Source: an uncultured Candidatus Saccharibacteria bacterium (GTDB taxonomy: Bacteria > Patescibacteriota > Minisyncoccia > Phycocordibacterales > SBAW01). From it: a stretch of 64,000 nucleotides of DNA. Of the stretch, positions 1 through 64,000 are shown piece by piece. Under the pieces are notes generated by a model that was given only the letters and a program-made list of their open reading frames with translations, ran no database searches and was not told the origin of the DNA. Numbering within the stretch: position 1 is the stretch's first letter; each line of letters opens with the position of its first letter. The stretch covers positions 21,588 through 85,587 of the forward strand of contig CAYHDT010000001.1 in the NCBI GenBank assembly GCA_964355655.1, read 5' to 3'. Both the position numbers and the translations under genes were made by a program.

Positions 1-705
1 GCCCTCAGTGGGCCACGAAAGCAGCAGTTCTGACAGCGGCATGCTGAAAATATTTTTTGCGTCCGCACCGTCCGCTCGGGCAGTGTAGCCGTTTGCGCCG
101 GAGGCCGTTTTAAGCAAGTATGCGGCGTTTGCTCCGTCAGGAGATATCGCAAAACTTGTAATGCCCGCGGGGAGAAACCGGATACGCACCGGGGAAGTGG
201 TCGTGGCATCCGCGGCGGGCAGGGCAAAGTGCACCGTTTTAACCGCGCCGACGTCAATATATTGCATTAAGACACCTCTTCCTTTTTCGCTCCACTGTAC
301 CCGCGCGATGCCGGGGATAGTGGTGTTAGAGATTGCTTTAGGCACCGCGCCCGGCGAGTCCAAAACAAGGTCGAACGCGTGCCCGTTTGTTGCCATCACA
401 AACCGGGCAATAGTCGATGTAGCCGGGCGGAAAATTTGTACGAATGTAGCGCCGGCGACGGGGCCGTCAGCTATTTTAAAAACCTTTTTGGAACTGAGAA
501 CGCCGTTTGCTGCCGACCCCGGACCGTTGGCATCCGGCAACACTGTTACCCCGGTAGTTGCGCGTATATTGCTTTGCCCGAACGGAGGCTGTTCCTGCGC
601 CGGCGCAAAATCGGGAGTATTGAAATAGGCGAGCCAAATAACAATCCCCGCCGCGACTATCCCGCCGCCGACTATTCCCGCTATTATTTTCCAGTTTGTG
701 TTCAT
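1..705 (-). CDS. Partial CDS; the gene runs off the window start, so its C-terminal part is missing. N-terminal TM anchor followed by PD40/TolB-like beta-propeller repeats (ISPDGAKAAYL-type). Not present in the supplied ORF track.
   Basis: Reverse-complement translation of 1..705 is open throughout (MNTNWKIIAGIVGGGIVAAGIVIWLAYFNTPDF...FAISPDGANAAYLLKTASGANGYTARADGADAKNIFSMPLSELLL). The ATG at 705-703 overlaps the TAA stop of the upstream pilin-like gene (TAATG). Confidence 0.55.
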   Translation of the reverse strand, partial: MNTNWKIIAGIVGGGIVAAGIVIWLAYFNTPDFAPAQEQPPFGQSNIRATTGVTVLPDANGPGSAANGVLSSKKVFKIADGPVAGATFVQIFRPATSTIARFVMATNGHAFDLVLDSPGAVPKAISNTTIPGIARVQWSEKGRGVLMQYIDVGAVKTVHFALPAADATTTSPVRIRFLPAGITSFAISPDGANAAYLLKTASGANGYTARADGADAKNIFSMPLSELLLSWPTEG

Positions 706-1694
706 TATTTTATGCAAAAGAAGGATGTTGCGCCTGAGCCGGCATCGACCGACTTAACAGAACCCGATAAGTTATCTTGGCAATTTTTCCAGAAATTTTC
801 TATCTGCTGCAATTTTTCAGGAGTTGAGCCGCCGGGTATGGTAAGACTAGGACCCGTAGCGCCCACCGGAGTTGGCGCCGCGTAAATGGCCGGGCCGGAA
901 TTATTTCCGGGTAACATAGTACGAAGTTCCTCGAGTGCGTTAAGGTTAAATTCCAAAAGTTTCGGATTTATAGTGTTGAGTATAAGCCAGCTTCCGGCCA
1001 AAAGCAGCAGTCCCCAGAGCGCGGCTTGGGCGCGGTGCTTCGCTTTTTCGATGTCGACCGCCGACTCAGATATCATATATCCGATGCCCGCGACCACTAT
1101 CATAACAACCGCAAAGAGTCCGCCGATGGTAATGAGCGCCCGGAAGATGGCGGAGACAAAAGCCGGAAAGTTGGTCCCTGTTTGGCCGCAATTGCCGCTC
1201 GGGTCTTGGCACGGCAGAGGTTCGAGCGGAACATAGTCGCACCTTCCATTTTGTTTACAAAAAGCGTTAGGATTTGACGTTTGTTGCGTCGGTGTTGATG
1301 GGGTGGCGGGCGGAGCCGTAAGTTGTTGTACGGAGGGACCACTTCCTGTAGAACCAGCAGTGCTGCAATTACTGAGATATTGACTCACAGCAGGCCCGTC
1401 GGCTCCCAAGGGATCATTAACTGTTAGTGGAGCGAGTGTTGTTCCGGGACAAGTGTAGGTAGCAGGAGTAGAGCCAACAGGAACTGAGCAGCTACCCCAT
1501 GTGAACCAGCCAGATGCGTTCCAATTTCCGCCTCGAACAGTGCAGGCAGTTTGATTATCTGCCAACGCAACTATTGGAACCAAGAGGAGTCCGGAAAATA
1601 ATAGTGAAACGAGGAGTTTTTTCATCCCGTTAGAAACCCAGCCTGCACGCAGGTTGGCAAAAATTTTCAATTTTTGGTTTCTAACGGGATTCAT
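705..1694 (-). CDS. Secreted Cys-containing protein with a C-proximal TM segment. Pilin-like, T4SS-associated hypothetical.
   Basis: Signal peptide MKKLLVSLLFSGLLLVPIVALA, Cys-rich ectodomain, TM AIFRALITIGGLFAVVMIVVAGIGYMI. ATGA overlap with the upstream gene. Sits in the VirB4 cluster. Confidence 0.5.
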   Translation of the reverse strand: MNPVRNQKLKIFANLRAGWVSNGMKKLLVSLLFSGLLLVPIVALADNQTACTVRGGNWNASGWFTWGSCSVPVGSTPATYTCPGTTLAPLTVNDPLGADGPAVSQYLSNCSTAGSTGSGPSVQQLTAPPATPSTPTQQTSNPNAFCKQNGRCDYVPLEPLPCQDPSGNCGQTGTNFPAFVSAIFRALITIGGLFAVVMIVVAGIGYMISESAVDIEKAKHRAQAALWGLLLLAGSWLILNTINPKLLEFNLNALEELRTMLPGNNSGPAIYAAPTPVGATGPSLTIPGGSTPEKLQQIENFWKNCQDNLSGSVKSVDAGSGATSFFCIK

Positions 1695-3355
1695 AGGCCG
1701 ATGAAGTTAAACAATGAGTTGCTTTGCTCTGCGCCGAATACAAGTTGGAGCGATGTTTGCGCGGATTGTACGAGCTGGTTGGGGTTGTTGTTCTGCATCG
1801 AGACCCCTATATCGGCGCTCCCGCTGCCCGATCCTGTCTGCCGCAGTGTCAATATCCCCCGGGCGCTATCGGGGCCGGTCGTCTCAGTGCCGCTGAGCGT
1901 CCACACAAACGGAATAAGCCCGGATTTTGCCGTCGCCGTCGAAAAATAAAAGGCTTCCGCTTTGATGGTTATCTCTTTAGCGGCAAGCGATATAGCCGCG
2001 GGCAGAGCCGCCTCGTACAAAATGCCCCGCAGAGCATCGTACTGGTAGAGCAGGATAAAGGGCGCCGTCGCGGGGAGAAATAGTTCGGCATGGCCGACTT
2101 TATTGACACCATAATAAACATCGACGGCAACATCTTCTCCGGGCTGCAACTGATCGCCTGTGCGGGTAAAGATATTGCGTCCAAGGCCCGACACCTCGGG
2201 GACAGGATCGCCGCGATATATCCATTGATAAGACAACGCACTGTGGGCAACACGCGCTGAGCCTGAGTACACCGTGGGAAGCGCCACTACTTTGTAGTTA
2301 GAGCCCGCGCTGTAAAGGGCTTTCCCTTGGTAGAGCAGCGGGACGGTAGTGTCCGCTTCCCAAATAAGGTTTACGCGCGAAGGGTTAAAGGTAAAAGTCC
2401 TGGTAAAGACTCCCTGGCTTGAGTCTATTGTCGCGCGCACGGTCGTTTTTTCGCCCAATGCTCCGGTGACAAAAGTGTAAGAGCGCTCCCCAATGCCTTC
2501 TTTGACCACCTTGCCGTCCTTGCTCCAGGTAATGTTGGCGCTGCCGAGGAAGGAACCAACCCCTTGTATTTCGATCGCGACGTTTTCGCGCGCGCCCGGA
2601 GCCTCGGGCGCCACGATATATTGCACCGGCGCCGGGACGGTTTGCGCATGTACTTGCTTTGCCGGCAGGCAGGCCTGGATTCCGAACATCAGCAACAACG
2701 CCAATGCGGCGCCTCTTGCCGCGGGGCGGATATCATTAAAGCGACCGGCCAGGAGCGGCGCGCGTGAACGCTCTTTAGTTTGGATTTCTTTTTCCAACGC
2801 GACGGCGGGGGCAAAGCGGCGCTGTGCGGAGACTCCGGCAATATGTTTCAGCCCCCCCGGCCCTTTCCCGCGCGCGGTTACGAACGAAAGCGCTTGGCCG
2901 AACGTCCCCGCCGGAGCACTTTCCTCTTTTTGCTTTTCCCGGATGCACTTCCATACCATGTTGGTCCATATCGGGAGAAAGCCGAAGAAAGGCATTATCT
3001 CGCCGAGCATTCTTGGAATGATAACGCGCGGGTAGAACATGCCGTTCATGGCGAGCATCATAATAATGACGGCGCCGATGGTAATGCTGAGCGCCGTATC
3101 AACCGCGGCCCCCAGCGGTATGGCAAAGGCGCTCATGCCGGCGCCTATCAAAGCTCCTCCAATCGCGCATTTTGCGCCGGCAACAAGAGCGGCTATAGTG
3201 CCGGTCGTAGCGTTATAGCAATATGTTGCGCCGAGCGCGGCTCCCGAAAGACCTCCGCCTACCGGTGTTGCAAATTGAAGCGCGATAAAAGCCATGCCGA
3301 TAAAGAACTGGATGAAGTCGAGTATGGCCGCGGGGATAAGGTAGAAGTACCGCAT
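1691..3355 (-). CDS. Polytopic membrane protein with a large extracytoplasmic C-terminal domain (T4SS cluster member).
   Basis: Start reassigned to MRYFYLIPAAILDF (ATG at 3355) with a GGAGG RBS, 1 nt after the VirB4 stop. Three to four N-terminal TM helices are followed by an internal signal-peptide-like segment (ALALLLMFGIQACLPAKQVHAQ) and then about 320 aa of soluble domain. Confidence 0.55.
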   Translation of the reverse strand: MRYFYLIPAAILDFIQFFIGMAFIALQFATPVGGGLSGAALGATYCYNATTGTIAALVAGAKCAIGGALIGAGMSAFAIPLGAAVDTALSITIGAVIIMMLAMNGMFYPRVIIPRMLGEIMPFFGFLPIWTNMVWKCIREKQKEESAPAGTFGQALSFVTARGKGPGGLKHIAGVSAQRRFAPAVALEKEIQTKERSRAPLLAGRFNDIRPAARGAALALLLMFGIQACLPAKQVHAQTVPAPVQYIVAPEAPGARENVAIEIQGVGSFLGSANITWSKDGKVVKEGIGERSYTFVTGALGEKTTVRATIDSSQGVFTRTFTFNPSRVNLIWEADTTVPLLYQGKALYSAGSNYKVVALPTVYSGSARVAHSALSYQWIYRGDPVPEVSGLGRNIFTRTGDQLQPGEDVAVDVYYGVNKVGHAELFLPATAPFILLYQYDALRGILYEAALPAAISLAAKEITIKAEAFYFSTATAKSGLIPFVWTLSGTETTGPDSARGILTLRQTGSGSGSADIGVSMQNNNPNQLVQSAQTSLQLVFGAEQSNSLFNFIGL

Positions 3356-3356
3356 A

Positions 3357-5165
3357 TTATTGGGCCGCCTCCGCCTTTTTTTGGCGCAGGGCAAGGACTT
3401 GGGACGGGTCGGAAGTGATTATTTGGTCTTCGGTGTAGGAGGCTATTACTTTTATGGCAACATGCTTAAGGCCTGCGAAGAAGATTCCCTCCCCCACATC
3501 GGACTCAAGGAGCAAAAACTTCTCTTCGTCCGATAAGTTAAAAGTTTTCTGCAGATTGTCTATGGTAGTCGGCGACTGTTTAAGGAGTATCTGGATACTG
3601 GAGTTGGTAATCATCGGCAATCCGTACGGTGACTTCAAAAAGTCATCTACGTCTTGCGTGATGGTGGCAAGTCCTAAGTAGTATTTGCGGCCGCGCTTGG
3701 CCATCGAGTACAGGAAGCTCGCGGTGTCGTCCGACTTCATCATCCACCACGCCTCATCGATGACGAGTAGGCGTTTTTTAAGATTTTTGCGCACCGCGTT
3801 CCAGATGTAGTGCGTAATAAGGTACATTGCCACCGGCTTCAGGTCGTCTTCCATGTCGCGGACGGAAAAGACGACAAATTTTTTGTTTATATCGACGTTG
3901 GTCGGTTGGTTGATAAAGCCCGACCATGTGCCCTTGGTGTACTTGCTGAGGCGCTGCACCAGGGACTCCGAGCCCTGCAAGCCCGCGAGCACCAGCTCGA
4001 AGTCGGAAAGGAGCGGCGGCTCCACCTCGGCAAAGTTGCTGTCGATGGTAATGTCTTTAAGCGCGTATGTTTCGGTAATGGCGCGGTCAATAATGGCATC
4101 TTCTTCGGGTGTGAGCCCCCCGAGCATAATGCGGAACATTCCTACCAGCGCCACGATATTGGAGCGCAGAATATCGGCCGGCGACTCGTCTTCGCGCGGG
4201 ACAGCCAAGTCAAACGGGTTGATATGATTTTCCGAGTTGAGAGAAATGTTGAAGTATCGCCCGCCGACCGTTTGCGCCAAAAACTCGTACTCGCGCTCCG
4301 GGTCGATGACGATAACCTCGGTATCAAACATCAATGTGCGCAAGATTTCCAGCTTGGTGGCGTATGACTTGCCGGAACCGGACTTGGCAAAGATGACGGA
4401 GTTATAGTTCTCGAGACTGAAGCGGTCAAACAGCACCAGAGAAGCGTTGTGTCGGTTGACGCCGTAGAGTATGCCTTTGTCTGAAGTAAGGTCAAAAGAC
4501 ACGAACGGGAAGATGCTTGAAAGCGGGCTTGAGTTGAGTTTGGAGTTAACCTTCAACTCGTCGTGGCCGAGCGGGAGCACAGACTTAAAGCCCTGCTCCT
4601 GTTGGAAGAGCGCGGGTTTGACGTATACGAGGCGCGACTCCAGCATGGACTTTATTTCGCTCTCGGCTTTGTCCAACTCTTCGACCGAGGCGCCGTAGAT
4701 AGTAATGTAGACGCCGACGTCAAAAAGCTTTTCCTGCGCCTGCTGGAGCTGGTCGCGCAATGACTCCAGGTCTTGGTAGGCGGTGTCGAGTATCGGGTCG
4801 CGCACGAGGCCCTTCTCCTCCCGGGACATTATCTGGCTCTGCACCTCGGCCACCTTTTTTTGGAACTTTTTAAGTATCTCGGCGGAGTCTATCGGGTGGA
4901 TAAAGATAGAAATATCGAGCACGCGGTCGAGGTTGATGATGGGAGAGAACCACGAGTCGGTCAGGACTCTCGGGTAGGACATCACAAAAAACGTGCGCGC
5001 TATCTTGTCGCCGAGGTTTATCTCGCGGGGAGTTATTTTAAGCGCCGACGGGGCGATGACGTCCTGCAGCTCGAGTACCCCCTCTTTATATATTTGTTCG
5101 GGGAGTATAGACGCCATCGGCGCTAAGGTCTCTTTTTTTGGTTTTAGAAAATCTAAGAGTGCCAT
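3357..5165 (-). CDS. virB4: VirB4/TrbE/CagE-family type IV secretion ATPase.
   Basis: Walker A FAKSGSGKSY, Walker B LLVIDEAWWMM, 602 aa, typical VirB4 C-terminal ATPase architecture. Confidence 0.9.
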   Translation of the reverse strand: MALLDFLKPKKETLAPMASILPEQIYKEGVLELQDVIAPSALKITPREINLGDKIARTFFVMSYPRVLTDSWFSPIINLDRVLDISIFIHPIDSAEILKKFQKKVAEVQSQIMSREEKGLVRDPILDTAYQDLESLRDQLQQAQEKLFDVGVYITIYGASVEELDKAESEIKSMLESRLVYVKPALFQQEQGFKSVLPLGHDELKVNSKLNSSPLSSIFPFVSFDLTSDKGILYGVNRHNASLVLFDRFSLENYNSVIFAKSGSGKSYATKLEILRTLMFDTEVIVIDPEREYEFLAQTVGGRYFNISLNSENHINPFDLAVPREDESPADILRSNIVALVGMFRIMLGGLTPEEDAIIDRAITETYALKDITIDSNFAEVEPPLLSDFELVLAGLQGSESLVQRLSKYTKGTWSGFINQPTNVDINKKFVVFSVRDMEDDLKPVAMYLITHYIWNAVRKNLKKRLLVIDEAWWMMKSDDTASFLYSMAKRGRKYYLGLATITQDVDDFLKSPYGLPMITNSSIQILLKQSPTTIDNLQKTFNLSDEEKFLLLESDVGEGIFFAGLKHVAIKVIASYTEDQIITSDPSQVLALRQKKAEAAQ

Positions 5166-5271
5166 ATATATAGTTTAAGCTCCAAATCTCAAGCTCCAAA
5201 TCTCAAACAAGCTCCAATGTTTAAACTTTAGAAATTTAGGATTTTTCATTTTGTTTGTAATTTGAGGTTTG
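5166..5271. repeat. Intergenic AT-rich inverted-repeat element between virB4 and the upstream gene.
   Basis: AAGCTCCAAATCTCAAACAAGCTCC paired with its imperfect reverse complement AAGCTCCAAATAACAAACCTCAAATTA. There are also direct AAGCTCCAA(A)T repeats. Confidence 0.6.
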
Positions 5272-5931
5272 TTATTTGGAGCTTAGTTGTTCTACCTGCA
5301 GCGGCTTCTCCAGCTCGCCGGGGTTAAACAATTTGTAGAACAGCTCTATCACTTCTTCGGTGCCGAGCTTGACCACGCGCACCCCCGTGCGCACGAGCCC
5401 CTGCTCTATAACACTGACGCGCTGTTCGAGCTGAGTACGGTACTGCTCAAATTGCTCGTCATTTAAAGCGCCGGCGCCCTTGCCACTGCCGGGCAGCAGC
5501 GAGCCGAACATTCCTCCGCTGCGGTTAGCCAGCGCCGGGTCGTACGGCACGACAATAAAAAAGTTTTTTGTCATGATATTGGCGCGTTCGGTAAAATCTT
5601 TAATAAACGCCATGTACTCGCGTATCTGTATCTTCATCAACTCGTCGAGCTCCTTGGAGTATCGGTCCTGCAGGAGCGCGATGTAGGGGCGGATGTCGAG
5701 GTCGCGGCTTTGGATAAAAAATTCCACGGTAAACTCCAGTGAGTTAAGGAAGTTTTGGAACTGCCCGATGATGGCCTGCTGTTCGTCCTGGGACTTCAGC
5801 GCCAAGTTGATGCTCGAGGCCATTAGCAATACGCGCAACGAGCCGTCTTTAAGTATGATAACGCCGTCGCGCACTTCTTTAATAGGCACGAACTCCTGCG
5901 TCGCTTTAGATTTAATTTTTTGCTGGGGCAT
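5272..5931 (-). CDS. Hypothetical T4SS-associated protein, possibly a split VirB4 N-terminal domain.
   Basis: 219 aa soluble protein encoded between the PrgI/VirB3-like gene and virB4. The gene order VirB3-like, this ORF, VirB4 is an inference from synteny. Confidence 0.55.
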   Translation of the reverse strand: MPQQKIKSKATQEFVPIKEVRDGVIILKDGSLRVLLMASSINLALKSQDEQQAIIGQFQNFLNSLEFTVEFFIQSRDLDIRPYIALLQDRYSKELDELMKIQIREYMAFIKDFTERANIMTKNFFIVVPYDPALANRSGGMFGSLLPGSGKGAGALNDEQFEQYRTQLEQRVSVIEQGLVRTGVRVVKLGTEEVIELFYKLFNPGELEKPLQVEQLSSK

Positions 5932-6015
5932 AAAATTAACAAGTACAATACATACAACCAGAACAACAAGTACGATATTTTTTTATTGTATTTATTGTTT
6001 TCATTGTACTCGTTG
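5932..6015. repeat. Intergenic AT-rich inverted-repeat element. Paralog of 6466..6563.
   Basis: ACAACCAGAACAACAAGTACGATAT ... GTACTCGTTGTT, shared with the next spacer. Confidence 0.6.
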
Positions 6016-6465
6016 TTATATCTCGAATCCGCTGCGCTCGGCCGCAGTGACGCCCATTTGTGTACGGTCTTTTATGTTGAGCGACCAGGACAGGTCGCGG
6101 AGCTTGCTTTCGGACAGCTTTGGCACCGGCAGGTTTGATGGTTTTGCGGCCGGTACCGCCTTGCCTGCGGCGGGCACCCCTTCTTTATGGACTTTCCACA
6201 AGTAGAGTTTGCTCCCGAAAAAGTAGCCGGTCGCGTGCTCGACCGCGTGTATGAGCGGGCGGCCGTTTATCTCAAAAAAAGCGAGTCCGGCCGAAAAGGC
6301 CAGGACCGGGATGCCGAGGAGCACCGTTAGATACAGCGGCAGGAGCGTAAACATCAGCAGGCACAGGCCTCCCCCGCCGGCCAGCCAGATAAACTGCTTG
6401 AGCGTCAGCGGCCCGAAGATTTTATCCTCCACCTCGATAAATTGAGGAACCTGATACTGAGCCAT
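6016..6465 (-). CDS. PrgI/VirB3-like small membrane protein.
   Basis: N-terminus MAQYQVPQFIEVEDKIFGPLTLKQFIWL followed by two TM helices, located upstream of VirB4, as is typical of Gram-positive-type T4SS. Confidence 0.6.
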   Translation of the reverse strand: MAQYQVPQFIEVEDKIFGPLTLKQFIWLAGGGGLCLLMFTLLPLYLTVLLGIPVLAFSAGLAFFEINGRPLIHAVEHATGYFFGSKLYLWKVHKEGVPAAGKAVPAAKPSNLPVPKLSESKLRDLSWSLNIKDRTQMGVTAAERSGFEI

Positions 6466-6563
6466 CGCTATTAAGTATACAACCAGTACGACAAGTACGA
6501 TAAATACAATATAGGACAGCCTGAACTTCTTTGTACCTGTTGTTTATTGTACTTGTTGTTCTG
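6466..6563. repeat. Intergenic AT-rich inverted-repeat element. Paralog of 5932..6015.
   Basis: ACAACCAGTACGACAAGTACGATAAAT ... ATTGTACTTGTTGT. Confidence 0.6.
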
Positions 6564-7196
6564 TTACTCTGCTGGTTCGCGGTACGGGTCTGCGGTGTAA
6601 GGTTTTGGCGCAATTGGCGCAGCCGGAGAAGGGTTTGTTATTTGTGCCGGCGCCGTGCTGACAGTCTTTTGGGTCAGTATCATATCCGCAGGGTGGGGTG
6701 TGATGATTTTGGGGGCAGGAACCATAGGTTTTGGCGGTAAAGGCGCAGGGACAGGCGGCAATTTAGGTTGTGCCGGAGGAACTATCGGAGGTACAGGTGT
6801 GGAAATTTTGACGGACGCAGGGGCGATCGCCGGTCTGGTCACTTGAGCCGGGCTTGGCACAACTTTCTGTTTCTGGTAAGTTTTTTTCATCACCTCGCGT
6901 ATTTTTATAAACAAAAGATCATTTAAATCTCGAGCTATTGCATCCGCCTTGGTTGAATCGATACCCATGGTTTCTGCCAATACTGCTTGGAAGTCAGCGG
7001 TGTCGGTAAAACCAAGCATAACTGCGCTTGTTTCGTCCTCGAGCACCCCCGTTTGATCTAAATGGAGTTGGTATTTTTGAGCTATTTGTCGGATGGTCAT
7101 GAGCATCTCCGAGCTATATAACAGATATTTTATTTCCGGCGGCAAGGAATCATAGCGGGCTTTTGCTTCTTGAGGTGTGTAAGTTTTTTTTGTCAT
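6564..7196 (-). CDS. Hypothetical protein with a Pro-rich C-terminal half.
   Basis: 210 aa. N-terminal globular region, then a PxxP-rich tail (PVPPIVPPAQPKLPPVPAPLPPKPMVPAP). Confidence 0.55.
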   Translation of the reverse strand: MTKKTYTPQEAKARYDSLPPEIKYLLYSSEMLMTIRQIAQKYQLHLDQTGVLEDETSAVMLGFTDTADFQAVLAETMGIDSTKADAIARDLNDLLFIKIREVMKKTYQKQKVVPSPAQVTRPAIAPASVKISTPVPPIVPPAQPKLPPVPAPLPPKPMVPAPKIITPHPADMILTQKTVSTAPAQITNPSPAAPIAPKPYTADPYREPAE

Positions 7197-7202
7197 ACTT
7201 AC

Positions 7203-9395
7203 TTATACTTTTGGACTAATAATCTCTGCTTTATTTGTTTTTTCGATTTTCTTTTCAAGCTCTTTCACATGAGTGAGTCCATCATTTACTGTTTGTCTGG
7301 TTGCAGACAAAGTCGCCATGGTGGACGTGTCTCGGGCAAGTCGTGCGTCCTCAAATTGTTTGGTGACTTCTTTCAGTTTTGTTCCGAGTCCATCCTTTAG
7401 GTCTTTAATATTGGCATCCTTTATTGTAATGCCTGCCGCTAGCGTAGAGGTAAGAGTTGGAATTCCTCCCAGTTTTGTATTGATGTCTCGCAAAAGTTCA
7501 ATTTCTTTTTGCGCTTGGCGTACCATAGCGTGAGGAGAGTGGTTTTCATAATTGGCGTGCGCTTCATCTTTTTGTTGCTCATTCATTTTTTCGAGATCGC
7601 TCATTATCTTGCTCTGGCTTTCGGTAAAGATATGAGATAGGGTTTTTATGTGGTCGGCATCCAAGGTTCCCATTTGACGTTTATCCAGCGCTTGTAAACG
7701 CCCAAGGTCTGTTGCGTCAATACCTTTTTCAGCTTTATCGCCTGCGGCGATATTCCTTTCAATAATAGGCTTTATTTTTGAAGATAACTCACGATTCTCG
7801 ACGTCTCGTAGGTTGTTGCCCATCTCTTTGTTGCGGGTATCAAGGAACTCTTTTCGCACTTTGTAAGACGAAGCAACGGTTCCCAAAGACGTTTCAGTCA
7901 TGGGTTTAAGCACATTTTTGTTGAGCCGGTATCCTACCGTGCCCAGAGCTTTGCCCCATAGAGTTGAGCGATCGTTTGCCCATCTGCTGCCGGCTACACC
8001 CTTGCTGGCCGCATTTGCAAGTCGGCCACCCGTCTGACGGTATGCAGCGCCGGCAGCCCAGCCAGGGCCCCATTTGGCAGCAGATTTGCCGGCATTAAAT
8101 ACTCCACCACTGACAGTAGAGGCGATACTGCTTCCCTCTTTGACCACCCAGTCCGAAACCTTAAGCGCCACGTACATAAGCGCGATGATGAACCCCATGC
8201 GGATAAACACCGCCGCTATCGTACCCATCGAGGCTATTTCAGAGCCTCCGGCTGTGGCATTCCCCGCAGTGTTGGCGATGGCGTTCATAAGGCTGGTGCT
8301 GGCGCCGCCGGTGGTTCCTCCGGAGAGTATATCTCCCGAAAACCGGGTGAGAATAAGGAACATAAAGAGGAATATCGCCGGGTAGGCCGAAAATTCGATT
8401 AGCTTCCTCAACCATTGATGAAAAAAGTGCGCGGTCTGTGGCATCGTGCGTGCCACAAAAGCCAACGGCGAGGCTATAAGCAAAAACCACAGTCCCACGA
8501 TACGGAGCAAAAATTTGATTCCCACCTGTACAAAAATGAAGAAGAGCATCCACAACATGACCGCAACCGACAGATAAATGACGGTAAAGGTCCCCAGCGC
8601 TGCCCATGCTCCGCTGGAGAAGACAGATTGGTTTCCGCCTATTTGGTCGAACATTTGCTTGCTAAGCAACACCTGCGGGCCTACGGCCCCCATGATAGAG
8701 GTGCTTAGGTCTTTGACGCCGTTTATCTGCACTATTTTCCCGTCCGTCCCCGTCCCGGCGGGTATCGCATTATAAAATTGGAGAGCCAGGATGTTGCCGG
8801 TGTCTATCGCCACCCGGGTAAAAAAGAAGCTAAAGTTGACCAGGAGCGCGACAAGGACCACGACCGCAAGCGTTTTTATTGTCCCCGCGGTTTCCGCCTC
8901 TAGCATGACCATTACGGCGATGTAGATAAGGATAAAAATGAACGTCATGTTGGCGATATCGCGCACGGTCTCCCACCCTTTTGACAGGAAGTCCAGCGCG
9001 TAGGCGGTGCTGTTGAGCGACAGTTGTATGACGATGCTGAAAAAGTAGGCACCAATGTAGGCGACTTTGGTGGCCAGCATGGGCCCGACGTAGTACATAA
9101 GCACCGTAAGGCATTGCGTAATGCCGTTGCACTCAATTTGGGTAGAAGGTTCTTTGAAAGAGTTTTTAATAGCCTCTCCGGCTATATAACCAGTCGCCGA
9201 CCCGAGTAGTGGTACTGCATGAGCTTTTGGCGCACCAATAGGTGCCATGCTCGCTAAAAGCATCGCGAGCACAATACCGGGGATTATTTTTTTACTTAAA
9301 CGCATTGCATTGTTGGAGCTCGTCGGCGGTTTGTTGGTTGCGCGAGGCAAGCGCGCTTTGGAGCGTTGTCCGGTCTTGTGTCGCGTTGGTAACAT
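7203..9395 (-). CDS. VirB6/TrbL-like polytopic membrane protein with a long C-terminal coiled-coil/charged domain.
   Basis: At least 6 TM helices over about 400 aa, then a Lys/Glu-rich helical tail. An alternative start at 9305 (MRLSKKIIPGIV) is possible. Confidence 0.6.
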   Translation of the reverse strand: MLPTRHKTGQRSKARLPRATNKPPTSSNNAMRLSKKIIPGIVLAMLLASMAPIGAPKAHAVPLLGSATGYIAGEAIKNSFKEPSTQIECNGITQCLTVLMYYVGPMLATKVAYIGAYFFSIVIQLSLNSTAYALDFLSKGWETVRDIANMTFIFILIYIAVMVMLEAETAGTIKTLAVVVLVALLVNFSFFFTRVAIDTGNILALQFYNAIPAGTGTDGKIVQINGVKDLSTSIMGAVGPQVLLSKQMFDQIGGNQSVFSSGAWAALGTFTVIYLSVAVMLWMLFFIFVQVGIKFLLRIVGLWFLLIASPLAFVARTMPQTAHFFHQWLRKLIEFSAYPAIFLFMFLILTRFSGDILSGGTTGGASTSLMNAIANTAGNATAGGSEIASMGTIAAVFIRMGFIIALMYVALKVSDWVVKEGSSIASTVSGGVFNAGKSAAKWGPGWAAGAAYRQTGGRLANAASKGVAGSRWANDRSTLWGKALGTVGYRLNKNVLKPMTETSLGTVASSYKVRKEFLDTRNKEMGNNLRDVENRELSSKIKPIIERNIAAGDKAEKGIDATDLGRLQALDKRQMGTLDADHIKTLSHIFTESQSKIMSDLEKMNEQQKDEAHANYENHSPHAMVRQAQKEIELLRDINTKLGGIPTLTSTLAAGITIKDANIKDLKDGLGTKLKEVTKQFEDARLARDTSTMATLSATRQTVNDGLTHVKELEKKIEKTNKAEIISPKV

Positions 9396-11277
9396 CCGCT
9401 TCGGTAATAATAGTCCCCGAGGCGAGCGCGCTCTTGTAGGCGGCGGTCACCGCCGCGACATCCGCCGCCGAGGCCACGCTTAAAGCTTTTGTTTGCAGGT
9501 CTTGCAGGACTGCAATGCCCGTGTTGGCGCGCGTGATATTGGCGTTATACGCGTCTATCTTCGGGTCGTACTGGTGGAGCGCAAACACCGCGTTAAAGGC
9601 GTGCGTCTGCGCTATTTTTTGTTTGTCCTCGCTTAAGCTCGGGCTCGACGAAGCCGCTTCCCAGCAGTTGGCCAGCGACTGTAGCTGCGACTGTGCGCTT
9701 TGGATGTCCGCGATAGACCCCTGCTGTGTCGAGCCGTATTGCTGGGCTATTTGCACCTTGCCTTGCATGTCGGTCAAAAGAGCCTGCGCGTCGGCCTGCG
9801 CCTGCTGCTGCGCCGGGGTCAAAAAGTTGGACGCGTAGCCGCTCTGGCCGCTGAGTTCGGAAAGTCCGCCCTGCAAGGTCCTAGTCATAAGCTGGGTAAT
9901 AAGCGCGCTGATGATTTCGTCAAAGCTTTTGGCCAAGTTGAGCGAGTCTTGGCTCACGCCGAGCGTCTTGTTGAGCGACTCAGCAATGGTCGAGCCCGGG
10001 GTTGTCACAACGGTATTGCAGGTGCGATACTGGCCCCCTTCTATGGCGGTTGTCTTTTGGCCCGGTCTTGTACCGCCGGCCGGCGGCCCGCTGGTAACCG
10101 TGCAGTTGACCTCCTTGGTCGAAGAGATAAATCCTCTGCCCAGAATATAATCCTGCTGTCTCTGGCCTACCGCTTGGTTTTGCGCGTTTGTAAGCCCTAC
10201 CTGCGCGTAGGCAAATGCGCCGAAGGGGTTGTTGGTTGGTATGGAGGTAAATTGCAACAGGCCGCCCCACCCTCCTTGGGAGAAGTTGCCGTTCATAAAG
10301 CCGGTAACATTTTTTATGATGCTGGTAAGACTGCAGGACATCGCTCCTTGGCGCGCGTAGCTTTGCGCTATGGCGACGCGTATTTGCAACTGAAACGGCG
10401 AGCAGAGGAACGAGAGCGACGAGCCGCGGATAAACTCCCCCGCCGCTTGGTCGGCCACATTGGTAAAGAATTGCTGGTAGTTGCGCACGAACGACGGCTG
10501 GCCGTTAAAACCGGAGTTTATCCAGTTGACGACGCTCGCCGTTATTTGCTGTATGGCGGCGCGCGCAATGCCGCGCGCGATGCAGTTTAAAAAGTTGTCG
10601 CGCACCGTGTCGTTAGTTTTGAGCGTGTTGCCGTAGGCGGTTTGAGCGTTAAGCGCAATATCGTTGACCGGCACTGCCACGAGCGTGTTGCCAACGATCA
10701 GCGTTCCTCCTATGCCGCCGCCAAGAAGGGCGCTTCCAAATAAACTTGCCGTGCACGATACTGCGCCGGCAATACCGGCCCCCAAGAGCGCGGTGCCAAG
10801 CCCGAGCCCGCCGCCATTGTCGTCGCCGGGCCCTCCGCCGCCGGAGAATATATAAGGGGTGCCCGAAACATTGTTGTTGTTAAGGTCATTTATTGTTTTC
10901 GGGACAAAGTTTGTAGTCGGCCCTCCGCCTCCGCCGCCCGTCCCTCCGCCCCCTCCCCCGAGCCAGTCCACTCCGGGGATGTTTGCTATACCCCCGGCTC
11001 CGCCGGCTGCTCCACCCGCGCCGCCGGTACCACCCCCGCTGCTCTGTATCCCGGTTCCGACGTTAGTATTCGAGCCTGTCGGCAGGGTCCCGGAGGAGGA
11101 ATTGTTGGCGTTTGTACCGGTACCGGTCGAACTTCCCGGTTTTAGCTGCCCGGTGCCGAAGGTGCCGGTGGTTGCGGCGGGCTTTACCGTCGCGCGGAAG
11201 AAGAAAAACCAGACGAGCCCGACCACCAGCGCAAATAGTGCCGCGGCAATGATGATAATAAGAGTGCGCCTGTTCAT
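9292..11277 (-). CDS. Membrane-anchored protein with Gly/Thr/Asn-rich low-complexity regions (T4SS cluster).
   Basis: N-terminal TM IIIIAAALFALVVGLVWFFFF. Long GGGTGG/NNNN tracts, then a Cys-containing globular domain and a Q/A-rich C-terminus. ATGA overlap with the upstream gene. Confidence 0.6.
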   Translation of the reverse strand: MNRRTLIIIIAAALFALVVGLVWFFFFRATVKPAATTGTFGTGQLKPGSSTGTGTNANNSSSGTLPTGSNTNVGTGIQSSGGGTGGAGGAAGGAGGIANIPGVDWLGGGGGGTGGGGGGPTTNFVPKTINDLNNNNVSGTPYIFSGGGGPGDDNGGGLGLGTALLGAGIAGAVSCTASLFGSALLGGGIGGTLIVGNTLVAVPVNDIALNAQTAYGNTLKTNDTVRDNFLNCIARGIARAAIQQITASVVNWINSGFNGQPSFVRNYQQFFTNVADQAAGEFIRGSSLSFLCSPFQLQIRVAIAQSYARQGAMSCSLTSIIKNVTGFMNGNFSQGGWGGLLQFTSIPTNNPFGAFAYAQVGLTNAQNQAVGQRQQDYILGRGFISSTKEVNCTVTSGPPAGGTRPGQKTTAIEGGQYRTCNTVVTTPGSTIAESLNKTLGVSQDSLNLAKSFDEIISALITQLMTRTLQGGLSELSGQSGYASNFLTPAQQQAQADAQALLTDMQGKVQIAQQYGSTQQGSIADIQSAQSQLQSLANCWEAASSSPSLSEDKQKIAQTHAFNAVFALHQYDPKIDAYNANITRANTGIAVLQDLQTKALSVASAADVAAVTAAYKSALASGTIITEADVTNATQDRTTLQSALASRNQQTADELQQCNAFK

Positions 11278-12191
11278 TGTGGTGAGTATGAAGGAAGAAA
11301 AACGTCCCAGGCTGCTCCCGGCTCGTCTTTACTGAAAAGTATACCGCTCTTACGCAGTTGTTCGGCCAGCGTTGTCAACAAACGAGAGGCTTCGGTTCCG
11401 GAAGTTTGAAATAGCTGCAGGCCGGCAAGCCCCCGCATCGGGTCGTCTATAACAGTCTTCATTTCGCCCGCGGCAACCGACATTTTGGAAAGGTTATTAA
11501 GCAGCTGCAGATACAAAGGAGCAACGGTCGATGGAACCGGCATGCTTGCAAGGTCGTCGGCAAGCGCGGCATACGCCGCGCCTATGGCGGTAAGCGGGGC
11601 AAGCGCCGAAGCATCACCGTAATCGATCGCTTTTCCTATAGCCAGAAGAGCCTCGTCATTGTTGGCGCGCGGGTGGCCAAGAAAAGTTTTCATAACCCCG
11701 TTTCCCCACTCGTGCAGGCTGGTTGGTGTTTGGCTTATCATCGTGAGGTTGCTCGCCGTATATGCCGCCGACACGTTTTTCTCTACCTGCGCGGCGGCGT
11801 CGGCTATAAGCTTTTCTTGCGTCGGTAAATCACTCCCCAGTCCTTGCGCCCCCGCATCGCCGAGGTTAACAAACAGCGATCGGGCAATCGAGTTAGTGAC
11901 ATTGGAGCTTTGTGCCGCTGTAAGCATCGCCCGGACGGCCGTTTGGTCCGGCGCCGCGGGGAGCCCCGGCGCCTGCGCCTGTATTGCGTCTAGGGATGCC
12001 TGCCAATTTTCTGTTTGTGGAGCGCCGCTCGCGGTCAAAAGTACGGAGGTGGAGGCAGATTTGGGACTGGTCAGGTACTGCGCGCCGATAATAAGGCCCC
12101 CAGCAAGCGCTACCGATAAGACAATGCCTGAAAATCGCGAACTGGGGAGATAAGCACGAACGTCCATGCATCCAGTATATAATGGAAACAT
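11274..12191 (-). CDS. Hypothetical membrane-anchored protein (first gene of the minus-strand T4SS block).
   Basis: TM GIVLSVALAGGLIIGAQ near the N-terminus, then an Ala-rich soluble domain. An alternative start is possible at 12167. Confidence 0.5.
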   Translation of the reverse strand: MFPLYTGCMDVRAYLPSSRFSGIVLSVALAGGLIIGAQYLTSPKSASTSVLLTASGAPQTENWQASLDAIQAQAPGLPAAPDQTAVRAMLTAAQSSNVTNSIARSLFVNLGDAGAQGLGSDLPTQEKLIADAAAQVEKNVSAAYTASNLTMISQTPTSLHEWGNGVMKTFLGHPRANNDEALLAIGKAIDYGDASALAPLTAIGAAYAALADDLASMPVPSTVAPLYLQLLNNLSKMSVAAGEMKTVIDDPMRGLAGLQLFQTSGTEASRLLTTLAEQLRKSGILFSKDEPGAAWDVFLPSYSPQ

Positions 12192-12579
12192 GCTTCACTT
12201 CGCCCGTCTTTATACGATAGCTGCATTGCTGGTAGTTTTACTTATCCCGTCGCTCAGTTCGGCGAGCCTCGGCTCCAGTGTTACTCCCTGGCTCCCCGAC
12301 CCTTTTGGAGGTACTGTGATCTCTGTCCTCCCGTGTCTCACTGCCCCAGGCTTTTTTGCAGTCAACATGATAGAGCGCCTCTCCATACCGCCCTATTTTA
12401 CCTACAGCACTTACATACTGAGTCCACTTTCCCCGTTCCTCTCACATGTACCTCCACATCCAGGCCAGAACGTCATTGGTAAGTCTTTTGGTATGTACTC
12501 CTGTATTATCGACCTCAATCCGAAACATTACGTGGTCTGGTTTGAGCCGTTCTCAGTCTTTTATGGCAGCAGCCTCTAG
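12166..12579 (+). CDS. Possible small secreted protein, antisense to and flanking the T4SS block (speculative).
   Basis: ORF with a signal-peptide-like N-terminus (TIAALLVVLLIPSLSSASLG). No clear RBS. Lies in an AT-richer gap between minus-strand genes. Confidence 0.25.
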   Translation: MHPVYNGNMLHFARLYTIAALLVVLLIPSLSSASLGSSVTPWLPDPFGGTVISVLPCLTAPGFFAVNMIERLSIPPYFTYSTYILSPLSPFLSHVPPHPGQNVIGKSFGMYSCIIDLNPKHYVVWFEPFSVFYGSSL

Positions 12580-13346
12580 CCTTCGGCGAGTTTGAGCCAT
12601 TGCTCTAAAGGCACATCCTCCGCGCGCGCCTTGTCGTCTATTGCAGTCTTTTGCAAAACACTAGCATAGCCGGGGCCGAGGTTGTTCTTGAGAAATTTTC
12701 TTTTTTGAGCGAAACCTTTCTTCACCGTTTCAAAAAATCTTTTCTCGTGCGCGGCGTTGGTAAAGTTTTTCCGTGAAATATTTTCCACCGCGAGTATGGC
12801 GGAGTCGACTTTCGGCGGCGGGGAAAACGCGCCCGCCGGCACGGTCTTAATATATTTTGGCGTACCGTATGCCTTAATCGAAAGCGAGAGTATCGATTCT
12901 TTTTTTGAGCGCGCGATACGCTCCCCCACCTCTTTTTGGATTAAGAACACCAGCGTCGTAGGCTGATTGGTTCCGGATAGAAATTTTTTAAACAGCGCGC
13001 CCGTAATGTAGTACGGAATATTGCCGACTACTTTGTAGCCCCGACGCAAGGTCGGGACCCCGACCAAGGCGTCGGGGCTGCTGAGGTCAAACTCCAGCGC
13101 GTCGCCTTCTATCACTTCGAAATCTTTACCTGCAAACTTATCCCGCAAAAAAGAAATCAATCTTGAATCTTTTTCTATCGCGACGACCTTTGCGCCGCGC
13201 TCTAAAATGACGGAAGTCAGACTTCCGTCACCGGGGCCTATTTCCAATACCGTCTCCCCTTCCTTTATATGTGCGGCGTCGACAACCGCCGCAAGGTAAG
13301 CGTCCGAGTTCAAAAAATGCTGCCCGAGGGATTTTTTCTTAAACAT
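12576..13346 (-). CDS. rsmA: 16S rRNA (adenine1518/1519-N6)-dimethyltransferase.
   Basis: LGQHFL motif, SAM-binding VLEIGPGDGSLT, about 256 aa. Confidence 0.9.
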   Translation of the reverse strand: MFKKKSLGQHFLNSDAYLAAVVDAAHIKEGETVLEIGPGDGSLTSVILERGAKVVAIEKDSRLISFLRDKFAGKDFEVIEGDALEFDLSSPDALVGVPTLRRGYKVVGNIPYYITGALFKKFLSGTNQPTTLVFLIQKEVGERIARSKKESILSLSIKAYGTPKYIKTVPAGAFSPPPKVDSAILAVENISRKNFTNAAHEKRFFETVKKGFAQKRKFLKNNLGPGYASVLQKTAIDDKARAEDVPLEQWLKLAEG

Positions 13347-14214
13347 GAGTTAAGGTTTTAAGCGGAAACTGGCTGCTGTAGAGCTCTCCAAATTCCAATG
13401 GGATCACAGCGAGCAGAATATTTTTTTGAGCTAATAATGCGCGAGTTTTTTCAACATAGGCCAAAGGAACTTCAACATGAGTAAAACAATGCAGTGGAAT
13501 CCGCTTCGCCACGCGCACCTCAAATTGCCGCAAGAATGGGACAACCCCGTCTCCGGATACCGCATCTTTAGTGAGTCCTATTAAAACAGGGTGATTCCCC
13601 TCGATGTCAGAACGCAAATCATACGCCCGCCACCAAGGGATTACTTTGTAGGCGTCCATGTTACAGATGGCATTCGCCCAAATTCGCGCACGTTTAAGAA
13701 AGTTTCTATTAAGCACCGTCTGTTTTAGAAACTCACGCCCGCCTGGCCCCGGCTGTACGAGTAATGCTCGGGTAGCAAGAAAAAAGAAGAATCCCATCCA
13801 AAACCGAGTTCCTCCAAACACATAGTCGAGCCACACTCCTTTGTAAAGATGTATATGCGCGTAGAGGCGCGCGTGCATGCGCGATGGGGCAACCGACACG
13901 GTTTTTTTGAAATGGCTGTTGATTTGAACCCATAAGTCCTGATGACCGTTGAGGCCGCGGTTCGAAAGAATAGATTCGAGCACGTTGACGATATCGATGT
14001 GTTCCACAGCGCCATACCGGGTGTCATTAGGATGACGGTAATGGTAATGCCCGGTGCCGTGCCAATATACAGCCTGTTCGTAACATTTTTCTAGGAGCGG
14101 TAGATACTGGCTGTAGTCGCGCCAGCGCTCGTTTCGCACCCCCTCTGCCTGTTGGCGGTATTTGAGGAGGTGTTTTTCGCTATGATTTAAAAAAAGTCGA
14201 TACAACATCGTCAA
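13339..14214 (-). CDS. Hypothetical protein.
   Basis: 291 aa ORF, co-directional and overlapping with its neighbours (rsmA and the helicase). No motif recognised. Confidence 0.55.
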   Translation of the reverse strand: MTMLYRLFLNHSEKHLLKYRQQAEGVRNERWRDYSQYLPLLEKCYEQAVYWHGTGHYHYRHPNDTRYGAVEHIDIVNVLESILSNRGLNGHQDLWVQINSHFKKTVSVAPSRMHARLYAHIHLYKGVWLDYVFGGTRFWMGFFFFLATRALLVQPGPGGREFLKQTVLNRNFLKRARIWANAICNMDAYKVIPWWRAYDLRSDIEGNHPVLIGLTKDAVSGDGVVPFLRQFEVRVAKRIPLHCFTHVEVPLAYVEKTRALLAQKNILLAVIPLEFGELYSSQFPLKTLTHV

Positions 14215-16115
14215 TCCAAGTATATCGTCTTACCCAAGCGCTCGGGGCTTTCGGCCAGCAGGAGCTCTCTGGGCAGTTCGCTTAAAAACAGCGAGTTTTT
14301 CCGGATGTCGGTGTTGCCGAATACGGTGCGCATCATCGCGTAAGAGAGGAATACTTTCTTTTGCGCCCTCGTCAGCGCCACGTACATGAGCCGCCGCTCT
14401 TCTTCGAGACTGTCTTTGGTATCGTCTTCCCTTTCGTAGGGGAAGAGTCCTTCCTCCAGCCCGATAATAAACACGTAGGGGAACTCCAGTCCTTTGGCCG
14501 CGTGCACGGTCATAAGCCGCACTTGGTTTTTAGTTTCCTTCAGCTCGTCCTGGTCGGAGGCGAGTGCCGCCGACTCCAGAAATTTTTCCAGCCCTTCGGG
14601 CGGCGGGTACGCGTCGTACCGCGCCGCAAGCGACACCAGCTCCGCGAGGTTCTCCAGTCTTTCCGCGCCCTCGAGCTTATCTTCTTTGAGTGTTTTTTCT
14701 ATACCGCTCTCCGCTATTGTCTCGCGTATAAGCTTAGACGGCTGCACCGCCGCCGCGCCGGCGCCGATTTTTGCCAGCAGCCGGCGCATGCCCGCTACCC
14801 GCTCGCGCGTTTTGCCGGTAAGCGCGTGTTCTTGGCCGGACAGGATTTTTAGTTTAGTTACTTTGCCGATGCCCGGCAGGGTGTCTATGACGCGGCCGAT
14901 ATCGGCGGCATTTTCGCTCACGGCAGCACGGACAAATGACAGTACATCTTTGACTTCTTTGCGCTCAAAAAATCGCGTGCCCAGTACTTGGTACGGCACT
15001 CGCGCGTCAAGAAGCTTTTCCTCAACCGCGCGCGATTGGAAGTTGGCGCGGTACAGCACGGCAAAGTCTTGCGGTTTGCGTCCGGAGTCCAACAGCTCTT
15101 GGATTTTACGCGCGACAAACAGCGCCTCGTCGCCCCCGTCGCCGGCGATGTACAGTGACAGTGCTTCGCCGTCGGGGTTGCGCGTAAAAAGATTTTTATC
15201 CGGCCGGTTGGTATTGTTGCCTATCAGTTGGTTTGCCGCCGCGAGTATCGCTTTGGTTGAACGGTAGTTTTCTTCTAGCGTCACCACCGCGCCTCCGTAC
15301 TTTTTTTCAAACAAAAGCATGTTGGTAATCTGTGCTCCCCGCCATCCGTAGATAGTCTGGTCAATATCGCCGACCACGCAGATATTTTTTTCCGGCCCTA
15401 TGAGCAACTCCGTCAGGCGCGCTTGGATAACATTGGTATCCTGATACTCATCTACGTGTATGTAATTCCAGCGCTGATGGCAGCGTTCGCGGACTTCCGG
15501 ATACTTTTCCAACAGCTGTACGGCCCGCAGAAGCAGGTCGTCAAAGTCGAGCGCACCGTCCTGGTGCAGCGCGGACTCATACTTTAACCATGCTTGCGCT
15601 ATTTGTTTGTCGCGCCAAGAGACGGCCGCTTCCGCGTACATGCCGGCGGTTATTCCCTCGCCTTTGTTGCGCGAGGCAACTCCAAGCGCCGCTCTTGGCT
15701 CAATTTCATCGCCACTAGTGCTCTGCAGCGCCTGTTTCATTGTCCGCAAAGAATCCGCGCGGTCGTATATCGCCGGGGTGCGCTTAAATCCAAGCAACGT
15801 AGCATTCTCCTTTATAAGGGTCAGCCCAAGCGAATGAAAGGTCGAAATGAAAGGAGTATTTACAAGGCGAAACCTTGGAGAGTCCTGGTTTAAGGTTTCG
15901 CCTTGGATACGACTGCGCATCTCTCCGGCCGCTTTGTTGGTAAAAGTGATGGCGAGGATGCTCTCCGGCGCGGCGCCATGGCGGATAATATTGCGTATCC
16001 GTTCGGCAATGACCCTGGTTTTCCCCGCCCCGGCGCCCGCCAGTACCAACAAGGGGCCGGCTATTGACTCAACACAGGTTCGTTGTTGTGGGTTCAGTTG
16101 AGCAAGGCTGTCCAT
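14211..16115 (-). CDS. UvrD/PcrA/Rep-family ATP-dependent DNA helicase.
   Basis: Walker A GAGAGKT and superfamily-1 helicase motifs (e.g. TFHSLG). Confidence 0.9.
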   Translation of the reverse strand: MDSLAQLNPQQRTCVESIAGPLLVLAGAGAGKTRVIAERIRNIIRHGAAPESILAITFTNKAAGEMRSRIQGETLNQDSPRFRLVNTPFISTFHSLGLTLIKENATLLGFKRTPAIYDRADSLRTMKQALQSTSGDEIEPRAALGVASRNKGEGITAGMYAEAAVSWRDKQIAQAWLKYESALHQDGALDFDDLLLRAVQLLEKYPEVRERCHQRWNYIHVDEYQDTNVIQARLTELLIGPEKNICVVGDIDQTIYGWRGAQITNMLLFEKKYGGAVVTLEENYRSTKAILAAANQLIGNNTNRPDKNLFTRNPDGEALSLYIAGDGGDEALFVARKIQELLDSGRKPQDFAVLYRANFQSRAVEEKLLDARVPYQVLGTRFFERKEVKDVLSFVRAAVSENAADIGRVIDTLPGIGKVTKLKILSGQEHALTGKTRERVAGMRRLLAKIGAGAAAVQPSKLIRETIAESGIEKTLKEDKLEGAERLENLAELVSLAARYDAYPPPEGLEKFLESAALASDQDELKETKNQVRLMTVHAAKGLEFPYVFIIGLEEGLFPYEREDDTKDSLEEERRLMYVALTRAQKKVFLSYAMMRTVFGNTDIRKNSLFLSELPRELLLAESPERLGKTIYLD

Positions 16116-16291
16116 GGGACCACTATAACCTTTAAACCCTTATTTTCCAACGCTTTTTCATAGAATTTTCATGTTTTGTCCACAGGTGTGCTTTCAGGCG
16201 GTTGACGGCCGGAGAGTGACCTGCGTATAGTAAAAAAGTACAGGGATGGGAGCTAAAAAATGGCTCAATAGAGCCAATTTTTGGCGGAATC

Positions 16292-17410
16292 ATGCAGAAT
16301 ACAGCTTACTTTACCGCTTTGAAGTCTAAAAATTCAGTTCCTTCTCCGGCTAGGCCCTTCGCCACGGAGAAGCTCAAAAGGTCTCTTTGGTTCACGCTTG
16401 CATCATCAAGTGTTTCTTTGGCAATCTTCGCTCCTGCGCTCGTCTCGGCAAGCGTTTTTTCTATACCGGCGCTCCTAGCTACTTTTACAAAAGAGACCGC
16501 GGCCTATGGTACGCAACAAAATTCCCAAACAATAGCCCTACTCTCCCCTGCTACTAATTTAAATCCTAAACCTTCGGTCGGTGGAGGCGACATTACCTTA
16601 GTGGGCGGCAGCGCGCTCTTGTCTGAAGACGGACCGTCAGGCACCGCGGCCGATGTCGAGGTTGCCCCGCCCGAGGCGACCGCTATTTCCGTGTACACCG
16701 TGCACAAAAACGACACGCTTGCAGGCATAGCCAAAATGTTCAACGTAAGCATCAATACTATTAAAGGAGTCAATGACCTCAAAAACGGCACTATCCGCGA
16801 AGGCGATGTTCTTATTATTTTACCGATTACCGGTCTGCGGCATACTGTCGTCAAGGGAGACACGCTTGCTTCAATAGCCAAAAAATATAAAGCGGACGCC
16901 GTCGAAATCGCCCAGTACAATGATCTCGATAGCGATGCCGCGCTCGCGGCCGGCACTATTCTTGTGGTACCGGACGGCGAACTGGCGGTAAGCACCCCGG
17001 TACGCTCGACCGTATTCTCGAAGAATCCTCTCCGCGGCGCGGGCGGCCCGAGCCTCTCGGGCTACTATCAGTGGCCGGTCAACGGCGGCATCCTTACGCA
17101 GGGATTGCATGGCTATAACAGCATAGACATAGGGGCCTCTTCCGGCGTCGGCATATTGTCCGCCGCCGCCGGCACAGTCATTATCGCCAAGGGCGGCGGT
17201 GGCTGGAACGGCGGTTATGGAAACTACGTGGTTATCCAGCACGATAACGGCACGCAGACTTTGTACGCGCATGCGAGCAAAATATATGTAGTAAGCGGCC
17301 AGCGGGTGGCGCAGGGCGCTACTATCGGCACGATCGGCCGCACCGGCAAAGCAACCGGCAACCACCTCCATTTTGAAGTCCGCGGAGCGGTAAACCCGTT
17401 CGGGAAGTAA
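16292..17410 (+). CDS. Peptidoglycan DD-metalloendopeptidase with LysM domains plus an M23 peptidase domain.
   Basis: Two LysM-like repeats (YTVHKNDTLAGIAKMFNVSINTI, HTVVKGDTLASIAKKY). M23 signature HLHFEVR at the C-terminus. Confidence 0.85.
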   Translation: MQNTAYFTALKSKNSVPSPARPFATEKLKRSLWFTLASSSVSLAIFAPALVSASVFSIPALLATFTKETAAYGTQQNSQTIALLSPATNLNPKPSVGGGDITLVGGSALLSEDGPSGTAADVEVAPPEATAISVYTVHKNDTLAGIAKMFNVSINTIKGVNDLKNGTIREGDVLIILPITGLRHTVVKGDTLASIAKKYKADAVEIAQYNDLDSDAALAAGTILVVPDGELAVSTPVRSTVFSKNPLRGAGGPSLSGYYQWPVNGGILTQGLHGYNSIDIGASSGVGILSAAAGTVIIAKGGGGWNGGYGNYVVIQHDNGTQTLYAHASKIYVVSGQRVAQGATIGTIGRTGKATGNHLHFEVRGAVNPFGK

Positions 17411-17456
17411 AAATCTCCTCACCAAGGCTTCATGGCGGACCCGGTAGAGTGGTCCC

Positions 17457-17915
17457 ATGAATCGGTTTGGTCCTTTTGTCGCCGCCGTCGGGTCAGCTTT
17501 TTTTGCCTTTTCTCTCTTTGCTTTTCTCTTTTCATTTCCGCCGCAGAGCGCCGCCGCGCAGGAGAGCGTAGAATCCGCGAACACCGCGGCGGCGAGCAAG
17601 CACCTGCGCCCGCTGGAGATGCATATCGCCAACAACGGCCTTATATTGCTGCGCAGCGCCCGGGTTGTGGCGGTGGACGGAAAAACTATTACCGTCAGCA
17701 CCACGTGGGGCTCGGCGGAGTTTGTCTGGCTTATACGCACGAATGCTACCCGTTTTGAGTCCCGCGATTTCGGGACGCGCTTTATCGGCCGCGACAATCA
17801 AAAAAGCGCGCTTGGGGAGGTGCGCGTAGGAACCCTTGTCACCATCAACGGCACCCTTGATTCAACGGCAAAGGAGCCTACCATAGACGCTGACGCTTTC
17901 CGACTCTTGGAATAA
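17457..17915 (+). CDS. Secreted hypothetical protein.
   Basis: Signal peptide/TM FVAAVGSAFFAFSLFAFLF. 152 aa. Confidence 0.5.
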   Translation: MNRFGPFVAAVGSAFFAFSLFAFLFSFPPQSAAAQESVESANTAAASKHLRPLEMHIANNGLILLRSARVVAVDGKTITVSTTWGSAEFVWLIRTNATRFESRDFGTRFIGRDNQKSALGEVRVGTLVTINGTLDSTAKEPTIDADAFRLLE

Positions 17916-17977
17916 GGATTGCCGGAGGCGGAATTCATTAAACGTTCATGAAAGATTAAGTACAGTACTATATATCT

Positions 17978-18652
17978 ATGAGATTACTTATTGTCGAAGA
18001 TGAAGAGGGTCTCGCCAAAAATCTCAAAAAAATCCTTGAGTTGAAGGGTTTTGCGGTCGACTGGCTCTCCGACGGCGAAAAGGCGCATACCCGCATTCTC
18101 ATGTACCGCAATGAGTACGACGCCATTGTTCTCGATCTGGCGTTGCCGGGTATGGATGGAGCTACTCTGACCAAATTGCTCCGGACCGAGGGCATCACTA
18201 CCCCCATCATTATCCTTACCGGCCGGAGTGAGACGGAAAATAAAATAGCCTTGCTTAACGCCGGTGCGGACGATTATGTGGTTAAACCCTTTTCTTCCGC
18301 GGAGCTTATAGCCCGTATTATGTCCGTGGCGCGTCGGCCGGTCGCCGCGCAAAAGGTCGTGCATACCGTGGGCGATATTACTGTAGACACCGCTTCCCAT
18401 CGCGTGAGCATCAAAGACACCGATGTTCCGCTGACACTCAAAGAGTATGCTTTGCTTGAGTGCTTTATCCGCCGGCCGGGCGAGGTTTTTACCCGGGAGG
18501 AACTTTCCTCAAAAGTGTGGGACTTTAACGCCATGACGCTCAGCAACGTCCTCGATGTTCATATGAAGAACTTGCGCAAAAAACTCCAAGCAAGCGGAAA
18601 TAGCGCCCGTTTCGAAACGGTACGCGGCGTCGGATACCGCTTCGTGGCATGA
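17978..18652 (+). CDS. OmpR-family two-component response regulator.
   Basis: Receiver domain (LLIVEDEE...DAIVLDLALPGMDG) plus a winged-helix C-terminus (RGVGYRF). Confidence 0.9.
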   Translation: MRLLIVEDEEGLAKNLKKILELKGFAVDWLSDGEKAHTRILMYRNEYDAIVLDLALPGMDGATLTKLLRTEGITTPIIILTGRSETENKIALLNAGADDYVVKPFSSAELIARIMSVARRPVAAQKVVHTVGDITVDTASHRVSIKDTDVPLTLKEYALLECFIRRPGEVFTREELSSKVWDFNAMTLSNVLDVHMKNLRKKLQASGNSARFETVRGVGYRFVA

Positions 18653-20685
18653 CCCGCCTCAACTTTTTTAACTACATAAATCGGTTCGGTCTGGAGGCGG
18701 GGCTCTTCGCGGCGTATGTCCTCATCGGATATACCGAGCTCCATATTCATCCGGTTGAGACGTTCGCAACCCTTCTTTGGTTGCCGGCGGGCATCGCGCT
18801 CGCGGCTGTCATCCTGCGCGGATATCGTTTGTGGCCTGTTATTATGCTCGCCGCGTTTACGGTAAATATTTCCATAGGCGCCGGAGTAATTGTTTCTTTC
18901 GGCATAGCTCTCGGAGAAACGCTCCAAGTTCTTGCCGGCGCCTATTTTTTAAAGCAGTATGTCGGTTTTGACCTCGCGCTGGCGCGGTTGCGCGACAATC
19001 TCGGACTCATTGTGGTGGCATGCGCGGGCGCCTTTATAAGCGCCACTGCAGGAGCGGCAAGCGTGTGGTTTGGCGGGACAGTCTCTTCTTTCGAATCAAT
19101 CCGTACCCTATGGAGCGTTTGGTGGATTGGGAACGCGCTCGGCGTTCTTATAGTGGCGCCTCTTATTTTAAAATGGTTTTCCGGCCTGCCTTTCCGGAGA
19201 ACGCCGCTGCAATATATTGAAATGTCATTCATTAGCGCCGCGGTCTTCTTTACTTCCGTGTTTATTTTTTGGATGCCGCAAACGCATTTTATCTACTATC
19301 TTTTTATTCCGCTCACGTGGGCGGCGATGCGCGTCGGTCCCCGCGGTATAGCGCTCGCGCTCTTTATCGCGGCGGGAGTTGCTCTGTCGAGCGTGTTTGC
19401 CGGCAAAGGTCCCTATGTTGAGCAAGCGCTTTACCTTCAAATATTTATAGGCACCATGAGTGCCCTGTTTCTTATCCTCACCGCTATCATTGAGGAGCGT
19501 AAAAAAGCGCAGATATTCCTCGGGCATCATGTCGATGAGCTGGAGGAAGCTTTGCATAAAGTCAGCATCGAGGATCAGGCAAAAAAAGATTTTCTCGCCA
19601 TTCTTGCGCACGAGCTGCGTAATCCGCTGGCGGCGGTATTCAGCTCCGTGGAGCTCCTAAAATTGCAGGAGGTGCACGCGCCGGACACCATGGAGCTGCT
19701 TCAAACCATCGATGACCACGTCCATTCCATGGCGACTATGTTGGATGACCTGCTGGACGTCTCGCGCATTTCAAAAAATAAATTAAGCCTGCAAAAGGAG
19801 ACCGTTTCCCTGGACTCCGTGATAGACCGCTCCGTACGCTCCGCCCAGGCGCTTATACGGAGCCGCGGCCACACGTTTTCGGTCATAAAACCGGAGCATG
19901 AGTTATATCTCGACGCGGACCCGATACGGCTTGAGCAAATATTGGTAAATATTCTTAACAACGCGGCAAAGTACACGAAGCCAAACGGGACTATAGAGTT
20001 GGTCGCAAAGCGCGAGGAGAGTATGGCGGTCATCCGTGTACGCGATAATGGCATCGGTATTCCCAGAAACATGCTCAAGCTTATTTTTGAGCCGTTTTTT
20101 CAAGTGAAGCGCGGGAAATTGGCCACCGATGGGCTCGGCATCGGCTTGCCGCTGACGCGCCAGCTGGTCAGTATGCACGGCGGCACCGTCGAAGTAGTAA
20201 GCCAAGGCGAAGGAAAAGGCTCTGAGTTTATAGTCCGCCTTCCTCTGCCGGTACAGACACAGACACTGCCGACCGTTAAGCCCGGACTTCGCGGCGGGCC
20301 GTTGCGCCACGCCAAACACTCCCGCACTATTTTGGTTGTAGACGACAATGAGGTGGCCGCCGAGGCGCTCGGCCGGCTCCTGCAGCTGCGCGGTCATACA
20401 GTGGCTGTCGCTCACAACGGCTCCGAGGCGATAGAAAAGGCCAAGCATGTCAGCCCGGATATTATTATTCTCGACATTGGACTGCCCGACATGGACGGCT
20501 ATGAGGTCGCCCGCGTATTGAAGACACAAAAAAACTTTTCGTCTGCGCTTATTGCTCTTACCGGCTACGGCCAGCCGGGAGACAAAGAAAAAGCCCGCGC
20601 GGCGGGCTTTCAGGTGCACCTGACAAAACCGGTCAGTCTTAAGGAAGTCGAGGCGGCGTTCCGGAAACTGCCGCATGTTCTATAG
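18649..20685 (+). CDS. Hybrid sensor histidine kinase: membrane sensor domain, HisKA, HATPase_c, then a C-terminal receiver.
   Basis: Multiple TM helices, H-box HELRNPL, N/G boxes, and a receiver ILVVDDNEVAAE...ILDIGLPDMDG. ATGA overlap with the regulator gene. Confidence 0.85.
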   Translation: MTRLNFFNYINRFGLEAGLFAAYVLIGYTELHIHPVETFATLLWLPAGIALAAVILRGYRLWPVIMLAAFTVNISIGAGVIVSFGIALGETLQVLAGAYFLKQYVGFDLALARLRDNLGLIVVACAGAFISATAGAASVWFGGTVSSFESIRTLWSVWWIGNALGVLIVAPLILKWFSGLPFRRTPLQYIEMSFISAAVFFTSVFIFWMPQTHFIYYLFIPLTWAAMRVGPRGIALALFIAAGVALSSVFAGKGPYVEQALYLQIFIGTMSALFLILTAIIEERKKAQIFLGHHVDELEEALHKVSIEDQAKKDFLAILAHELRNPLAAVFSSVELLKLQEVHAPDTMELLQTIDDHVHSMATMLDDLLDVSRISKNKLSLQKETVSLDSVIDRSVRSAQALIRSRGHTFSVIKPEHELYLDADPIRLEQILVNILNNAAKYTKPNGTIELVAKREESMAVIRVRDNGIGIPRNMLKLIFEPFFQVKRGKLATDGLGIGLPLTRQLVSMHGGTVEVVSQGEGKGSEFIVRLPLPVQTQTLPTVKPGLRGGPLRHAKHSRTILVVDDNEVAAEALGRLLQLRGHTVAVAHNGSEAIEKAKHVSPDIIILDIGLPDMDGYEVARVLKTQKNFSSALIALTGYGQPGDKEKARAAGFQVHLTKPVSLKEVEAAFRKLPHVL

Positions 20686-21730
20686 ACACAGCGGTGCCTT
20701 TAGGGCTTGTTTTTGTTTCTACTGTCGCGCCCAATTGCCGAGCGAGTGAGCGCACAATTGTGGTCCCAAGCCCTCCCTTGTGCTCGGGATTGATAGTGAC
20801 TCCCACTCCGTCATCCGACACGGCCAGCCGCCACCCTCCTTTGGCGTTGTCATAGGATACGACAATAGCGCCCTGTTTCCCTTCGGGAAACGCGTGCTTG
20901 AGCGCATTGATAATTAATTCTGTCGTAATGAGTCCCAAACTTATCCCTTCGGCCGACGTAGTCGTTCCGTCCGCCGCTTTTACGCTGATGATGACCGGTT
21001 TATTGCTCCCTATCATGCTTTGCGACAGGCTCGCGCAGAGCCGGGTGAGGTAGGGGCCGACTTCAACCGCGCCGTCGAGGCTTGTAGTATAGAGATCCTG
21101 TTCTATCGTCGCTATCGATAAAATACGCTCATGGGCATCATGCAGATGCTTGCGGACCTCCACGCTTTCTGAAGCCTCCGACTTGAGTATCAATATGCTG
21201 GCGATGAGCTGCAGGCTGTTAGCCATGCGGTGTTTCATCTCCTGCATCATCAGGTCTTTTTGCTTCGACAATTTTTCCTTTTCGATATCCAACAGCTCCC
21301 GCTCCGATATATCGACGATGGTAAGCAGCAAGTGTTTGCGTTTATTTCCTTCGTGCATGACTTCGCGCGCGCTCAACATCATAGTGCGCCATCCGATGGT
21401 CAAAAAATTATGCGCAATCTTGTACTCGGTCATCACTTCGTGTCCGGAAATGATATGTTGGAGAAAGTGCCTCAATGCGGAAATGTTCCATTGTCCGTTG
21501 CCGATATCGTACAGCAACCTGCCCTGCGTCTCATTTTGACTGACCTGGAACTTCTCATAAAAAGACCGGCTGGCGACAACGACCCGCAGGTCCTCATCGA
21601 GCACTAAAAAAGGTTCGTGGATAGTGTCCACAATCGCCCGGGCGAGAGCGTTGCCAAGCTTAGTATCGGCAAAAGGGTCATCGCCGGCAGAATACGGAGT
21701 TAGTGCGTTCACGTGGTTTAAGTAGAACAC
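20639..21730 (-). CDS. PAS domain plus HisKA_2/HWE-type histidine kinase.
   Basis: HRMANSLQLIASIL H-box typical of the HisKA_2 family. C-terminal ATPase G-boxes. Convergent 47-nt overlap with the hybrid kinase gene. Confidence 0.75.
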   Translation of the reverse strand: MFYLNHVNALTPYSAGDDPFADTKLGNALARAIVDTIHEPFLVLDEDLRVVVASRSFYEKFQVSQNETQGRLLYDIGNGQWNISALRHFLQHIISGHEVMTEYKIAHNFLTIGWRTMMLSAREVMHEGNKRKHLLLTIVDISERELLDIEKEKLSKQKDLMMQEMKHRMANSLQLIASILILKSEASESVEVRKHLHDAHERILSIATIEQDLYTTSLDGAVEVGPYLTRLCASLSQSMIGSNKPVIISVKAADGTTTSAEGISLGLITTELIINALKHAFPEGKQGAIVVSYDNAKGGWRLAVSDDGVGVTINPEHKGGLGTTIVRSLARQLGATVETKTSPKGTAVSIEHAAVSGTPPRLP

Positions 21731-21738
21731 GTAGATGT

Positions 21739-22797
21739 TTATAAGTACAGAGAAAGCGCCGCGCGCGTAATAGGCCCTACATAACCCACCGCCGGTGTTA
21801 TGGTGCGCGCTATTTGGAATTTGATGACCGCCGCGCGCGTGGCCGGACCGAAGTAAGCGGTCTCGTTGCCGGGAGAACCCGCGCCGCTTGCCGCGATTAT
21901 AAATCCGTAAGCATTCAGGAGCTTTTGGAGCGCAAGCACATCCTGTCCGCTGATGCCGTAATAAAGGTTGCGGGCGATTATCGCCGTTCCACCGCCGGCA
22001 GGCGGCGAAGATGCAAACGCGAGAGCATTAATGACAGGCAAAGGCACAGTGATATTAGCGGCGAGCGCGTTGAGGAAGGTGCCGCGGAAGTTTGCCACCA
22101 AAAGCTTCGCGAGAGCAGCGCTATCGGAGTTCTGCAGAAGAATTGTGGAAAGAGATGCTATCTTTTCTGAAAGAGAGAACTGTGCCGTCAAACGCGGGAA
22201 GGGGTCGACCGGAGTTCCGGAGCTGCCGTGTATCTCGAAGTGGAGATGCGCGGCTCCGCCGGAGGCGTTTCCGGTATTTCCCACATAGCCGATGAGCGAG
22301 CCTTGCGCGAGTACCGCGCCCGACACCACTCCCTCGCCGATGCGGTCCAGATGCATATAGACAAAAGTTTCGCCGCCGGGGTTGGCGGTGTAGACGTAAT
22401 TGCCTTCGCCCGACCCGACCCCGGTGCGTAAAACGACTGCGGGCGTCGGGGACACAATCGGCGTGCCTTTAACCGCCATGATGTCCTCGCCTTCGTGCGT
22501 GCGTGCGCCGCCGTCGCGCGGGTCGCCGAAGTTCGGCGAAATGTCTTTGACCTCGATCCCAAAAAGCACCGGCATCAAGACCGCAAGCACGGCCGCCGCG
22601 GGGAGCGCGCTGATTTTTTGCTGCAAGTCACCCGATTGCCGCCATCCCCGGGACATGTACCGCTGCTCGGGCGTCGTCCCCGTAGTATCTGCCTGCGTTA
22701 CGGCGGATGTCGTTTGTGCAAAAGAGATAAACGGCAATGCCGATACAAGCAACACGGCTCCCACAAGAGCTCCGGCGTATCGGGGAAAATATTTCAT
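21739..22797 (-). CDS. M23 family peptidase with a C-terminal peptidoglycan-binding domain.
   Basis: HLHFEIH M23 motif. C-terminal PG_binding_1-like YFGPATRAAVIKFQ...GYVGPITRAAL. Confidence 0.8.
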   Translation of the reverse strand: MKYFPRYAGALVGAVLLVSALPFISFAQTTSAVTQADTTGTTPEQRYMSRGWRQSGDLQQKISALPAAAVLAVLMPVLFGIEVKDISPNFGDPRDGGARTHEGEDIMAVKGTPIVSPTPAVVLRTGVGSGEGNYVYTANPGGETFVYMHLDRIGEGVVSGAVLAQGSLIGYVGNTGNASGGAAHLHFEIHGSSGTPVDPFPRLTAQFSLSEKIASLSTILLQNSDSAALAKLLVANFRGTFLNALAANITVPLPVINALAFASSPPAGGGTAIIARNLYYGISGQDVLALQKLLNAYGFIIAASGAGSPGNETAYFGPATRAAVIKFQIARTITPAVGYVGPITRAALSLYL

Positions 22798-22836
22798 GAT
22801 GCCTCTTGTGCAGACGGAATAAAAGCACGCTGCTTA

Positions 22837-23088
22837 CTAGGCTTTTGGTTGGCGCAGGGCCCGCACGATGGCAATAAGAATGCACGCGCCAAGCACAGCT
22901 ACGAGGAAGCTGTAGAGGTTAAAACCTCCCACCCCGCTTTGTCCAAGCAGATTCATGATAAAACCGCCGATGACCGCTCCGACGATACCGACTCCGATAT
23001 CCCACAGCAGACCACCGCCGGTCCCCATCACCATCGACGCCACCCATCCGACCAATCCGCCAAATACAATCCACAATACAAGGTCCAT
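22837..23088 (-). CDS. GlsB/YeaQ/YmgE-family transglycosylase-associated small membrane protein.
   Basis: 83 aa, Gly-rich TM helices (IVFGGLVGWVASMVMG...GIVGAVIGGFI). Confidence 0.8.
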   Translation of the reverse strand: MDLVLWIVFGGLVGWVASMVMGTGGGLLWDIGVGIVGAVIGGFIMNLLGQSGVGGFNLYSFLVAVLGACILIAIVRALRQPKA

Positions 23089-23102
23089 ATATTTTATTTT
23101 TC

Positions 23103-23768
23103 TTAGGCGTTTAAATCACTCTTGTCTACAAGTTCGGCAGTAACAACGATTCTTTTCTCGTATACTTTATGTTCTCTGTTCCAGTCTCCGGTGCACGTAA
23201 TGAGATTGAGCCGGATTTTTGCCGAGTCGCCGAAAAATATATCATCCGTAGGCGCGTCATAATCGTACGTTTTGCTCCCGATGACCCGGAACTGTAATAT
23301 GTTTCCCTTATTGTCCGCTATTTCTACAAGGTCGCCGGTTTTAAGTTTGTCGAGGTTGTAGAAGACGGCCTGCGGGACGTCCTTCCCGTCGAGATGGCCG
23401 TTAATTACGGCAATGCCCGGCATGCCGGGCCTCGGACCTTGGTTGTACCAAGCTACGTCGGTGAAGTTACTGGGGATGCCCATGGTGCCGTCTCCTTTCC
23501 ACGAGAGCCCGACGCTTTGGACAACGGCATTCACGCTGATTGCGGGGATGATAAGTCTCGCGGGAAGACTCGGCGGCGCAAAGGAAGTGCCGCTGCCAAC
23601 GGGAGCAGGCATTGCGGAGAGCGCGGCTTCCTCCAAAGCCTGCACGGGTATGGCCCGAGTCTGCAGAAACAGCGAAAGGCCTGCGGCAAGCAGGCCTACG
23701 CTGAGAGATAGAAGAACCGCTTTTTTCCACGAAAATATTTTTGTAGAATTAACGTTCATCATACTCAA
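23103..23768 (-). CDS. Sortase family transpeptidase.
   Basis: N-terminal TM anchor. Catalytic LITCTG (TLXTC) motif and a conserved His (VINGHLD). Confidence 0.8.
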   Translation of the reverse strand: MSMMNVNSTKIFSWKKAVLLSLSVGLLAAGLSLFLQTRAIPVQALEEAALSAMPAPVGSGTSFAPPSLPARLIIPAISVNAVVQSVGLSWKGDGTMGIPSNFTDVAWYNQGPRPGMPGIAVINGHLDGKDVPQAVFYNLDKLKTGDLVEIADNKGNILQFRVIGSKTYDYDAPTDDIFFGDSAKIRLNLITCTGDWNREHKVYEKRIVVTAELVDKSDLNA

Positions 23769-23780
23769 GCACCTTAGTTT

Positions 23781-24413
23781 TTATTTTCCGTATCCGCCTC
23801 CCGTATCCGGCAAGCCCGGGATGACCGGAGGAATAACCGGAGGGACTGCGGCGCCGGTGAGCACATTGACCGCGCAGGTGTCGGTTATGCCTCCGCTGGT
23901 GACCGACATGGTCTTAAGTCCCGTTGACGCGTAGTTCGCGCTGAAGCCGACCCCGTTGGGGTTGGAGATAATCAGATCCGGGGACGACCAGACGTATGTG
24001 CCGGTGCCTCCCGTTGCTGCGAAGGTGGCGTTTTGCCCTAGCGTGACGTTTTGCGTTGCCGGAGAGCAGGTCAGTGCCCCGGCCGGCTGCGTTCCCGCGA
24101 CCGTCATGGTGCAGCTGGCCGACTGGCCCGCGCTCGTTACGGTGATAATGTAGGTTCCCGCGTTCGGGTAGCTGACCGCAAACTGGTTGCCCGACACGTT
24201 CGTTATATTAAGATTCGTGCCGGACCAAGTATAGATGCCGTTGCCGCCCGAGGCGTTAAAGATTGCCGCCTGATTCGGGAGCACGGACGACACGTTGACG
24301 CTGCAGGTTACCGGCGTGACCGCTTGCGCAAAACTCAGCGAGCCGGTGCTCATTGCCATGACCGCAACCGCGGTGATGAACGAAAGGAGCGCGTATTTTT
24401 GATTCATTTTCAT
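23781..24413 (-). CDS. Secreted tandem-domain protein ending in LPDTGGGYGK, a putative sortase substrate without a hydrophobic tail.
   Basis: Signal peptide. Two Cys-containing repeats of about 80 aa (CSVNVSS..., CSPATQNV...). The LPDTG motif lies 7 aa from the stop. The stop was verified in the DNA, and the sortase gene starts 12 nt downstream. Confidence 0.65.
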   Translation of the reverse strand: MKMNQKYALLSFITAVAVMAMSTGSLSFAQAVTPVTCSVNVSSVLPNQAAIFNASGGNGIYTWSGTNLNITNVSGNQFAVSYPNAGTYIITVTSAGQSASCTMTVAGTQPAGALTCSPATQNVTLGQNATFAATGGTGTYVWSSPDLIISNPNGVGFSANYASTGLKTMSVTSGGITDTCAVNVLTGAAVPPVIPPVIPGLPDTGGGYGK

Positions 24414-24530
24414 ACTGTTTCTATTTCTATTATTAATTTTTACTAATTATTTCGACCTTTATTCAACTTCACAATCCCATACACCCTGTGTGATTTTCAT
24501 GAAGATTGATCCCCATATTTTTGTTGTGAA

Positions 24531-25808
24531 TTAGTGCGTACTTAGGTAGCTCCTGGTTATCGGTCCAAAATTCCCCAGAGCAGGGCTAATCCCTACCTGT
24601 GTTTGGAATTCAGCCAGTGCCGCACGAGTGAGAGGGCCAAAGTAGCCGGTTGGGCCAACCGTGGCCAGAGTGCGGGCAGGTGAGCCTTTGTTTTGAGAGA
24701 TTAAGAATTGTTGGAGAATCGTCACGTTGTTGCTCCGGATTCCTTCTCCCAAGTTGACCGCTATCGCTTTGACCTGCTGTCCAAAAGCAGAAGCGGAAGG
24801 CGTGTATGCGGGAGTTTGATTCTCGGTTTGCATCTGCTGTATAGCATTGAGTGCGGCAGATTGGCCGGCCCCGGCGGAAATAAGCTGGTTGTACTGTTGC
24901 TGTTGCTGAGCAGTAAGCGTCGGAGTCGCGGTAGGCCCGGAGCTTCCTTGTGACCCTGTTTGTGTCGGGTTTGTTGAAGGAGTTTGTGCAGGTGTTGGAG
25001 TCGGAATAGGCGAAGGTGTAGGAGCGGGGGTTGGAGTTGGGGTTGGGGTTGCCGACTGGGCGTAAACAATAGTGACCGCATTTGAATCTAAAGTAACCGC
25101 AGTCTGTGCCAAGGCCCTGCCTTGCAGGCGCGCGCCGGTGTTTAGTACGATTGCTGTTTGGTCCAATATATTTCCGCTGAAGTCGGCGGTCGTACCGATG
25201 GTCGTCTGCCCGGCGACGACCCAGAATATGTTCCCTGCTTGCGCGCCGCCACTAAGGACTATGCGCACACCCGAGCTCACGGTAAGCGTCTGCGCTATCT
25301 GGAATATCCAGACATCGTTTGCGTTGCCGGAGAGTGTTACGTCCGTCGGTATGGTGACACCCGTACCCCATTTGTAGACACCGGGAGCCAGTGTCAGTCC
25401 GCCGATGTTTCCGGCGCCCAGTTCGGTAATTCCGGCGGCTCTTCCCGCGGCGTCGGTATAAGAGGTCTGCATGTCGAGCACTGCCGTGGTTAGGTTGGCA
25501 GGAGTCGGATTGGCGTAGTCAGACGCGTATACCTTTCCTGTTACTAGTGCCGAGGTTGAAAACGCGCTTGCCGCAGGAAGTATCAGCGCGAATCCGGTGA
25601 TATAGCTTGCGGCAGAGGGGCTTACGCCGATGTCGCCGACCACAGAAGTGGCTCCGGTGGTTGAGATTCCAGTTTTTGCAAGAATTACGAAGGCGCTGGC
25701 AGACCCAAGGTTGACAGTTGCAGGCGAGGCCGCGAGCGTAACCACCGGCAACAATCCCACAATGAGCGCAAGCGCGAGCGATCCAAGCGTGTAAGTGTAT
25801 TTTTTCAT
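24531..25808 (-). CDS. Secreted DUF3494 (ice-binding-like) domain protein with a Pro/Thr linker and a C-terminal PG-binding domain.
   Basis: N-terminal LGSASAFVILAKTGISTTGATSVVGDIGVSP matches the ice-binding-like family signature by eye. PTPTPTPAPTPSP linker. C-terminal GYFGPLTRAALAEFQ. Confidence 0.6.
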   Translation of the reverse strand: MKKYTYTLGSLALALIVGLLPVVTLAASPATVNLGSASAFVILAKTGISTTGATSVVGDIGVSPSAASYITGFALILPAASAFSTSALVTGKVYASDYANPTPANLTTAVLDMQTSYTDAAGRAAGITELGAGNIGGLTLAPGVYKWGTGVTIPTDVTLSGNANDVWIFQIAQTLTVSSGVRIVLSGGAQAGNIFWVVAGQTTIGTTADFSGNILDQTAIVLNTGARLQGRALAQTAVTLDSNAVTIVYAQSATPTPTPTPAPTPSPIPTPTPAQTPSTNPTQTGSQGSSGPTATPTLTAQQQQQYNQLISAGAGQSAALNAIQQMQTENQTPAYTPSASAFGQQVKAIAVNLGEGIRSNNVTILQQFLISQNKGSPARTLATVGPTGYFGPLTRAALAEFQTQVGISPALGNFGPITRSYLSTH

Positions 25809-25810
25809 TA

Positions 25811-26899
25811 CTACTTTGTTTTGAAGTTTATGACCTCGCCGCGGACAGTCCCGGCGGAGTTTTGCGCCACGGTGCGATAGTAGTAATTGGTGTTTGAGCG
25901 CAGAGCGGTGACATTCGCCTCAATCGAAACGGTAGTCGCGACTTTACCGGCCGAGCGGTGCGTGGTCGTCTTGAGCGCGCTGGCGAAAGAGGAGTCAGTA
26001 CTGTATTCGAACCAGTATGTTGTCTGGATGCTGGACGGGTTGACTGTGCCGCGCAAGGTGGCGGTGGTTGTGGCGACCGGTCCCGCGACCAGGGTTGTAA
26101 CCACCGGTACCGCGGTCAGCGGCGGACCCGCTGTCGTAAAGGTGAGTATGGTGCCGTTGGCGGTACCGAATTGATTTTGCGCGTTAAGGCGGAAGTAGTA
26201 GGTTGTCGCGGGAGCAAGACCGGAGAGCGACACTGACTCGGAAATTTTGGCGCTGCCGTCGCCGGCCGACCGGACCGTGCTGACTTCGCCCAGGTTGGCG
26301 GAAGTTCCGTACTCAAACCAATAGTTTGTCGCTACTTTATTCGGAGTTACTTCTCCGTTAATTTGAGCGGTCGTGCGAGACAGATTGGTTGCGGCTATTG
26401 TCTTGGCTACGGGCGCGCTGCCTACCGGAGCCGGAGTGCTTGCGTCGGTGCGGAAGGTGTAGGTCGTGCCGACAGATTTGCCGACCGAGTTTTGCGCAAC
26501 CAGACGGAAATAGTAGTTTGTACTTTTAGTAAGTCCCGCAATGTAGGCCGGTGCCGCAAGATTGGCGTATCCGGAGCCGATAGTCTGGGCGGTAGAGGTA
26601 AGCCCGAGGTTGGCCGATGTGCCGTATTCATACCAATAAGTCGTCAGTGCTCCGTTTGGCACTACTCCCCCGACAACGACAGCGCTGGTGGCGGTCGGGT
26701 TAACGGTTGCATTGGTCGTGGCGACCGGAGCGCCCGGCGTCTTAACCTGCGGTGTCGGCACGACCCCTCCTCCGGTAGTAGTGCCTACCGGCGTCGAGGT
26801 GGCGGTCGGAGACGGATTATTCTGCGTGTACCAAAAAACTCCCCCGATCAATATAAGCACCACTACAATTCCTCCTACGATAGCCGCGGTATTATTCAT
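25811..26899 (-). CDS. Membrane-anchored protein with 3-4 fibronectin-type-III-like repeats.
   Basis: N-terminal TM. A repeated unit of about 90 aa containing TTYW(F/Y)EYGTSANLG and ATTYYFRL. Confidence 0.6.
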   Translation of the reverse strand: MNNTAAIVGGIVVVLILIGGVFWYTQNNPSPTATSTPVGTTTGGGVVPTPQVKTPGAPVATTNATVNPTATSAVVVGGVVPNGALTTYWYEYGTSANLGLTSTAQTIGSGYANLAAPAYIAGLTKSTNYYFRLVAQNSVGKSVGTTYTFRTDASTPAPVGSAPVAKTIAATNLSRTTAQINGEVTPNKVATNYWFEYGTSANLGEVSTVRSAGDGSAKISESVSLSGLAPATTYYFRLNAQNQFGTANGTILTFTTAGPPLTAVPVVTTLVAGPVATTTATLRGTVNPSSIQTTYWFEYSTDSSFASALKTTTHRSAGKVATTVSIEANVTALRSNTNYYYRTVAQNSAGTVRGEVINFKTK

Positions 26900-27009
26900 A
26901 CAAAATACTTCCAGTTACTATTACGTTGTTTATAAACTCCTTACGAGTAACGCCATAGTGTGCCACCGGTGCTGAAGACCTCATGAAGTTTCGCGCCTTG
27001 GCGCAGCGA

Positions 27010-27306
27010 CTATAAAGAGAAGAAAAGCGTGCCGAGGAACACGACGACTATGCCCGCAAAGGCCGCCACGCTTTTGGTAAACAGGCTTACCGCCTCTTTC
27101 TTTTGCCCATCGAGATACATTTGGACCGGAGAGAAGAAGAAGCAGTAGCTCATCATAAGGACCGACAGCACCAGGAGCGAAATCATAGTGAGAGGAATCA
27201 GGAGTGTCTCCGGGCCGTCAAATCCGTCTAGTGAACTCATAAAAAGCACCACTGCGCCGATATAAACAGCCGCCGCCCCGGCATTAATTAAAGGGTTCTT
27301 TGTCAT
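27010..27306 (-). CDS. Small integral membrane protein.
   Basis: 98 aa, three predicted TM helices. Confidence 0.5.
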   Translation of the reverse strand: MTKNPLINAGAAAVYIGAVVLFMSSLDGFDGPETLLIPLTMISLLVLSVLMMSYCFFFSPVQMYLDGQKKEAVSLFTKSVAAFAGIVVVFLGTLFFSL

Positions 27307-27443
27307 ACTCTAGTGTAACCCCGCTGGGGTACAAAGGTGTCCTTGTTTAAATCTATTGACCCTACGCTCTACACCATAATAATGTTCGGGTTTTACTTTT
27401 TATCCCTTGGTAAGAAGCCTTGCGTTCACACGTCCTATAGGAT

Positions 27444-27459
27444 ATAACAGATATGTTAT
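27444..27459. promoter_or_regulatory. Palindrome ATAACAGATATGTTAT upstream of the HigBA-like pair, a candidate autoregulatory operator.
   Basis: Near-perfect inverted repeat about 20 nt upstream of the toxin ATG. Confidence 0.4.
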
Positions 27460-27479
27460 GCTCATAGCACATCACTGTT

Positions 27480-27854
27480 ATGGATTATAAATATTGGGAG
27501 GATAACCAAGGTCGATCTCCTGTGCTGGTGATGGTGCGTGAAATGGAGCAAACCGATGCTAGATCAGCAAAGTCCGTGACGAAGCACCTTCAAAAACTTC
27601 AAAAATATCCCTACGAACAGCTAACCAGACACAAGCTTGTGAAAAAACTGAAAGGAAAAAATCCTTTTAAAATTCATGAGTTGCGTCTAACTCTACCAAA
27701 TAAGTTCGCGCGGATATTTTTTATAGTAGCCCGAGACACAAAAGCATGGCTTCTGCACCTTATTGTCAAAAAAAGCGATAGCACTCCCCCGAAGGACATC
27801 CAAGTGGCGGAGGATCGAGCGGGAGATCTTGATCGTAGAATTAGATATTTGTAG
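27480..27854 (+). CDS. RelE/ParE-superfamily (HigB-like) toxin.
   Basis: Small basic protein with KIHELRL and ARIFFIV motifs. It is encoded upstream of an XRE-HTH antitoxin, the HigBA order. AT-rich islet. Confidence 0.6.
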   Translation: MDYKYWEDNQGRSPVLVMVREMEQTDARSAKSVTKHLQKLQKYPYEQLTRHKLVKKLKGKNPFKIHELRLTLPNKFARIFFIVARDTKAWLLHLIVKKSDSTPPKDIQVAEDRAGDLDRRIRYL

Positions 27855-27905
27855 CTGAGCTCAAATGCTGAAAAGATAGAATCTTAAGATAATAAAGATA
27901 AAAAC

Positions 27906-28340
27906 ATGAAAGCTAGTAAGATAGGTAAGAATAGAATTTTAAAGGAAAAACTGGATGACCTAAAAATAGATGTAGGGCTCCAGATTCTTGAGCTGCGTCT
28001 TATAAAAAATAAGACGCAAGATGCTTTGGCAAAAATGATTGGTACACAACAACCTAGCATTGCACGAGCTGAGAGAGGAGCCACTATTCCCAGTCTAGAT
28101 TTCTTGAACAAAATTGCTGTTGCACTAGGGACGGAACTTATAGCTCCAAAATTCTCTCTCGTCGAAGAAAACGAAAGACGTTTTCGGTCGGAAATGGCTG
28201 CTGTAAAAATCCAAACTAGGGGAGATGCTCATGCAAGCATTATGAAATTCGCACTTCCTAACGCAATACATCCGACTGTGTCTTTAGATTATGCCTCGAC
28301 TAGTCCGGGAGCAAATATATCGCACTCACTTGGTAACTAA
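27906..28340 (+). CDS. XRE-family HTH antitoxin (HigA-like).
   Basis: HTH LRLIKNKTQDALAKMIGTQQPSIARAERG. Confidence 0.7.
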   Translation: MKASKIGKNRILKEKLDDLKIDVGLQILELRLIKNKTQDALAKMIGTQQPSIARAERGATIPSLDFLNKIAVALGTELIAPKFSLVEENERRFRSEMAAVKIQTRGDAHASIMKFALPNAIHPTVSLDYASTSPGANISHSLGN

Positions 28341-28351
28341 CGAAAATTATT

Positions 28352-28825
28352 ATGAAAAAAAATAACATTCGCTACATGGGTGGTATAATCTCGAACTCAT
28401 CTACTGTAGACCAGATGTCTCAAGCTCTTTCGGTCTTTAACGTTATTGATCAAATTGACGTTGACCTAAAAGCTAAAGAGTTAAATAAAGTAAATCTAGA
28501 TTCTGTAGAAAAAATACCTGTCCCGATTAACTTTCAAGTCATTTCTATGTGGAAAAGAAATAACTTGTCTGATGAAAATAAATCTGTTAATTCTAAGCTC
28601 CATATAGAATTTGTGGACCCTATTGGAGAAAAACTTAATGAAACAACTTTTGATCTTCCTATAGCAGAAGGAAAAAAAAGAACGCGCTATATACTCAATG
28701 TTAATGGGATGTTTGTAACCAGAACTGGCGAATATCTTGTTCAGTTTAGAGAAATGTTCTCTAAGGATGAGAAGTCGGAAGTACTGGGTACCTTGATTCT
28801 TGACGTGGTGGTTAACAAGAGTTAA
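28352..28825 (+). CDS. Hypothetical protein in the AT-rich islet.
   Basis: 157 aa, low-GC codon usage like the adjacent TA genes. No motif recognised. Confidence 0.45.
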   Translation: MKKNNIRYMGGIISNSSTVDQMSQALSVFNVIDQIDVDLKAKELNKVNLDSVEKIPVPINFQVISMWKRNNLSDENKSVNSKLHIEFVDPIGEKLNETTFDLPIAEGKKRTRYILNVNGMFVTRTGEYLVQFREMFSKDEKSEVLGTLILDVVVNKS

Positions 28826-28863
28826 GCCAAAGATTTGCCATAGCCTTCCGCTTCCCAGAGTGT

Positions 28864-29508
28864 TTAATTGCTGTCTAAGGTGCGCCAGAGGTAGAAGCAG
28901 GCTACCGTTCGGTGGCCTGACCAGCACCTTGCCAGCTTCTCCATTTTCTTTGGAGTGGGTTTGTGCCGGAGATGAAACACTTTTTGGAATGCTTTTTGAA
29001 TACCAAGGTCGCCTGTGGGCAGCACGTCGGGTCGCGCGAGCGTAAACATGAGGAACATCTGCGCTGTCCACTCCCCTATGCCCTTAACCGCGACGACATG
29101 CTCGATAATCTCGGTATCGGACATCGCGTGGAACAGAAGCGGGTTGATAGTGCCGTCTTTAAACTTTGCCGCAAGGTCTTTCAAGTAGCTCGCCTTTTGT
29201 CCCGACAGTCCGGCGGCGCGCAACTTCTCGGTTTTTATTTCGAGGACATTTTCCGGAGTAGGAAAATTCCTCGCCCTACGAAGCCTTGGCGAAGTAGGGT
29301 TGAATAGGTCCACAAATCTTTTTAAAATGGTCGCCGCTGCCTTGCCCGACAACTGCTGGTAGACAATAGCTTCGGCCAGCGATTGAAACGCGTCCATCGA
29401 GTGCTCGCGCCGGAAGGTAATAGGCCCGTGTTTTTTAACAAATGCCCCGAGGTGTTTGTCTTTGGATAAGTATTTTATCGAAACAGCATGAGGGTTGCCT
29501 TTAGTCAT
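28864..29508 (-). CDS. DNA-3-methyladenine glycosylase II-like (HhH-GPD family, AlkA).
   Basis: HhH motif VKGIGEWTAQMF followed by a catalytic Asp (PTGDLGIQK). Start reassigned to MTKGNPH (29508). The 5' extension in the ORF track is Cys-rich and not protein-like. Confidence 0.8.
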   Translation of the reverse strand: MTKGNPHAVSIKYLSKDKHLGAFVKKHGPITFRREHSMDAFQSLAEAIVYQQLSGKAAATILKRFVDLFNPTSPRLRRARNFPTPENVLEIKTEKLRAAGLSGQKASYLKDLAAKFKDGTINPLLFHAMSDTEIIEHVVAVKGIGEWTAQMFLMFTLARPDVLPTGDLGIQKAFQKVFHLRHKPTPKKMEKLARCWSGHRTVACFYLWRTLDSN

Positions 29509-29575
29509 GGGTGCATAATACACGCCTGGCAAAAAATACGGTACACAAATAAAAAAACCGCGGCACCCGCCGCAG

Positions 29576-30103
29576 TTAAAAGTATTGCAGTTTGAGGATG
29601 CACGATACGGTGGGCTTTTCCGTCCACCGGTTGAAGAGCCACATTTCAACATCGCGCTCAATCACGGTGCCTTTGCCGCTTGGTGCGGCGTATACATCTC
29701 GTATTTTTGCGCGCACCCAAGGCTGGTCCCCCACATACGCTGGCGATGGGAGTCGGAGCCGATCCATCCCTCTAACAATTCGGACCGAGTGGCCGGTCAG
29801 TACAAAGAAGTCGTCGGGTAACAAGCCAGGAATGAGCGAGACCAGCAATAGTCCGTGGGCGATGCGTGCGCCGTACGGACTCTGAGTCTGTGCGACGAGA
29901 TCGAGTTCTTCGTGGATCCACTGATGATTGCAGGTAAGCGCCCCGAACTGGTCGATCATTGGGCCGCTTATCCAGGAGACCTTCCCGAAGTCGTGTTTGA
30001 GTGCGCTCCAGTCTTCGGTAATGAATGTTTTGAGCGCCTCAATATCGCGGTAGTCTGCTCTCGGTTTTTCGAACATGGGTGTTTGCAGCATGTCATCCTC
30101 CAT
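29576..30103 (-). CDS. MaoC-like (hotdog-fold) dehydratase.
   Basis: RIAHGLL and hotdog-fold motifs, 175 aa. Confidence 0.7.
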   Translation of the reverse strand: MEDDMLQTPMFEKPRADYRDIEALKTFITEDWSALKHDFGKVSWISGPMIDQFGALTCNHQWIHEELDLVAQTQSPYGARIAHGLLLVSLIPGLLPDDFFVLTGHSVRIVRGMDRLRLPSPAYVGDQPWVRAKIRDVYAAPSGKGTVIERDVEMWLFNRWTEKPTVSCILKLQYF

Positions 30104-30144
30104 GGTTGAAAAAAGGCCGCGGCGGATGCCGCGGCCTGTAGTTG

Positions 30145-31392
30145 TTAGGCGACCGCATAGCCGCCCGTCTTGGTGTCGAGGTCGAAGTTGGCCTCGATGA
30201 AGTTGATGACTTCCTGCGGGTCGATGTCCTTGTTAAAGACAAGGTTCGGCCCATGGTGTTCAAGATACACCGCGAGCAAGTTGCCGAAGCACCGCAGCCC
30301 GCGGCTGGTGTTGCGACCGCACTCGTGGCTGCCGCACTCGTACTCGCGCTGCGAGATAGTCGGCACGCGCGAGCCCGGCTTCTTTTCGCAGTGGAAGTGG
30401 ACGATGCAGTCCGCCTCCGAATGCTCGGTAAACACAATCCGCTGTGACTGCCCGCCGACCGACGGCTTGCTGCCGTACGCGATGACCGAATCCGGCCCGT
30501 CCGTCCGCACCTTTACCAGCCCGACGTTCCTCATATCGTTGAAGTCCGTCTTGCGTCGCGAGGTAAGAAAGGTCTTCTCATCGAGCTTGGCCGCAAAGTG
30601 TCCGGCCGTGACGCCACGCACTTTTTTGTAGGCGCCCCTGCCGATGCAGTAGTCGACGACCGCCCGCAGACTTGCCGGCACTTCAGCCGACTCCCACGCC
30701 ACGGGCTCGCCGGCAACGACCGTCGAGCGGGTAAATGTGAGATGCGAGCGCAAGTACGCCATCTCGACCAGCTCCTGCAGAGCAGCGTCGCGGTCGGTGG
30801 TGACCGCATACGTTGCCTCTTCCGGCACGATGATCATGTTGGCCTTCGACTTGCCGTCGTTTGCGAGCACCAGGTTGGCGCTCGCGCGCTTGAGCATGTT
30901 GAGTCCTTGGCGGTATTGCTCTTCCTGCGAAGCGCCGTAGGTCTGCTTGAATGCGACGAGGAAGATATCCTTGCGCTCTTTGCGGATCATTTGCACGATC
31001 TTTTCGCTCGGAGTAAGCATCAGGCGGTATGTCTGCGGAGTGCCCGCGTCGTCCGACGTACGGAGCCTGCCCGCACTCTTGCCGCTCTCCAGCTCGTCCG
31101 CACTGCCGTCGAAATCCACGATTGCCGGATTAAAGAAGACAATCTTGGTTGTTGGATTGCCGACGAGCCCTGAAACAAACCTCTTCATGTCCTCGTTGGT
31201 GTCGACGAGGCTTGCGGAGTCGGCCATGTTCGTGAGCGTCAGCCGCACGTCCATGGTTTGGTCGTGCGCCTGGTACAGCTCGGCAATCTGCCTTGCCGTG
31301 TTGCCCATGGCTTTGGAGCCCAAGTACAGATGCGAGTCGATATGGAAGCGGGTGCCTCCGCCGATGACATGCACAACCTTGTTGGTAGCCAT
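30145..31392 (-). CDS. Two-domain protein: an N-terminal DFP/CoaB-like Rossmann domain fused to a C-terminal class II aldolase/adducin-like domain. The function is uncertain.
   Basis: N-terminal VVHVIGGGTRFHIDS..LGSKAMG and NPAIVDF resemble the CoaB motifs ITAGPTxExIDPVR..SSGKMG and AAVADY. The C-terminal part has KPSVGG and HSEAD..IVHFHCE, like class II aldolase metal ligands. Start at MATNK (31392) with a GGAGA RBS. Confidence 0.6.
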   Translation of the reverse strand: MATNKVVHVIGGGTRFHIDSHLYLGSKAMGNTARQIAELYQAHDQTMDVRLTLTNMADSASLVDTNEDMKRFVSGLVGNPTTKIVFFNPAIVDFDGSADELESGKSAGRLRTSDDAGTPQTYRLMLTPSEKIVQMIRKERKDIFLVAFKQTYGASQEEQYRQGLNMLKRASANLVLANDGKSKANMIIVPEEATYAVTTDRDAALQELVEMAYLRSHLTFTRSTVVAGEPVAWESAEVPASLRAVVDYCIGRGAYKKVRGVTAGHFAAKLDEKTFLTSRRKTDFNDMRNVGLVKVRTDGPDSVIAYGSKPSVGGQSQRIVFTEHSEADCIVHFHCEKKPGSRVPTISQREYECGSHECGRNTSRGLRCFGNLLAVYLEHHGPNLVFNKDIDPQEVINFIEANFDLDTKTGGYAVA

Positions 31393-31394
31393 GA

Positions 31395-31787
31395 TTAGTC
31401 TCCTTTGGTTTGAGTTCTTCGCATCAGAATCTGTTCTTTCCAGAGCTGTTCGAACGCCTCCCTGTCGATGGGGTGCACATTCGAGCCCTCTTTGCATTGA
31501 AAGAAGACTCTTCCCCAGTCCAGCACCGCGAGTCCTTTGTTCATCAGAGTGCTGTAATTGCAGTCGATCCCCAGGATTCGAACGCCTTCTGCTTTGGAGT
31601 TGAAGATTGACCCCAAAACGTCGAATCCGAATGCGTAAGGTAGCTCGCCGCCCTTCAGTTTGATGAGATTGGCCCATCCGGGCTTCTTCTTGTCGAGCAA
31701 GGCTGCTCCCTTCAGGACATAGGAGCGTTGGTCGTCCTTTTGTTCCTCCAAAGCACTTTGTTGGCTCATCGTGGCCTCCTGTTTCAA
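31395..31787 (-). CDS. Hypothetical protein.
   Basis: 130 aa ORF immediately upstream of the fusion gene. Confidence 0.5.
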   Translation of the reverse strand: MKQEATMSQQSALEEQKDDQRSYVLKGAALLDKKKPGWANLIKLKGGELPYAFGFDVLGSIFNSKAEGVRILGIDCNYSTLMNKGLAVLDWGRVFFQCKEGSNVHPIDREAFEQLWKEQILMRRTQTKGD

Positions 31788-31916
31788 TGAACTGTCTTCT
31801 GAACGAAGAATAGGCCTCTCAGTATAGGATTACAATAGTTGTTTATAATCCAGCTGAACACTTGCCAAAATACGTTGTATTATATAGGATAAGAGTTATA
31901 ATTCTATATTGACACT

Positions 31917-32684
31917 ATGCAAGAAACTGCCTCATCCCTTATAGCCTTGGGCCTCACTCCTACCGAAGCGGCCGTCTACCTTGCGGGCCTCTCCTACGAG
32001 TCGGTCACGGTCCAGGACCTGGTTCGGTCGACCAAGGTCAAGCGGCCCACTATTTACCACGCGCTCTCGCGATTGCAGGAGCGCGGGCTCGCCGCAGAAA
32101 AGCGCGTGGGCGAGCGGCTGCGCTTTTATATGTCGCCGCCCCAGAACCTCCATGTATTAGTAGAGGCGCAAAAGCAGCGGGTTGTCGCGCAGGAGAAGCT
32201 GCTCCAGGAGCTCCTGCCCTCTTTGTCCGCCCGGCAAAAGCGGGTCAAGCAAGACGGCGTAGGTGTTGTGCACTACAGTGGCATCGAGGGGATGAAGATG
32301 GTGATGGACATGGCTTTTTACTGCAAGACCAAGCGCTGGGATGTTATCGCCCCCTTTAACAACTTCCTTCGCGAGTACGACTCGGAGTATGCCAAGCAGT
32401 ACTTGCAGTCGCGCAAGTATCACGGCATCATCTCGCGCACTCTGTGGGAGAACACCAAAGATGGGAAACCCCTTTCTGAAGAAGAGAGGAGCGAGCGCAA
32501 TCCGCGGCTCATGCCCTGGGTCATGCACGGCAAGTTTAAGTCGATGATGGTACTTTTTGACGATAAGGTCGCTGTCTTTTCCCCGTATGACAAACTTTCC
32601 GCGGTGCTCATCACCAGCACAGAACTGCACGCGCTCTTCGCGTCGATGTTCGAAGGACTGTGGGAATTTTCGGAGCGATATTAA
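31917..32684 (+). CDS. TrmB-family transcriptional regulator (paralog 1 of 4).
   Basis: N-terminal wHTH LGLTPTEAAVYLAGL..VQDLVRSTKVKRPTIYHALSRLQERGL, and a C-terminal effector-binding domain. Confidence 0.75.
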   Translation: MQETASSLIALGLTPTEAAVYLAGLSYESVTVQDLVRSTKVKRPTIYHALSRLQERGLAAEKRVGERLRFYMSPPQNLHVLVEAQKQRVVAQEKLLQELLPSLSARQKRVKQDGVGVVHYSGIEGMKMVMDMAFYCKTKRWDVIAPFNNFLREYDSEYAKQYLQSRKYHGIISRTLWENTKDGKPLSEEERSERNPRLMPWVMHGKFKSMMVLFDDKVAVFSPYDKLSAVLITSTELHALFASMFEGLWEFSERY

Positions 32685-32757
32685 AAGATATTGTATAAAA
32701 TACACCACCGTGCTACATTGTGGTGGAACTAGTTCTCCAACAGGAAAGGATTCTGCT

Positions 32758-33294
32758 GTGGACCTCAAACGGTTTATCCGCAATATCCCCGACTTCCCCA
32801 ACCCGGAGATTATGTTCCGGGATGTGTCTACTCTGCTTCAAAATCCTGCGGCTCGCCGCCAAGTAATTAAGGATTTTGTCGCAGCGTGGGAGGGACATGT
32901 TGACGTCATCGTGGGCCTCGAATCGCGGGGGTTTATTTTCGGCAGCATTCTTGCCGACAGGCTAGACCTCCCCTTTGTCATGATCCGCAAGAAGGGCAAG
33001 CTCCCGGGCGAGGTCATTAGTCAAGCCTACGGGCTCGAGTACGGCAGCGATATCTTCGAGATCCAGGTCGACGCTTTTGCTCCCGGTGCGCGCGTGCTGA
33101 TTGTCGACGATCTGCTCGCCACCGGCGGCAGTGCGGCTGCGGCTGCGGCTCTCATTAAAAAGGCCCGCGGCACGGTTGCCGGCTGCGCCTTTGTGATTGA
33201 GCTGCGCGAGCTCAATGGAGCGGCCAACCTCCCTGGGCTCAGCATCCAAACCCTCGCCGTCTATAAGAAGGAAGACGCTCTCACGGCGGCGTAA
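32758..33294 (+). CDS. apt: Adenine phosphoribosyltransferase.
   Basis: PRPP-binding motif VLIVDDLLATGGSA. GTG start at 32758 preceded by an AGGAAAGGA RBS. Confidence 0.85.
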   Translation: MDLKRFIRNIPDFPNPEIMFRDVSTLLQNPAARRQVIKDFVAAWEGHVDVIVGLESRGFIFGSILADRLDLPFVMIRKKGKLPGEVISQAYGLEYGSDIFEIQVDAFAPGARVLIVDDLLATGGSAAAAAALIKKARGTVAGCAFVIELRELNGAANLPGLSIQTLAVYKKEDALTAA

Positions 33295-33336
33295 GTCGTT
33301 GCCCAAGGCTCCGGAATTTCCGGAGCCTTTTTCTTT

Positions 33337-34926
33337 TTATTGTTTCTTCTCGCGGTACTGCAAGGCCTCCAGCACATGGCTTTCGTTTATATCTTCGGTG
33401 TAGTCGAGGTCGGCGATGGTGCGCGCGACTTTTATGACTCGGTGGAATGCGCGCGGACTAAGCGCCATGCGGGTTCCCGCCTTTTCCAGCAGCTCGCGCA
33501 CTTTTGTTGAAAGCGGTATGAGGTCATCCAGCTCACGCGGAGAGAGGTCGCTGTTGGTCTTGCCAGGATGCTTGGTTTTTGAAAATCTTTTTTTCTGCGC
33601 TTCGCGCGCTTTGAGCACGCGCGCTCGTGCCGCGCGTGTTTGCGCACCTTCGGTATCGCGTTTGCCCAACTCGCCAAGCTCTACCGGCCCCATCACGCTC
33701 CACAGGTCGATACGGTCGGCAATCGGGCCGGAGATTTTGCGCCGATATCGCTCTAGGCTCATAGGCGTGCAGGTGCAGGCAACTTCCGGATGCCCGTAGT
33801 TGCCGCAGGGGCATGGGTTCATTGCCGCCACCAGCGTAAACCGCGCGGGAAATTGCGCCGTGCCTTTGGCGCGCGACACTGAGATGACGCGGTCCTCCAT
33901 CGGCTGGCGCAGAGCCTCGATCACGCGCCTCTCAAACTCGGGGAACTCGTCTAAAAACAATACGCCGCGGTGCGCGAGCGTCGCTTCGCCGGGGCGCGGG
34001 TTGGCGCCCCCGCCGACTATCGATACGTACGAGCTGGTGTGGTGCGGGCTGCGGAACGGCGGCATGGTCAAAAGTTCTCCGCGCAAAACTCCCGCAACCG
34101 AGTGTATCGAGTTTACCTCCAATACGTCGTCGAAAGACAGTGGCGGGAGTATTGAAGCGAGTGCCCGTGCCAGCATGGTCTTGCCTGTGCCGGGTGGCCC
34201 CGACAGTCCTAAATTGTGCCCGCCGGCCGCCGCGATAATCGCGGCGCGTTTTGCCGACTCTTGTCCGCGGATATCCTCAAAGGCAAACTGCGACTCGCCG
34301 AAGTCGTAAGAGAGCTGGGTAGGCGCAGCGGGTTTGAGCCGGCTGCCTAAGGACCGTCCTTTGGAGCCCTGGTTTAAGGACGGTCCTTTTCCGGCCGGAC
34401 CTTTCTTGGTATTCAAATGCTCTATCACTTGCCCGAGGGTCTCCGCGCCGTACACCACTATCCCCTGTACCAGCGCCGCCTCGGCGACATTTTCCATCGG
34501 GACAAAGACCGCCTTTTTCTTTTTGCGCTTGGCCTCGGCCACCAGCGGCAAAATTCCGCGCACTGGCTGGAGCGCACCGTCGAGCGACAGCTCGCCTACA
34601 AATAAATATGGGTCGGGGTCAAACTTGATGTCGCCCGCGGCTAAAAGGTATGACAAAGCGATAGGCAGGTCGAACATCGGTCCCTCTTTTTTTAAATCTG
34701 CAGGCGCGAGCGATATGACAGTCTTCTCGTTCTTTTGTTTTGGCGACTTAAAACCCGCGTGTTTAATGGCGGAGGCTACCCTATCCCAAGCCTCTTCTAC
34801 CGCTTTGTCGGGCAACCCGATGATATCGAATTTATGTAATTGTCCCGCTGAAATATCCGTCTCGACTGATACTATATACGGCGTCAAAACGCTCGTTTGC
34901 GCCCCAAACACCTTGGCGTAATGCAT
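33337..34926 (-). CDS. comM: YifB/ComM-family Mg-chelatase-like AAA+ ATPase.
   Basis: Lon-like N-terminal domain, AAA+ Walker A GPPGTGKT, and a C-terminal ChlI-like domain. Confidence 0.9.
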   Translation of the reverse strand: MHYAKVFGAQTSVLTPYIVSVETDISAGQLHKFDIIGLPDKAVEEAWDRVASAIKHAGFKSPKQKNEKTVISLAPADLKKEGPMFDLPIALSYLLAAGDIKFDPDPYLFVGELSLDGALQPVRGILPLVAEAKRKKKKAVFVPMENVAEAALVQGIVVYGAETLGQVIEHLNTKKGPAGKGPSLNQGSKGRSLGSRLKPAAPTQLSYDFGESQFAFEDIRGQESAKRAAIIAAAGGHNLGLSGPPGTGKTMLARALASILPPLSFDDVLEVNSIHSVAGVLRGELLTMPPFRSPHHTSSYVSIVGGGANPRPGEATLAHRGVLFLDEFPEFERRVIEALRQPMEDRVISVSRAKGTAQFPARFTLVAAMNPCPCGNYGHPEVACTCTPMSLERYRRKISGPIADRIDLWSVMGPVELGELGKRDTEGAQTRAARARVLKAREAQKKRFSKTKHPGKTNSDLSPRELDDLIPLSTKVRELLEKAGTRMALSPRAFHRVIKVARTIADLDYTEDINESHVLEALQYREKKQ

Positions 34927-34945
34927 CCCCAGATTCTACTATGAG

Positions 34946-35200
34946 TTATTCATACAGCTCCGCGTGGGTACCTATGGCAATAAAATTGAGTGAGCCGTCG
35001 GGATACTTCTCGTAGATAAGGCGGAAGTCGCCCGTGATGTTTATGCTCCGGCAGCCTGCATAGACACCGTGTAAGAGATGATTGTTCAATGCAGGGTCGA
35101 ATTCATTTTGCAGAAAAAGCGCCACTCGTGCCTTTGTTTTGAGATGCAACGATTTAGACAATTTTTTGTACTGTCTGCGAAAGCGGCTCGAATAATGCAT
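34946..35200 (-). CDS. RelE/ParE-family type II toxin.
   Basis: 84 aa, with FDPALNNHLL...GDFRLIYE motifs. The antitoxin gene is immediately upstream. Confidence 0.7.
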   Translation of the reverse strand: MHYSSRFRRQYKKLSKSLHLKTKARVALFLQNEFDPALNNHLLHGVYAGCRSINITGDFRLIYEKYPDGSLNFIAIGTHAELYE

Positions 35201-35206
35201 GGAGGG

Positions 35207-35476
35207 CTATTTATTGAGCGACTTAAACATCTCTTCTACATTTCGGTACGGTCCGTGCGCTTTTCCTGCCGCAAATTCCCTGCGCGCTTCGTCTATTATT
35301 TTGCGGGTGCGGGCATTGGGCACCAAGGGTACCGTGAGCTCAAGTCGCTGGTCCTCGGCGAACTTACGAAGTCCCGCGTTGACTACGAGCGAGAGCGGCA
35401 CCCCCATCTTTTTGGCGGTCTTGCGGGCACGGTCGCGCACATCCTTATCCACTTTGATACTGATAACAGTTTTCAT
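35207..35476 (-). CDS. RelB/DinJ- or ParD-like antitoxin.
   Basis: 89 aa, RHH-like N-terminus (KTVISIKVDKDVRDRARKTAKKMGV). There is a 6-nt gap to the toxin gene. Confidence 0.65.
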   Translation of the reverse strand: MKTVISIKVDKDVRDRARKTAKKMGVPLSLVVNAGLRKFAEDQRLELTVPLVPNARTRKIIDEARREFAAGKAHGPYRNVEEMFKSLNK

Positions 35477-35604
35477 ATAACCAAAGTATATACTATGGTA
35501 GCATTAAATCAAGGAGACCCGAAATCTGATGTTGTAGCAAAAATAGAACCGGCGGCCCGCCCGGAAATTTTCTGCGTTCCTGGAAACTTCGTTTTACGGA
35601 GCCT

Positions 35605-35919
35605 CTACTCCATGTGGAGCCGGCACGTAGCGGCCGCGGGGTTTGCTTCAAGGCGGTCGTTCTCTATTTTTTCTCCGCATTCCTCGCAAAAGCCGTAGGT
35701 GCCGGCGGCCATGCGTGCCATAGCGGCGGTTATTTCTTTTTTGCGCGCCAATAGAGTCGCGGTCTCGGACGCGTGCTCCTCGCTCTCCTCCATCCGGTCG
35801 GCCAACTCGTCGGGCTCGGTCGCGGTCGGATCAATATCTTCGTGTCCAAGGTCGGCAAGCTCCTGCACCACGGTATCCAGCTCCTCCTCCAGCTTCATTT
35901 TTAATTCGTCGTTTGTCAT
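35605..35919 (-). CDS. DksA/TraR-family C4 zinc-finger protein.
   Basis: C-terminal CEECGEKIENDRLEANPAAATCRLHME four-Cys motif after an acidic coiled-coil. Confidence 0.75.
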   Translation of the reverse strand: MTNDELKMKLEEELDTVVQELADLGHEDIDPTATEPDELADRMEESEEHASETATLLARKKEITAAMARMAAGTYGFCEECGEKIENDRLEANPAAATCRLHME

Positions 35920-36037
35920 CCCGTTAGAAGTTTAAATATATAAAATTACTAAATAAAATTAAATCCCATTATTTTGTTTACCTGACTTCTAACGGGATCA
36001 TATTTAAAAGAGTATACACTACCTATCCTGGCCGGGG

Positions 36038-37219
36038 CTATTGTCCCGGGATAGGAACCAGCGGGGTGGTGTCGAGCCGCGAGAGGACCTCGCGGAGCGT
36101 GTATTCGTTGGTGGTAATAAGTATGGTATTGCGCCCGAGGAACGTCCACAACAGGAGTATGTCCCCCTCCGCGTTTAAGTAAGCGCGCGTGTCGCGGTTT
36201 TCGACTATCTTGTCCACAAAACCGGTATTGATAAGCTGTGGAGTCGTACTTGCGGGAGCCGGCGTACCGGTTTGTTTTGGGCTGGGGGTGCGGCCAAAAA
36301 GCGGCAACAGCTCCCCGCGGAGCGTGTACTCCCACTGAAGCATCGCCCGATAAGCGGTTTCATACGACTCTATCTGCAACAGGAGAAAAGCCTGATTTTC
36401 CTCGAATGAGTGCAGGCCTAAAAGATAGACAGGGGCAAGCGTGCGCAGGAGTTCAGGGGGAGTTTGAGGAGCAATAAGCTGCAACAGTTCGGCTGCGCTC
36501 AATTGCCGCGGCGCTCCATTGTCTTGTATCGCCGGCTCGGCTATATATACCCACTCAATAAGTCCCACCGAGAGCTTCATGCTCCGGCGCGCGGCCTCCA
36601 AGCTTGCCATCACGGTGTCACGGGTACTTACCGCGGCCGGCACCTCAACGGATACGCTTTCGTCTACGGTCAAAAACGGAGCGTTGGGCGCCTGCGATGC
36701 CGGTACGGTTGTGTTCCGCAAAATAACAAAACCCGCCGCACAAAGCGCGATAATAACCAGTACTATGCCGCCGGCAATCATAGTCCAACTCAACCGGCGG
36801 GAGCTTTTTTCTTCCGCGGTTTGAGGGTCGAGCGGCTTAGTTCCCCTGCGGGTAGCTTCGGCGGACGCGATAGACACGACCGAGGCACCATGTCCGCTGC
36901 TTACCACTTTTTCTATATCCCCCTGATAAGTTTGTAACGGCCTTATCGCGGACTCTGCGGGAGCGGAGGCAAAGACGGGTGTTTTTGTCGGCGCAGGCGC
37001 CGCGGCGTCGGGCTTCAACAAGGTAGCCTCTTCTTCCTGGCGAAGAAGCGCCCCCGCGTTTATCCTGCTCGCGCTCGTGACCAGCCCGCCGGCCGGCGGA
37101 TCTTTTTTAGGGAGCAATATGCTCTGTATATCAACGGGGTCCGGTTTCTTTTCGGGGGAAGGAGGCATGAGGTTGTGTAGAAGGCTGGATGCCTTTGCGA
37201 GACGCAAACTCCGGGTCAA
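36038..37219 (-). CDS. Hypothetical membrane-anchored protein. The true start may be downstream of 37219.
   Basis: One TM (WTMIAGGIVLVIIALCAAGFVIL) between a Pro/Ala-rich N-terminal region and a C-terminal domain. The 5' end overlaps the pnp 3' end by up to 89 nt. Confidence 0.5.
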   Translation of the reverse strand: MTRSLRLAKASSLLHNLMPPSPEKKPDPVDIQSILLPKKDPPAGGLVTSASRINAGALLRQEEEATLLKPDAAAPAPTKTPVFASAPAESAIRPLQTYQGDIEKVVSSGHGASVVSIASAEATRRGTKPLDPQTAEEKSSRRLSWTMIAGGIVLVIIALCAAGFVILRNTTVPASQAPNAPFLTVDESVSVEVPAAVSTRDTVMASLEAARRSMKLSVGLIEWVYIAEPAIQDNGAPRQLSAAELLQLIAPQTPPELLRTLAPVYLLGLHSFEENQAFLLLQIESYETAYRAMLQWEYTLRGELLPLFGRTPSPKQTGTPAPASTTPQLINTGFVDKIVENRDTRAYLNAEGDILLLWTFLGRNTILITTNEYTLREVLSRLDTTPLVPIPGQ

Positions 37220-39323
37220 CCGCCTTAATGGAGAGATTGATGCGGCCTTTGTCGTCTATCTCCTTTATCATAACCCGAACCTTCTCCCCTACCGACACCG
37301 CGTCGGATGCTTTGTTAATTCTGAATGGCGCAATTTCAGAAACATGCACCAAGCCCTCGGCGTCTTTGCCGGGTCCGACACGCACAAATGCCCCAAAGTC
37401 CATCAGCCGCGTGACCTCGCCGTCATATATTTCACCCGCTTTGTATTCTTTAACTATAGCCTCTATCATCTCTTTTGCTTTTTGCGCGGAACCGTTTTTG
37501 CCGGTAATAAATATCGAACCATCGTCCTCTATCGATATTTCATCGACCTTGCACACGTCTTTAATGCCGTTGATTGTTTTGCCGCCGCCGCCGATAACCA
37601 TGCCTATCTGGTCGGGCTTTACCTTCATCGAAATAATTTCAGGCGCGCGCGGCGAGAGTTGCGCCCGCGGCGCGGCGAGCTCCGCGGCTATCACGCCGAG
37701 TATTTGCAGACGGGCTTTCTTTGCCTGGGCAAATGCTTCCGACAAAACCGCAAGCGGCACGCCCTCTACTTTGACGTCCATTTGCACGGCCGTCACTCCG
37801 CTGTCGGTGCCGGCAACTTTAAAGTCCATGTCGCCGTGATGGTCTTCGGGTCCTTGGATATCGGTCAATACTTTATACGCGCCCGCTTTAGCGTCCGACA
37901 TCATGCCCATGGCAATGCCCGCGACCGGTTTGGTAATAGGGACCCCGGCGTCCATAAGCGCGAGCGTGCCGGCGCAGACCGAGGCCATCGAGGTGGAACC
38001 GTTGCTGGCCAAGCTCTCGCAGACGATGCGGATGGTGTAGGGGAAGTTATCTTTCTGGGGGATAACCGCGCGCAGCGCTTTTTCGGCGAGCGCGCCGTGT
38101 CCTATCATGCGGCGGTTCATGCCGCCAACGCGGCCGGTTTCGCCCACGGAAAAGGGCGGGAAGTTGTAGTGGAGCATAAAGCGTTTTTTGCCGTCTTGCA
38201 CTTCGATGCTGTCGATTATCTGCGCGGCTTCGGGCCCGCCGAGCGTCAATGCGCCCAGCACGTGTGTCGCGCCGCGGTAAAACAATCCGGTGCCATGTAT
38301 CATCGGCGAGATACCGCCGGCTTTGGCATACAGCGGACGGATTTCATCGAGCGCGCGGCCGTCCACGCGCTTGCCCTCCTTGATAGCGAGGTCGTGCACG
38401 TAAGCGTCCAGACGGTGCTCAAAATAGGTGTCGAGCTTGGCCGGTTCGATGTCGGGAAATTGCGCGGCCGCGTGCGCCGCCCACTCCTTTTTAAACATTC
38501 CGAGGTCTTCTTTTTCGAACATGCCGTTTTTAGTTTTGATAAGCGACATGACGACCTCTTCAAACACCGGAGCAAGACGGCCGTCGTCCTCAAACGGCGG
38601 CACAAACTTAGACTTCTCGACGCCGCGGTCTTTAATTATTTCTTTTTGCCAAGCTTGGATTTTTTCTATCTCCTCGGAGGCGCGCATGAGCGCTTTTTCC
38701 AGTACGTCCTCGCCCACTTCCCGGGCGCCGACCTCTATCATGTTTATGAGTCCGTCTTTGCCGCAGGCGGTTAAGTCCATTTTTGCTTTTGGCGGCAACT
38801 CCTCATCGCGCTGACGGTAGGTCGGATAGACGATATAATCCGGCGTCCCCTCTTCGAGCCCCAAGCGCACCGCCGATACAGGGCCGTTAAACGGGATGTT
38901 GGAAGTTGAAAGCGCCAATGATGCGGCAGTGACCGCCAATACGTCGGTGTCGTAGTCTTCTATCGCGAGCACGGACAATATTACTTGCACATCGCGCTTA
39001 AGCCCTTTGGGGAACAGCGGGCGGATGGTGCGGTCGACAATGCGGCCGGAAAACACAGCCTCGTCGGACGGCCGGCCCTCGCGGCGCATAAAGCGGGAGC
39101 CCAGTATCGCGCCGGCGGCGTAAAACTTTTCTTCGTACTCGACCGACAATGGGAAGTAGTCGAGGTTCGACTCTTTGCTCCCCATGACCGCGGTCGCCAG
39201 TACTGCGGAGTTGCCGTAGCGCACCAAAACCGAGCCGTTGGCTTGGTCGGCCCAGTCGTTAAACTCGGCGCTCAATGTCTTGCCGCCGATGTCGACGGAA
39301 TATGTCTTACTTTGCATCGCCAA
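37131..39323 (-). CDS. pnp: Polyribonucleotide nucleotidyltransferase (PNPase).
   Basis: Two RNase PH domains plus KH and S1 domains. 730 aa. Confidence 0.95.
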   Translation of the reverse strand: MAMQSKTYSVDIGGKTLSAEFNDWADQANGSVLVRYGNSAVLATAVMGSKESNLDYFPLSVEYEEKFYAAGAILGSRFMRREGRPSDEAVFSGRIVDRTIRPLFPKGLKRDVQVILSVLAIEDYDTDVLAVTAASLALSTSNIPFNGPVSAVRLGLEEGTPDYIVYPTYRQRDEELPPKAKMDLTACGKDGLINMIEVGAREVGEDVLEKALMRASEEIEKIQAWQKEIIKDRGVEKSKFVPPFEDDGRLAPVFEEVVMSLIKTKNGMFEKEDLGMFKKEWAAHAAAQFPDIEPAKLDTYFEHRLDAYVHDLAIKEGKRVDGRALDEIRPLYAKAGGISPMIHGTGLFYRGATHVLGALTLGGPEAAQIIDSIEVQDGKKRFMLHYNFPPFSVGETGRVGGMNRRMIGHGALAEKALRAVIPQKDNFPYTIRIVCESLASNGSTSMASVCAGTLALMDAGVPITKPVAGIAMGMMSDAKAGAYKVLTDIQGPEDHHGDMDFKVAGTDSGVTAVQMDVKVEGVPLAVLSEAFAQAKKARLQILGVIAAELAAPRAQLSPRAPEIISMKVKPDQIGMVIGGGGKTINGIKDVCKVDEISIEDDGSIFITGKNGSAQKAKEMIEAIVKEYKAGEIYDGEVTRLMDFGAFVRVGPGKDAEGLVHVSEIAPFRINKASDAVSVGEKVRVMIKEIDDKGRINLSIKAVDPEFASRKGIQPSTQPHASFPRKETGPR

Positions 39324-39337
39324 ACTTTAGCAAGAAA

Positions 39338-39366
39338 GCCCTGTCTCCGCTAGGGAGACCAGGGCT
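39338..39366 (-). promoter_or_regulatory. Stem-loop in the pnp leader / NYN-gene terminator region.
   Basis: GCCCUGGUCUCC...GGAGACAGGGC hairpin between the NYN gene stop and the pnp start. An RNase III-processed leader hairpin occupies the analogous position in E. coli (established knowledge, used here as analogy). Confidence 0.4.
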
Positions 39367-39398
39367 TTCACTTGTATAAAACTTATTTTACGGAGCCT

Positions 39399-40064
39399 TT
39401 ACTCCCCGCTCATCTTTATCGCCGGGTCTTCGCCTTCGCCGTCCCAATCGGGAGCCTCAGTGGTCTCCATGCTGGTGTCGGCATTGACGCGGCCGGCGTT
39501 GCTGTCGGCTCCGGACTTTCCGCCGAAGCCCGGGATGTACCCTCGGACTCCCCCGCGGTAGCCGATAAGGAAGTTGCGCGGGTCCTCGCAGATGTCTATA
39601 AAGTCGTCCACTGCCTCGCGCAGTTGGCCGGAAGATGATTTGCCGAAGGCGATAACCTCGACCTGCACGCCATAAGTGTACTTAAGGTACTCGACCAGCG
39701 GCACAAAGTCGCCGTCGCCGGTGGCGAGAATAATTGTGTCGAGCTTCTGGCCCATGGCCACGGCGTCTATCGCCATGCCGATGTCCCAGTCGGCCTTTTT
39801 GGCCCCGCCGGCAAAGACGCGGATGTCTTTAACCTTCGTTTCGATGCCGAGCTTGTTGAGCGCTTCGAAGAAGCCTTTTTCGTCTTCACTTTCGGTGCGG
39901 ATAACATAGGCTATCGCGCGGATAAGTTGGCGTCCCGCGACCGCTTCTTTGACTATCTGCCCGAAGTTTACCTTTGCCTTATAAAGATTCTTGGCGCTGT
40001 GATAAAGGTTTTGCGTGTCTATAAAAATGCCGACACGCTGGCTTTTGTGTTTGATGATTGCCAT
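39399..40064 (-). CDS. NYN (LabA-like) domain protein.
   Basis: VGIFIDTQNLY...ILATGDGDF motifs of LabA/NYN. Acidic C-terminal tail. Confidence 0.75.
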   Translation of the reverse strand: MAIIKHKSQRVGIFIDTQNLYHSAKNLYKAKVNFGQIVKEAVAGRQLIRAIAYVIRTESEDEKGFFEALNKLGIETKVKDIRVFAGGAKKADWDIGMAIDAVAMGQKLDTIILATGDGDFVPLVEYLKYTYGVQVEVIAFGKSSSGQLREAVDDFIDICEDPRNFLIGYRGGVRGYIPGFGGKSGADSNAGRVNADTSMETTEAPDWDGEGEDPAIKMSGE

Positions 40065-40156
40065 ATATAAATAACTAACTTAATAACGATGAAAACAACT
40101 GGAACGGCGCAAAACAAAAAATGCCTCCCCTATAATACACCCGAAGGCGCAAAAGA

Positions 40157-40432
40157 TTACTTCTTCAAATTGAGCTTCTTAACGAGCGCATTGTAGCGGC
40201 GCTTATCCTTGCCCTCCAAGTATTTCAAATGAGTCCGGCGGTCAGCCACCATCTGCAAAAGTCCGCGGCGGCTGTGCTTATCTTTAAGATGTTTCTTCAA
40301 ATGAGAGGCAAGCTCGTCTATTTGTTTAGACAATAACGCAACTTGGACCTCCGGCGAGCCGGTGTCCTTGTCGTGAACCGCTACTTCCTTAACGGCCTTA
40401 GCCTTTTTCTGCTTGGTAAGCATGTACCGCAT
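40157..40432 (-). CDS. rpsO: 30S ribosomal protein S15.
   Basis: MRYMLTKQKKAKAVKEVAVHDKDTGSPEVQVALLSKQIDELASHLKKHLKDKHSRRGLL. The upstream part of the tracked ORF is spurious. Confidence 0.9.
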   Translation of the reverse strand: MRYMLTKQKKAKAVKEVAVHDKDTGSPEVQVALLSKQIDELASHLKKHLKDKHSRRGLLQMVADRRTHLKYLEGKDKRRYNALVKKLNLKK

Positions 40433-40506
40433 AGTATCACACCCGCATAAATTGCGCAAGGGGTATGGGTGTGGTGTAACCAAGATGAAGAAAAACGACC
40501 CGGGTA

Positions 40507-41151
40507 TTACCGGGCCGTTGTAGTCGTCTTTTTCTTCGGTTTTTCTGGTCCACACTCCTCCACGTCCTTTTTTTTGGGGAGAGCATTACGTTCCCGCTCG
40601 TTCTTTGGTTCGCGGTAGAAGACATGCTGGCTCTCATTTTCAGCCTTGCCGAGTTCGACAAGGCTAGTTTTAAACCAGCAGATATTCTTACGTATCCCGC
40701 GCACGGGGGCATCGGGATTAAGATAGTTCGTCGCCCCCACCAAGTGCGCGGGCGGAACGAACTTGCCCTTGAGCTCTTCTTTCGCGATGCGCAAGGACAG
40801 ATTCCAAAAGCCCGGTATCGCCGGCTCCCGCTTGGCGGCATCTAAGCACGTCCAGGAAAATTGGCAGACGATGGCACCACTTGCCTTTGACTTGCGGGCA
40901 TAGACCACTGCGTGGATGTCCGCGCCGCCCCACACCTTACGCTTGGTTTGTGCGCGCACGCTTGTCACGTGCGCCACCATCCGAGCGCTCAGCTCCGGTT
41001 CGCGAGCCACTACTGCTTCCCAGTAGACATTCTTCGCGAGCGCGTTGAGCGCGCGCGTGTTCGAAGACCACCAGTCCGCCACCATTGCAATACTTATCGC
41101 AATAAGAGCGGCGCCGATGGCCAGCTTCAGAGCATTCTTTCGAAGCCACAT
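40507..41151 (-). CDS. Cell wall hydrolase (SleB/CwlJ Hydrolase_2 family)-like protein.
   Basis: N-terminal TM. NVYWEAVVAREPELSARMVAHVTSVRA...IHAVVYARKS..QFSWTC matches the family pattern (EARGE...QFS). Confidence 0.6.
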   Translation of the reverse strand: MWLRKNALKLAIGAALIAISIAMVADWWSSNTRALNALAKNVYWEAVVAREPELSARMVAHVTSVRAQTKRKVWGGADIHAVVYARKSKASGAIVCQFSWTCLDAAKREPAIPGFWNLSLRIAKEELKGKFVPPAHLVGATNYLNPDAPVRGIRKNICWFKTSLVELGKAENESQHVFYREPKNERERNALPKKKDVEECGPEKPKKKTTTTAR

Positions 41152-41242
41152 GGCCCGCTCCTTTCTGTTGATTGGTTATATGAAGAACGTAACCTTTATA
41201 TCATATACTAAAATACAACTTCTGTCAACCCCCTGCGTCAGG

Positions 41243-41285
41243 CAAAGAAAAAGCCCCGCATCCGTCGGCTGACGGAGCGGGGGCT
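41243..41285 (-). terminator. Rho-independent terminator after the small membrane protein gene.
   Basis: GC-rich hairpin (GCCCCGC..GCGGGGC) followed on the minus strand by UUUUUCUUU. Confidence 0.6.
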
Positions 41286-41295
41286 TGGCCGGAGT

Positions 41296-41580
41296 TCAGC
41301 GGTGTCTGAGGCGGCTTGTCATCCCGATGGCTTGGATGACCTTTTTATGCTTTGAGGCGGCGGTCGGCTTTCCGGGCTCGGCTGGCGCGGCTTCGGCGGC
41401 AATTACCTCGGCCACCTCTGCGGCCTTGCCGGCGCCGGCAAGGCCGCCAGTCGCGCCCAGCATCGCAATTTCCGTATCGCTAGCATTTTGCTTGCTTGGC
41501 CAGGCAAAAGCCCGGATCAGGATCAGCAAAACGATGAAAATAACTCCCCCTAAAATATATGGTGCCCACTCTTCCGACAT
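41296..41580 (-). CDS. Small membrane protein.
   Basis: 94 aa, N-terminal TM, Ala-rich tail. Confidence 0.45.
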   Translation of the reverse strand: MSEEWAPYILGGVIFIVLLILIRAFAWPSKQNASDTEIAMLGATGGLAGAGKAAEVAEVIAAEAAPAEPGKPTAASKHKKVIQAIGMTSRLRHR

Positions 41581-41684
41581 CGGTTTGTTCCCTTCGGTTA
41601 GGACTAAGCTGATTACTTTATATCTTAAAGTAAAAATATGTCAATCCTGACACGTCGCACAATATTTAGCGGTACAATAGCCAA

Positions 41685-42605
41685 ATGGCGGAGCTTAAAA
41701 ACCTCAAGACCCAGTTTTTGGAATATTTAGAGATAGAGAAGGGGCGCTCTGTTAAGACGGTCGAAAATTATGACCGCTATCTGACGCGCTACCTTGCTCA
41801 CTCCAAGGTTACCTCCCCCCAGAAAATCACCGAGCAGTCGGTGCGCGAGTTCCGCATACATTTAAACCGGCAAGCCGGTACGAGCGGGACGATGAAGCAC
41901 AAAACGCAGAACTATTACATGATTTCACTCCGCGCGTTTCTTAAGTTCCTCCGCAAGCGCGATATAGAAAGCTTAAACCCCGAACGCATCGAGCTGGCCA
42001 AGGTCGGCCAGCGCGACCTCGACCTTATAACCTCCGATGAGCTTAACCGCCTTATCAACGGGCCCAAAGGCGACCCATCTTTGGCGGGCCTGCGCGACCG
42101 CGCCATACTGGAGCTTTTTTTTAGCACCGGTCTGCGCGTCTCGGAGCTATGCGCTCTTAACCGCGACATCGACCTGACACGCGACGAGTTTAGCGTGCGC
42201 GGCAAGGGCGAGAAAGTCCGCGTCGTTTTCCTATCCCCCGCGGCCAAGCAAGCTATTAAGGACTACGAGCAGAAGCGCGGCGACGTGGATGAGGCGCTGT
42301 TTATACAGATGGGCCCCTCCTCCGCCAAGGCTTCGGAGGGCGGGCGCGACTTGCGCTTAACGCCTCGGTCAATTGAGCGGATTGTAAAAGGCTACGCAAT
42401 CAAAGCCGGCATCACGCGCAAAGTAACCCCGCACGTCATAAGACATTCTTTCGCGACTGATTTATTGGAAAACGGCGCCGACCTGCGCGCAGTCCAGGCA
42501 CTCTTAGGCCACGCCAACATAGCAACCACACAGGTTTACACCCACATAACCGACAAGCACCTGCGCGAAGTCCACAAAAAGTTCCACGGCCAGCGGAGGA
42601 AATAA
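41685..42605 (+). CDS. Tyrosine recombinase XerC/XerD family.
   Basis: Catalytic residues R..HxxR..Y (HVIRHSFAT...LLGHANIATTQVYTHI). Confidence 0.85.
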   Translation: MAELKNLKTQFLEYLEIEKGRSVKTVENYDRYLTRYLAHSKVTSPQKITEQSVREFRIHLNRQAGTSGTMKHKTQNYYMISLRAFLKFLRKRDIESLNPERIELAKVGQRDLDLITSDELNRLINGPKGDPSLAGLRDRAILELFFSTGLRVSELCALNRDIDLTRDEFSVRGKGEKVRVVFLSPAAKQAIKDYEQKRGDVDEALFIQMGPSSAKASEGGRDLRLTPRSIERIVKGYAIKAGITRKVTPHVIRHSFATDLLENGADLRAVQALLGHANIATTQVYTHITDKHLREVHKKFHGQRRK

Positions 42606-42613
42606 AAACCCGC

Positions 42614-42925
42614 CTAGGTGGCGGGGGCAGATGCAGATAGGCGGAGCTTGTTGATCTCGCGGTAGTAGCGGGCGATACAGAATTTCCGGACCCCGCCTTC
42701 TTCTTTTGGGTAAAGACGGTATTTTTTATGAGCCCGTAGCCCGGTGCCCTCGTCGCCGTAAGTGGCGGCAAATACGGCCTCTTCGGATTGGTTGTCGGCG
42801 AAGTTCGGATCGTGCTCCAGCACCAAAGCAACGAGTTCTGAAAGAGACATTGTCGAAGGGTCCCGGGGGCTCTTTGCCACTTCAGCCTCTGACTCAGCGA
42901 TCGTATTGAAAGGCTCTACTTTCAT
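42614..42925 (-). CDS. Hypothetical protein.
   Basis: 103 aa ORF convergent with xer. Confidence 0.4.
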   Translation of the reverse strand: MKVEPFNTIAESEAEVAKSPRDPSTMSLSELVALVLEHDPNFADNQSEEAVFAATYGDEGTGLRAHKKYRLYPKEEGGVRKFCIARYYREINKLRLSASAPAT

Positions 42926-43020
42926 ATACCAACTCCCCCTAAAGTTACGTGCAGTCTGGATACAGTAGTACCACAGATTTCTAAAGTTCTTATGAAGCCA
43001 GGCTATGTTATCCTGCCGAT

Positions 43021-43824
43021 ATGAAGCTCGTCAGCTGGAACGTCAACGGCATCCGCGCGGTGGTTAAAAAGGGTACTTTTCAGTCTTTTATAAAAGACCA
43101 CAAGCCCGATGTCCTGTGCCTGCAGGAAACCAAGGCCGAGCGCGGGCAGGCCGAGATAGATTTGCCGGAGTACGAGGAGTATTGGAACAGCGCTACAAAA
43201 AAGGGCTACAGCGGCACGGCCATTTTTGTTAAAAAAGATATTACGGTGCACGAAGTGTTGATGGGCCTGCCGGAAGATCTGTGCAAAAAATACAAGCTCC
43301 ACGAAGACGGCTACGGCGACCCGAACAAAGAGGGCCGCGTGGTTGCGGTGGAACTGGACGATATATATGTAGTAACCGCTTACACACCCAATTCTAAAAA
43401 CGATCTTTCACGCCTCAAGCTCCGCCACAAACAGTGGGACCCGGCGTTTTTGGAGTATATGTTTCAGCTCGAGGAGACGAAGCCGGTGGTCTTTAGCGGC
43501 GATCTCAACGTGGCGCATACTGCCGACGACTTGGCCAACCCTAAGGCAAACGAGGGCGAGCACGGCTTTACCGCCGAGGAGCGCGAGGGTATCGACAATA
43601 TTCTAGAGGCCGGGTTTGTAGATTCCTTCCGCCGTTTTATCCCCAAGGGCAACGGCCATTACACTTACTGGACGCCGTGGCGCATGGCGCGCGAGCGCAA
43701 CGTCGGCTGGCGCATAGACTACTGGTTTGTTTCCAAAAAACTCCTCCCCCGCCTTAGGTCAGCCAAAATCCTGGCCGAAGTAATGGGCTCCGACCACTGC
43801 CCGGTGATTATTGAGTTTAAATAG
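43021..43824 (+). CDS. xth: Exodeoxyribonuclease III (Xth/APE1 family).
   Basis: MKLVSWNVNGIRA...LCLQETK...SDHCPV motifs. Confidence 0.9.
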   Translation: MKLVSWNVNGIRAVVKKGTFQSFIKDHKPDVLCLQETKAERGQAEIDLPEYEEYWNSATKKGYSGTAIFVKKDITVHEVLMGLPEDLCKKYKLHEDGYGDPNKEGRVVAVELDDIYVVTAYTPNSKNDLSRLKLRHKQWDPAFLEYMFQLEETKPVVFSGDLNVAHTADDLANPKANEGEHGFTAEEREGIDNILEAGFVDSFRRFIPKGNGHYTYWTPWRMARERNVGWRIDYWFVSKKLLPRLRSAKILAEVMGSDHCPVIIEFK

Positions 43825-43856
43825 AAATTCACGATGCCCTGTGGTATAGTCGGCAC

Positions 43857-44144
43857 ATGAAACATGCATTTAATGCTCAGTTGCAGGTGCAATTTCTCAA
43901 GCAGGGAAAGTACACTGTTGCCTACTCACCTGCCCTAGATATTTCAACTTCCGGTAAAAACCAAACGCAGGCGCGCAAGCGTTTTGCCGAGCTCGCGAAC
44001 ATCTTTATACGCGAAATAATGGAGAGGGGTACGGCACACCAGATACTCACAGAGCTGGGCTGGACTCATCGTGCCCATGCCGGTTGGGCGCCACCTAAAA
44101 TGACTAAAAGCCCCGTGTCTGTACGCATCCCTGTCGCCGCGTAA
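43857..44144 (+). CDS. HicB-like antitoxin.
   Basis: 95 aa, YTVAYSPALDISTSGKNQTQARKRFAE matches the HicB N-terminal fold pattern. Immediately upstream of hicA. Confidence 0.55.
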   Translation: MKHAFNAQLQVQFLKQGKYTVAYSPALDISTSGKNQTQARKRFAELANIFIREIMERGTAHQILTELGWTHRAHAGWAPPKMTKSPVSVRIPVAA

Positions 44145-44150
44145 TCTTTC

Positions 44151-44378
44151 ATGGCCCGTATTGGGACTATTCATTGGAAGAAGTTCGAAAAGTTTCTTCT
44201 TGCCGTGGGTTGCTCTTTTGAACGCGAGGAAGGAGACCATCGCATTTATTGGAAAGAAGGATTAAAAAGACCGATAGTGGTGCCCCGCGACACCCTCCCG
44301 CCTTTTATTGTGTTGAACAATCTGCGAACTTTGGGCGTATCGCGTGACGAGTATTTAAAAATCATCGGCAGAAAATGA
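44151..44378 (+). CDS. hicA: HicA-family mRNA interferase toxin.
   Basis: 75 aa, GDHRIY...PIVVP...IVLNNLRTLGVSRDEY motifs. Confidence 0.7.
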   Translation: MARIGTIHWKKFEKFLLAVGCSFEREEGDHRIYWKEGLKRPIVVPRDTLPPFIVLNNLRTLGVSRDEYLKIIGRK

Positions 44379-44415
44379 ACTATAGGCTCCGGCCGCTGTT
44401 TGAGTTAAAAGATTA

Positions 44416-44448
44416 AAGCCGCGCTTGGGAGCGCGGCTTGGTGTTGTC
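44416..44448 (+). terminator. Candidate terminator after hicA.
   Basis: AAGCCGCGC-UUGGGA-GCGCGGCUU hairpin, followed by a weak U-tract. Confidence 0.45.
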
Positions 44449-44696
44449 TACAGGTCTACCTCAACTATCTGCAGGTGGTCGTGCTCTCCTCTTGGCAGGC
44501 TCATTGCATCTTGAGCTTCTTTGTAAGAGTCGCCTGACCTCACCACAAACAGGTGTAGATTTTGCAGCTCGGGGACTGCCTCCGATTCTTCATCCCACGC
44601 GCCCCGAGATTGGTGGGTAATCGTCAGTTTGAGAGTAGCGGCGACGATGAGGTATTTCGTAGTCATAGTGTCCTCCCTGGTTGCGATATTCATCAC
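44448..44696 (-). CDS. Hypothetical protein.
   Basis: 82 aa ORF. Confidence 0.35.
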   Translation of the reverse strand: MMNIATREDTMTTKYLIVAATLKLTITHQSRGAWDEESEAVPELQNLHLFVVRSGDSYKEAQDAMSLPRGEHDHLQIVEVDL

Positions 44697-44792
44697 GAAC
44701 CCGAAGAATCATCATGCCGCGGCCTCTCGATGAGAATTCGAACGAATCAAATTCTCAATAGAGGGGAGAAATTTCTTTCTCCCAGTTCCCGA

Positions 44793-44987
44793 TCAGTCCA
44801 GGTCATCCTCCCAGAACTGTTCGTCGTCCCAGCGGTCCTTCTTGTCGTAAAATTCTTGGCGCTGCTCCCGAGTGTAGGCGTTGTCCTCAACGGGGACGTC
44901 GAGGTCGGTCGAGTAGTAGTACTCCGGTGTCATGTTGGCCTCCAGTTGGTTTCGATGAACTTTGACTCTCTGCGATAAGTGTAGCAC
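44793..44987 (-). CDS. Small acidic hypothetical protein.
   Basis: 64 aa, D/E/W-rich. Confidence 0.35.
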   Translation of the reverse strand: MLHLSQRVKVHRNQLEANMTPEYYYSTDLDVPVEDNAYTREQRQEFYDKKDRWDDEQFWEDDLD

Positions 44988-45000
44988 AATGAGTGAATAA

Positions 45001-45019
45001 TGTCAAGTTATATTGATGA
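45001..45019. promoter_or_regulatory. TGTCAAGTTATATTGATGA imperfect inverted repeat upstream of TrmB paralog 2, with a TATAAT box at 45031-45036.
   Basis: Shares the TGTCA-N-TGAYR pattern with the sites at 48310, 48355 and 62300. Confidence 0.4.
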
Positions 45020-45066
45020 TAAAAATTTGATATAATTGCTTTGTAAAATAAGCTTTAAATACATGT

Positions 45067-45840
45067 ATGTCAAAAATTATTGATGAAATAGGAAACAAAG
45101 CTTTGTCAGATAAGCTCCAAGAACTCGGTTTGAGCGAAAAGGAGGCTGCTGTGTACTTGGCCCTTTTGCCTCGGCAAGATACGGGTACGAGTGTACTAAT
45201 TAAGACGACGGGTCTACATGGGCAGTTTGTATATGATGCTTTGGCTAAACTGGAGGTCCTAGGTCTTGCCAAACATGTAGTCCAGGCAGGCCGGAAGAAG
45301 TTTTCGGCCAACCCACCCCAGCGCTTACTCTCGCTAATAGAAGAAAAGCGCCTTTCGGCGCAGTCGGTGGCCAAAGAGCTCCAAGCTCGCTTTGCGGGTA
45401 AGCACGAACAGAGCTTCGAAGTCCATCAGGGAGACTCGGCTTTTATTGCACATCAAATGGATCTACTGCGTCGGGCACCGCAGGGCGGCACGTTGGACGC
45501 CATTGCAACCGAGACAGAGCGGTTTCAAAAAACGTTTGAAGAGTATGGCATGTGGGACGAATACTTGCGATTGCAGGTGGAAAAGGAGATAAAGATCCGT
45601 TACTTAGGATCGGAGGCACAGCGGGGCCGTCTGCAAAAGCGTGAGCAAAGCGAACTATCCTGGACCTATAAAATCCTGCCGGGGCAGTCGACCGGCAACA
45701 TCAGTATCGAAGTGCATGCCGAGACGGTCACCTTTGTTACCTACGGCGAGCCGGTACTCTGTTTTACTCTCTCCAGCAAAGAAGTTGCACGAGGCTACCG
45801 TGAGTTTTTCAATTCTGTTTGGGCGTTGGCTAAGAAATAA
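45067..45840 (+). CDS. TrmB-family transcriptional regulator (paralog 2).
   Basis: N-terminal LGLSEKEAAVYLALL wHTH. Confidence 0.7.
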   Translation: MSKIIDEIGNKALSDKLQELGLSEKEAAVYLALLPRQDTGTSVLIKTTGLHGQFVYDALAKLEVLGLAKHVVQAGRKKFSANPPQRLLSLIEEKRLSAQSVAKELQARFAGKHEQSFEVHQGDSAFIAHQMDLLRRAPQGGTLDAIATETERFQKTFEEYGMWDEYLRLQVEKEIKIRYLGSEAQRGRLQKREQSELSWTYKILPGQSTGNISIEVHAETVTFVTYGEPVLCFTLSSKEVARGYREFFNSVWALAKK

Positions 45841-45857
45841 AAATAGAGCTGCAGTAG

Positions 45858-46160
45858 CTAATGCAGGTTCTCCGGAGATTTTTTGTAGCTCCGTATTTTG
45901 TTAAGGAGTTCTTTTGCCGCAGCCAGATTTTTTGCATCAAAAAGCGCTAGCTCATGGGAATGCGCGCTATCTTCAAAATAGTCGCTAAAATGGGTCGAGA
46001 GTCCGTCTTCATTCCACTGTTTCATCAGAGCATTGCCGGCAAGGTCCGGGTATGCTGCTTGGGCGAGCGCAATCTGCGCTCTATTTCTTATGAGCATCAT
46101 GTCCGGAGGCGGAGGCTGCCCCTGCGACTGTTCCTGCTGTACCCTCTCCATACCTGTCAT
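45858..46160 (-). CDS. Hypothetical protein.
   Basis: 100 aa. Confidence 0.4.
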   Translation of the reverse strand: MTGMERVQQEQSQGQPPPPDMMLIRNRAQIALAQAAYPDLAGNALMKQWNEDGLSTHFSDYFEDSAHSHELALFDAKNLAAAKELLNKIRSYKKSPENLH

Positions 46161-46374
46161 ATCCTAAGCATATCAAATTCCTGTGTTGCGCAAACTCGAT
46201 AAGCCAACCAGTAATGACAAGCTTAATAGAGTCCTCGAATTTACGCGTCGAGGAGCCGCGCCCTTTGCGGGAGTACTTCTTTTTGTCGCAGACCACGCGG
46301 TTTTTGTACCGAGGGTCGGCGAGCACGCGTGCCGCATCACTGCGGCGCTTCGGGGCTTGGATGGTGATTTGCAT
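46081..46374 (-). CDS. Small basic protein (MQITIQAPKRRSDAARVLADPRYKNRVVCDKKKYSRKGRG...). Weak resemblance to ArfA-type ribosome rescue factors.
   Basis: Strong RBS AGAGGAAAG 6 nt before the ATG at 46374. Overlaps a neighbouring ORF by 38 nt. Confidence 0.3.
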   Translation of the reverse strand: MQITIQAPKRRSDAARVLADPRYKNRVVCDKKKYSRKGRGSSTRKFEDSIKLVITGWLIEFAQHRNLICLGYDRYGEGTAGTVAGAASASGHDAHKK

Positions 46375-46795
46375 AATTTCTTTCCTCTGCATCGGCACAC
46401 CACGATTGATGTGTCGAAAAAAGGAGGCGACACTGGGTCGCCTCGACGAATCCTGCATGGCGGAACACCTGGGTCTTTTTGACGGACCCGTCGGGGAGTT
46501 TTTCGTCCCGCGACTCCCGAACCGAGAAGGCGTAGAGAACTTTTATTCCCCGCTCTTGCAACGCCGCCTGCAACACCGGCATAAAGAACGGGGCACCGCC
46601 GATCATTACCGAATCAAAGCCATCCTGGCGGGCCATCTGCGCGAGTGTTTGTGCATAAGCCTTGAGCCGGATTTGATCAGGCAGCTCATCGAACGTAATG
46701 AGTGCCTGTACGAGCACCTTGTCGGCAGGCTCGACGACGCCGGCAGCAATTTGGTCAGCAGTCGCTGCGTGCTGGGTCAAATTTAAAATTCGCAT
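46337..46795 (-). CDS. Hypothetical protein.
   Basis: 152 aa, no motif recognised. Confidence 0.5.
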   Translation of the reverse strand: MRILNLTQHAATADQIAAGVVEPADKVLVQALITFDELPDQIRLKAYAQTLAQMARQDGFDSVMIGGAPFFMPVLQAALQERGIKVLYAFSVRESRDEKLPDGSVKKTQVFRHAGFVEATQCRLLFSTHQSWCADAEERNYANHHPSPEAPQ

Positions 46796-46799
46796 GAAA

Positions 46800-48130
46800 G
46801 AACCCCTTGTTTCTCAATAAGCCAACGAACCATTCGCGGGCTGAGTAAAGAGGGCGAGCACGAAGGCTCGCCCGGAAGTTTGAACAATCACTGAAAGAAC
46901 AAAATTAATGGGTGGTAGCGCTAGGTCTTCGCCACCATGATGCTGTCACTCCCCGAAGCTTGTGGAGAGTCGGACCGCAGCTGTTGGGCTGCCAGCACCT
47001 TTGATCACACATCCCGATGTCGCCACCGGGTTAGAGGAATGTGTCTCCCTCTTATCCGGACTGAGCTTATTGGCTCCAGGGCTGGCCGGCCCCTTTACCA
47101 TGCGGTTGGTTGACCGCTCCCCCTTTGCACCACCAGCTTCCCAGACCGATGGATTGGGGTATGATCCGACGCTCATGTCCTTACCTCAGGTTTAACCATT
47201 CAACAGGATCTGTGCTGATCATGTGATTCTGGTTGGTACTGAGGAGGTCCCCACCACAGGCTTGCGGCCCATAGCAGTTTCCACCAACTTTCTGCCCGTA
47301 TACCGTTGGCGACGGCACACAAACTTCTGACTCCCTTTGCCCCGCCAAGGGCTCGGACCGTTGCATAGTGCAAGCCTTGCGACTCGACACCCGGGAGAAA
47401 ACCCTTTTCATCGGGCTCCGTTTAGCTTCGGTGGAGATTTGGATGCTTGCGCACCCGGCCGTAGCGGAATCAACACTACAACCTATCAACCCCTTGCGGG
47501 GGTATCTGGCTCTCCACAGCCATAACATTGGCGCCGAATGTTCGGCGGCACTGTTATGGCAATGGAGCATTTTCAAACAACTTCTCAATCAACCCACGAT
47601 CCGCCAGTAGGCAGGCTCACGAGCTGAGTAGAGGTGCGGATATAAAGGCTCCGCACTAGTGCCCTCTCACTTTGAGCGACGCCACTCGGGGCGGCGGCCG
47701 GTGGGGGTGGTAATAAGGCGCCGCTCGAAAGCGGCCTGTCCCCTATCAACACCGCACCGCTTGGGCCGTCCGTCCGCCCGGAATCCCTTTTGATGGAGGA
47801 ATTTCGTCGCGGCGTCCTCCAGGGTGTGAGACCCTGCATTCGTCCGGCTATTCATCATTTGTAACCCCCCTGGTTGTGTGATGATTGAAAGATCTAATTC
47901 TCTTTTGTTTGAAAAAGAATTGCAGGAGTGTGGGCTGCCCTGGCAACCCTTTGGAGCCCAGCTGGGGTCCGCGGCTACTCCAAGCCACACCTAGCCACGC
48001 GGCCGCGCGCTAGGATTACGATGAGGTCCTCTTTTTATGGAACCCCTCCTCCCAAGTCCTTGCGGTCTCGGGCCCCTCTCAGCCATCGTTCGTGGCTGCT
48101 TGGTACGCTTTTCTAGAGCGCCCAAGGGAG
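46800..48130. ncRNA. Long ORF-free, GC-rich region with many hairpins. Candidate structured non-coding RNA(s) or a degraded element. Its class could not be identified.
   Basis: No protein-like ORF on either strand. The tracked ORFs in this region have RNA-like R/S/P/G composition. GNRA-type hairpins are present (CCCCUUGCGGGG at 47490-47506, GCCGCUCGAAAGCGGC at 47735-47752). Confidence 0.35.
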
Positions 48131-48309
48131 GTAATGGAATCAATACGATCCCAGCCGCCCTGCCCAAATACAAACCGGCGCCCCATATGTATTGCAGGGC
48201 GGGCTGAGTAGCCTGTGGCGTATCTAGAGCAAGGCGAAGGAATCACATTCTTCGCACTTTTTCAGTATTAAACTGTCAAAGTTCGTCCCCGGGACCCCTC
48301 GCCTCCGGG

Positions 48310-48327
48310 TGTCAAACTTGATTGACA
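48310..48327. promoter_or_regulatory. TGTCAAACTTGATTGACA inverted repeat, an operator-like site.
   Basis: Perfect TGTCAA/TTGACA arms. One of three such sites in 48270-48380. Confidence 0.45.
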
Positions 48328-48354
48328 AAGCCATTATAGTCAGTTCTTTAAATT

Positions 48355-48372
48355 TGTCAAGCGGTTTTGACA
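48355..48372. promoter_or_regulatory. TGTCAAGCGGTTTTGACA inverted repeat, an operator-like site.
   Basis: TGTCA-N8-TGACA. Confidence 0.45.
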
Positions 48373-48757
48373 GATTGAAAACTTACATACAGAAAATAGC
48401 CTTAAATATAGCCATTTTTTACATATTGATATTCAATCGAGTATGACATAAAAATAGTGTTGATAGCCAGCTGCTTGACTTTATGTGCTGACTATAGTAA
48501 CCTAATTAGCGACCGGGGTGGTACTCATCCTGGCCCGGGTTTTCTGCCCAGCCCGCAGTCAATTGGGCTTGTACCTCGGCCGGCAAAGTGCCGGTTAGAC
48601 TCAGGAGCTACTTATGAAGAAGCTCAAACTGTTCGGTGACGGCTGGTAAGCCTTTAGTCGGACAATGTGGAATCGATCTCAGCGTCTGAAGTTTCGTCGC
48701 TGTAGGTTGATATCTCGAAAAGCAGAAGCGCACCGCAGTCAAAAGGTGCAAGACGTC

Positions 48758-48806
48758 GGGCGGTTGCAAGGTTCAAACCTCTGCAACCGCCCTACTTGTT
48801 TTTATG
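48758..48806. terminator. Rho-independent terminator, shared with the convergent TrmB gene.
   Basis: GGGCGGUUGCA...UGCAACCGCCC hairpin followed by UUGUUUUUA on the plus strand. The stop of the minus-strand TrmB gene abuts it. Confidence 0.6.
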
Positions 48807-49548
48807 CCTCAGCTATTTCCCAAAGCGTATTAAATATGGCTCTAAAGCTGTCTGCGATTTCTTTGCTGTCTATGATGATGCCGAATACCGGTCCTTTGAG
48901 TGCCATAACGGCGACGCAGTTTCTATAAACAAAAATGTCGGAACTCATGGGCATGCGGTCGGGTGATATATATCTGCGCTCGGTGTTTGGCGGTATCTCG
49001 GAACCCGACTTGCCTCCCTGGCGTGTATAGATGTAGCGCGAGTGGATTCCGTTCCTAACTCTTTTATCAGAAAAATCGTCCAGTTCCTTTTGTGTGTATA
49101 TGGTTGCCAAGGAGTCCCGAGAGAACAAAATAAATATTTCCTCCCCTTTTTTTAAGGTTAAAACCTCTTCGCGCATAGCGGTAATTCCTTCTTTGCCGCT
49201 AAAGAACCTCACCAGCGGTCGCTCGCCGGCGCCTTCGAACTTTTTGAGCAGCTCAGGCAGAAAGTCGTTGAGTTCAAGCTCCTTGGCCTCGAACTCTTTT
49301 TTCTTTAGTTCAAAAATACGCTTCAGATATTCAGGAGATTCTGGGGCAAAGTATGTTTTCTTACCCTCTTCGTAGGTGCTCATGAGACCCTTCTTCATCA
49401 AGCTTTCCAGTTGCACATAGGCGGTTGAGCGCACTATTTTTGCTTGCTTAGCTAGCTGGTCGGCCGTGGCGCGCCCTATTTCCAGAGCGGCAATGTAAAT
49501 TTTGGCCTCTTTTTCCGACAGCCCAACATCCTGGAGCTCTTTTAGCAT
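48802..49548 (-). CDS. TrmB-family transcriptional regulator (paralog 3).
   Basis: Start reassigned to MLKELQDVGLSEKEAKIYIAALEIG (ATG at 49548). The palindrome GTACATTGTAC lies at 49552-49562. Confidence 0.7.
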   Translation of the reverse strand: MLKELQDVGLSEKEAKIYIAALEIGRATADQLAKQAKIVRSTAYVQLESLMKKGLMSTYEEGKKTYFAPESPEYLKRIFELKKKEFEAKELELNDFLPELLKKFEGAGERPLVRFFSGKEGITAMREEVLTLKKGEEIFILFSRDSLATIYTQKELDDFSDKRVRNGIHSRYIYTRQGGKSGSEIPPNTERRYISPDRMPMSSDIFVYRNCVAVMALKGPVFGIIIDSKEIADSFRAIFNTLWEIAEA

Positions 49549-49904
49549 GAGTACATTGTACGGCACAAAACCAAATTTTGGGTACGAATAACCCCCGCAA
49601 TGGAGGTGGCGGGGGTTTGTGTGTAAGCCTTCAGAACCGGCTTTCAAGAGTTAGGATTGCCTCTTGTTTTCAATTTATTGTCGAAGTTTGTCGGTAATCC
49701 GCAATATCTCGACAGTGAGTTTAGAAGGTTACACATTGGTGCAGCTGCAATGCACAGAAAGAACATTTTTGTTATGTCGTTCGCGACAGGGTAGAACGCG
49801 CTCGCACAACATTGGTCTGAAGTAACTATACTCCCATCAAGGACAGTGTAAAGGACATAGGTGGGGATAACCTGCCTCTGCCGGCAAGGCGGGCTGTCCT
49901 TTAG

Positions 49905-51377
49905 CTAATCAACGAAGTATTTCCTATGTATGTCCTTTATTTCAGCTTCCTCCGCAACCTCCTTAGCCTCTTTGGCCTCCTCCCCTATCTTACGCAGCTC
50001 TTTGTCGGTCAAATTGAGCAGCTCCAGCGCTTTTTGCTCCAAATAGTCGGCTGTATTTTTTGCAGGGTCTTCCAATACCTCCTCTAGCAGCGCGTGGAGC
50101 GTCCAGCCTATGCGAGGGCCCGGCCGCTCCCCCAACTCAATGATTTTTCGGCCATCTATTTTGAGCATGCCGACCGATATCGGGTCGCGCATTGCCTGCT
50201 CTATCATGGCCTGGTACTTGCGCAGGCGAAAAGGTTGCTCTTTGGGGCGCCCGGTGCCTATCCGGTCGCATATGCGGAGGTTTATAAGGTCCCAAATATG
50301 TTCCCGCCCCACGTTAGCTACTATCCGGCGCACTGCGGACAAGGTTACCTTCTCCGGGTCGCTAAAAAACATATGCCAGCGAACCAGCGAGGCAGCCCGG
50401 TCTATCGTTTCACGTGGAAACTTAAGGTTTTCGAGTATCTTTTTGGTCATCCGCGCTCCAACCACGTCGTGTCCGTGGAAAGTCCAATCGCGTTTTTCAT
50501 CCGACCAGCGGCGGCTCTTTGGCTTTCCTACATCGTGAAACAAGGCGGACAAGCGGATGATGAAACTCCAGTTTTTATCGGCAGCGTGCTGGGTTGAGCG
50601 CAGGTTGTGCTCAAAAACATCAAAGCTATGGGCCTGATTTTGCTCAACCCCTATCCCCTCCTCGATTTCGGGGGCTATATAGCGTAAAATCCCTAATTTA
50701 TGGCTTAAAATAAGGGCTTTCATGGGTTCTGCAGAGTTTAATATCCGGATAAATTCATCCCGGATACGCTCTTTAGAAATCTTCTCCAACTGAGTGGCCG
50801 ACTCCCCTATGGCAGTCTGCGTTTTTGGCTCTAGCTGGAAGTCGAGCTCGGCCGAAAGTCGTACCGCGCGCATAATTCGCAAAGCATCCTCGTCAAAACG
50901 CTCCCCCGGCTCCCCCACGGCTCTTATCCAGCGACTACCCATGTCCTTTATGCCATCGTAGGGATCCAAAAGCTGTCCTTTAGATGGACTATAGGCTAAG
51001 GCATTGATTGTAAAGTCTCGGCGCTTCAAGTCGTCCTCTATCTTTTGACTAAAAACAACGCTGTCCGGGCGCCGGGCGTCACTGTACTTGCCCTCAAGCC
51101 TATAAGGCGTTACTTCTACAACCTTGAGACGCTCATCGGTAACGGTGTCATTGACTACCCCGACAGTCCCGAACTCGTTGGTGTAGTAGGTATGCTCAAA
51201 AATACCTTGAATTCGCTCGGGCGTGGCGTTAGTGGTTACATCCCAGTCTTTGGGCGTGTGGCCTAGCAAAAGGTCCCGTATGCACCCCCCTACTATCCAG
51301 GCTTCGAATCCTGCATTTTCCAGGCCTTCTGTTACCCGCGCTACCTCCGGAGGTATTTGGCTGGGACTTATTTGCAT
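49905..51377 (-). CDS. cca: CCA-adding tRNA nucleotidyltransferase with an HD domain.
   Basis: GGCIRDLLLG..DWDV nucleotidyltransferase motif plus an HD domain (HDVGK). Confidence 0.9.
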   Translation of the reverse strand: MQISPSQIPPEVARVTEGLENAGFEAWIVGGCIRDLLLGHTPKDWDVTTNATPERIQGIFEHTYYTNEFGTVGVVNDTVTDERLKVVEVTPYRLEGKYSDARRPDSVVFSQKIEDDLKRRDFTINALAYSPSKGQLLDPYDGIKDMGSRWIRAVGEPGERFDEDALRIMRAVRLSAELDFQLEPKTQTAIGESATQLEKISKERIRDEFIRILNSAEPMKALILSHKLGILRYIAPEIEEGIGVEQNQAHSFDVFEHNLRSTQHAADKNWSFIIRLSALFHDVGKPKSRRWSDEKRDWTFHGHDVVGARMTKKILENLKFPRETIDRAASLVRWHMFFSDPEKVTLSAVRRIVANVGREHIWDLINLRICDRIGTGRPKEQPFRLRKYQAMIEQAMRDPISVGMLKIDGRKIIELGERPGPRIGWTLHALLEEVLEDPAKNTADYLEQKALELLNLTDKELRKIGEEAKEAKEVAEEAEIKDIHRKYFVD

Positions 51378-51414
51378 TGGATAATTCTAACAGATAAAGC
51401 TATTATTAAGTTCT

Positions 51415-51487
51415 GCGCCCGTAGCTCAATGGATAGAGTACTTGGCTTCGAACCAAGGGGTTGGGAGTTCGAATCTCTCCGGGCGCA
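51415..51487 (+). tRNA. tRNA-Arg (anticodon TCG).
   Basis: Cloverleaf: acceptor GCGCCCG/CGGGCGC, anticodon loop CUUCGAA, T-loop GGGAGUUCGAAUCUCUC. Confidence 0.85.
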
Positions 51488-51541
51488 CAAAAGTGCTCAT
51501 TGTGGATAAATGAACTACCGTTCTGTCCTATATAGTATCAT

Positions 51542-52216
51542 GTGCTTATGAGGAAAGACAAAGAGTTGGCCATCGAATTAAGAAGAGCCGGTAAAAGCTA
51601 TCGGGAAATTAAGAAAGAGATAGGAGTCTCACTCAGTACGCTTTCTCTATGGTTTAAAGATCTCGAATGGTCTAAGGATGTTGGTAGAAAGCTTATTTTT
51701 CAACACATTTCAGATAGTACAACTAGGATATTTGAACTGAATAAAGTCAGAGGTAAGAGACTCGACACCATTTATGAATTGGGGCGCAAGGTTGCGGCTA
51801 AAGAGTTTGATAAACTAAAAACTGATCCCCTCTTTGTAGCCGGTGTGGTGGCCTATTGGGGAGAAGGAGACAAGACTACAAAACATCTATGTCGATTGGC
51901 AAACAGCGACCCGGCGATGATAAGGCTATTTTGGTTGTTTTTGACTAAGAAATGTAGAATTCCAGAGAACAAAATAGCCTGTTGGCTGATCCTTTATCCC
52001 GATTTGGACGAACAGATCGTAAAAAAACAATGGAGCCTAGAAAGCGGAATCCCCGAGAGTAACTTTAGAAAAGCGGTTTTTATAAAAGGTAGACATCCAA
52101 CCAAAAGAAACAAGTATGGTGTCTGTAGTATAGTCGTCCCCAGTCGATTTTTTAAAGAAAAAATGCTACTATGGCTTCGTTTGATAGCAGAGGAGTTCAA
52201 TGCGGATATGGTCTAA
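51542..52216 (+). CDS. HTH-containing hypothetical protein in an AT-rich insert between tRNA genes. Possibly homing-endonuclease-like (weak).
   Basis: N-terminal HTH KSYREIKKEIGVSLSTLSLWFKDL. FVAGVVAYWGEGDK weakly resembles a LAGLIDADG-type motif. The 3' end overlaps the tRNA-Gly start by 15 nt. Confidence 0.45.
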   Translation: MLMRKDKELAIELRRAGKSYREIKKEIGVSLSTLSLWFKDLEWSKDVGRKLIFQHISDSTTRIFELNKVRGKRLDTIYELGRKVAAKEFDKLKTDPLFVAGVVAYWGEGDKTTKHLCRLANSDPAMIRLFWLFLTKKCRIPENKIACWLILYPDLDEQIVKKQWSLESGIPESNFRKAVFIKGRHPTKRNKYGVCSIVVPSRFFKEKMLLWLRLIAEEFNADMV

Positions 52217-52272
52217 TGGTATGACAACTGGTTGCCAATCAGTTAGCGGGAGTTCGATTCTCCCTATCCGCA
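52202..52272 (+). tRNA. tRNA-Gly (anticodon GCC).
   Basis: Acceptor GCGGAUA/UAUCCGC, anticodon loop UUGCCAA, T-arm GGGAGUUCGAUUCUCCC. Confidence 0.8.
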
Positions 52273-52460
52273 CTAAGAAACAGATATTAAAAGACATCCA
52301 GAGTGTGGATAATCAATCCCCTATAAATAAAGGAATATTTAGCATTTCTGTGGATAAGTATGGGGATATGTGCATTAAAGGACACAAAAATACTGTCCTT
52401 CACCTGCCCGACAGGCAATGTGAGTGCCTTTTTAGTGCAAAAACACCAATTTATGTTTCA

Positions 52461-52521
52461 TATGTAACGTTTTACGTGAACCATGTGAACGCGAAATGAG
52501 TGAACGGGAACCATGTGAACG
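52461..52521 (+). repeat. Five tandem copies of (T)GTGAAC(G) immediately upstream of yraN.
   Basis: tatGTAACG, acGTGAACc, atGTGAACG, gaGTGAACG, atGTGAACG within 61 nt. The run ends 7 nt before the ATG at 52528. Confidence 0.6.
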
Positions 52522-52527
52522 AGAATC

Positions 52528-52908
52528 ATGCCTAGTCCAAAGCGCAAAATAGGAGATATCGGGGAGGAGGTTGTGTGTAAATACCTAGAAAGAAAGGGAT
52601 TTCGGGTATTGGAGCGTAATTACCTTAGAAAATGGGGCGAAATAGATATTGTTGCCGAAAAGGGCCCATTGCTTAGTTTTATCGAGGTAAAGAGCGTTAC
52701 ACGTGAAAATGGTTCACGTGCAACATATAGGCCGGAAGAGAACGTGCACCCGGCAAAGCTTAAAAGGCTGCACCGGGCTATACAGACCTACTTATTGGAC
52801 CGAAGGGTACCGGAAGACAGGCCGTGGCAGGTGGATGTGGCTTGTGTTTACTTGGATTTTTCGACCAGAAAGGCTAGAGTAGAGGTATTGGAGAATGTAA
52901 TTCTCTAA
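52528..52908 (+). CDS. yraN: YraN (UPF0102) family endonuclease.
   Basis: IGDIGEEVVCKYLERKGFRVLERNYL..GEIDIVAEKGPLLSFIEVKS signature. Confidence 0.8.
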   Translation: MPSPKRKIGDIGEEVVCKYLERKGFRVLERNYLRKWGEIDIVAEKGPLLSFIEVKSVTRENGSRATYRPEENVHPAKLKRLHRAIQTYLLDRRVPEDRPWQVDVACVYLDFSTRKARVEVLENVIL

Positions 52909-52957
52909 AAGACAAAATAAAAGACACCATTCGTCGCTAAAGCTATGAAGGGCACAG

Positions 52958-53028
52958 CGGGGCGTAGTATACCGGTAGTACAACTGCTTTGGGAGCAGTT
53001 AGACCGAGTTCAATTCTCGGCGCCCCGA
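52958..53028 (+). tRNA. tRNA-Pro (anticodon TGG).
   Basis: Acceptor CGGGGCG/CGCCCCG, anticodon loop UUUGGGA, T-arm CCGAGUUCAAUUCUCGG. It overlaps the 5' extension of the tracked methyltransferase ORF, which was therefore trimmed. Confidence 0.8.
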
Positions 53029-53036
53029 CAAAAGTT

Positions 53037-53900
53037 ATGGAAAAGATAACGCTTATAACCAAGCCTTCCGCCGGATACGAGCTGTTGGACTCAGGGTTTG
53101 AAGAGAAGCTTGAGCGTTTTGGCGAGGTTATTTTGGCGCGCCCGGACCCGCAGGCTTTATGGGAGAAGGACAGGGAAGAGAAGTGGCAAAATGCCGCCGG
53201 CCGGTTTGAGAGAGAGGGGAAGGATGGGAAATGGTCAGGAAAGTCTTTGCCAAAACAATGGGAGACAGAATTTGGTGGATTAAAGTTTTTGATTAAGCCG
53301 ACCAGTTTTAAACACACAGGCCTCTTCCCTGAGCAATTGTCCAACTGGCAGTGGGGGAGCGAGTTGATAAAAAATGCCGGAAGGGAAATCTCGATTTTAA
53401 ATATTTTTGGTTACACCGGCGGGGCGACGCTTGCTGCCGCAGCCGCCGGAGCAAAAGTTACGCATGTCGATGCAAGCAAGACAGCCGTCGCCTGGGCGCG
53501 GGAAAATGCAAAGCTGTCGGGGTTGGAGGGCGCACCCATCCGCTGGATAACCGAAGATGCAATCACTTTTTTGAAGCGCGAGGTAAGCCGCGGCAACAAG
53601 TACGACGCCGTCGTGATGGACCCGCCGGCATTCGGGCATGGGCCCGATGGGGAAGTGTGGAAGTTTGAGGAGCATTTTTTGCAGCTTCTTGAGTTGGTGC
53701 AAAAACTGCTCTCCAATAAGCCGCTGTTTGTACTGATTAACGGCTATGCTGCGGGCTACTCGCCGCTTGCCTTTGCCTACAATCTGGAGAGTTTTGTAAA
53801 AAAGTTCGGCGGTACTATTGAGTATGGGGATCTGGCGATAGCAGAAAAGGATAGCGAACGAGTTTTGCCCGCCGGTATCTTCGCCAGGTGGAAAGCATAG
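53037..53900 (+). CDS. Class I SAM-dependent rRNA methyltransferase (RlmI/RlmK-like).
   Basis: DPPAFG motif and SAM-binding GYTGGATLAAAAAGA. Start at MEKITLITK (53037), after tRNA-Pro. Confidence 0.75.
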   Translation: MEKITLITKPSAGYELLDSGFEEKLERFGEVILARPDPQALWEKDREEKWQNAAGRFEREGKDGKWSGKSLPKQWETEFGGLKFLIKPTSFKHTGLFPEQLSNWQWGSELIKNAGREISILNIFGYTGGATLAAAAAGAKVTHVDASKTAVAWARENAKLSGLEGAPIRWITEDAITFLKREVSRGNKYDAVVMDPPAFGHGPDGEVWKFEEHFLQLLELVQKLLSNKPLFVLINGYAAGYSPLAFAYNLESFVKKFGGTIEYGDLAIAEKDSERVLPAGIFARWKA

Positions 53901-53902
53901 TC

Positions 53903-55699
53903 ATGAAGTTTTTTACCGCGATAGCCCAAGAGCCGACTATCTTCCTAACAAGAAAATATTGGCAATTTTCAAAAGGTCGGCACGGCGTCTTGCTGCTGTA
54001 CGTCACGATGTTTGTCATCGCGAACCTTATCATCCTTTTGCCGCCGCTCATTTTCGGAGCATTCGTGCGCGAGATACAAAATTCGGGAATTACCTCGGAC
54101 ACTATGCCGTATCTGTTGCTGCTGCTCGGTCTGCTGTTCTTCAACGAAGTCGCCTTTTGGGCGTTCCATGGCCCGGCCCGAGTGATTGAACGGGCGGTCG
54201 CGTTTTGGGCCGATATCAATTACCGCACCCATTTGCTGAGGGGAGTGCTCGACCTCGGGCTTTCGTGGCACGGCGAACACGACTCGGGCGATACTATCGA
54301 CAAGGTCAACAAGGCGGCCGATGCGTTGGCCAACTTTGGACGCAACACCTTCCAGGTCTTGCAGCTCCTGGTCAAGCTTGTGGGTACGTCGGTCGTGCTC
54401 TACATATTTTCGCCGGCAGTGGGCCTCTCGGTGCTTGCGCTCATGCTACTCTCGTTTGTTGCGATATTCCAGTTCGACCGCTACCTGATGCCGCAATATC
54501 GAAAGATCAACGAGTTTAGCAACAAATCCATGGGGCGTGTGTTCGATGCGCTCTCCAATATTACAAGCGTCAAGATACTCCACATTGAGAGGCCGGTACT
54601 CGACGGCATCGTCGCACGGCTCAGGGCGCCACACGCGGTCTCGTACGCCAACTGGAAGCTTAATGAGGAGAAGTGGTTTACCGGAGCGATGTTCTACCAA
54701 GTGATAGCAGTCATACCCATTGCATTCTACTTGTTTACGGGGGTTCGCTCTGGCAAACCGGTAGATGCGGGGACTATCTCGACGCTGTACCTGTATCTCT
54801 CGAGCCTTATATACGTCTACTTCGGATTTACGGACTACTACCAAAAGTTAGCTACGTTCAAAAGCGGCGTGCAAAATGCCAAGCCGATAGAGGACGCATT
54901 TATATCTAAAAGCAATGTGCACCGGCACGCGGCTGCGGAGTGGCAGACTCTTGCCATAGAAGACCTCTCTTTTGCCTACGAGGGTGTCGGCGAGGTACCC
55001 AACCTAAATAAGGTCGCCTTGCAAGTGCACAAAGGCGAGCGCATTGCGCTTATCGGCGAGTCGGGGTCGGGTAAAACGACCTTTTTAAAGGTGCTGCATG
55101 GTCTGTATCCTACAGCGCGCGCCACATTGGTGCTTGGTGATATGCCCCCGACAGCAACGTCATTCGCGGACCTCGACCTCAAGACCATGTTGGTGCCGCA
55201 AGAGCCGGAAATATTTTCCTCAACGATACGGGAGAACATTACACTCGGTGTTGAGTACTCACAGGAGGATGTCGAGGAGGCGGTACGCATTGCGCGCTTC
55301 GACATGGTAGTCAGGGACCTGCCGCGCGGGTTCGACTCGGTCATCAACGAAAAGGGCGTCAACCTTTCAGGCGGCCAAAAGCAGCGGCTCGCGCTGTCGC
55401 GTGCACTCCTGTTCTCCAAGGAGAAGGACATCATCCTGCTAGACGAGTCCACCAGCTCGGTCGATTCTGAAAACGAGACCCGTATCTACTCCAACATCTG
55501 GAAGGCCTTCGAAGGAAAAACGGTCATCGCCTCGATACATAAAATGAACCTGCTCAAGCTCTTTGATCGCATCTACGTATTCGACAAGGGCCGCATAACC
55601 GACGAGGGCTCCTTCGACGACCTTTTGCAGCGCAACGCGTCCTTCAAAAAATCCTGGGAACAATTTGTCGCAACACAGCCGGAGCATGTCTCAGAGTAG
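53903..55699 (+). CDS. ABC exporter, fused permease and ATPase (MsbA-like).
   Basis: Six-TM N-terminal domain. Walker A GESGSGKTT, signature LSGGQKQR, Walker B ILLDEST. Confidence 0.9.
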   Translation: MKFFTAIAQEPTIFLTRKYWQFSKGRHGVLLLYVTMFVIANLIILLPPLIFGAFVREIQNSGITSDTMPYLLLLLGLLFFNEVAFWAFHGPARVIERAVAFWADINYRTHLLRGVLDLGLSWHGEHDSGDTIDKVNKAADALANFGRNTFQVLQLLVKLVGTSVVLYIFSPAVGLSVLALMLLSFVAIFQFDRYLMPQYRKINEFSNKSMGRVFDALSNITSVKILHIERPVLDGIVARLRAPHAVSYANWKLNEEKWFTGAMFYQVIAVIPIAFYLFTGVRSGKPVDAGTISTLYLYLSSLIYVYFGFTDYYQKLATFKSGVQNAKPIEDAFISKSNVHRHAAAEWQTLAIEDLSFAYEGVGEVPNLNKVALQVHKGERIALIGESGSGKTTFLKVLHGLYPTARATLVLGDMPPTATSFADLDLKTMLVPQEPEIFSSTIRENITLGVEYSQEDVEEAVRIARFDMVVRDLPRGFDSVINEKGVNLSGGQKQRLALSRALLFSKEKDIILLDESTSSVDSENETRIYSNIWKAFEGKTVIASIHKMNLLKLFDRIYVFDKGRITDEGSFDDLLQRNASFKKSWEQFVATQPEHVSE

Positions 55700-55700
55700 T

Positions 55701-56333
55701 ATGATAAAAGCGATTATTTTTGATTTGGACCGGTGTATCCTAAACCCGAAATCGCTCGATGTTGATATTCTCGACCCTGTTTTGGCGCCTTTATATGCGT
55801 CGAATGTATCAGCTGAACTAAAACAGAAAATGAGCGAGGTGTTGTGGCACACTGCGTTTGAGGACGCAGTTGTGCTATATGGAGTACCGGCAGATATTGC
55901 GCAGCGCATGCGTGTTGAGTGCCGCCGGCTCGAGATACCTGCGGGAAAGGAAATATATTCTTATGGTGACGAATCGTACATACCGGCCTTGCCGGTCAAG
56001 AAATTTTTAGTGACCAGCGGTTTTAGGAACTTTCAAACTTCAAAAATCACTAAGTTGGGTATTGCAGGTATGTTTGATGGAATTTTTATTGACGAAAGTG
56101 ATGATTTGACTATCCGAAAGAAAAAGAAAAAGATTTTTGAGGAAATATTAGGAGCTAATGATTTGCAAAAGGAAGAGGTTTTGGTAGTGGGTGACAATCC
56201 TATTTCTGAATTGAAAGCGGCTAAGGAGCTTGGCATTGTCGCTATACAGACCCTCCGTCCGGGCGTGCAAAAATGGGACCAGGCCGACTACCATGTTACT
56301 TCGTTGTCCGAATTAGCTGAGCTTATTAAATAA
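55701..56333 (+). CDS. HAD-superfamily hydrolase.
   Basis: Motif I IIFDLD, C-terminal VGDNPISE..A. Start at MIKAII (55701). Confidence 0.75.
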   Translation: MIKAIIFDLDRCILNPKSLDVDILDPVLAPLYASNVSAELKQKMSEVLWHTAFEDAVVLYGVPADIAQRMRVECRRLEIPAGKEIYSYGDESYIPALPVKKFLVTSGFRNFQTSKITKLGIAGMFDGIFIDESDDLTIRKKKKKIFEEILGANDLQKEEVLVVGDNPISELKAAKELGIVAIQTLRPGVQKWDQADYHVTSLSELAELIK

Positions 56334-56367
56334 AAACCCCGAGCCGAAATTTGGGCTCGGGGTTATG

Positions 56368-56895
56368 CTAGGCGGCGCGTACCGGCATGACAACAGGCAA
56401 GCGGACCCGCAGCATGACCTCGGCGCGTTGACCGAATTGCGTGCGCATGCCGCACACCCCGTCGGTAAAGTCTTTGGCATAAACGCTGATCGCGTTGAAA
56501 TTCAGCACGTATGCCCAGACGATGAAGGCGATGTGGCTTTCGATGCGATTGTCTTTCTTTTTGAGCCATTCGGCAAGCTCCCGCATGCCGTAGCGGGTAA
56601 GCTGCGGTGCGAGTTGGTTTCCTTGATACGCGGGGTCGATGCCGATTTGATCGAGTTCGACAACCGGCTCCGCTCGGTGGAATCCGCCGTGCATCTGCCA
56701 GCCGGCATATCCCGCTACAGCGCCGTCGATTTCGACGATGAAGTATTGGTAGACTGGGTAAGACTTGTAGAGCGCCTCCACCCATTCGCGCGCTCCCTCG
56801 GCGCGGTCGCGGTCGCCCAAAAATACCGTCGAGTTGATATGCGCGATAACGGCCAAGTCGCGCTCTTCGGCACGGCGTAGTAATACTTCACCCAT
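56368..56895 (-). CDS. GNAT-family N-acetyltransferase.
   Basis: 175 aa. Acetyl-CoA-binding-like Q/R-x-x-G-x-G/A region (IDPAYQGNQLAPQL). Confidence 0.7.
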   Translation of the reverse strand: MGEVLLRRAEERDLAVIAHINSTVFLGDRDRAEGAREWVEALYKSYPVYQYFIVEIDGAVAGYAGWQMHGGFHRAEPVVELDQIGIDPAYQGNQLAPQLTRYGMRELAEWLKKKDNRIESHIAFIVWAYVLNFNAISVYAKDFTDGVCGMRTQFGQRAEVMLRVRLPVVMPVRAA

Positions 56896-57337
56896 GGTTG
56901 CACCCTTTTGTTACTTCCAAGGAATACAACGTCCGATGATTACCGGTAGTTTCTAGTTACTCTTTAACATCGCTTTAAGCGGGACGGCGGGGGACTGTTT
57001 GACAAGAATACGCGTCATGCTAAGCTCTAAGTATGCAACTTGCGCAGGCAATTAATCGTCGTCACTGGCTTATCTTTTCGAAAGCCGGTGTTTGTCGCGC
57101 GTAAATTTTTAAAATAAAGTTTAAGAGACAGGAACCGGCTTTTGAAGAAGCCGGTTTTGCGTTACTACGCAAAAAACAAACAGAGGAGGGCTTGATGCAC
57201 CGTCACTGGCGTTAATTGCCCGGCCGTAATGCCGACAGGCTGCTACGGTATTCCTGAATAAGATTCGGAGAGGGCTGACATCCCGCTCGGCAACAGAAAA
57301 AAACTGTCACCCGTTCTTTCAACCTGCGGAGTGAAAC

Positions 57338-57535
57338 ATGCGCAAGCAAGAGTTTCCAGAAGACTCCACTGGCGAAGTGTATGGTCCCGACGGTCCGGTA
57401 CGACGCACGCGTGCTCACACAATCGCGGGCTATACTGAGCCGGTTTTGTCCCACGCGGGCCGGCACCAAGCCATGATGGACGAAGAGGGCGCCTGGCTCA
57501 ACGCGGCCTTTATGGAGCCCGATGAGCCATTGTAG
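57338..57535 (+). CDS. Small hypothetical protein (65 aa).
   Basis: RBS GGAGTGAAAC before the ATG. Immediately followed by a strong terminator. Confidence 0.4.
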   Translation: MRKQEFPEDSTGEVYGPDGPVRRTRAHTIAGYTEPVLSHAGRHQAMMDEEGAWLNAAFMEPDEPL

Positions 57536-57541
57536 AAAAGT

Positions 57542-57570
57542 AACCGCCGCAACACTGCGGCGGTTTTTTT
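57542..57570. terminator. Bidirectional rho-independent terminator.
   Basis: CCGCCGC-AACACU-GCGGCGG flanked by AA and UUUUUUU. It serves both the plus-strand small ORF and the minus-strand protease gene. Confidence 0.75.
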
Positions 57571-58693
57571 AATTCCCGCTCAACACCGCTTCAAGTTGCG
57601 CGGTGAGGCCCGGAGCTATTTTTGTATTAAAATCGGCCGCTTTTGCGGCAAGGTCGCCGGAGAGCAAACCGACAATGCCTCCTTTGCCGGCAGCTATCAG
57701 CGTGTCGTCTATGTGGGCGAGCGAAACTGCACGCAGGTCGCGCGCATCCGTCGTTGCTCCTGCGGTAGATGTGGTGATAATCCCCGCCAGTTTGCCGTCG
57801 GACAGTCGCACGGCTGCTCCGCCGGAGGAGCCGCCTTGAGAAAGGATGGTACCGCCTATCGAAAAGAGCTCTACGTTGTTGTTGCCGCCGAACGAAAAAA
57901 GCTGTGTTACATACGTGACGGCCGAACTCGCATAGAGATTTTTTTGAACGGTCTGGCTGCCCAAAAACCCCGCTGGGTACGAGGCAAGCAGCATCTCCTC
58001 GCCGAGGCCAACCAGCCCGCGGTTCATCTCCATCCGGGAGAATGTCGCCGGCAACGAGGCGGCGGGGTCTGTCCTGCCGGTAATAAACAGGAAGGCATAG
58101 TCATTTTCTCCCGTGCCGGTTGCCTGGACAGCTTTCAATTGCGCGGCGTTTGCGGCGACCCATGCCGGCGGCGTGTATAAAAGAGTTGCGGTGTAGCGCT
58201 CTTGTGCGGGCGAGCCGACGCGTACAGTGCAGGTAATGTTGTCCGGAGTAAGGTAGTTGCGCAATAGGAAATACTGCGCGATGTGCGCGTTAGTAAGTAT
58301 GACGCCGCGATTGTCGATTATGATGCCGCTGCCGCTTATCCCGTTGATGCCTGTTCGCGGCAGACACAAAATATTTACCAGCGCCGAGCGGGTTTCTTCA
58401 TTTATTTGTTCCTGAGACTTCAGAGGCTGTGCTACAGGAGGAGTTGTCACAGGCGCTGGAACAGGAGGTGCTACCGGTTTTTGAGCAATGGGTGCCGGAG
58501 AGGACTTTATCGTGCTCGTTGTGGCTACGGGCGCGGTGGGGAATTGTGCGGTAGTGGTAGCGGCCGGTTGCGCGGGCAGGGGCGTGTTTGATATTTCTTC
58601 CGACAACAGCCCCGAAAATATTGATCCAAAAAACAGCAACAATGAGGCAATGATGCCAAAAGTCATAGTGAGGATGCCTTGTAGAACTTCCAT
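57569..58693 (-). CDS. Trypsin-like serine protease (S1C/HtrA-like catalytic domain without an evident PDZ domain), membrane-anchored.
   Basis: N-terminal TM, Pro-rich linker, GSGIIIDNRGVILTNAHI (His), and GGSSGGAA (Ser) motifs. Confidence 0.75.
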   Translation of the reverse strand: MEVLQGILTMTFGIIASLLLFFGSIFSGLLSEEISNTPLPAQPAATTTAQFPTAPVATTSTIKSSPAPIAQKPVAPPVPAPVTTPPVAQPLKSQEQINEETRSALVNILCLPRTGINGISGSGIIIDNRGVILTNAHIAQYFLLRNYLTPDNITCTVRVGSPAQERYTATLLYTPPAWVAANAAQLKAVQATGTGENDYAFLFITGRTDPAASLPATFSRMEMNRGLVGLGEEMLLASYPAGFLGSQTVQKNLYASSAVTYVTQLFSFGGNNNVELFSIGGTILSQGGSSGGAAVRLSDGKLAGIITTSTAGATTDARDLRAVSLAHIDDTLIAAGKGGIVGLLSGDLAAKAADFNTKIAPGLTAQLEAVLSGN

Positions 58694-58764
58694 GTGCGGG
58701 ATGGGAGAATCGAACTCCCAACTACAGTTTGGAAAACTGTCGTTTTGCCACTAAACTAATCCCG
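58694..58764 (-). tRNA. tRNA-Gly (anticodon TCC).
   Basis: The reverse complement gives GCGGGAU...UUUCCAA...GGGAGUUCGAUUCUCCCAUCCCGCA. Confidence 0.8.
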
Positions 58765-58824
58765 CTTGCCCTTTCGAAACTTTAGCGAAGTAGGGCGTAC
58801 CCCGTTATACTAAACCATATCAAC

Positions 58825-58851
58825 GAAAAAATCCCCTGATGGGGATTTTTT
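58825..58851. terminator. Bidirectional terminator downstream of hup.
   Basis: AAAAAAUCCCC-UGAU-GGGGAUUUUUU. Confidence 0.7.
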
Positions 58852-58868
58852 CGTCTCGAGAGGATATT

Positions 58869-59144
58869 TTACTGCTTGACGGCCTCCTTCAGTGCCTTAG
58901 CGGCCTGGAACTTAGGCACGCGCATGGTGGGGACCTGTACCGTGGCGCCGGTGCGGGGGTTGCGCGCGGTGCGGGCGGCCCTCATTTTGGTCTTAAAGAT
59001 GCCAAGGCCTGCGATGGAGACATCGTTGCCTTTCTTAAGTTCGCTAACGATAGAGTCGATCATCGACTCCACGGCGCGCTCCGCATCCGCCTTGGTGGTG
59101 CCAAGTACCGTGTGCACCTTTTCCGCAATATCCTGTTTATTCAT
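58869..59144 (-). CDS. hup: DNA-binding protein HU.
   Basis: MNKQDIAEKV...GFGxF...RNPRTG signature. Confidence 0.9.
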   Translation of the reverse strand: MNKQDIAEKVHTVLGTTKADAERAVESMIDSIVSELKKGNDVSIAGLGIFKTKMRAARTARNPRTGATVQVPTMRVPKFQAAKALKEAVKQ

Positions 59145-59309
59145 AGCGTTAATTAATAGCTTGTAATGGGAAGCCCCTGTAGGGGGAAGTATACCCCTCT
59201 CAAAAAACCTTGCAATAGAGCCATTGCGGATAGATAAGCGGTAAAAATGGCTCTATTGTAGGGGCCAAAGGAGTACAAATAAAAACTCCCCGGGAGGGGA
59301 GTGGTGGGT

Positions 59310-59729
59310 TTATGGAATCAGTTGACCCCGAAATGCGTTGTCCAGTAGTCTTTCGATTTCTTTCATTGGCAGGATTTCACCGGCGGCAAAACTTGAACCG
59401 CTCGCCGAAAACAAATGTTCGCTTGCGGTCGCAGCCTCGATCCAGCCATCGTTTTGAAGGAGCAGGCCGGTTCTGCTTTGGTAAAATCCCACTCCGACGA
59501 ACGCCTGCGTTACTTTTTTCGTGGAGAGAGCTTTTTGGGCAAAATAGTGAGCCGTCTGCCCGATCGCCAGCTCAGTTCGCGGTTTAAAGAATTGTGTCCG
59601 TACCACCCTGCATTCGATAAGGGCGAAAGTCCCCTCGGACAGATACTTCAACACCGCTTTTTGCACGGTCTGCAGCCCGCCTGGAATAAGAGCCGGATTG
59701 GCGACGACGACGACTTTCTTTGCTTCCAC
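59310..59729 (-). CDS. Hypothetical protein.
   Basis: 139 aa. Confidence 0.5.
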   Translation of the reverse strand: MEAKKVVVVANPALIPGGLQTVQKAVLKYLSEGTFALIECRVVRTQFFKPRTELAIGQTAHYFAQKALSTKKVTQAFVGVGFYQSRTGLLLQNDGWIEAATASEHLFSASGSSFAAGEILPMKEIERLLDNAFRGQLIP

Positions 59730-59777
59730 TAATGCCTCCTATGTGGCAAGTCTTTGCAGACAGTAACAAGAACGCTC

Positions 59778-61307
59778 TTACCGCGCAAATTCGATCGCGC
59801 GGGTTTCGCGGAAGACGATAACCTTTATTTCGCCGGGATATTTAAGCTCATTTTCTATGCGCAGCGCTATTTCGCGCGCTACTTCGCGGGCCTGGAAGTC
59901 GGTCATCTTGTCGGGTCTGACAAAGACCCGCACCTCGCGGCCGGCGCTTATGGCGTAGGACTTTTCGACGCCCTCAAACGAGTTGGCGATAGCCTCGATG
60001 TCAGAGAGGCGTTTGATGTACTGCTCGACAGAGTCGCGCCGCGCGCCTGGGCGGCCACCCGAAATAGCGTCGGCCACTTGGACAATGTAGGACTCCGGTG
60101 TTTCATACGGGTATTCTTCGTGGTGGGCCTGCATGGCTTTTATTACCTCCTCTTGTACTCCGAATTTTTGGAGGATGCGGCGGCCTATCTCGACATGCGT
60201 CCCTTGTACCTCGTGGTCGAGCGCCTTGCCGATGTCATGCAGGAGCGCGCCGGCGCGTGCAACAGCCGGGTTGGCGCCGACCTCCTCGGCTATCATGCCC
60301 GCGATGTGCGCCATCTCCACCGAGTGCTGCAGCACGGACTGCCCGTAGCTGGTGCGGAAGTGGAGTCTGCCGAGTATCATAAGCAGTCGCGGGTCGAGGT
60401 TAAGCACGCCCACCTCAAAAGCCGCGGCCTCGGCCTTTTCTTTAATAATTTTGTTTACGTCCGCTTTGGCCTTCTCCACCGTTTCTTCAATTTTTGCCGG
60501 CTGGATGCGTCCGTCGATAATCAGGTTTTCAAGAGCGACGCGGGCAATGGCGCGGCGCAGCGGGTCGTATGAAGAAAAGAGTATAGAGCCCAGCGTGTCG
60601 TCGATAATAACCTCTACCCCCGTTTCACGCTCAAACGCTTTGATGTTGCGGCCCTCTTTGCCGATAATCTTACCCTTAAGGTCATCGTTGGGGATAGTAA
60701 TAGCGGTCGCCATGGTGTCGGAGGCTACCGAGTTGCCGAGGCGGTGTATGGCGGTAACGAGGATATCTTTAGCTTTGCGGTCGAGTCGGTCCATGCCATC
60801 GCGCTCGAGCTTGGTGACACGCATCATCATATCTTCGCTGTTTTCGCGCTCGAGCTCCGCATAAAGTTGCTCCTTGGCCTGCTCTTTAGAGAGCCCGGCG
60901 ACTTTTGCCAGCTCGGTGGCGCGCTCCTCTAGCAATGCTTCGGCGCGCTCTTTTATTTGGCGGACTTCCTCTATTTTTCCTTTGACCGCCTGGACTTCCG
61001 AGTCGAGTTCTCCCTGCTTTTTGTCCAGCGACTCCTCACGCTTAAAGACGCGCTCTTCCTGGCGCGTTACTTTCTCTTCTTTTTCGGCAATCGTGGTCTC
61101 GAGCGCGGAAAGGACCTCGGCGGCCTTGTTCTGCGCCTCTCCGGTTATTTTTTTAGCTTCTTCTCTGGCGTCAAGCAAGATGTGCTTGACTTCGACTTCT
61201 ATCGAACCTTTACGCGATAAAACGAGCAGCCATCGGAATACAAATCCTATTACCGCACCCCCGAGCGCGGAGAGCGCCAGCAGGGCAAACACTATTTTTA
61301 ATGACAT
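59778..61307 (-). CDS. rny: Ribonuclease Y.
   Basis: N-terminal TM, coiled-coil, KH domain, HD domain (HDIGK). Confidence 0.9.
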   Translation of the reverse strand: MSLKIVFALLALSALGGAVIGFVFRWLLVLSRKGSIEVEVKHILLDAREEAKKITGEAQNKAAEVLSALETTIAEKEEKVTRQEERVFKREESLDKKQGELDSEVQAVKGKIEEVRQIKERAEALLEERATELAKVAGLSKEQAKEQLYAELERENSEDMMMRVTKLERDGMDRLDRKAKDILVTAIHRLGNSVASDTMATAITIPNDDLKGKIIGKEGRNIKAFERETGVEVIIDDTLGSILFSSYDPLRRAIARVALENLIIDGRIQPAKIEETVEKAKADVNKIIKEKAEAAAFEVGVLNLDPRLLMILGRLHFRTSYGQSVLQHSVEMAHIAGMIAEEVGANPAVARAGALLHDIGKALDHEVQGTHVEIGRRILQKFGVQEEVIKAMQAHHEEYPYETPESYIVQVADAISGGRPGARRDSVEQYIKRLSDIEAIANSFEGVEKSYAISAGREVRVFVRPDKMTDFQAREVAREIALRIENELKYPGEIKVIVFRETRAIEFAR

Positions 61308-61492
61308 ATTGGGATTTCATGAAATATATATTGAGAACGCCCTTACAATACCAGACAAATTACTTAACCGCAAATTGGCTCGTACGGAGAAAAAGTAGGT
61401 TTTCGGGAGTGTTTCGCAGGCTGACGAGCCGAGAATCAGCAAATTTCCAGCAGGAAATTATGCGACTCCCGAAGGCCTAGCTTTTTCGGAGA

Positions 61493-61560
61493 TTTATTTC
61501 TTAGCCGGGACGGCTTGGTGGGTCAAAATGTCGTCCACAATGCCGTACTTTTTAGCCTAT
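61493..61560. repeat. Direct repeat copy A: a duplicated clpP 3' end (last about 20 codons plus stop).
   Basis: 66 of 68 nt identical to 63692..63759. Copy A still encodes ...[20 protein letters not shown] on the minus strand. Confidence 0.8.
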
Positions 61561-62295
61561 TTCCGGCCCCAACCTTTCCCAAAGTTGTTGCCACACCACG
61601 CGCATAGTGTCGGCCAGATGCCGGTTTTCTACCAAGACGGCAAAAGGGGACGGACCCTCCAGGTCAATAAGGGCAACCTTGTCACCATAGATATTTATAT
61701 CGGTTTTGAACTTGGGCGCGGTAATAAACTTGGTTTTACGCAAAAATTTTAGATTGTCTTTTGAAAAGTTGCGCGCAAAGGGTACATCTCGAGAGATGGA
61801 GCGGATAAGTATGTCGCGCCGCGCGCGCTCCTTTGGGAACCAATCAAAAATCCTAGGCGGCAACTCCGCCCGCAGGTCTTCCAAATCTTCATACGCCAGT
61901 ATCTCCTTTTTTTCTCGCAACATGTCCGCGTACACCTCCTCGACCCCCTGCATTCCGTCATAAAAAGTGACGCGAGGTTTTTTTGCGGATTTGTTATTGA
62001 TTGCGAGCAAGTCCGGCAGTATGCGCTCAAGCCCGCTGAGGCGGACTTTTTGCATCTCAACCAACCGCTCTGGATTGACCGCGCTGTAGACGTGCCGCTT
62101 GCCGCGCTTGGTTTCGTTGATATATCCGCGCTCGCGTAGCTCATCAATGAAAGTATAGATAGTGGAGCGGTTAACCCCGGACTTGCCGGCAAGAGCAAGC
62201 ATGGTCGCCTCGCCGAGCTCTAATGCCGCCAAATAAACTTTGGCCTGCATCGAGGTCATGCCGAGCAAAGGGAGCAAATTCTCGTCTATTTCCAC
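61552..62295 (-). CDS. TrmB-family transcriptional regulator (paralog 4).
   Basis: N-terminal LPLLGMTSMQAKVYLAALELG wHTH. GTG start at 62295. Confidence 0.7.
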   Translation of the reverse strand: MEIDENLLPLLGMTSMQAKVYLAALELGEATMLALAGKSGVNRSTIYTFIDELRERGYINETKRGKRHVYSAVNPERLVEMQKVRLSGLERILPDLLAINNKSAKKPRVTFYDGMQGVEEVYADMLREKKEILAYEDLEDLRAELPPRIFDWFPKERARRDILIRSISRDVPFARNFSKDNLKFLRKTKFITAPKFKTDINIYGDKVALIDLEGPSPFAVLVENRHLADTMRVVWQQLWERLGPEIG

Positions 62296-62299
62296 AATA

Positions 62300-62315
62300 T
62301 GTCAATTTTATGACA
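62300..62315. promoter_or_regulatory. TGTCAATTTTATGACA perfect inverted repeat immediately upstream of TrmB paralog 4.
   Basis: TGTCA-N6-TGACA, 5 nt upstream of the start codon. Confidence 0.5.
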
Positions 62316-63262
62316 CTTATTATATCTTTGCAATAGGCCAGTTTTTCCCACTTCCATAAGCTTTTACAGAGATTATGTTTGACTTTTACTCTTATAATGT
62401 TATAATCATGACAGTTAAAAGTTCATCAAAAACAGATTGGGTACTGGCGGCTCCCTTTGTTTTGCCGAACATCGGCAGAAGAGAGGGGGTCGTCATAACA
62501 CGAGCATATACCGATCGGGCAACCGATGTGCTTATCGAGCGTAGGTAGTTCCTGCGTACGACTCCATGGGCCCCTTGAAAAACGGGGGATGAGCCAGCTT
62601 GGTTGGCTACCGCGCTGAAAGAGGCGGTTAAGTAGAAACACGGAAGTGTGTAATAGATAGGAAGAGTGGAAGGTTGTGAGAGAAGACCCAGCAGGGAAGC
62701 CTGCTGGCAATTAGCAACCGAACTCGGGTAAGTTGTACCACGTCTAGCTTCTGTGTGACGAAAAGGAGGCACACTCTCTCGGTGAGCGTGACCTCTAACT
62801 AGAAAGTTTTCCGGTCGTCAGAGGGTCCTAAATCGAACGCATCGAAACTCTTCTAGGTTTTGATGTAGTAGGGAATCCCGAGTACTTCGCAATTTCATCC
62901 CAAGTCAGTTGAAGCTGATGTTGTGGTGCGATGGAGCAAACTGCGCGAAGCAAACGACGTACTAGCCAATACCCTGGAGTGGGCCCAGGTGGCCATAATT
63001 GGTTGGCCAAGGCAATCCGACGACAGCGGTACCAGCCGTCTATCGGATGACGATGCGACCAAAAGGCTTTAGGGCTTGTTTGGTTGAAATACATAAGGGA
63101 GAAGTGACGTGTCGATCGCTGCTTCTCCCAACCAATATTGTTCTTTTTAGTTAGCTATAGATTTATAGGCGGAAACGAAAGCTTCCGCCCTCTACTGAGA
63201 ACCCGATTCATTCGGATTCTCATCGAGAAAGTTCGTTGATACAAATGAGGAGAGGGTAAGCC
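62316..63262. ncRNA. ORF-free region of about 950 nt with extensive potential secondary structure. Candidate structured ncRNA or intron-like element. Its class could not be identified.
   Basis: No ORF of 60 aa or more on the plus strand. The minus-strand ORFs are not protein-like. Hairpins are present, e.g. GGCGGAAACGAAAGCUUCCGCC at 63169-63190. Confidence 0.3.
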
Positions 63263-63655
63263 ATGCCGCCTGAATCGAAGCAAATACTCTGCCTCCTCAT
63301 ATTCGGTCCCATTCTCGCATTTGGGATTGCATACGGTAGCGAACGCTACAACGAGTCGAGATGGAGCGAACAAGACTTGGTGTATATCCAAAAAATGCGC
63401 CAGGAGTATGCCTACGGAGATATTCCTGACGGGACTCTGCTTGTCCGCCGGGATGGAAGCATCTTTATGGTGCCGCACGGTCCGTATCATCGCTACATCG
63501 TTCTTGTGGCACCTGGCCAGACTCGTCGCATGGCATACCTGTTCGGTGGCGGTGGTCAGGACGACAATATGTACAACATCCTGCGACTCATCCGACCAGG
63601 CGAACTAGACTATAACGAGTACGCCGCCAAGTTTCTGCAACAGACGCTAGATTAG
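63263..63655 (+). CDS. Hypothetical protein.
   Basis: 130 aa, RBS GAGGAGAGGG before the ATG, followed by a terminator. Confidence 0.5.
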   Translation: MPPESKQILCLLIFGPILAFGIAYGSERYNESRWSEQDLVYIQKMRQEYAYGDIPDGTLLVRRDGSIFMVPHGPYHRYIVLVAPGQTRRMAYLFGGGGQDDNMYNILRLIRPGELDYNEYAAKFLQQTLD

Positions 63656-63660
63656 CCAAG

Positions 63661-63697
63661 GAAGCCCCGGATTTTTCCGGGGCTTCTCTTTTATTTC
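63661..63697. terminator. Rho-independent terminator, bidirectional (clpP and the small gene).
   Basis: GAAGCCCCGG-AUUUUU-CCGGGGCUUC followed by UCUUUUAUUU. Confidence 0.75.
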
Positions 63698-64000
63698 TTA
63701 GCCGGGACGGCTTGGTGGGTCAAAATGTCGTCGACAATGCCGTACTTCTTAGCCTCGTCCGCCATCATAAAGTAGTCGCGGTCAACGTCCTTCTCTATCT
63801 TCTCGAGCGGTTGGCCCGTGGCTTTGGAGAGTATTTTGTTAAGCCGCTCGCGGGTGGCGACGATATGCTTGGCCGTAATTTCGATGTCGGTGGCCTGACC
63901 CTGCGCCCCGCCCCATGGCTGATGGATCATCACCTCGGCGTTCGGCAGAGCAAAGCGCTTGCCCTTTTGGCCCGCCGCCAAAATAACCGCCGCCGCGGAG
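63691..64000 (-). CDS. clpP: ATP-dependent Clp protease proteolytic subunit. C-terminal part only, as the gene continues beyond the window end.
   Basis: ...[23 protein letters not shown]...[21 protein letters not shown], a ClpP signature around the catalytic His. Confidence 0.85.

Follow-up and report, generated by a model that had tools for sequence, protein, structure and literature searches.

What kind of enzyme arises when a CoaB-like domain is joined to a class II aldolase-like domain, and which pathway might it serve? The question is raised by a minus-strand gene in the 64,000-nucleotide stretch of DNA analyzed here (the window), whose product had been described in an earlier note as possibly such a fusion, with a non-standard architecture. 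The ORF starts with the ATG at 31392, ends with the stop codon at 30145-30147, and encodes 415 amino acids (Table 1). An alternative start at 31677 is possible and would give a 510-aa reading, which was set aside because the 415-aa methionine coincides with the start of an alignment of 40 homologues, because it is preceded, at a distance of 8 nt, by an AAGGAG ribosome-binding site, and because exactly this 415-aa protein was found in an independent gene call on the Hainich groundwater contigs (the source metagenome). All motifs quoted in the earlier note were recovered from the 415-aa translation, including GGTRFHIDSHLYLGSKAMG (aa 12-30), AIVDF (aa 90-94), KPS (aa 309-311), H324-S-E326, and H332-F-H334. 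The N-terminal motif is present, but its "ID" and "SKAMG" parts are restricted to the sub-branch of the window, the family consensus at this position being GGGTxSHVRxHLALxAPAYGxTA in the 40-homologue alignment.

Table 1. Features of the fusion gene and its surroundings (positions in the window)
Feature	Coordinates	Strand	Basis
CoaB-like/class II aldolase-like fusion gene (target)	30145..31392, including stop codon	-	ORF and translation
N-terminal CoaB/DFP-fold domain (predicted), aa 1-215	30748..31392	-	G12-G13-T14 loop, D93, R109, N178-D179
Inter-domain segment, aa 216-258, highly conserved (HLTFTRSTVVAGEPV.W)	30619..30747	-	Family alignment, pairwise identity, model
C-terminal trimmed class II aldolase-fold domain (predicted), aa 259-415	30148..30618	-	His3 site, KPSVGGQSQ, ECGSHxCGxNT
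MaoC-like hotdog-fold protein, 171 aa	29576..30091	-	Directly downstream of target; Pfam
orf124, small ORF upstream of the target, with a separate AGGAGG ribosome-binding site	31395..31769	-	ORF call, sequence reading
AT-rich divergent intergenic region between regulator and orf124-target operon	31770..31916		Sequence reading
TrmB-family regulator, 255 aa, divergently transcribed	31917..32684	+	Winged HTH, long helix, PLD/Nuc-like domain

The N-terminal domain matched Pfam DFP (PF04127) at aa 4-185, scoring 36.4 bits (gathering score, 22) and spanning model positions 3-174 of 186, and in the predicted structure it adopts the fold of CoaB (phosphopantothenate-cysteine ligase). Identity to CoaB/PPCS proteins (E. 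coli Dfp residues 181-406; PDB 2gk4, 4qji, 6tgv, and 1p9o) is about 15-18%; a PDB search with the target as a single sequence returned no match, and 2gk4 was recovered by the family profile only. Across the 40 aligned sequences G12, G13, T14, and D93 never vary, and R109 is nearly invariant. In a domain-restricted MAFFT L-INS-i alignment to E. coli CoaB, D93 corresponds to D279, the metal-triphosphate aspartate, and R109 to K289, the basic residue at the flap position. The GGT loop, the D279 and K289 equivalents, and the ND motif are thus retained, whereas the KxKK flap reads G-R-L-R/x-T in the target family and is lost beyond the K289 position. E. coli R206 and N210, which we take from the mutagenesis literature to be the residues needed in the cysteine step, align with L22 (nearly invariant) and S26 (family consensus, Ala). 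Because these two residues are replaced by Leu and Ser/Ala, the target was rejected as a canonical CoaB, that is, a PPC synthetase; moreover, it fell about tenfold short of the cut-offs of the CoaB/CoaBC equivalog HMMs (NF005231, 31.4 bits versus 265; TIGR02114, 22.6 versus 217.2; TIGR00521, 20.0 versus 219.7). In CoaBC the CoaC flavoprotein precedes CoaB, whereas a Pfam scan found no Flavoprotein domain in the target, which instead has the aldolase-fold domain at its C terminus. For the M. smegmatis enzyme, D281, the counterpart of Asp279, is described as a ligand of the cation and the triphosphate, and R207 and N211 are given as active-site residues (PMC7794376).

The C-terminal domain matched Pfam Aldolase_II (PF00596) at aa 260-335 with 30.4 bits against a gathering score of 22.2, in an alignment limited to positions 17-92 of the 183-position model, and its predicted structure has the class II aldolase fold. 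Three histidines, H332, H334, and H380, are present in all 40 aligned sequences and were mapped by hhalign and hand alignment to the metal ligands H92, H94, and H155 of E. coli FucA; the motifs KPSVGGQSQ and ECGSHxCGxNT are likewise invariant, and the three histidines were also seen by inspection in divergent members with 32-39% identity. Elsewhere the active site departs from that of FucA. The position of Glu73 is occupied by G313, a deletion has removed the segment with Tyr113 (6 residues where FucA has 17), and of the phosphate-site residues N29, T43, G44, S71, and S72 only S71 is retained, as S311, with H265 at the position of N29 and an S-R-R-K stretch in place of T43-G44. Since the catalytic Glu73 and Tyr113 are both missing, FucA-type aldol cleavage is not expected. 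Compared with class II aldolase/adducin proteins such as FucA, AraD, RhaD, MtnB, OtnC, HMPD decarboxylase, and pyruvic oxime dioxygenase, the domain measures ∼157 aa and bears the basic S-R-R-K patch together with conserved cysteines (C353 and C358 invariant, C329 nearly invariant in the family). No HMM of a characterized class II aldolase subfamily matched at threshold, the MtnB equivalogs giving 12.3 bits versus 137 and 12.0 versus 226, and OtnC appeared as a weak sub-threshold match only (14.5 bits versus 250). Queries with E. coli AraD and FucA gave no phmmer match within the 64-kb window.

Sequence profiles, predicted fold (pTM of 0.81), and conservation therefore agree on a CoaB/DFP-like plus class II aldolase-like fusion, as the earlier note had proposed from short motifs; no single known family spanned the whole protein in the domain scan, and both Pfam domains, the fold, and the conservation uphold its view that the architecture is non-standard. 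The two Pfam matches are far stronger than chance would yield. Both domains are under strong purifying selection. The family comprises more than 3,216 homologues, the best 120 of which are of similar length, have near-full query coverage, and share 60-78% identity with the window protein across candidate phyla. Clustering at 50% identity divides it into 509 groups; GTDB species genomes contributed 102 loci, and at least 147 viral contigs of IMG/VR, many of them 200-570 kb long, also carry it. Its hosts include Patescibacteria and MAGs labelled Bdellovibrionales, Micavibrio, and Polyangiaceae; the family is strongly conserved in CPR bacteria, in bacteria that are probably predators, and in many giant phages. 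Literature searches on CoaB, class II aldolase, phage, NAD/ADP-ribose, and Patescibacteria topics returned no description of it, no solved structure was found, and the public (PGAP) name, "class II aldolase/adducin family protein," covers the aldolase domain only. A Foldseek search against BFVD viral structures gave noise only, and PADLOC-DB defense-system models gave no match at E ≤ 0.01.

Gene neighborhoods were compared among 125 representative loci or groups, with ORFs called by a simple greedy procedure. The most conserved neighbor is a divergent TrmB-like gene, found in the window too; a TrmB-like gene is at position -1 in 27 of the 125 groups. In Saccharimonadia the target lies within a complete NAD-salvage island, the order in one Saccharimonadales locus (L041) being PnuC, NadR-like, NadE, NrtR, TrmB, target, HisPhos, ARH, PncA, PncB, and Nudix; the annotated genes of three other loci (L034, L038, and L050) show the same arrangement of NrtR, TrmB, HisPhos, and ARH around the target. 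At least eight different phage gene orders have a gene for ADP-ribosylglycohydrolase, Macro, PARP+WGR, NADAR, His_Phos_1, CYTH, Thg1, or RNA ligase a few genes away from the target, and at least one ADP-ribose-domain gene occurs at 30 of the 125 representative loci. Matches to ARH numbered 14 within 5 kb of the target and none at 5-10 kb (distance decay, P = 7e-4), and the pooled ADP-ribose domains also decayed with distance (P = 1e-3), in a test that carries some ascertainment bias because the neighbor families were chosen for their frequency near the target. Such company, in phage and host loci, resembles that of the ARG-centered ADP-ribose systems (Iyer et al. 2022, PMC9503650) and, going by published summaries, of the phage NAD+ reconstitution pathways NARP1 (PRPS-like Adps and Nampt-like Namat), NARP2 (Nampt and Nmnat), and NARP3 (PnuC and NadR-like), with ARH/ARG, Macro, NADAR, Nudix-wHTH (NrtR), phosphatases, PnuC, and NadR as the common features. 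The target, having DFP and Aldolase_II domains only, falls outside the component families that those summaries give for NARP1, NARP2, and NARP3, and a text search for CoaB, DFP, and aldolase in the 2022 survey of NAD+-ADPr systems in viruses (PMC9503650) gave nothing.

The earlier note had suggested a non-canonical CoA-pathway or sugar-phosphate-modifying enzyme; CoA-pathway genes are occasional neighbors of the target, and NAD+/ADP-ribose genes, which that note had no means of seeing, are much commoner ones. With such neighbors, and with its conservation in CPR bacteria, probable predators, and phages, the family makes a promising candidate for an enzyme of cofactor salvage that is new. Our tentative reading is that the target is a real bifunctional enzyme of an uncharacterized family, coupling NTP activation to metal-enolate chemistry on an intermediate derived from an ADP-containing cofactor. 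The N-terminal domain would bind Mg-NTP (the analogy to bacterial CoaB suggests CTP) and move a nucleotidyl group onto an oxygen of the substrate, so that an activated acyl- or phospho-NMP intermediate forms, while a divalent metal in the C-terminal domain would stabilize the enolate or enediolate of a phosphorylated substrate, leading to isomerization, C-C cleavage or formation, dehydration, or decarboxylation. The two steps would act on consecutive intermediates of one pathway, which the neighbors suggest may be the turnover or salvage of an ADP-containing cofactor. Between possible substrates we favor a ribose-phosphate derived from NAD+/ADP-ribose, with a 4'-phosphopantothenate/CoA-type compound as the main rival. 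Several observations count against this preference: ADP-ribose lacks a carboxylate for CoaB-type acyl activation, some contexts favor CoA, and in Paceibacteria, including the window, the neighbors are only TrmB, the MaoC-like hotdog protein, and an HhH-GPD glycosylase, with no adjoining NAD or ADP-ribose gene. In addition, guilt by association is weaker in phages because their "auxiliary gene" islands mix many unrelated functions.

The combination of CoaB-type nucleotidyl activation with class II aldolase-type metal-enolate chemistry is undescribed for any pathway. That the protein is a new two-step ADP-cofactor reconstitution enzyme of episymbiotic CPR, predatory bacteria, and huge phages, serving either ADP-ribose recycling or as an analogue of CoaBC, is possible and in our view doubtful. 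If it were true, the ADP-ribose branch would add a further route for recycling NAD+ breakdown products, relevant against NAD+-depleting immunity. Either salvage step, NAD+/ADP-ribose or CoA, would fill a gap in the cofactor upkeep of host-dependent bacteria and phages, add a player to the NAD+-centered phage-host arms race, and correct thousands of "class II aldolase/adducin family protein" entries. In CPR/Patescibacteria and huge phages a very large share of proteins is functionally uncharacterized, and this family stands out among them by its conservation, its two folds of understood chemistry with metal and NTP residues intact, and its informative neighborhoods; its function is therefore directly testable on purified protein with few candidate substrates.

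Under the main rival, the target would be an alternative CoaBC, in which the N-terminal domain makes 4'-phosphopantothenoyl-cysteine or joins phosphopantothenate to an amine such as cysteamine and the aldolase-fold domain is a flavin-independent decarboxylase replacing CoaC; CPR bacteria and phages would thereby have a route to 4'-phosphopantetheine supplying CoaD and CoaE, through a functional analogue of CoaBC. We consider this unlikely. Viral genomes lend it some credit, since in one locus (L155) 40 nt separate the target from the end of an upstream CoaD-CoaE fusion gene, in another (L122) a CoaD gene lies 7 kb upstream, and Bertelyvirus phages carry CoaD together with an N-domain-only homologue. 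The gene next after the target in the window encodes a MaoC-like protein (28.5 bits to Pfam MaoC_dehydratas; threshold, 27), whose hotdog fold is characteristic of acyl-CoA enzymes; it recurs in this place in contigs L006 and L007, from the same population, and at six loci of other genomes (L009, L010, L011, L013, L017, and L018). Decarboxylases are known in the class II aldolase superfamily, 2z7b being one example and OtnC a second; however, PPC decarboxylation normally needs flavin-mediated thiol oxidation, and we know of no precedent for it in a class II aldolase fold. The replacement of the R206 and N210 equivalents and the equivalog scores of 20-31 bits against cut-offs of 217-265 also tell against this rival, as does the frequency of CoA-gene contexts (3-4 of 125 versus about 30 of 125 for ADP-ribose/NAD). 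The canonical coaBC found as the divergent immediate neighbor of a homologue in two proteobacterial MAGs (L063 and L071) cuts both ways: it places the family beside CoA genes, yet its coexistence indicates that a replacement is not needed there and that the family is not simply one. As for the suggestion that a separate canonical coaBC be sought, none was found within the 64-kb window, nor were CoaD, CoaE, or NadR.

It is quite improbable that the target is an ordinary carbohydrate enzyme, that is, one acting on sugar phosphates as an aldolase, epimerase, or dehydratase and controlled by a TrmB regulator that senses sugars, with the CoaB-like domain as a mere nucleotide-binding regulatory or oligomerization module. 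The leading place of TrmB-family genes among conserved neighbors, the retained His3 metal site and KPS phosphate motif, and the public annotation, which names the aldolase domain alone, would fit such an enzyme. However, the loss of Glu73, the Tyr113 segment, N29, and T43-G44 of FucA and the scores of 12-15 bits for MtnB, OtnC, and related equivalogs (cut-offs, 137-250) speak against it, invariant NTP and metal residues would be unexpected in a passive module, no sugar transporter, kinase, or isomerase recurs near the target, and the strong phage presence is atypical of a catabolic aldolase. Moreover, the regulator in the window was modelled as a short TrmBL2-like form with a PLD/Nuc-like domain and without the sugar-binding subdomain, and the model gave no clue to its ligand.

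A chimeric ORF produced by frameshift, mis-assembly, or read-through of two genes has a negligible probability even though cultured phages do have stand-alone N-domain proteins, since the 120 listed homologues of more than 3,200 all share this two-domain build at a length of about 410-450 aa, the full-length match is repeated across 160 loci (GTDB genomes and IMG/VR), and the inter-domain segment is both conserved (mean pairwise identity of 72%) and confidently modelled (pLDDT of >80). The stand-alone CoaB-like proteins of phrog_35624 (PHROGs), from Caulobacter Bertelyvirus and Pseudomonas Otagovirus, are homologous to aa 1-230 of the target (E = 8e-38, 31-35% identity) and differ from it in having no aldolase-fold domain. 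Their gene sits among ThyX, RNR, and glutaredoxin genes in Pseudomonas phage PPSC2, while all neighbors in Caulobacter phage CcrBL9 are unnamed hypothetical proteins, and no ADP-ribose genes were seen near the N-only copy in either phage. No split two-gene version of the fusion was found in CcrBL9, in locus L008, or among the C-domain-only matches examined: the gene downstream of the CcrBL9 copy has no similarity to the C-terminal domain, the gene after the L008 N-only homologue is ParB-like by eye with a DGQHR motif, and the C-domain-only matches look like contig-end fragments.

In the window organism, orf124, the target, and the MaoC-like gene would be transcribed together from a promoter region common to them and the divergent TrmB-like gene, whose product is probably the local regulator of the operon. 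The stop codon of orf124 ends 2 nt before the target ATG; its product has no Pfam match, and tblastn matches to it were confined to contigs L006 and L007 of the same population, so this lineage-specific ORF was rejected as a conserved partner of the target. The intergenic region contains two copies of ATCCTATA and a TTATAA-centered palindrome at 31892-31905, which are candidate promoter/operator elements.

The target is a real, conserved two-domain protein. The earlier note, working from the sequence, had described it as a possible fusion of a CoaB-like (DFP) domain with a class II aldolase-like domain in an architecture not recognized as standard, and both assignments were confirmed, with Pfam DFP (PF04127) matching aa 4 to 185 at 36.4 bits (gathering score, 22) and Aldolase_II (PF00596) matching aa 260 to 335 at 30.4 bits (gathering score, 22.2); two separate domains were thus found rather than a single known family spanning the whole protein. 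The motifs quoted there were all located, namely, GGTRFHIDSHLYLGSKAMG (aa 12 to 30), AIVDF (90 to 94), KPS (309 to 311), H324-x-E, and H332-x-H334. The "ID...SKAMG" part of the N-terminal motif is specific to the sub-branch of the window, and the family consensus at this motif in the alignment of 40 homologues is GGGTxSHVRxHLALxAPAYGxTA. An AlphaFold2 model based on 40 homologues was confident (pLDDT, 90; pTM, 0.81). The class II aldolase-fold matches were 1pvt (13.7), pyruvic oxime dioxygenase (13.3), FucA (13.3/13.2), RhaD (11.8), HMPD decarboxylase (11.3), AraD (10.5), and MtnB (10.2). The target-family profile also recovered 2gk4 by sequence (E=1.7e-7). None of the solved structures matched the target beyond its individual domains. 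Mean pairwise identity was 76% for the C-domain, the better conserved half, 72% for the linker, and 57% for the N-domain.

When the family N-domains were aligned by MAFFT with CoaBCs from two alphaproteobacteria and with CoaB of E. coli (Dfp 181-406), they were collinear over the entire CoaB domain. The residues that bind the NTP and metal were intact, whereas those of the cysteine step were lost. Specifically, E. coli R206 and N210 are replaced by L22 and Ser/Ala in the target family; in E. coli CoaB mutagenesis, these residues act in the second half-reaction, the cysteine attack on the acyl-cytidylate. In M. smegmatis, the corresponding R207 and N211 are named as active-site residues (PMC7794376). 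Retained, in contrast, are the glycine-rich loop (AGPT in E. coli, G12-G13-T14 in the target), the GF and A-N-D motifs (N178 and D179), and D279 (D93), whose M. smegmatis counterpart D281 coordinates a cation on the CTP triphosphate (PMC7794376). At the position of K289, the first Lys in the triphosphate-contacting KxKK flap (PMC7794376), the family has a nearly invariant Arg (R109). Against the curated CoaB/CoaBC equivalog models, the target scored 20 to 31 bits (cutoffs, 217 to 265). Considering the residues kept, those lost, and these low scores, the N-domain looks competent for NTP-dependent nucleotidyl transfer but is not a canonical phosphopantothenate-cysteine ligase.

The C-domain showed a similar combination, with the His3 metal site of class II aldolases intact and the FucA acid/base residues lost. 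Ligands H92, H94, and H155 of E. coli FucA align with H332, H334, and H380, which are invariant among 40 aligned sequences and also present, by inspection, in homologues at 32 to 39% identity; S71 aligns with S311 within an invariant KPSVGGQSQ motif. Catalytic Glu73, however, is replaced by Gly313, the 17-residue Tyr113 segment is shortened to 6 residues, and Asn29 becomes His265, while T43-G44 and Y-A-T-F-G-T-R-E-L-S give way to the conserved S-R-R-K stretch and E-C-G-S-H-x-C-G-x-N-T motif, respectively. No model of a characterized class II aldolase subfamily came near threshold for the target. These features fit a catalyst that depends on metal and forms an enolate, acting on a new and probably more anionic substrate.

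Homologues numbered more than 3,216 in a word-indexed search. The top 120 were 60 to 78% identical and nearly all full-length, and those of them that carry a name, from Paceibacterota, Kaiserbacteria, and Vogelbacteria, are called "class II aldolase/adducin family protein." Most precomputed annotations give PF00596 alone. When 50%-identity representatives were searched exhaustively, 509 clusters matched at E≤1e-3 and, at the stricter E≤1e-30, 155. The exact window protein is present in Hainich groundwater 0.1-µm-fraction assemblies, and PNPase, ComM, and tRNA genes occur in the window, which together show that the window is a CPR bacterial chromosome. Scanning of GTDB species genomes yielded 102 loci, found in Paceibacteria and Saccharimonadia and, by MAG label, in Polyangiaceae, Bdellovibrionales, Pseudobdellovibrionaceae, Micavibrio, Rickettsiales, Obscuribacterales, and others. 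The non-CPR cellular hosts (loci L046 to L087; Polyangiaceae/Myxococcales and the other five taxa named) are largely predatory or host dependent, and distribution outside CPR may be linked to lifestyle, as read from MAG labels, which may cover misbinned phage contigs. In contigs labeled Methanobacterium (L043), Armatimonadota (L023), and Actinomycetes (L025), the target gene lies amid many small codirectional ORFs, and these are probably phage/prophage DNA or misbinned; the label alone raises the same suspicion for three Methanosarcinales loci (L021, L029, and L030). In IMG/VR, at least 147 viral contigs carried the family, many of them 200 to 570 kb, and a full-length homologue occurs in a 595-kb uncultured huge phage (LR756511.1). 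N-domain-only homologues, corresponding to phrog_35624 (a family without assigned function), occur in cultured phages of Caulobacter (Bertelyvirus) and Pseudomonas (Otagovirus and others), and no two-gene split version was found in the loci inspected.

The genomic context was surveyed in the 64-kb window and in stretches of up to 21 kb around each homologue. ORFs were called by a greedy longest-ORF procedure, the ±6 neighbors were clustered, the loci were dereplicated at 90% target identity into 125 groups, and recurrent clusters were named by Pfam. The family recurs beside NAD+/ADP-ribose genes and occasionally beside CoA genes (see the table). Across unrelated phage lineages, the ADP-ribose-type and associated neighbors were arranged in no fewer than eight distinct gene orders. 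Fourteen ARH matches lay within 5 kb of the target and none at 5 to 10 kb (p=7e-4), and the pooled ADP-ribose domains thinned out with distance (p=1e-3), although this test carries ascertainment bias because the families were picked for their frequency near the target. A complete NAD-salvage island surrounds the target in one locus of Saccharimonadales (L041), and 723-aa and 269-aa genes without assigned function are embedded in it as well; in three further loci (L034, L038, and L050), the genes annotated, NrtR, TrmB, HisPhos, and ARH, are arranged around the target likewise. In one phage lineage (L097, L101, and L107), PARP+WGR, Thg1, HisPhos, and Metallophos are near the target, and tandem glycosyltransferases adjoin it. 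A conserved 127-aa protein is encoded 3' of the target in 18 to 19 of the 125 groups, mostly proteobacterial and Bdellovibrio-like MAGs and a few phages, and had no Pfam or PADLOC match; a small M23-peptidase-like protein often separates the two genes, its start overlapping the target stop in L063, a proteobacterial MAG.

Features of the window and of related loci (window positions unless a locus is named)
Feature	Location	Strand	Remarks
Target ORF	ATG at 31392, stop 30145-30147	-	415 aa
orf124	31395-31769	-	Own strong AGGAGG ribosome-binding site; stop ends 2 nt before target ATG
TrmB/target divergent intergenic region	31810-31905		Repeats and palindrome
Ice-binding-like domain protein with peptidoglycan-binding domain	within 24531-26899	-	PF11999, E=7e-77
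Protein with FN3, purple-acid-phosphatase-N, and PhoD-N-like domains	within 24531-26899	-	Adjacent to preceding gene
tRNA genes Arg-TCG, Gly-GCC, Pro-TGG, Gly-TCC	51415-53029 and 58694-58765		Four genes
NAD-salvage island	L041:2533-16723 (DASZUC010000010)		Compact; two histidine phosphatases; PnuC - NadR-like - NadE - (unknown) - NrtR - TrmB - TARGET - HisPhos - ARH - PncA - PncB - Nudix - HisPhos
CoaD-CoaE fusion	L155:8783-9952 (IMGVR_UViG_3300017766_004476)		389 aa, viral; ends 40 nt upstream of target
127-aa conserved protein	L079:11762-12145 and 18 other loci		Position +1/+2 of target
DXD glycosyltransferases (Gly_transf_sug/TcdA-TcdB-like)	L097, L101, L107: about 11240-12630	-	2-3 in tandem
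ADP-ribosylglycohydrolase (ARH)	11-14 loci		Neighbor
CYTH	8 loci		Neighbor
His_Phos_1	8-9 loci		Neighbor
Thg1	7-8 loci		Neighbor
Metallophos	6-8 loci		Neighbor
PARP+WGR	5-6 loci		Neighbor
Macro	5-7 loci		Neighbor
RNA ligase	5-7 loci		Neighbor
NrtR (Nudix + wHTH)	4-5 loci		Neighbor
NADAR	3-9 loci		Neighbor

We suggest that the N-domain would use Mg-NTP to activate an oxygen of its substrate by nucleotidyl transfer, that the C-domain would perform metal-stabilized enolate chemistry, and that both would be consecutive steps on a phosphorylated intermediate from an ADP-containing cofactor. We tentatively favor, at somewhat short of even odds, an intermediate of the NAD+/ADP-ribose branch, because cells and phages alike show this context repeatedly, in many independent arrangements.

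CoA genes formed a second, rarer theme. In a viral locus (L155), a CoaD-CoaE fusion (CoaD, E=3e-28; CoaE, 2e-6 against E. coli) bears PGSFDPxTxGH and GxTGxIGSGKS motifs and shares the arrangement of eukaryotic CoA synthase, with PPAT and dephospho-CoA kinase in one protein; a Thg1 gene lies five genes upstream. CoaD lies 7 kb upstream of the target in L122, is present in many jumbo phages, and co-occurs with the N-only homologue, not adjacent to it, in Bertelyvirus genomes. A MaoC-like hotdog protein is encoded directly 3' of the target in the window, in six loci in other genomes, and in same-population contigs L006 and L007. In two proteobacterial MAGs (L063 and L071), a canonical CoaBC (matching E. 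coli Dfp at 289 and 318 bits) lies immediately next to the target in divergent orientation, followed in L063 by a Nudix gene. Homology and three or four striking adjacencies to CoA genes would suit a noncanonical CoaBC analogue, a reading that we nevertheless consider unlikely given the loss of N210 and R206, a decarboxylation that to our knowledge would be without chemical precedent, and coexistence with canonical CoaBC.

The commonest neighbor, found at position -1 in 27 of 125 groups (nearly all CPR loci, the window included), was a divergent regulator of the TrmB family, about 255 aa long and a dedicated neighbor of the target in CPR. Its predicted structure comprises a winged HTH, a long helix, and a PLD/Nuc-like domain, as in TrmB/TrmBL2; the TrmB sugar-binding subdomain is missing from the model, from which no ligand could be inferred. 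That the target is simply a sugar-phosphate enzyme controlled by TrmB appears quite improbable, and the remaining probability falls to some substrate not yet considered. An artifactual target ORF is excluded. The divergent region contains two ATCCTATA repeats and a TTATAA-centered palindrome, candidate operator or promoter elements.

The coordinates of the target ORF agree with the earlier note. Its start is preceded by AAGGAG 8 nt upstream, coincides with the N termini of 40 aligned homologues, and was called independently on the source metagenome; a 510-aa version from 31677, which overlaps orf124, was rejected on these three grounds. orf124 had no Pfam match, and its homologue was absent from all other fetched loci except same-population contigs.

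The CoaB and class II aldolase superfamilies are both already familiar, but their fusion, the changes in both active sites, and the genomic setting suggest an activity that has yet to be described. A full-text literature search combining relevant terms did not find the family, and no PADLOC model matched the target. In the searched text of a 2022 survey of viral NAD+-ADPr systems (Iyer et al. 2022, PMC9503650), CoaB, DFP, and aldolase were unmentioned, and the ARG-centered systems of its corresponding section, Nudix/WYL regulated and with phosphatases (PMC9503650), resemble the Saccharimonadia target loci; the target is not among the components given in that section. The phage NAD+ reconstitution pathways NARP1, NARP2, and NARP3, as summarized in the papers describing them, are made up of other families.

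In the window, no Rfam family other than tRNA reached its gathering score, and the two adjacent genes carrying ice-binding-like and FN3 domains probably encode surface proteins of the CPR cell.

Follow-up and report, generated by a model that had tools for sequence, protein, structure and literature searches.

Results

The window, a 64,000-nucleotide stretch of DNA analysed as a whole, comes from a tiny-genome Patescibacteria/CPR bacterium with four predicted short TrmB-like DNA-binding regulators. The first-pass annotation had placed four TrmB-family paralogs in it, and a Pfam profile search bore this out: all four ORFs match PF01978, the N-terminal winged helix-turn-helix (wHTH) domain of TrmB, above the gathering score (36–53 bits against a cut-off of 25.6; E values of 4e-9 to 4e-14). 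These TrmBL2-like regulators are T1 (31917–32684, plus strand, 255 aa, E 1.3e-11), T2 (45067–45840, plus strand, 257 aa, E 4.4e-9), T3 (48802–49548, minus strand, 248 aa, E 4e-14) and T4 (61552–62295, minus strand, 247 aa, GTG start, E 5e-14). When aligned over their full length, including a common C-terminal domain, they share 21–26% pairwise identity. The start of T3 was set at ATG 49548, not TTG 49647, because its orthologs have 248–251 aa and a −10 box (TACAAT) lies 6 nt upstream of this ATG. The T3 mRNA is probably leaderless, and the leaderless pattern was seen again in T3 orthologs, which are present across Patescibacteria. Orthologs of T2 were found at 62–84% identity, those of T4 (247–248 aa) back its long form, and those of T1 are syntenic with a divergent aldolase-II-like gene.

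A second Pfam domain was not found in T1–T4 at E ≤ 0.01, and this includes the sugar-binding domain TrmB_C. At 247–257 aa, the four proteins are shorter than the sugar-sensing TrmB (~340 aa). The AlphaFold model of T3 (pLDDT 90.8) matched TrmBL2 over its full length in Foldseek (E 3e-14); eight TrmBL2 chains aligned over 263–275 columns with E values of 3e-14 to 9e-13, the TM-scores of 0.4–0.5 reflecting differences in domain orientation. The C-terminal domain of the model also resembles NucT/PLD3. In a sequence search of the PDB, the closest solved structures were those of TrmBL2 and TrmB, full-length TrmB (3qph) giving a weak match over the N-terminal part only. The modelled architecture of T3 is thus of the TrmBL2 type, in which a wHTH is followed by a long helix and a PLD-like C-domain and the sugar-binding barrel is missing. 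An assignment to sugar-sensing TrmB sensu stricto was rejected on the lack of TrmB_C, the protein length and the structural match to TrmBL2. No sugar genes adjoin the four regulators; the adjacent or target genes are those for a CCA-adding enzyme and RNase Y, small ORFs, a cpYpsA-like gene and a structured RNA. The earlier suggestion of a role outside sugar operons agrees with these observations.

The exact palindrome TGTCA-N6-9-TGACA occurs three times in the 64-kb window (at 48310, 48355 and 62300), compared with 0.10 occurrences expected, and none of 100 shuffled windows had three or more. Its frequency in the window is above random. Comparisons were made with 155 related loci (L numbers below). 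A position weight matrix (PWM) was trained solely on T3-linked dyads of other genomes and was then scanned over the window. Its top four positions were 48355 (score 27.5), 48310 (17.8), 45068 (14.6) and 45001 (11.4), while the null maximum averages 10.4. The dyads of T2, T3 and T4 are kept in orthologous loci far above chance. They are not, as had been proposed, copies of one operator common to all paralogs. The sequences point to three related but distinct motifs, with an N8 spacer for T3, TGTCAA-N6-TTGATG for T2 and N6–N8 for T4, and T1 has no dyad, only a TTGACA half-site at 31909–31914, 2 nt upstream of its ATG.

The T2 motif has only two matches in the window. Site 1, TGTCAAGTTATATTGATG (45001–45018), lies upstream of the T2 −10 box, which is a conserved extended −10 element (TGATATAAT), and also supplies the −35 box of TTGACA-17-TACACT, a divergent promoter on the minus strand. 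Site 2, TGTCAAAAATTATTGATG (45068–45085), is 67 bp downstream and overlaps the T2 start codon. Site 1 is kept in the T2 orthologs L095 and L096/L098, site 2 is also kept in orthologs, and the pair is conserved in three of them. What had been described as an inverted repeat at 45001–45019 is a conserved promoter site, as was supposed, but not truly palindromic, and it has a twin. The inverted repeat noted beside the T4 start was recovered as an exact 16-bp dyad, TGTCAATTTTATGACA (TGTCA-N6-TGACA, 62300–62315), downstream of the TATAAT −10 box and 4 nt ahead of the GTG start. The orthologs L089, L092 and L093, as well as distant T4-type genes, have a dyad at this position too; the conserved T4 site is TGTCA-N6/7-TGACA, 3′ of the −10 box and 5′ of the start codon. 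In T4-type genes, the density of TGTC-N9/10-GACA is 3.4 per kb within the 65 nt preceding the start, compared with 0.1–0.35 per kb elsewhere.

The densest arrangement of dyads is found beyond the 3′ end of T3. Three palindromes had been reported at 48274–48372. Two of them stand as 18-bp dyads that match TGTCAA-N6-TTGACA exactly, O1 (TGTCAAGCGGTTTTGACA, 48355–48372) and O2 (TGTCAAACTTGATTGACA, 48310–48327), but the third is a TGTCAA half-site (CGAACTTTGACAGTTTAATA on the minus strand, 48274–48279) inside the transcribed leader, shared by 8 of 9 aligned leaders. The left half of O1 on the plus strand is the TTGACA −35 box of a minus-strand sigma-70 promoter, TTGACA-16-TATAAT (48333–48360), which agrees with the consensus at 12 of 12 positions, the sole such match within 44800–49950, and fires leftward, away from T3. 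Both boxes are invariant in five relatives, and a dyad equivalent to O1 together with the −10 box is present in T3 loci of 32–81% identity. O2 spans the predicted transcription start (+1 to +18) at a distance of exactly 45 bp from O1, a spacing seen again in seven other T3 loci. O2 is near-invariant in close relatives, with invariant half-sites; that its spacer is kept as well suggests further constraints, such as the 5′ end of the RNA or the context of the start site. The palindromes had been taken to lie simply upstream of a small rightward transcript, but they form the −35 box and the start of this leftward promoter. There is a possible rightward promoter, TTGACT-17-TAACCT (48475–48503, plus strand), whose hexamers are conserved in L081 and L087, for a transcript of ~290 nt convergent with T3 and ending at a hairpin (48759–48795, repeat I3) plus T-run. 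The body of this transcript is not conserved, and both promoter and transcript are weakly supported.

The association of T3 with the N8 dyad extends over the comparison set and upholds the proposed enrichment near TrmB genes. Exact TGTCA-N8-TGACA was found 43 times at +741 to +1700, i.e., within about 1 kb downstream, of 112 distinct T3-type genes. Every other spacer from N4 to N12 was found there once or not at all, so that N8 accounts for 43 of 45 downstream dyads. The same sequence is absent from 83 kb of T3 coding sequence and occurs once in 276 kb far upstream. Of the T3 genes with enough downstream sequence, 29 of 90 have the exact downstream dyad; the remaining ones may have degenerate sites or none. 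T3 is the sole gene common to dyad-bearing neighbourhoods across orders of Patescibacteria. A full TTGACA is present on the T3 strand in 37 of the 41 downstream dyads, and in 25 of 41 cases TAnnnT follows 16–18 nt later on that strand; on the opposite strand it does so in 5. The dyad promoter is directed toward T3, not away from it, in some of the distant lineages (L003, L007 and L022). Six T3 genes carry an N8 dyad at their own promoter; in the window there is none at this place, and therefore T3 would not be autoregulated here.

The transcript predicted from the 48333–48360 promoter opens with a 108-nt structured leader RNA (48142–48249, minus strand), folded by RNAalifold into a long bipartite stem that encloses two hairpins. 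In the alignment, 93.9% of cells are paired, compared with about 44% in slid controls; nine pairs are altered on both sides, a number reached by none of 500 shuffles, and the MFE z-score is −4.0. The strand is fixed by conserved U-G pairs. Rfam 15 gave no gathering-score match in the window or in 14 loci, nothing at E ≤ 10 in 46700–48900 and nothing at E ≤ 0.5 in seven further loci. By comparative sequence analysis, the leader is a covarying RNA element absent from Rfam at the start of the predicted T3-gated transcript. Bacterial Y RNAs are 80–130 nt long, have a long terminal stem with an internal loop and neighbour a Ro60/TROVE gene (PMC4201824). The shape and size of the leader fit this description, and in L081–L084, L061 and L070 a TROVE gene is found no more than 3 kb from T3. 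The 64-kb window contains no TROVE gene, and the Rfam Y RNA models do not match the leader.

Further along the minus strand, the region that had been called ORF-free contains two genes between structured RNA elements. One is a small ORF of 63 aa (47858–47667) with an AGGGGGG ribosome-binding site, conserved in frame with L031 (tblastx, nhmmer) and without a Pfam match. The other is a cpYpsA/MJ1673-like gene of 152 aa (46795–46337), whose minus frame shares 64% identity with L013 over 122 aa (tblastx). Its product has no Pfam match at E ≤ 0.01; its syntenic homologs are annotated PF12694/PF27247. The plus-strand ORF 46214–46786 is probably spurious, the minus-strand gene being the real one. An intercistronic RNA motif recurs on the minus strand: one copy, a terminator-like hairpin plus a long conserved hairpin, is at 47582–47650 (nhmmer E 1.7e-5), another with a terminator-like stem is just 5′ of the cpYpsA-like gene at 46810–46872 (E 7e-12), and a degenerate third, recognized by reading the sequence (repeat D6), is at 46195–46262, before a 100-aa ORF (46160–45858). 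This hairpin family covaries, and the Rfam 15 covariance models give no match to it. The gene content of the T3-linked array differs between relatives.

Discussion

T2, T3 and T4 have a conserved dyad over a −35 box, a −10 box or the +1 position, the arrangement by which we define a locally acting repressor; T1 does not. The dyad variant differs from one paralog group to the next and keeps a fixed place relative to the group's own gene, which, on this comparative reading, is what is usually seen for a transcription factor and its cognate site. We consider it probable that these proteins are promoter-occluding repressors, T2 and T4 regulating themselves and T3 gating the adjacent RNA-rich operon. 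As dimers or tetramers, they would bind TGTCA-type dyads over core promoter elements and exclude RNA polymerase. T2 would repress its own promoter and a divergent small gene through its two sites, and T4 its own promoter through the dyad that lies past the −10 box, ahead of the start codon. T3 would occupy O1, at the −35 box, and O2, at the transcription start, and in this manner control the consensus-strength promoter directly downstream of its gene. The gated transcript would have three parts: the 108-nt leader RNA, variable small ORFs including the cpYpsA-like one, and the intercistronic hairpin repeat. What we infer from the DNA is the pairing of proteins with sites, whether regulation is negative or positive, where transcription starts and what the effector is.

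Other explanations of the palindromes were considered. The −35 consensus reads TGTCAA on the opposite strand, both O1 and T2 site 1 fall on −35 boxes, and in L003, L007 and L022 the other half of the dyad heads a promoter too; the dyads could then be back-to-back −35 hexamers of divergent promoters with no dedicated binding protein. This is highly improbable, since the N8 spacing is kept in 43 of 45 dyads downstream of T3, the distal half is a full TTGACA in only 19 of 41 dyads and is followed by a −10 box in only 5 of 41, and the O2 and T4 dyads, being situated past the −10 box, cannot function as −35 boxes. The dyads might belong to another, unlinked regulator, the proximity of TrmB genes being coincidental or due to co-regulation. 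The dyad-free promoter of T3 in the window would fit, but T3 is the only gene that dyad neighbourhoods share from order to order, and the paralog groups keep their own variants in register with their own genes. We regard this explanation as unlikely.

A role of T3 as an activator has some appeal because O1 is centred ~37–38 bp before the predicted start, not far from where class II activators bind (centred near −38). However, perfect −35 and −10 hexamers should need no activation, and a second site over the start is typical of repression, which leaves activation with very little probability. It is somewhat easier to conceive, albeit still not likely, that O2 and the half-site at 48274 work chiefly as RNA, e.g., as a 5′ stabilizing stem-loop, with O1 alone as a DNA operator. 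The transcript would begin with the 18 nt of O2, which form a 6-bp hairpin both in the alignment and in the MFE fold; the O2 spacer is kept along with the half-sites in close relatives, and the 48274 half-site is internal to the transcript. On the other hand, O2 is TGTCA-N8-TGACA like O1, its spacer is free to vary in L069, L012, L013 and L004, its invariant stem offers no covariation, and the exact 45-bp register suits one protein at both sites. An RNA-level function of O2 is in any case compatible with repression by T3.

TrmBL2 of Thermococcales is an abundant archaeal chromatin protein whose DNA binding is largely non-specific. It is the closest relative in kind (PDB 5bpd, 5box, 5bqt), with a similar length (~250–264 aa), the same three-part architecture, no sugar-binding subdomain, and the best full-length structural and PDB sequence matches to T3. 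The proteins described here differ in being bacterial, only ~21% identical to it, and linked to specific 16–18-bp promoter dyads. The TrmBL2-like fold is no guide to sequence-specific binding because TrmBL2 itself is non-specific; the specific dyads beside T2, T3 and T4 argue for sequence-specific binding. TrmB, TrmBL1 and Tgr of Thermococcales and TrmB of Halobacterium are sugar-responsive and recognize palindromes such as TATCAC-N5-GTGATA. They share with T1–T4 the wHTH family, and with the proposed system palindromic operators of 16–19 bp over promoter elements; here, however, TrmB_C was not detected, the half-site is TGTCA and genes of sugar transport or glycolysis are not among the targets. 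Two-operator repressors of the LexA/phage type likewise place their dyads over the −35 box and transcription start of a strong sigma-70 promoter, and their autoregulation resembles that proposed for T2 and T4. Their fold is different, and T3 is upstream of and co-oriented with its target promoter, not divergent from it. As an analogy only, the intercistronic RNase III hairpins of phage T7 and integron arrays also combine one strong promoter with many short cistrons, a recurring structured element between them, and gene content that varies among relatives, although the repeat found here is conserved in sequence, unlike integron attC.

The first-pass annotation had envisaged a dedicated regulatory network, possibly one controlling noncoding RNAs. 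Three of the four regulators do have conserved promoter dyads, but binding by the paralogs themselves is deduced from linkage. The RNA connection holds for T3, whose linked promoter is predicted to start a transcript with a conserved structured noncoding RNA, but not for T2 and T4, whose sites look autoregulatory and have no link to such an RNA. Tentatively, and with more doubt than attaches to repression, the T3 locus may be viewed as a module composed of a TrmBL2-like gatekeeper, a twin-dyad consensus promoter, a new leader RNA and an exchangeable, hairpin-delimited array of small genes. If this is true, the locus would represent a previously undescribed, phylum-wide genetic module of Patescibacteria. 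Its leader would be riboswitch-like or Y-RNA-like, Ro60 genes flanking the T3 locus in some lineages, and the hairpin would be a signal for processing, translational control or cassette boundaries.

Results

All four TrmB-like regulator genes of the window, T1 (31917, plus strand), T2 (45067, plus strand), T3 (48802, minus strand) and T4 (61552, minus strand), encode the N-terminal wHTH domain of TrmB (PF01978, E 4e-9 to 4e-14), and a Pfam search found no second significant domain in any of them. The proteins can be aligned end to end at 21-26% pairwise identity, and the proposal of the first-pass annotation that four paralogs of this family lie within 64 kb was confirmed. The nearest solved sequences are TrmBL2 and TrmB. 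The true TrmB has a sugar-binding subdomain, whereas T1-T4 are short proteins of the TrmBL2 type that lack one. An AlphaFold model of T3, built with 42 orthologs as input (pLDDT 90.8), aligned along its entire length with archaeal TrmBL2 structures (E 3e-14), and the C-domain of the model was also similar to NucT/PLD nucleases. Nearly all homologs of the regulators carry a Patescibacteria label. RNase Y, PNPase, the CCA-adding enzyme and ComM are also encoded in the window, which belongs to a Patescibacteria genome of Paceibacteria type related to Adlerbacteria/Kaiserbacteria, with a GC content near 53%. The start of T3 was placed at the ATG at 49548; the TTG at 49647 of the mechanical listing was set aside, the T3 orthologs being 248-251 amino acids long. 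In the window a -10-like box is found only 5-7 nt 5' of this ATG, and nearly all orthologs with at least 50% identity have one at this distance; the T3 mRNA is therefore probably leaderless.

The exact palindrome TGTCA-N6-9-TGACA occurs three times in the window (48310, 48355 and 62300), while 0.10 occurrences were expected. A recurring motif of this kind had been claimed at two further places, but 48274 is only a half-site and 45001 reads TGTCAA-N6-TTGATG, with a twin copy at 45068. The elements at 48310 and 48355 are 18-bp dyads, TGTCAA-N6-TTGACA, spaced 45 bp. When a PWM derived exclusively from sites in other genomes was scanned over the 64-kb window, its top four positions were 48355, 48310, 45068 and 45001.

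Regulators from 155 related loci, taken from genome and metagenome collections, were each assigned to the nearest paralog in the window, and dyads with the N8 spacer were counted over 112 distinct T3-type genes. The exact TGTCA-N8-TGACA was found 43 times at +741 to +1700 from the T3 start, a region where each of the other spacers from N4 to N12 was found 0-1 times. The N8 dyad was absent from 83 kb of T3 coding sequence, occurred once in 276 kb of far upstream sequence and was present six times at the T3 promoter itself. An exact downstream dyad was identified in 29 of the 90 T3 genes with sufficient downstream sequence. T3 is the sole gene common to the neighbourhoods that carry dyads; neighbours in other loci include the CCA enzyme, ClpP/RNase Y, tmRNA and Ro60.

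In the window, the minus strand downstream of T3 shows TTGACA (48360-48355), 16 nt and TATAAT (48338-48333), the only 12/12 match to a sigma-70 promoter in the region. Both hexamers of this predicted leftward promoter, referred to here as the T3-gated promoter, are invariant among relatives. One dyad, O1 (48355-48372), is located at the -35 box, and the other, O2 (48310-48327), starts about 5 nt past the -10 box and thus covers the predicted transcription start. The same 45-bp register of O1 and O2 is present in seven other T3 loci. Because TTGACA is part of the dyad, the dyads could be thought of as mere pairs of back-to-back -35 boxes. However, of 41 distinct dyads, 37 have a complete TTGACA as their promoter-proximal half (in T3 orientation), whereas only 19 have a distal half that reaches TTGACA on the opposite strand, and a TAnnnT follows TTGACA after 16-18 nt in 25 of the 41 compared with 5 on the opposite strand. 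This asymmetry argues against a simple back-to-back pair.

The sites at the other paralogs differ in sequence and arrangement. At T2, ATGTCAAG-N6-TTGATGAT precedes an extended -10 box (TGATATAAT), and this copy, as well as a second one overlapping the start codon, is kept in three T2 orthologs of 62-70% identity. A divergent promoter on the minus strand, TTGACA-17-TACACT, takes its -35 box from the upstream copy. The T4 site, TGTCAATTTTATGACA, lies 3 nt 3' of a TATAAT box and 4 nt 5' of the GTG start. Orthologs of T4 with 69-72% identity have TGTCATAAATAGTGACA, TGTCACTAAATACAACA and TGTTGTAAACTGTGACA at the matching position, and distant T4-type genes keep the order -10 box, dyad, start codon. 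Among 28 T4-type genes, the density of TGTC-N9/10-GACA was 3.4/kb in the 65 nt preceding the start codon and 0.1-0.35/kb elsewhere. T1, for which footprinting covered two relatives, has just a TTGACA half-site beside its ATG.

Other features were observed around these genes. A HicA toxin domain gene (44151-44378, plus strand, E 7e-9) is preceded by a 95-aa ORF (43857-44144) with no Pfam match; the two, just upstream of the T2 region, may form a toxin-antitoxin pair. One arm of a 27-nt inverted repeat (44511-44537 and 48601-48627, 78% complementary) is located upstream of T2; the other lies at the start of an 11-codon ORF (MKKLKLFGDGW) and its RBS, within a putative rightward transcript adjoining T3. 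A 730-aa ORF at 7203-9395 on the minus strand had no Pfam match.

The conserved non-coding block at 48143-48503 is about 75% identical to its relatives, the same level as the T3 coding sequence. The part of it that is predicted to be transcribed includes a 108-nt leader element (48249-48142, minus strand), conserved in at least nine distinct relatives. As deduced from nine distinct sequences, a long bipartite stem in this element encloses two hairpins. In the leader alignment, 93.9% of the cells are paired compared with about 44% in slid controls, and nine pairs have changes on both sides, a number reached in 0 of 500 shuffles. Several U-G pairs are conserved, which assigns the element to the minus strand, consistent with the direction of the T3-gated promoter. 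An alternative hairpin, in which 167-184 pairs with 204-223 in A3, reached only 68.9% pairing, no better than shuffles, and was discarded; the structure from RNAalifold was retained. The leader matched no Rfam family and no Y RNA model. It is alike in general shape and size to Y RNAs as described (PMC4201824).

Close relatives differ in what follows the leader. The downstream content consists of small ORFs that are real, as shown by synonymous-type variation (L081, L087 and L080) and by the many ORFs with an RBS in front. On the minus strand of the window these are a 63-aa ORF (47858-47667) conserved in L031, a cpYpsA/MJ1673-like gene (46795-46337) conserved across genomes in this frame, and a 100-aa ORF (46160-45858). 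The plus-strand ORF 46214-46786 had no Pfam match and, with conservation lying in the minus frame, is probably spurious. The GC-rich stretch of about 1.45 kb at 48326-46850, with many GCAA loops, was considered as one large ncRNA, rRNA or intron. A single large ncRNA was rejected: no Rfam family matched the stretch, conservation is limited to its first ~185 nt, and it contains at least one conserved small ORF. Literature searches for large ncRNAs in Patescibacteria gave nothing. An ORF-poor part of the transcript holds a 27-bp near-perfect hairpin (47512-47567, 85% complementary, 2-nt loop). Ten array ORFs from related loci had no Pfam matches. A small ORF, MQITIQAPKRRSDAARVLADPRYKNRVVCDKKKYSRKGRG..., at about 46215-46390 (minus strand) overlaps the 3' end of ORF 46337-46795 and has relatives in the L101 and L108 arrays. 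This family may resemble the ArfA ribosome-rescue motif; there was no Pfam match and no ArfA match in a PDB sequence search.

An intercistronic element, composed of a terminator-like hairpin followed by CUUUAYUCAGCYCGCGAA...UCGUGRGYUGAUNGAG, is repeated between the small ORFs. Its long conserved hairpin, UUCAGCUCGCGAA..UCGUGAGCUGAUUGAG, is 93.7% paired compared with 33-40% in slid controls and shows covariation in 10 of 15 pairs, with frequent G-U pairs. The 41 distinct copies come from the window and 13 loci (L126, L118, L108, L085, L087, L101, L069, L006, L013, L004, L012, L080 and L081), with 2-6 per locus. All are on the T3 strand, downstream of T3, each just 5' of an RBS, and none was found in the upstream flanks of T3. 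The window copies are at 47650-47582 and 46872-46810, with a degenerate one at 46262-46195, all on the minus strand. The element, which is not in Rfam, may serve in processing, act as a translational operator or mark a cassette boundary.

Three lineages (L081-L084, L061 and L070) have a Ro60/TROVE gene within 3 kb of T3; the regions concerned are L081 2793-4373 and 4759-4827, L061 8316-9629 and L070 7924-8949. In L081 a second dyad promoter points at Ro60 across an untranslated leader of ~390 nt, a candidate Y RNA region, and in L081 and L082 a large serine recombinase adjoins Ro60. A tblastn search found no Ro60 gene in the window. A block of ~1-1.4 kb with 84-87% identity is shared by L081 (6934-7966), L087 (5792-7172) and L080 (6728-8103), the T3 genes of which are less similar. 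It encodes a Zn-ribbon-like 101-aa ORF and a 39-aa ORF, is flanked by near-invariant non-coding stretches of ~170 nt with compensatory changes, and is absent from the window. In L015, a type III hammerhead ribozyme match (6991-7046; 48.7 bits, Rfam gathering score 48.5 bits) lies ~700 nt downstream of the T3-linked dyad promoter.

Discussion

The most economical reading of these sequence comparisons is a putative family of repressors that act by promoter occlusion. Of these, T2 and T4 would regulate their own expression, and T3 would gate the adjacent strong promoter through its two dyads, possibly as a tetramer resembling TrmBL2. The earlier picture of paralogous, non-sugar regulators with related operators and a contact to ncRNA broadly holds. 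It has to be modified in that several distinct operator variants take the place of a single shared motif, T1 with its half-site falls outside the pattern, and the predicted target is a leftward-transcribed operon of mixed RNA and small proteins instead of pure ncRNA.

Patescibacteria (CPR) constitute a large share of bacterial diversity and, to our knowledge, almost nothing is known about their gene regulation. A literature search found no report of TrmB-type regulators in this group. The two structured RNA elements are new relative to Rfam, and a 'TrmB' annotation in Patescibacteria genomes should not be taken as an indication of sugar sensing. The predicted pairing of a transcription factor with its operator is concrete and testable, and it is conserved from Paceibacteria to genomes labelled as Saccharibacteria; the match of the T3-gated promoter to the E. 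coli consensus makes an assay in E. coli possible.

Follow-up and report, generated by a model that had tools for sequence, protein, structure and literature searches.

Large structured RNAs without a known function are rare, and new classes of them have tended to reveal new biochemistry, as did the OLE ribonucleoprotein and the RNA cages formed by GOLLD and ROOL. Patescibacteria have tiny genomes with very little noncoding DNA, which makes a 1.5-kb folded RNA behind a strong, doubly operated promoter unexpected in this group. A second parallel to the locus described here is provided by anti-defense operons of the acr-aca type, in which a strong promoter, inverted-repeat operators and a neighboring HTH regulator accompany small variable genes, sometimes including a Csx20 ring nuclease (10.64898/2026.07.27.740549; 10.1101/2024.09.24.614671). 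Here we analyze a gene-free region within a 64-kb stretch of DNA; the whole stretch is referred to below as the window, and all coordinates are positions in it. A tightly controlled promoter probably drives transcription of the region's minus strand, giving a heavily folded RNA of about 1.5 kb composed of swappable modules, one of which, C2, has a homolog in an unrelated groundwater contig.

Results

When only ORFs of 140 aa or more are counted, positions 46796-48801 (2006 nt) form the longest uncovered stretch of the window, in agreement with the original prediction of an ORF-free region. Shorter ORFs do occur inside it, the largest being one of 135 aa (47181-47588, minus strand), and all of them have noncoding codon usage. 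Codon-usage scores for the ORFs within the stretch are negative (-0.08 to -0.43) and GC content at the second codon position is high (0.54-0.67), compared with +0.07 to +0.23 and 0.37-0.47, respectively, for the real genes of the window, small ones included. An antisense ORF (47275-47607, plus strand) was rejected as coding despite a borderline codon score of +0.057, because its peptide identity to the counterpart in the groundwater contig (41%, with 20% gaps) is below the nucleotide identity. A six-frame Pfam scan of 46796-48801 detected no family at E<=1, and neither tblastx against all related loci nor a comparison with the small proteins of the related loci L009, L010, and L011 produced a match to the region. 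When searched against 5.8 billion proteins, the 135-aa ORF retrieved its own strain variant only; a protein search with concatenated six-frame segments returned no match and missed this known strain variant as well. Recoding TGA, TAG or TAA singly opened no long ORF across the region, and a frameshift-corrected check for a pseudogene, which had been proposed together with the original prediction, was negative, with no protein homology in any frame. We therefore rejected both an alternative genetic code and a decayed protein gene. The region had also been called GC-rich, which is true only mildly (56.1% for the stretch vs 52.8% for the window). We conclude that the gene-free stretch is real noncoding DNA.

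Folding analyses bore out the predicted abundance of hairpins and of GNRA-capped stems, and they revealed a strand preference that had not been foreseen: the strand of the RNA is the minus strand. The minimum free energy (MFE) is -636 kcal/mol for the minus strand and -585 kcal/mol for the plus strand. Relative to dinucleotide-preserving shuffles, the two halves of the minus strand fold with z = -4.61 and -6.25. In 200-nt segments of the minus strand across 46800-48400, z is mostly between -1.4 and -6.2, with one segment at -0.5, while segments of the same length in the flanking genes have z values scattered about 0. The minus strand contains seven stems of at least 4 bp capped by GNRA or UNCG tetraloops, whereas shuffled sequences contain 1.6 +/- 1.2 (maximum 5 in 200) and 82 other tiles of the window contain 1.5 +/- 1.2; this enrichment is limited to the minus strand.

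None of the RNA families that had been put forward for the region fits it. At gathering thresholds, Rfam detected four tRNAs only in the whole window, all outside the region, and its covariance models matched no family in the region on either strand. Inspection by eye had suggested partial resemblances to rRNA, RNase P, tmRNA, and group II domain V, which covariance models did not support: those for rRNA, RNase P, tmRNA, SRP, and 6S RNA had no match in the region, and ARAGORN found no tmRNA. The named candidates, including group II introns, GOLLD, ROOL, OLE, and housekeeping RNAs, had no Rfam match at E<=10. A search of both strands of 46600-48800 at this cutoff with permissive filters found no group II intron, and the six-frame Pfam scan contained no reverse-transcriptase or maturase remnant; a group II intron, ORF-less ones included, was thus rejected. 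GOLLD, ROOL, OLE, raiA, and HEARO (Rfam 15) had no match even below threshold, and Rfam searches of close and distant relatives and of the groundwater homolog were likewise without a match. Transposase-2 RNA (RF03015) has a sub-threshold match at 48048-48113 (minus strand; 22.4 bits, E = 0.12), which we rejected given the gathering threshold of 42.7 bits, its location inside a strain-specific module, and the lack of a transposase nearby. We also rejected a tandem duplication of one RNA, as the two halves of the region are not paralogous.

A sigma-70 promoter that agrees with the consensus at 12 of 12 positions lies on the minus strand at 48360-48333, with TTGACA at 48360-48355, a 16-nt spacer, and TATAAT at 48338-48333. 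It is directed into the region and has a predicted transcription start near 48326; the feature reaches past the right-hand end that had been predicted for it, up to this promoter. Two operator-like palindromes of the form TGTCA-N8-TGACA are present, of which O1 (48355-48372) overlaps the -35 hexamer and O2 (48310-48327) sits just downstream of the -10 hexamer, over the expected start. These are the only two matches to the pattern in the window, against 0.02 expected. Both palindromes are kept in L010 and L011, and the layout of promoter and operators is kept in L009, L010, L011, and L179. A metagenome scan with the exact promoter/operator pattern yielded no match. The adjacent gene at 48802-49647 (minus strand) encodes a winged-helix regulator of the TrmB family (Pfam TrmB, E = 4e-14), and a TrmB gene also adjoins the promoter in L009, L010, L011, L178, and L179. 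The TrmB gene and operator-like palindromes noticed in the original prediction are thus real and linked to the region, and the TrmB-family protein is the likely binder of O1 and O2.

Module and gene borders at the locus carry a newly defined 44-nt RNA hairpin, which we named R1. Its model is a 13-bp hairpin, CUC..UCAGCyCGyG-loop-CGyGGGUUGA..GAG on the sense strand, which is preceded by a terminator-like hairpin and ends 2-41 nt ahead of a start codon. The window contains three copies, all at this locus and on the minus strand. R1-B (47579-47634; 36.8 bits with the R1 covariance model, E = 7e-07) is an internal copy with an extended stem; R1-C (46808-46851; 50.4 bits) ends 12 nt before the ATG at 46795 of an MJ1673/Csx20-like gene; and R1-D (46190-46232; 43.9 bits) precedes a 100-aa ORF (46160-45858). 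Altogether, R1 was seen at at least 70 sites in about 30 loci, ahead of small genes in several Patescibacteria lineages. Over 27 copies, 95.9% of the cells are paired, 7 of the 13 pairs display double changes, and G.U cells (67) outnumber nonstandard ones (14); the motif is always on the sense strand. R1 is a genuine RNA-level hairpin and a new, well-supported motif. We rejected the possibility that R1 is a sigma-70 promoter because its hexamers are poor matches, lie anywhere from 17 to 34 nt apart, and belong to a motif with RNA-like pairing. Sequence boxes and strand led us to reject an attC or dif-like DNA site as well: the R1 consensus (TTCAGC...GyTGAyAGAG) lacks the attC boxes RYYYAAC and GTTRRRY, and the 67 top-strand G.U cells would be A.C mismatches on the bottom strand, the strand on which attC sites fold.

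Between the promoter and C2 lie 750 nt with hairpins. The first module on the minus strand, M1 (48326-48135), is a conserved 5′ leader whose hairpins include a long stem (CAGCCCGCCCUGC...GGGCAGGGCGGCUGG). It is 95% identical in L009 and about 75% identical in the syntenic relative L179, and aligns weakly with L010 and L011, mainly through a GGCTAyTnAGCC motif near the long hairpin. The 242-nt module M2 (48134-47893), which holds the sub-threshold RF03015 match, is strain-specific; L009 has an unrelated 253-nt segment (M2′) in its place, with homologs in L179 and L161. The structured module M3a (47892-47635), which has a terminator-like hairpin at its end (47665-47643), is common to strains L009 and L003 only, and no homologs were found in the other loci searched.

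Exchange of this kind separates even close relatives. Between strains that are 96% identical, 48134-47893 is replaced by unrelated sequence and 47297-46793 is deleted. The deletion, of 505 nt, has an identical junction in two independent contigs (L009 and L003) and removes the 3′ part of C2 (about 60% to two-thirds of the module), the terminator hairpin, and R1-C, and deprives the next gene of its start codon, creating an in-frame fusion to the MJ1673-like gene. In L179, M1 and M2′ lead directly to R1, which is reached after only about 430 nt. The L010-L019 relatives have other content at this position, and five genomes of the species collection have the MJ1673-like gene and lack the RNA. The region is therefore a mosaic of modules, not one conserved RNA. 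The original prediction of a large structured RNA holds in that the region is noncoding, strongly folded, and conserved over about half of its length (47578-46874), but not in its conception of a single 1.3-kb molecule.

The conserved half is C2 (about 46874-47578, minus strand), a large structured module of about 700 nt. It is homologous over about 47563-46975 to L109 (JGI1358J11329_10022571), an unrelated groundwater contig, with blastn and nhmmer matches that are colinear over more than 500 nt. The two sequences are 58-59% identical and contain invariant blocks of 12-20 nt, such as TGGCTGTGGAGAGCCAGA, CCCCGCAAGGGG, ATCCAAATCTCCACC, and ATGGGCCGCAAGCCTGTGGT; GGGAGCGGTyAmCCAACCGCAT is a further conserved block. 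Given that the TrmB proteins flanking the two loci are only 30% identical, the C2 RNA is better conserved than its neighbors. Its consensus fold comprises 129 pairs, of which 35 are changed on both sides, and the consensus MFE of -145 compares with -86.4 +/- 6.4 for 60 column-shuffled alignments (z -9.2) and with only -103 for the reverse complement, so that the sense strand folds better. Folded as a single sequence, C2 has z = -6.25. Compensated helices include 47239-47235/46999-46995, where GUACC/GGUGC becomes CCGCC/GGCGG in L109, and 47175-47171/47066-47062, where UGAGC/GCUCA becomes UCGGU/GCCGA. The number of double-changed pairs is only modestly above that in column shuffles (35 vs 23.9 +/- 4.6, shuffle maximum 36), in a single pairwise comparison of the window with L109 through an alignment that was not structure-aware. 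Two independent lineages of C2 are in hand, the window's population and L109. Next to C2, at 46873-46852, stands a terminator-like hairpin (GGGCGAGCC-UUCG-UGCUCGCCC followed by UCUUUACU), and L109 has a hairpin at the same position. Judged by these sequence comparisons, C2 appears to be a conserved structured RNA and is a candidate for a new class of large structured RNA outside the catalogued families. It is dispensable in at least some hosts, because L009 and L003 have lost its 3′ part.

A 129-aa ORF (47570-47181, minus strand) begins at an ATG 9 nt downstream of R1-B and keeps a coding or ex-coding origin of C2 alive. Of 70 R1 copies, 63 are followed by an ORF of at least 35 aa, a situation found at 51% of random positions, and R1-B conforms to this rule. 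In the window the 129-aa frame is uninterrupted; in L003 and L009 it is likewise open as far as the deletion, which joins it in frame to the MJ1673-like gene. Moreover, tblastn against L109 gave one frame-consistent match (40.6% identity over 96 aa, E = 7e-11). However, its codon score (-0.275) and GC at the second codon position (0.54) are unlike those of every real gene in the window, and the L109 counterpart has two in-frame stops and a longest sense ORF of no more than 94 codons. Mismatches at codon positions 1, 2, and 3 number 49, 46, and 35, with no third-position excess; the amino acids (41% identical) are less conserved than the nucleotides (58%); downstream of the stop codon conservation reaches 62.8%, against 58.1% within the ORF; and two of the three substitutions between the window and L003 in the ORF alter the amino acid. 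Finally, as read from the sequence, no Shine-Dalgarno sequence precedes the ATG, Pfam, PHROG, and PADLOC yielded no match, and the search of 5.8 billion proteins returned the strain variant only.

Downstream of C2 lies an array of small genes consisting of the MJ1673/Csx20-like gene, an ArfA-like gene, and the 100-aa ORF. The first (46337-46795, minus strand) belongs to the MJ1673 family (PF27247) and is distantly similar to Csx20 (NCBIfam Csx20, E = 4.1e-07, below cutoff). Searches of phage and plasmid collections by blastn in "distant" mode found no match, and seven scans of viral contigs with exact patterns found chance matches only. A 19-mer is common to the region and a phage family; it is coding there, and the match does not extend. 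With no match in the phage, plasmid, or viral collections searched, we rejected a phage or plasmid origin. Elsewhere in the window, a tyrosine recombinase ORF (41685-42605) looks Xer-like by eye; it is 4 kb away with unrelated genes between, and its counterpart in L179 has Xer-type Pfam domains.

Discussion

We propose, with a probability of roughly 55%, that the region is an operator-controlled, folded transcript that includes a stand-alone RNA cassette, C2, of an uncatalogued class. A minus-strand transcription unit would open with this region, 1.47 kb of untranslated and heavily folded RNA; its sigma-70 promoter is clamped by two operators, through which the adjacent TrmB-family regulator probably represses it. 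The predicted transcript would run through M1, M2, M3a, R1-B, and C2 into the small-gene array. C2, flanked 5′ by an R1-type hairpin and 3′ by a terminator-like hairpin together with R1, would be an exchangeable cassette, since it occurs in a genome that is otherwise unrelated, and close relatives have it truncated or have other sequence in its place. We infer that the long precursor is cut or terminated at this hairpin/R1 punctuation, which would release C2 as a discrete RNA. In this view, C2 would not regulate the gene that follows but would be carried as cargo by a variable accessory island.

Alternatively, though we consider this unlikely, all 1.47 kb could form a long 5′ UTR that regulates the MJ1673/Csx20-like operon in cis and includes no free RNA; the internal terminator-like hairpins would act as attenuators, and R1 would occlude the ribosome-binding site. 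The architecture is consistent with such control: the region adjoins the operon and shares its strand, the sole recognizable promoter is upstream of the region, a terminator-like hairpin stands ahead of each R1, the outer helix of R1 has its 3′ strand directly next to the Shine-Dalgarno sequence, and the corresponding position in L010 and L011 is occupied by a structured leader about 1 kb long (z = -13). However, the C2 homolog of L109 fronts different genes, namely a small basic ORF and a RelB/RelE-like pair. In L160, whose flanks are 80-89% identical to those of L109, 293 nt of unrelated sequence occupy the place of the 580-nt C2 homolog. Most of C2 is deleted in L009 and L003, yet their downstream gene is in frame, and L179 reaches R1 after only about 430 nt. 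Such interchangeability is unexpected for a leader tuned to one gene.

The same exchanges might be taken as signs of decay. Near-identical strains differ by the swap of one module and the loss of another, relatives whose proteins are 75% identical hold real small genes or unrelated sequence here, and substitutions between the window and L009 are patchy and not clearly rarer in the region than in the flanking genes, a pattern that probably arises through recombination. The region could thus be evolutionary debris, in which remnants of small-gene cassettes and recombination scars accumulate in a hypervariable island and fold from GC content only, without function. We find this improbable, given that dinucleotide-preserving shuffles control for GC and still leave z at -4.6 to -6.25, that tetraloop-capped stems are enriched on the minus strand only, and that protein similarity is absent in every frame. 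Debris would also not be expected to retain the invariant blocks and compensated helices that C2 has relative to a locus whose neighboring protein is 30% identical.

We similarly doubt that each module is a mobile element at the DNA level (MITE-like, IS200/IS605-like, or integron-like), with hairpins that serve as single-stranded-DNA recombination sites. Module borders have neither terminal inverted repeats nor target-site duplications, each module is present in a single copy in the window, and no transposase, HUH, or IntI-type domain was detected in the six-frame Pfam scan of 46796-48801 or among the called genes of related islands. R1 has TTCAGC and GyTGA in place of the R″/R′ boxes of attC, with its wobble pairs on the coding (top) strand. 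Such elements would explain the clean replacement of modules between conserved flanks in two genome pairs, the presence of the same module in genomes with unrelated neighbors, and strand-specific hairpins comparable to IS200/IS605 ends and attC, and folded single-stranded DNA tolerates G.T pairs; they account for the movement of modules, but not for the structure that C2 has kept. Least probable of all, on the codon usage, in-frame stops, and substitution pattern described above, is that C2 is a present or recent protein-coding cassette whose ORF specifies a lineage-specific small protein and whose structure is incidental.

If C2 is a functional RNA that moves as a cassette, the cassette logic known for protein genes would extend to structured RNAs. 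A broader picture, which we offer tentatively and consider rather unlikely as a whole, is that the locus represents a new kind of Patescibacteria accessory locus, in which a ligand-sensing TrmB-type repressor and a strong promoter govern exchangeable cassettes delimited by R1. Cassettes for small proteins involved in conflict (such as a Csx20-like ring nuclease and toxin-antitoxin pairs) would stand next to large-RNA effectors, and R1 would serve both as a processing or translation signal and as a recombination anchor. C2 might act, for example, as a decoy or scaffold in phage-host or symbiont-host conflict and would be the first of a family of horizontally traded RNA cassettes. With its defined promoter, two operators, regulator, and punctuation hairpin, the locus would in that case offer a testable entry point, and R1 could be used to find and delimit such islands in metagenomes. 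Were our interpretation wrong, the locus would still serve as a clear case of an intergenic hotspot of hypervariability in an uncultured lineage.

Among known systems, C2 resembles OLE, GOLLD, ROOL, raiA, and HEARO in its size of several hundred nucleotides, many helices, GNRA tetraloops, untranslated nature, and location in an accessory region, and, like these ornate RNAs, it alternates short invariant blocks with compensated helices. It matches none of them in sequence or covariance model. It differs further in being placed within a longer, operator-controlled transcript, in being bounded by a repeated hairpin, in its replaceability as a cassette, and in its present distribution over two lineages only. 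The likeness to acr-aca operons lies in a strong promoter bracketed by palindromes next to an HTH regulator gene and followed by small, fast-changing genes, among them a distant Csx20 relative; here, however, the searches found no phage or plasmid context, and the Csx20 similarity is below the family cutoff. Operons of the acr-aca type are not known to have 0.5-1.5 kb of structured noncoding RNA ahead of their genes.

Like integron cassettes, the locus is a one-directional array of short units, each delimited by an imperfect, structured palindrome whose ends are conserved and whose middle varies; the content of the units differs between close relatives, and some units lack an ORF. In contrast to attC, R1 has no RYYYAAC/GTTRRRY boxes, is located 2-41 nt before start codons and not after stop codons, and has its G.U pairs on the transcribed sense strand; furthermore, no integron integrase is next to the array in any locus examined. 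Finally, R1 is reminiscent of REP/BIME elements as a short, conserved, imperfect palindrome that is repeated between the genes of an operon and presumably transcribed within the mRNA. Unlike REP/BIME elements, it is confined to one island (three copies in 64 kb), has a single orientation immediately upstream of start codons, and is conserved across several lineages of Patescibacteria.

Coding Potential of the Gene-Free Stretch

Positions 46796-48801 form the longest stretch in the 64-kb window without cover by an open reading frame (ORF) of at least 140 aa, and the longest ORF within it has 135 aa (47181-47588, minus strand). Using a codon-usage score trained on 24 long window genes, we obtained in-frame values of +0.07 to +0.23 for real window genes, including small ones, with GC2 of 0.37-0.47, as opposed to -0.08 to -0.43 and 0.54-0.67 for the ORFs of this stretch. 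The original prediction of an ORF-free region is thus borne out, in that no ORF reaches 140 aa and the shorter ones are non-coding by both codon score and GC2. The region had also been called GC-rich; the direction was right but the rise is slight (56.1% vs. 52.8%). A pseudogene with protein homology is not supported, as a Pfam search with six-frame translations of the stretch returned no family at E ≤ 1. Recoding of any single stop codon opened no long frame. The source population belongs to the Patescibacteria (CPR) of Hainich groundwater, from which ERZ1292618 and ERR3858112 yield identical contigs.

A Promoter Bracketed by Palindromes

The minus strand carries a sigma-70 promoter (TTGACA-16 nt-TATAAT, 48360-48333) matching the consensus at 12 of 12 positions, and its sequence contains a terminator-like hairpin at 46873-46852; the putative transcript, 48326 to 46852, would measure 1.47 kb. 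The operator-like palindromes remarked upon earlier are two TGTCA-N8-TGACA sites that bracket this promoter, one covering the -35 hexamer (48355-48372) and the other the expected start site (48310-48327). Pattern matching found these two sites alone in the 64-kb window, with 0.02 expected by chance. The order TrmB gene, palindrome, promoter, palindrome is kept in four related loci (L009, L010, L011, and L179), and the TrmB-family regulator encoded alongside probably uses both palindromes as its operators. The regulator gene (48802-49647, minus) is one of four TrmB-family paralogs detected by tblastn in 64 kb, the others being 31917-32684 (plus), 45067-45840 (plus), and 61552-62295 (minus), an unusually dense set for so small a genome.

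A divergent, strongly folded plus-strand unit (48457-48805; z to -5.35) lies in the gap that separates the promoter region from the TrmB stop codon. It encodes a tiny ORF, MKKLKLFGDGW (48615-48650), with an AGGAG ribosome-binding site, and closes with a good intrinsic terminator (48750-48800). The unit may specify a small RNA or a leader peptide, and the corresponding site in L010 and L011 carries an antisense promoter. Cumulative GC skew reaches its minimum at ~51.2-51.4 kb and rises steeply afterwards, and gene orientation flips there. The AT-rich segment 51200-53100 (39-41% GC), which may be the replication origin, contains tRNA-Arg, tRNA-Gly, and tRNA-Pro at intervals of ~750 nt; a 224-aa ORF that includes an HTH (51542-52216) separates tRNA-Arg from tRNA-Gly.

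Folding of the Minus Strand

The minus strand of the putative transcript region reached a minimum free energy of -636 kcal/mol, the plus strand one of -585 kcal/mol. Relative to dinucleotide shuffles, the two minus-strand halves gave z = -4.61 and -6.25, and 200-nt windows mostly -1.4 to -6.2 across the region, with a single window at -0.5; windows in flanking genes stayed at ~0. Seven GNRA/UNCG-capped stems occur on the minus strand, whereas shuffled sequences gave 1.6 ± 1.2 and 82 other tiles of the window 1.5 ± 1.2. These energies, z-scores, and stem counts speak for a folded putative transcript and for the minus strand as the one that matters, in keeping with the pervasive hairpins and GNRA-capped stems first noted.

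The proposal of a known large ncRNA class or of housekeeping RNAs did not hold up. At gathering thresholds, Rfam 15 detected only four tRNAs in the whole window, all outside the gene-free stretch, and at E ≤ 10 only noise, topped by Transposase-2 RNA (22.4 bits, threshold 42.7). Neither the related loci nor the distant homolog described below gave an Rfam match, and phage and plasmid collections contained no DNA similar to the region.

Mosaic Make-Up Across Strains

Rather than being a single conserved molecule, the region is a mosaic. L009 and L003, two contigs that come from different samples, match the window at ~96% identity and share segments 49562-48135 and 47892-47298 with it, but module M2 (48134-47893, 242 nt) is exchanged for an unrelated 253-nt segment, M2'. 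The latter is the commoner allele, being found also in L161 and in the syntenic relative L179. L009 and L003 further lack 47297-46793 (505 nt), which takes away the 3' part of the region and the next gene's start codon; as a result, an upstream ORF runs in frame into the MJ1673-like gene at its codon 2 (L009 2207-2635; L003 333-962). The upstream ORF in this fusion looks non-coding. Over its first 60 nt, the MJ1673-like gene differs from the window by 33%, pointing to a recombination tract. L179 also encodes a Xer-type tyrosine recombinase (9146-11341) with an intein bearing a LAGLIDADG domain; its window counterpart (41685-42605, 306 aa) is intein-free.

In L010 and L011 (~75% protein identity), the same promoter is followed by an unrelated non-coding leader of ~1 kb (L010 1921-2920; L011 1417-2415) that is more strongly folded than the window region (z = -13), with real small genes next. 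This leader contains a conserved 39-aa ORF (MRELLQLLRGARLLRRGQ..), and a 250-nt segment is swapped between the two loci within it.

The R1 Punctuation Hairpin

A new RNA hairpin motif of 44 nt, R1 (sense strand, CUCUuuUCAGCyCGyGaa-loop-uUCGyGGGUUGAuaGAG), lies just upstream of the island's small genes and is conserved across several Patescibacteria lineages, with copies in L010, L011, L087, and other loci; it has no Rfam match. Its three window copies are all on the minus strand within this locus: R1-B (47634-47579), R1-C (46851-46808, 12 nt ahead of the MJ1673-like ATG), and R1-D (46232-46190). Every R1 copy has a terminator-like hairpin ahead. R1 covaries strongly: an alignment of 27 copies has 95.9% of its cells paired, and 7 of 13 pairs have changed on both sides. 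G.U cells number 67 and non-standard cells 14, a strand bias showing that the structure is read on the sense strand and is no DNA palindrome. Metagenome contigs hold arrays of up to 13 copies (L087, within 5.6 kb), and in 63 of 70 copies R1 is followed within 45 nt by the start of an ORF ≥35 aa long, compared with 51% at random positions. The position of R1-B divides the region into upstream modules M1 (48135-48326), M2, and M3a (47635-47892) and a downstream module, C2 (~46874-47578).

C2 and Its Distant Homolog

A metagenome scan with an exact R1 pattern recovered L109 (JGI1358J11329_10022571), whose reverse strand is colinear with window 47563-46975. The two C2 copies are only 58-59% identical, yet contain invariant blocks of 12-20 nt. 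RNAalifold predicted 129 pairs, 35 of them altered on both sides. Because this count is partly circular, we checked it against 60 alignments with columns shuffled within conservation classes: consensus energy was -145 vs. -86.4 ± 6.4 (z -9.2) and compensatory pairs 35 vs. 23.9 ± 4.6, all from one independent comparison, window against L109. The reverse complement of the alignment reached only -103. Long-range compensated helices join 47239-47235 with 46999-46995 and 47175-47171 with 47066-47062. On these measures C2 is a conserved structured RNA. Since the TrmB proteins beside the two copies are only 30% identical, C2 RNA is either better conserved than its neighbors or was transferred between genomes. 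In L160, whose flanks are 80-89% identical to those of L109, the 580-nt C2 homolog is replaced by 293 unrelated nt, a clean cassette replacement.

The best-supported reading is a putative transcription unit under operator control, with TrmB as the presumed binding protein, whose long 5' portion would be a chain of non-coding structured modules possibly processed at R1, and in which C2 would represent a new class of stand-alone structured RNA, moving as a cassette and perhaps having a cellular role. Rival readings hold that the region is purely a cis-acting leader, that it is debris, or that it consists of DNA-level mobile elements.

That C2 is a coding cassette is very improbable: an ATG at 47570, 9 nt past R1-B, does begin a 129-aa frame with 40.6% tblastn identity to L109 over 96 aa, but the stronger evidence is against it, as two stops interrupt the frame in L109, mismatches in the phase of this ATG fall 49/46/35 at codon positions 1/2/3, amino-acid identity is below nucleotide identity, conservation is higher past the stop codon (62.8%) than within the ORF (58.1%), and codon usage is non-coding. 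An antisense ORF failed the same coding test.

Neighboring Genes

The genes around the proposed operator-controlled RNA unit hint, as context and not proof, at a conflict-related island. Among the neighbors are toxin-antitoxin systems: the window has HicAB, and L109 has a RelBE-like pair. No CRISPR-Cas genes were seen within the window. Directly after the RNA, the MJ1673-family gene (PF27247; 46337-46795, minus) shows a distant likeness to the CRISPR ring nuclease Csx20, with scores (NCBIfam E = 4e-07; PADLOC 3.8e-06) below both family cutoffs. The MJ1673 family has >800 members, mostly of ~120 aa, and the window copy has a 30-aa C-terminal extension. A basic 58-aa ORF (46377-46204, minus; starting KRRSDAARVLADPRYKNRVVCDKKKYSRKGR...), 57% identical to its L011 counterpart and without a significant Pfam or NCBIfam match, resembles, by eye, the ribosome-rescue factor ArfA. 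Its reading frame contains a terminator-like hairpin (46263-46243), and E. coli arfA has a terminator-like hairpin inside its reading frame.
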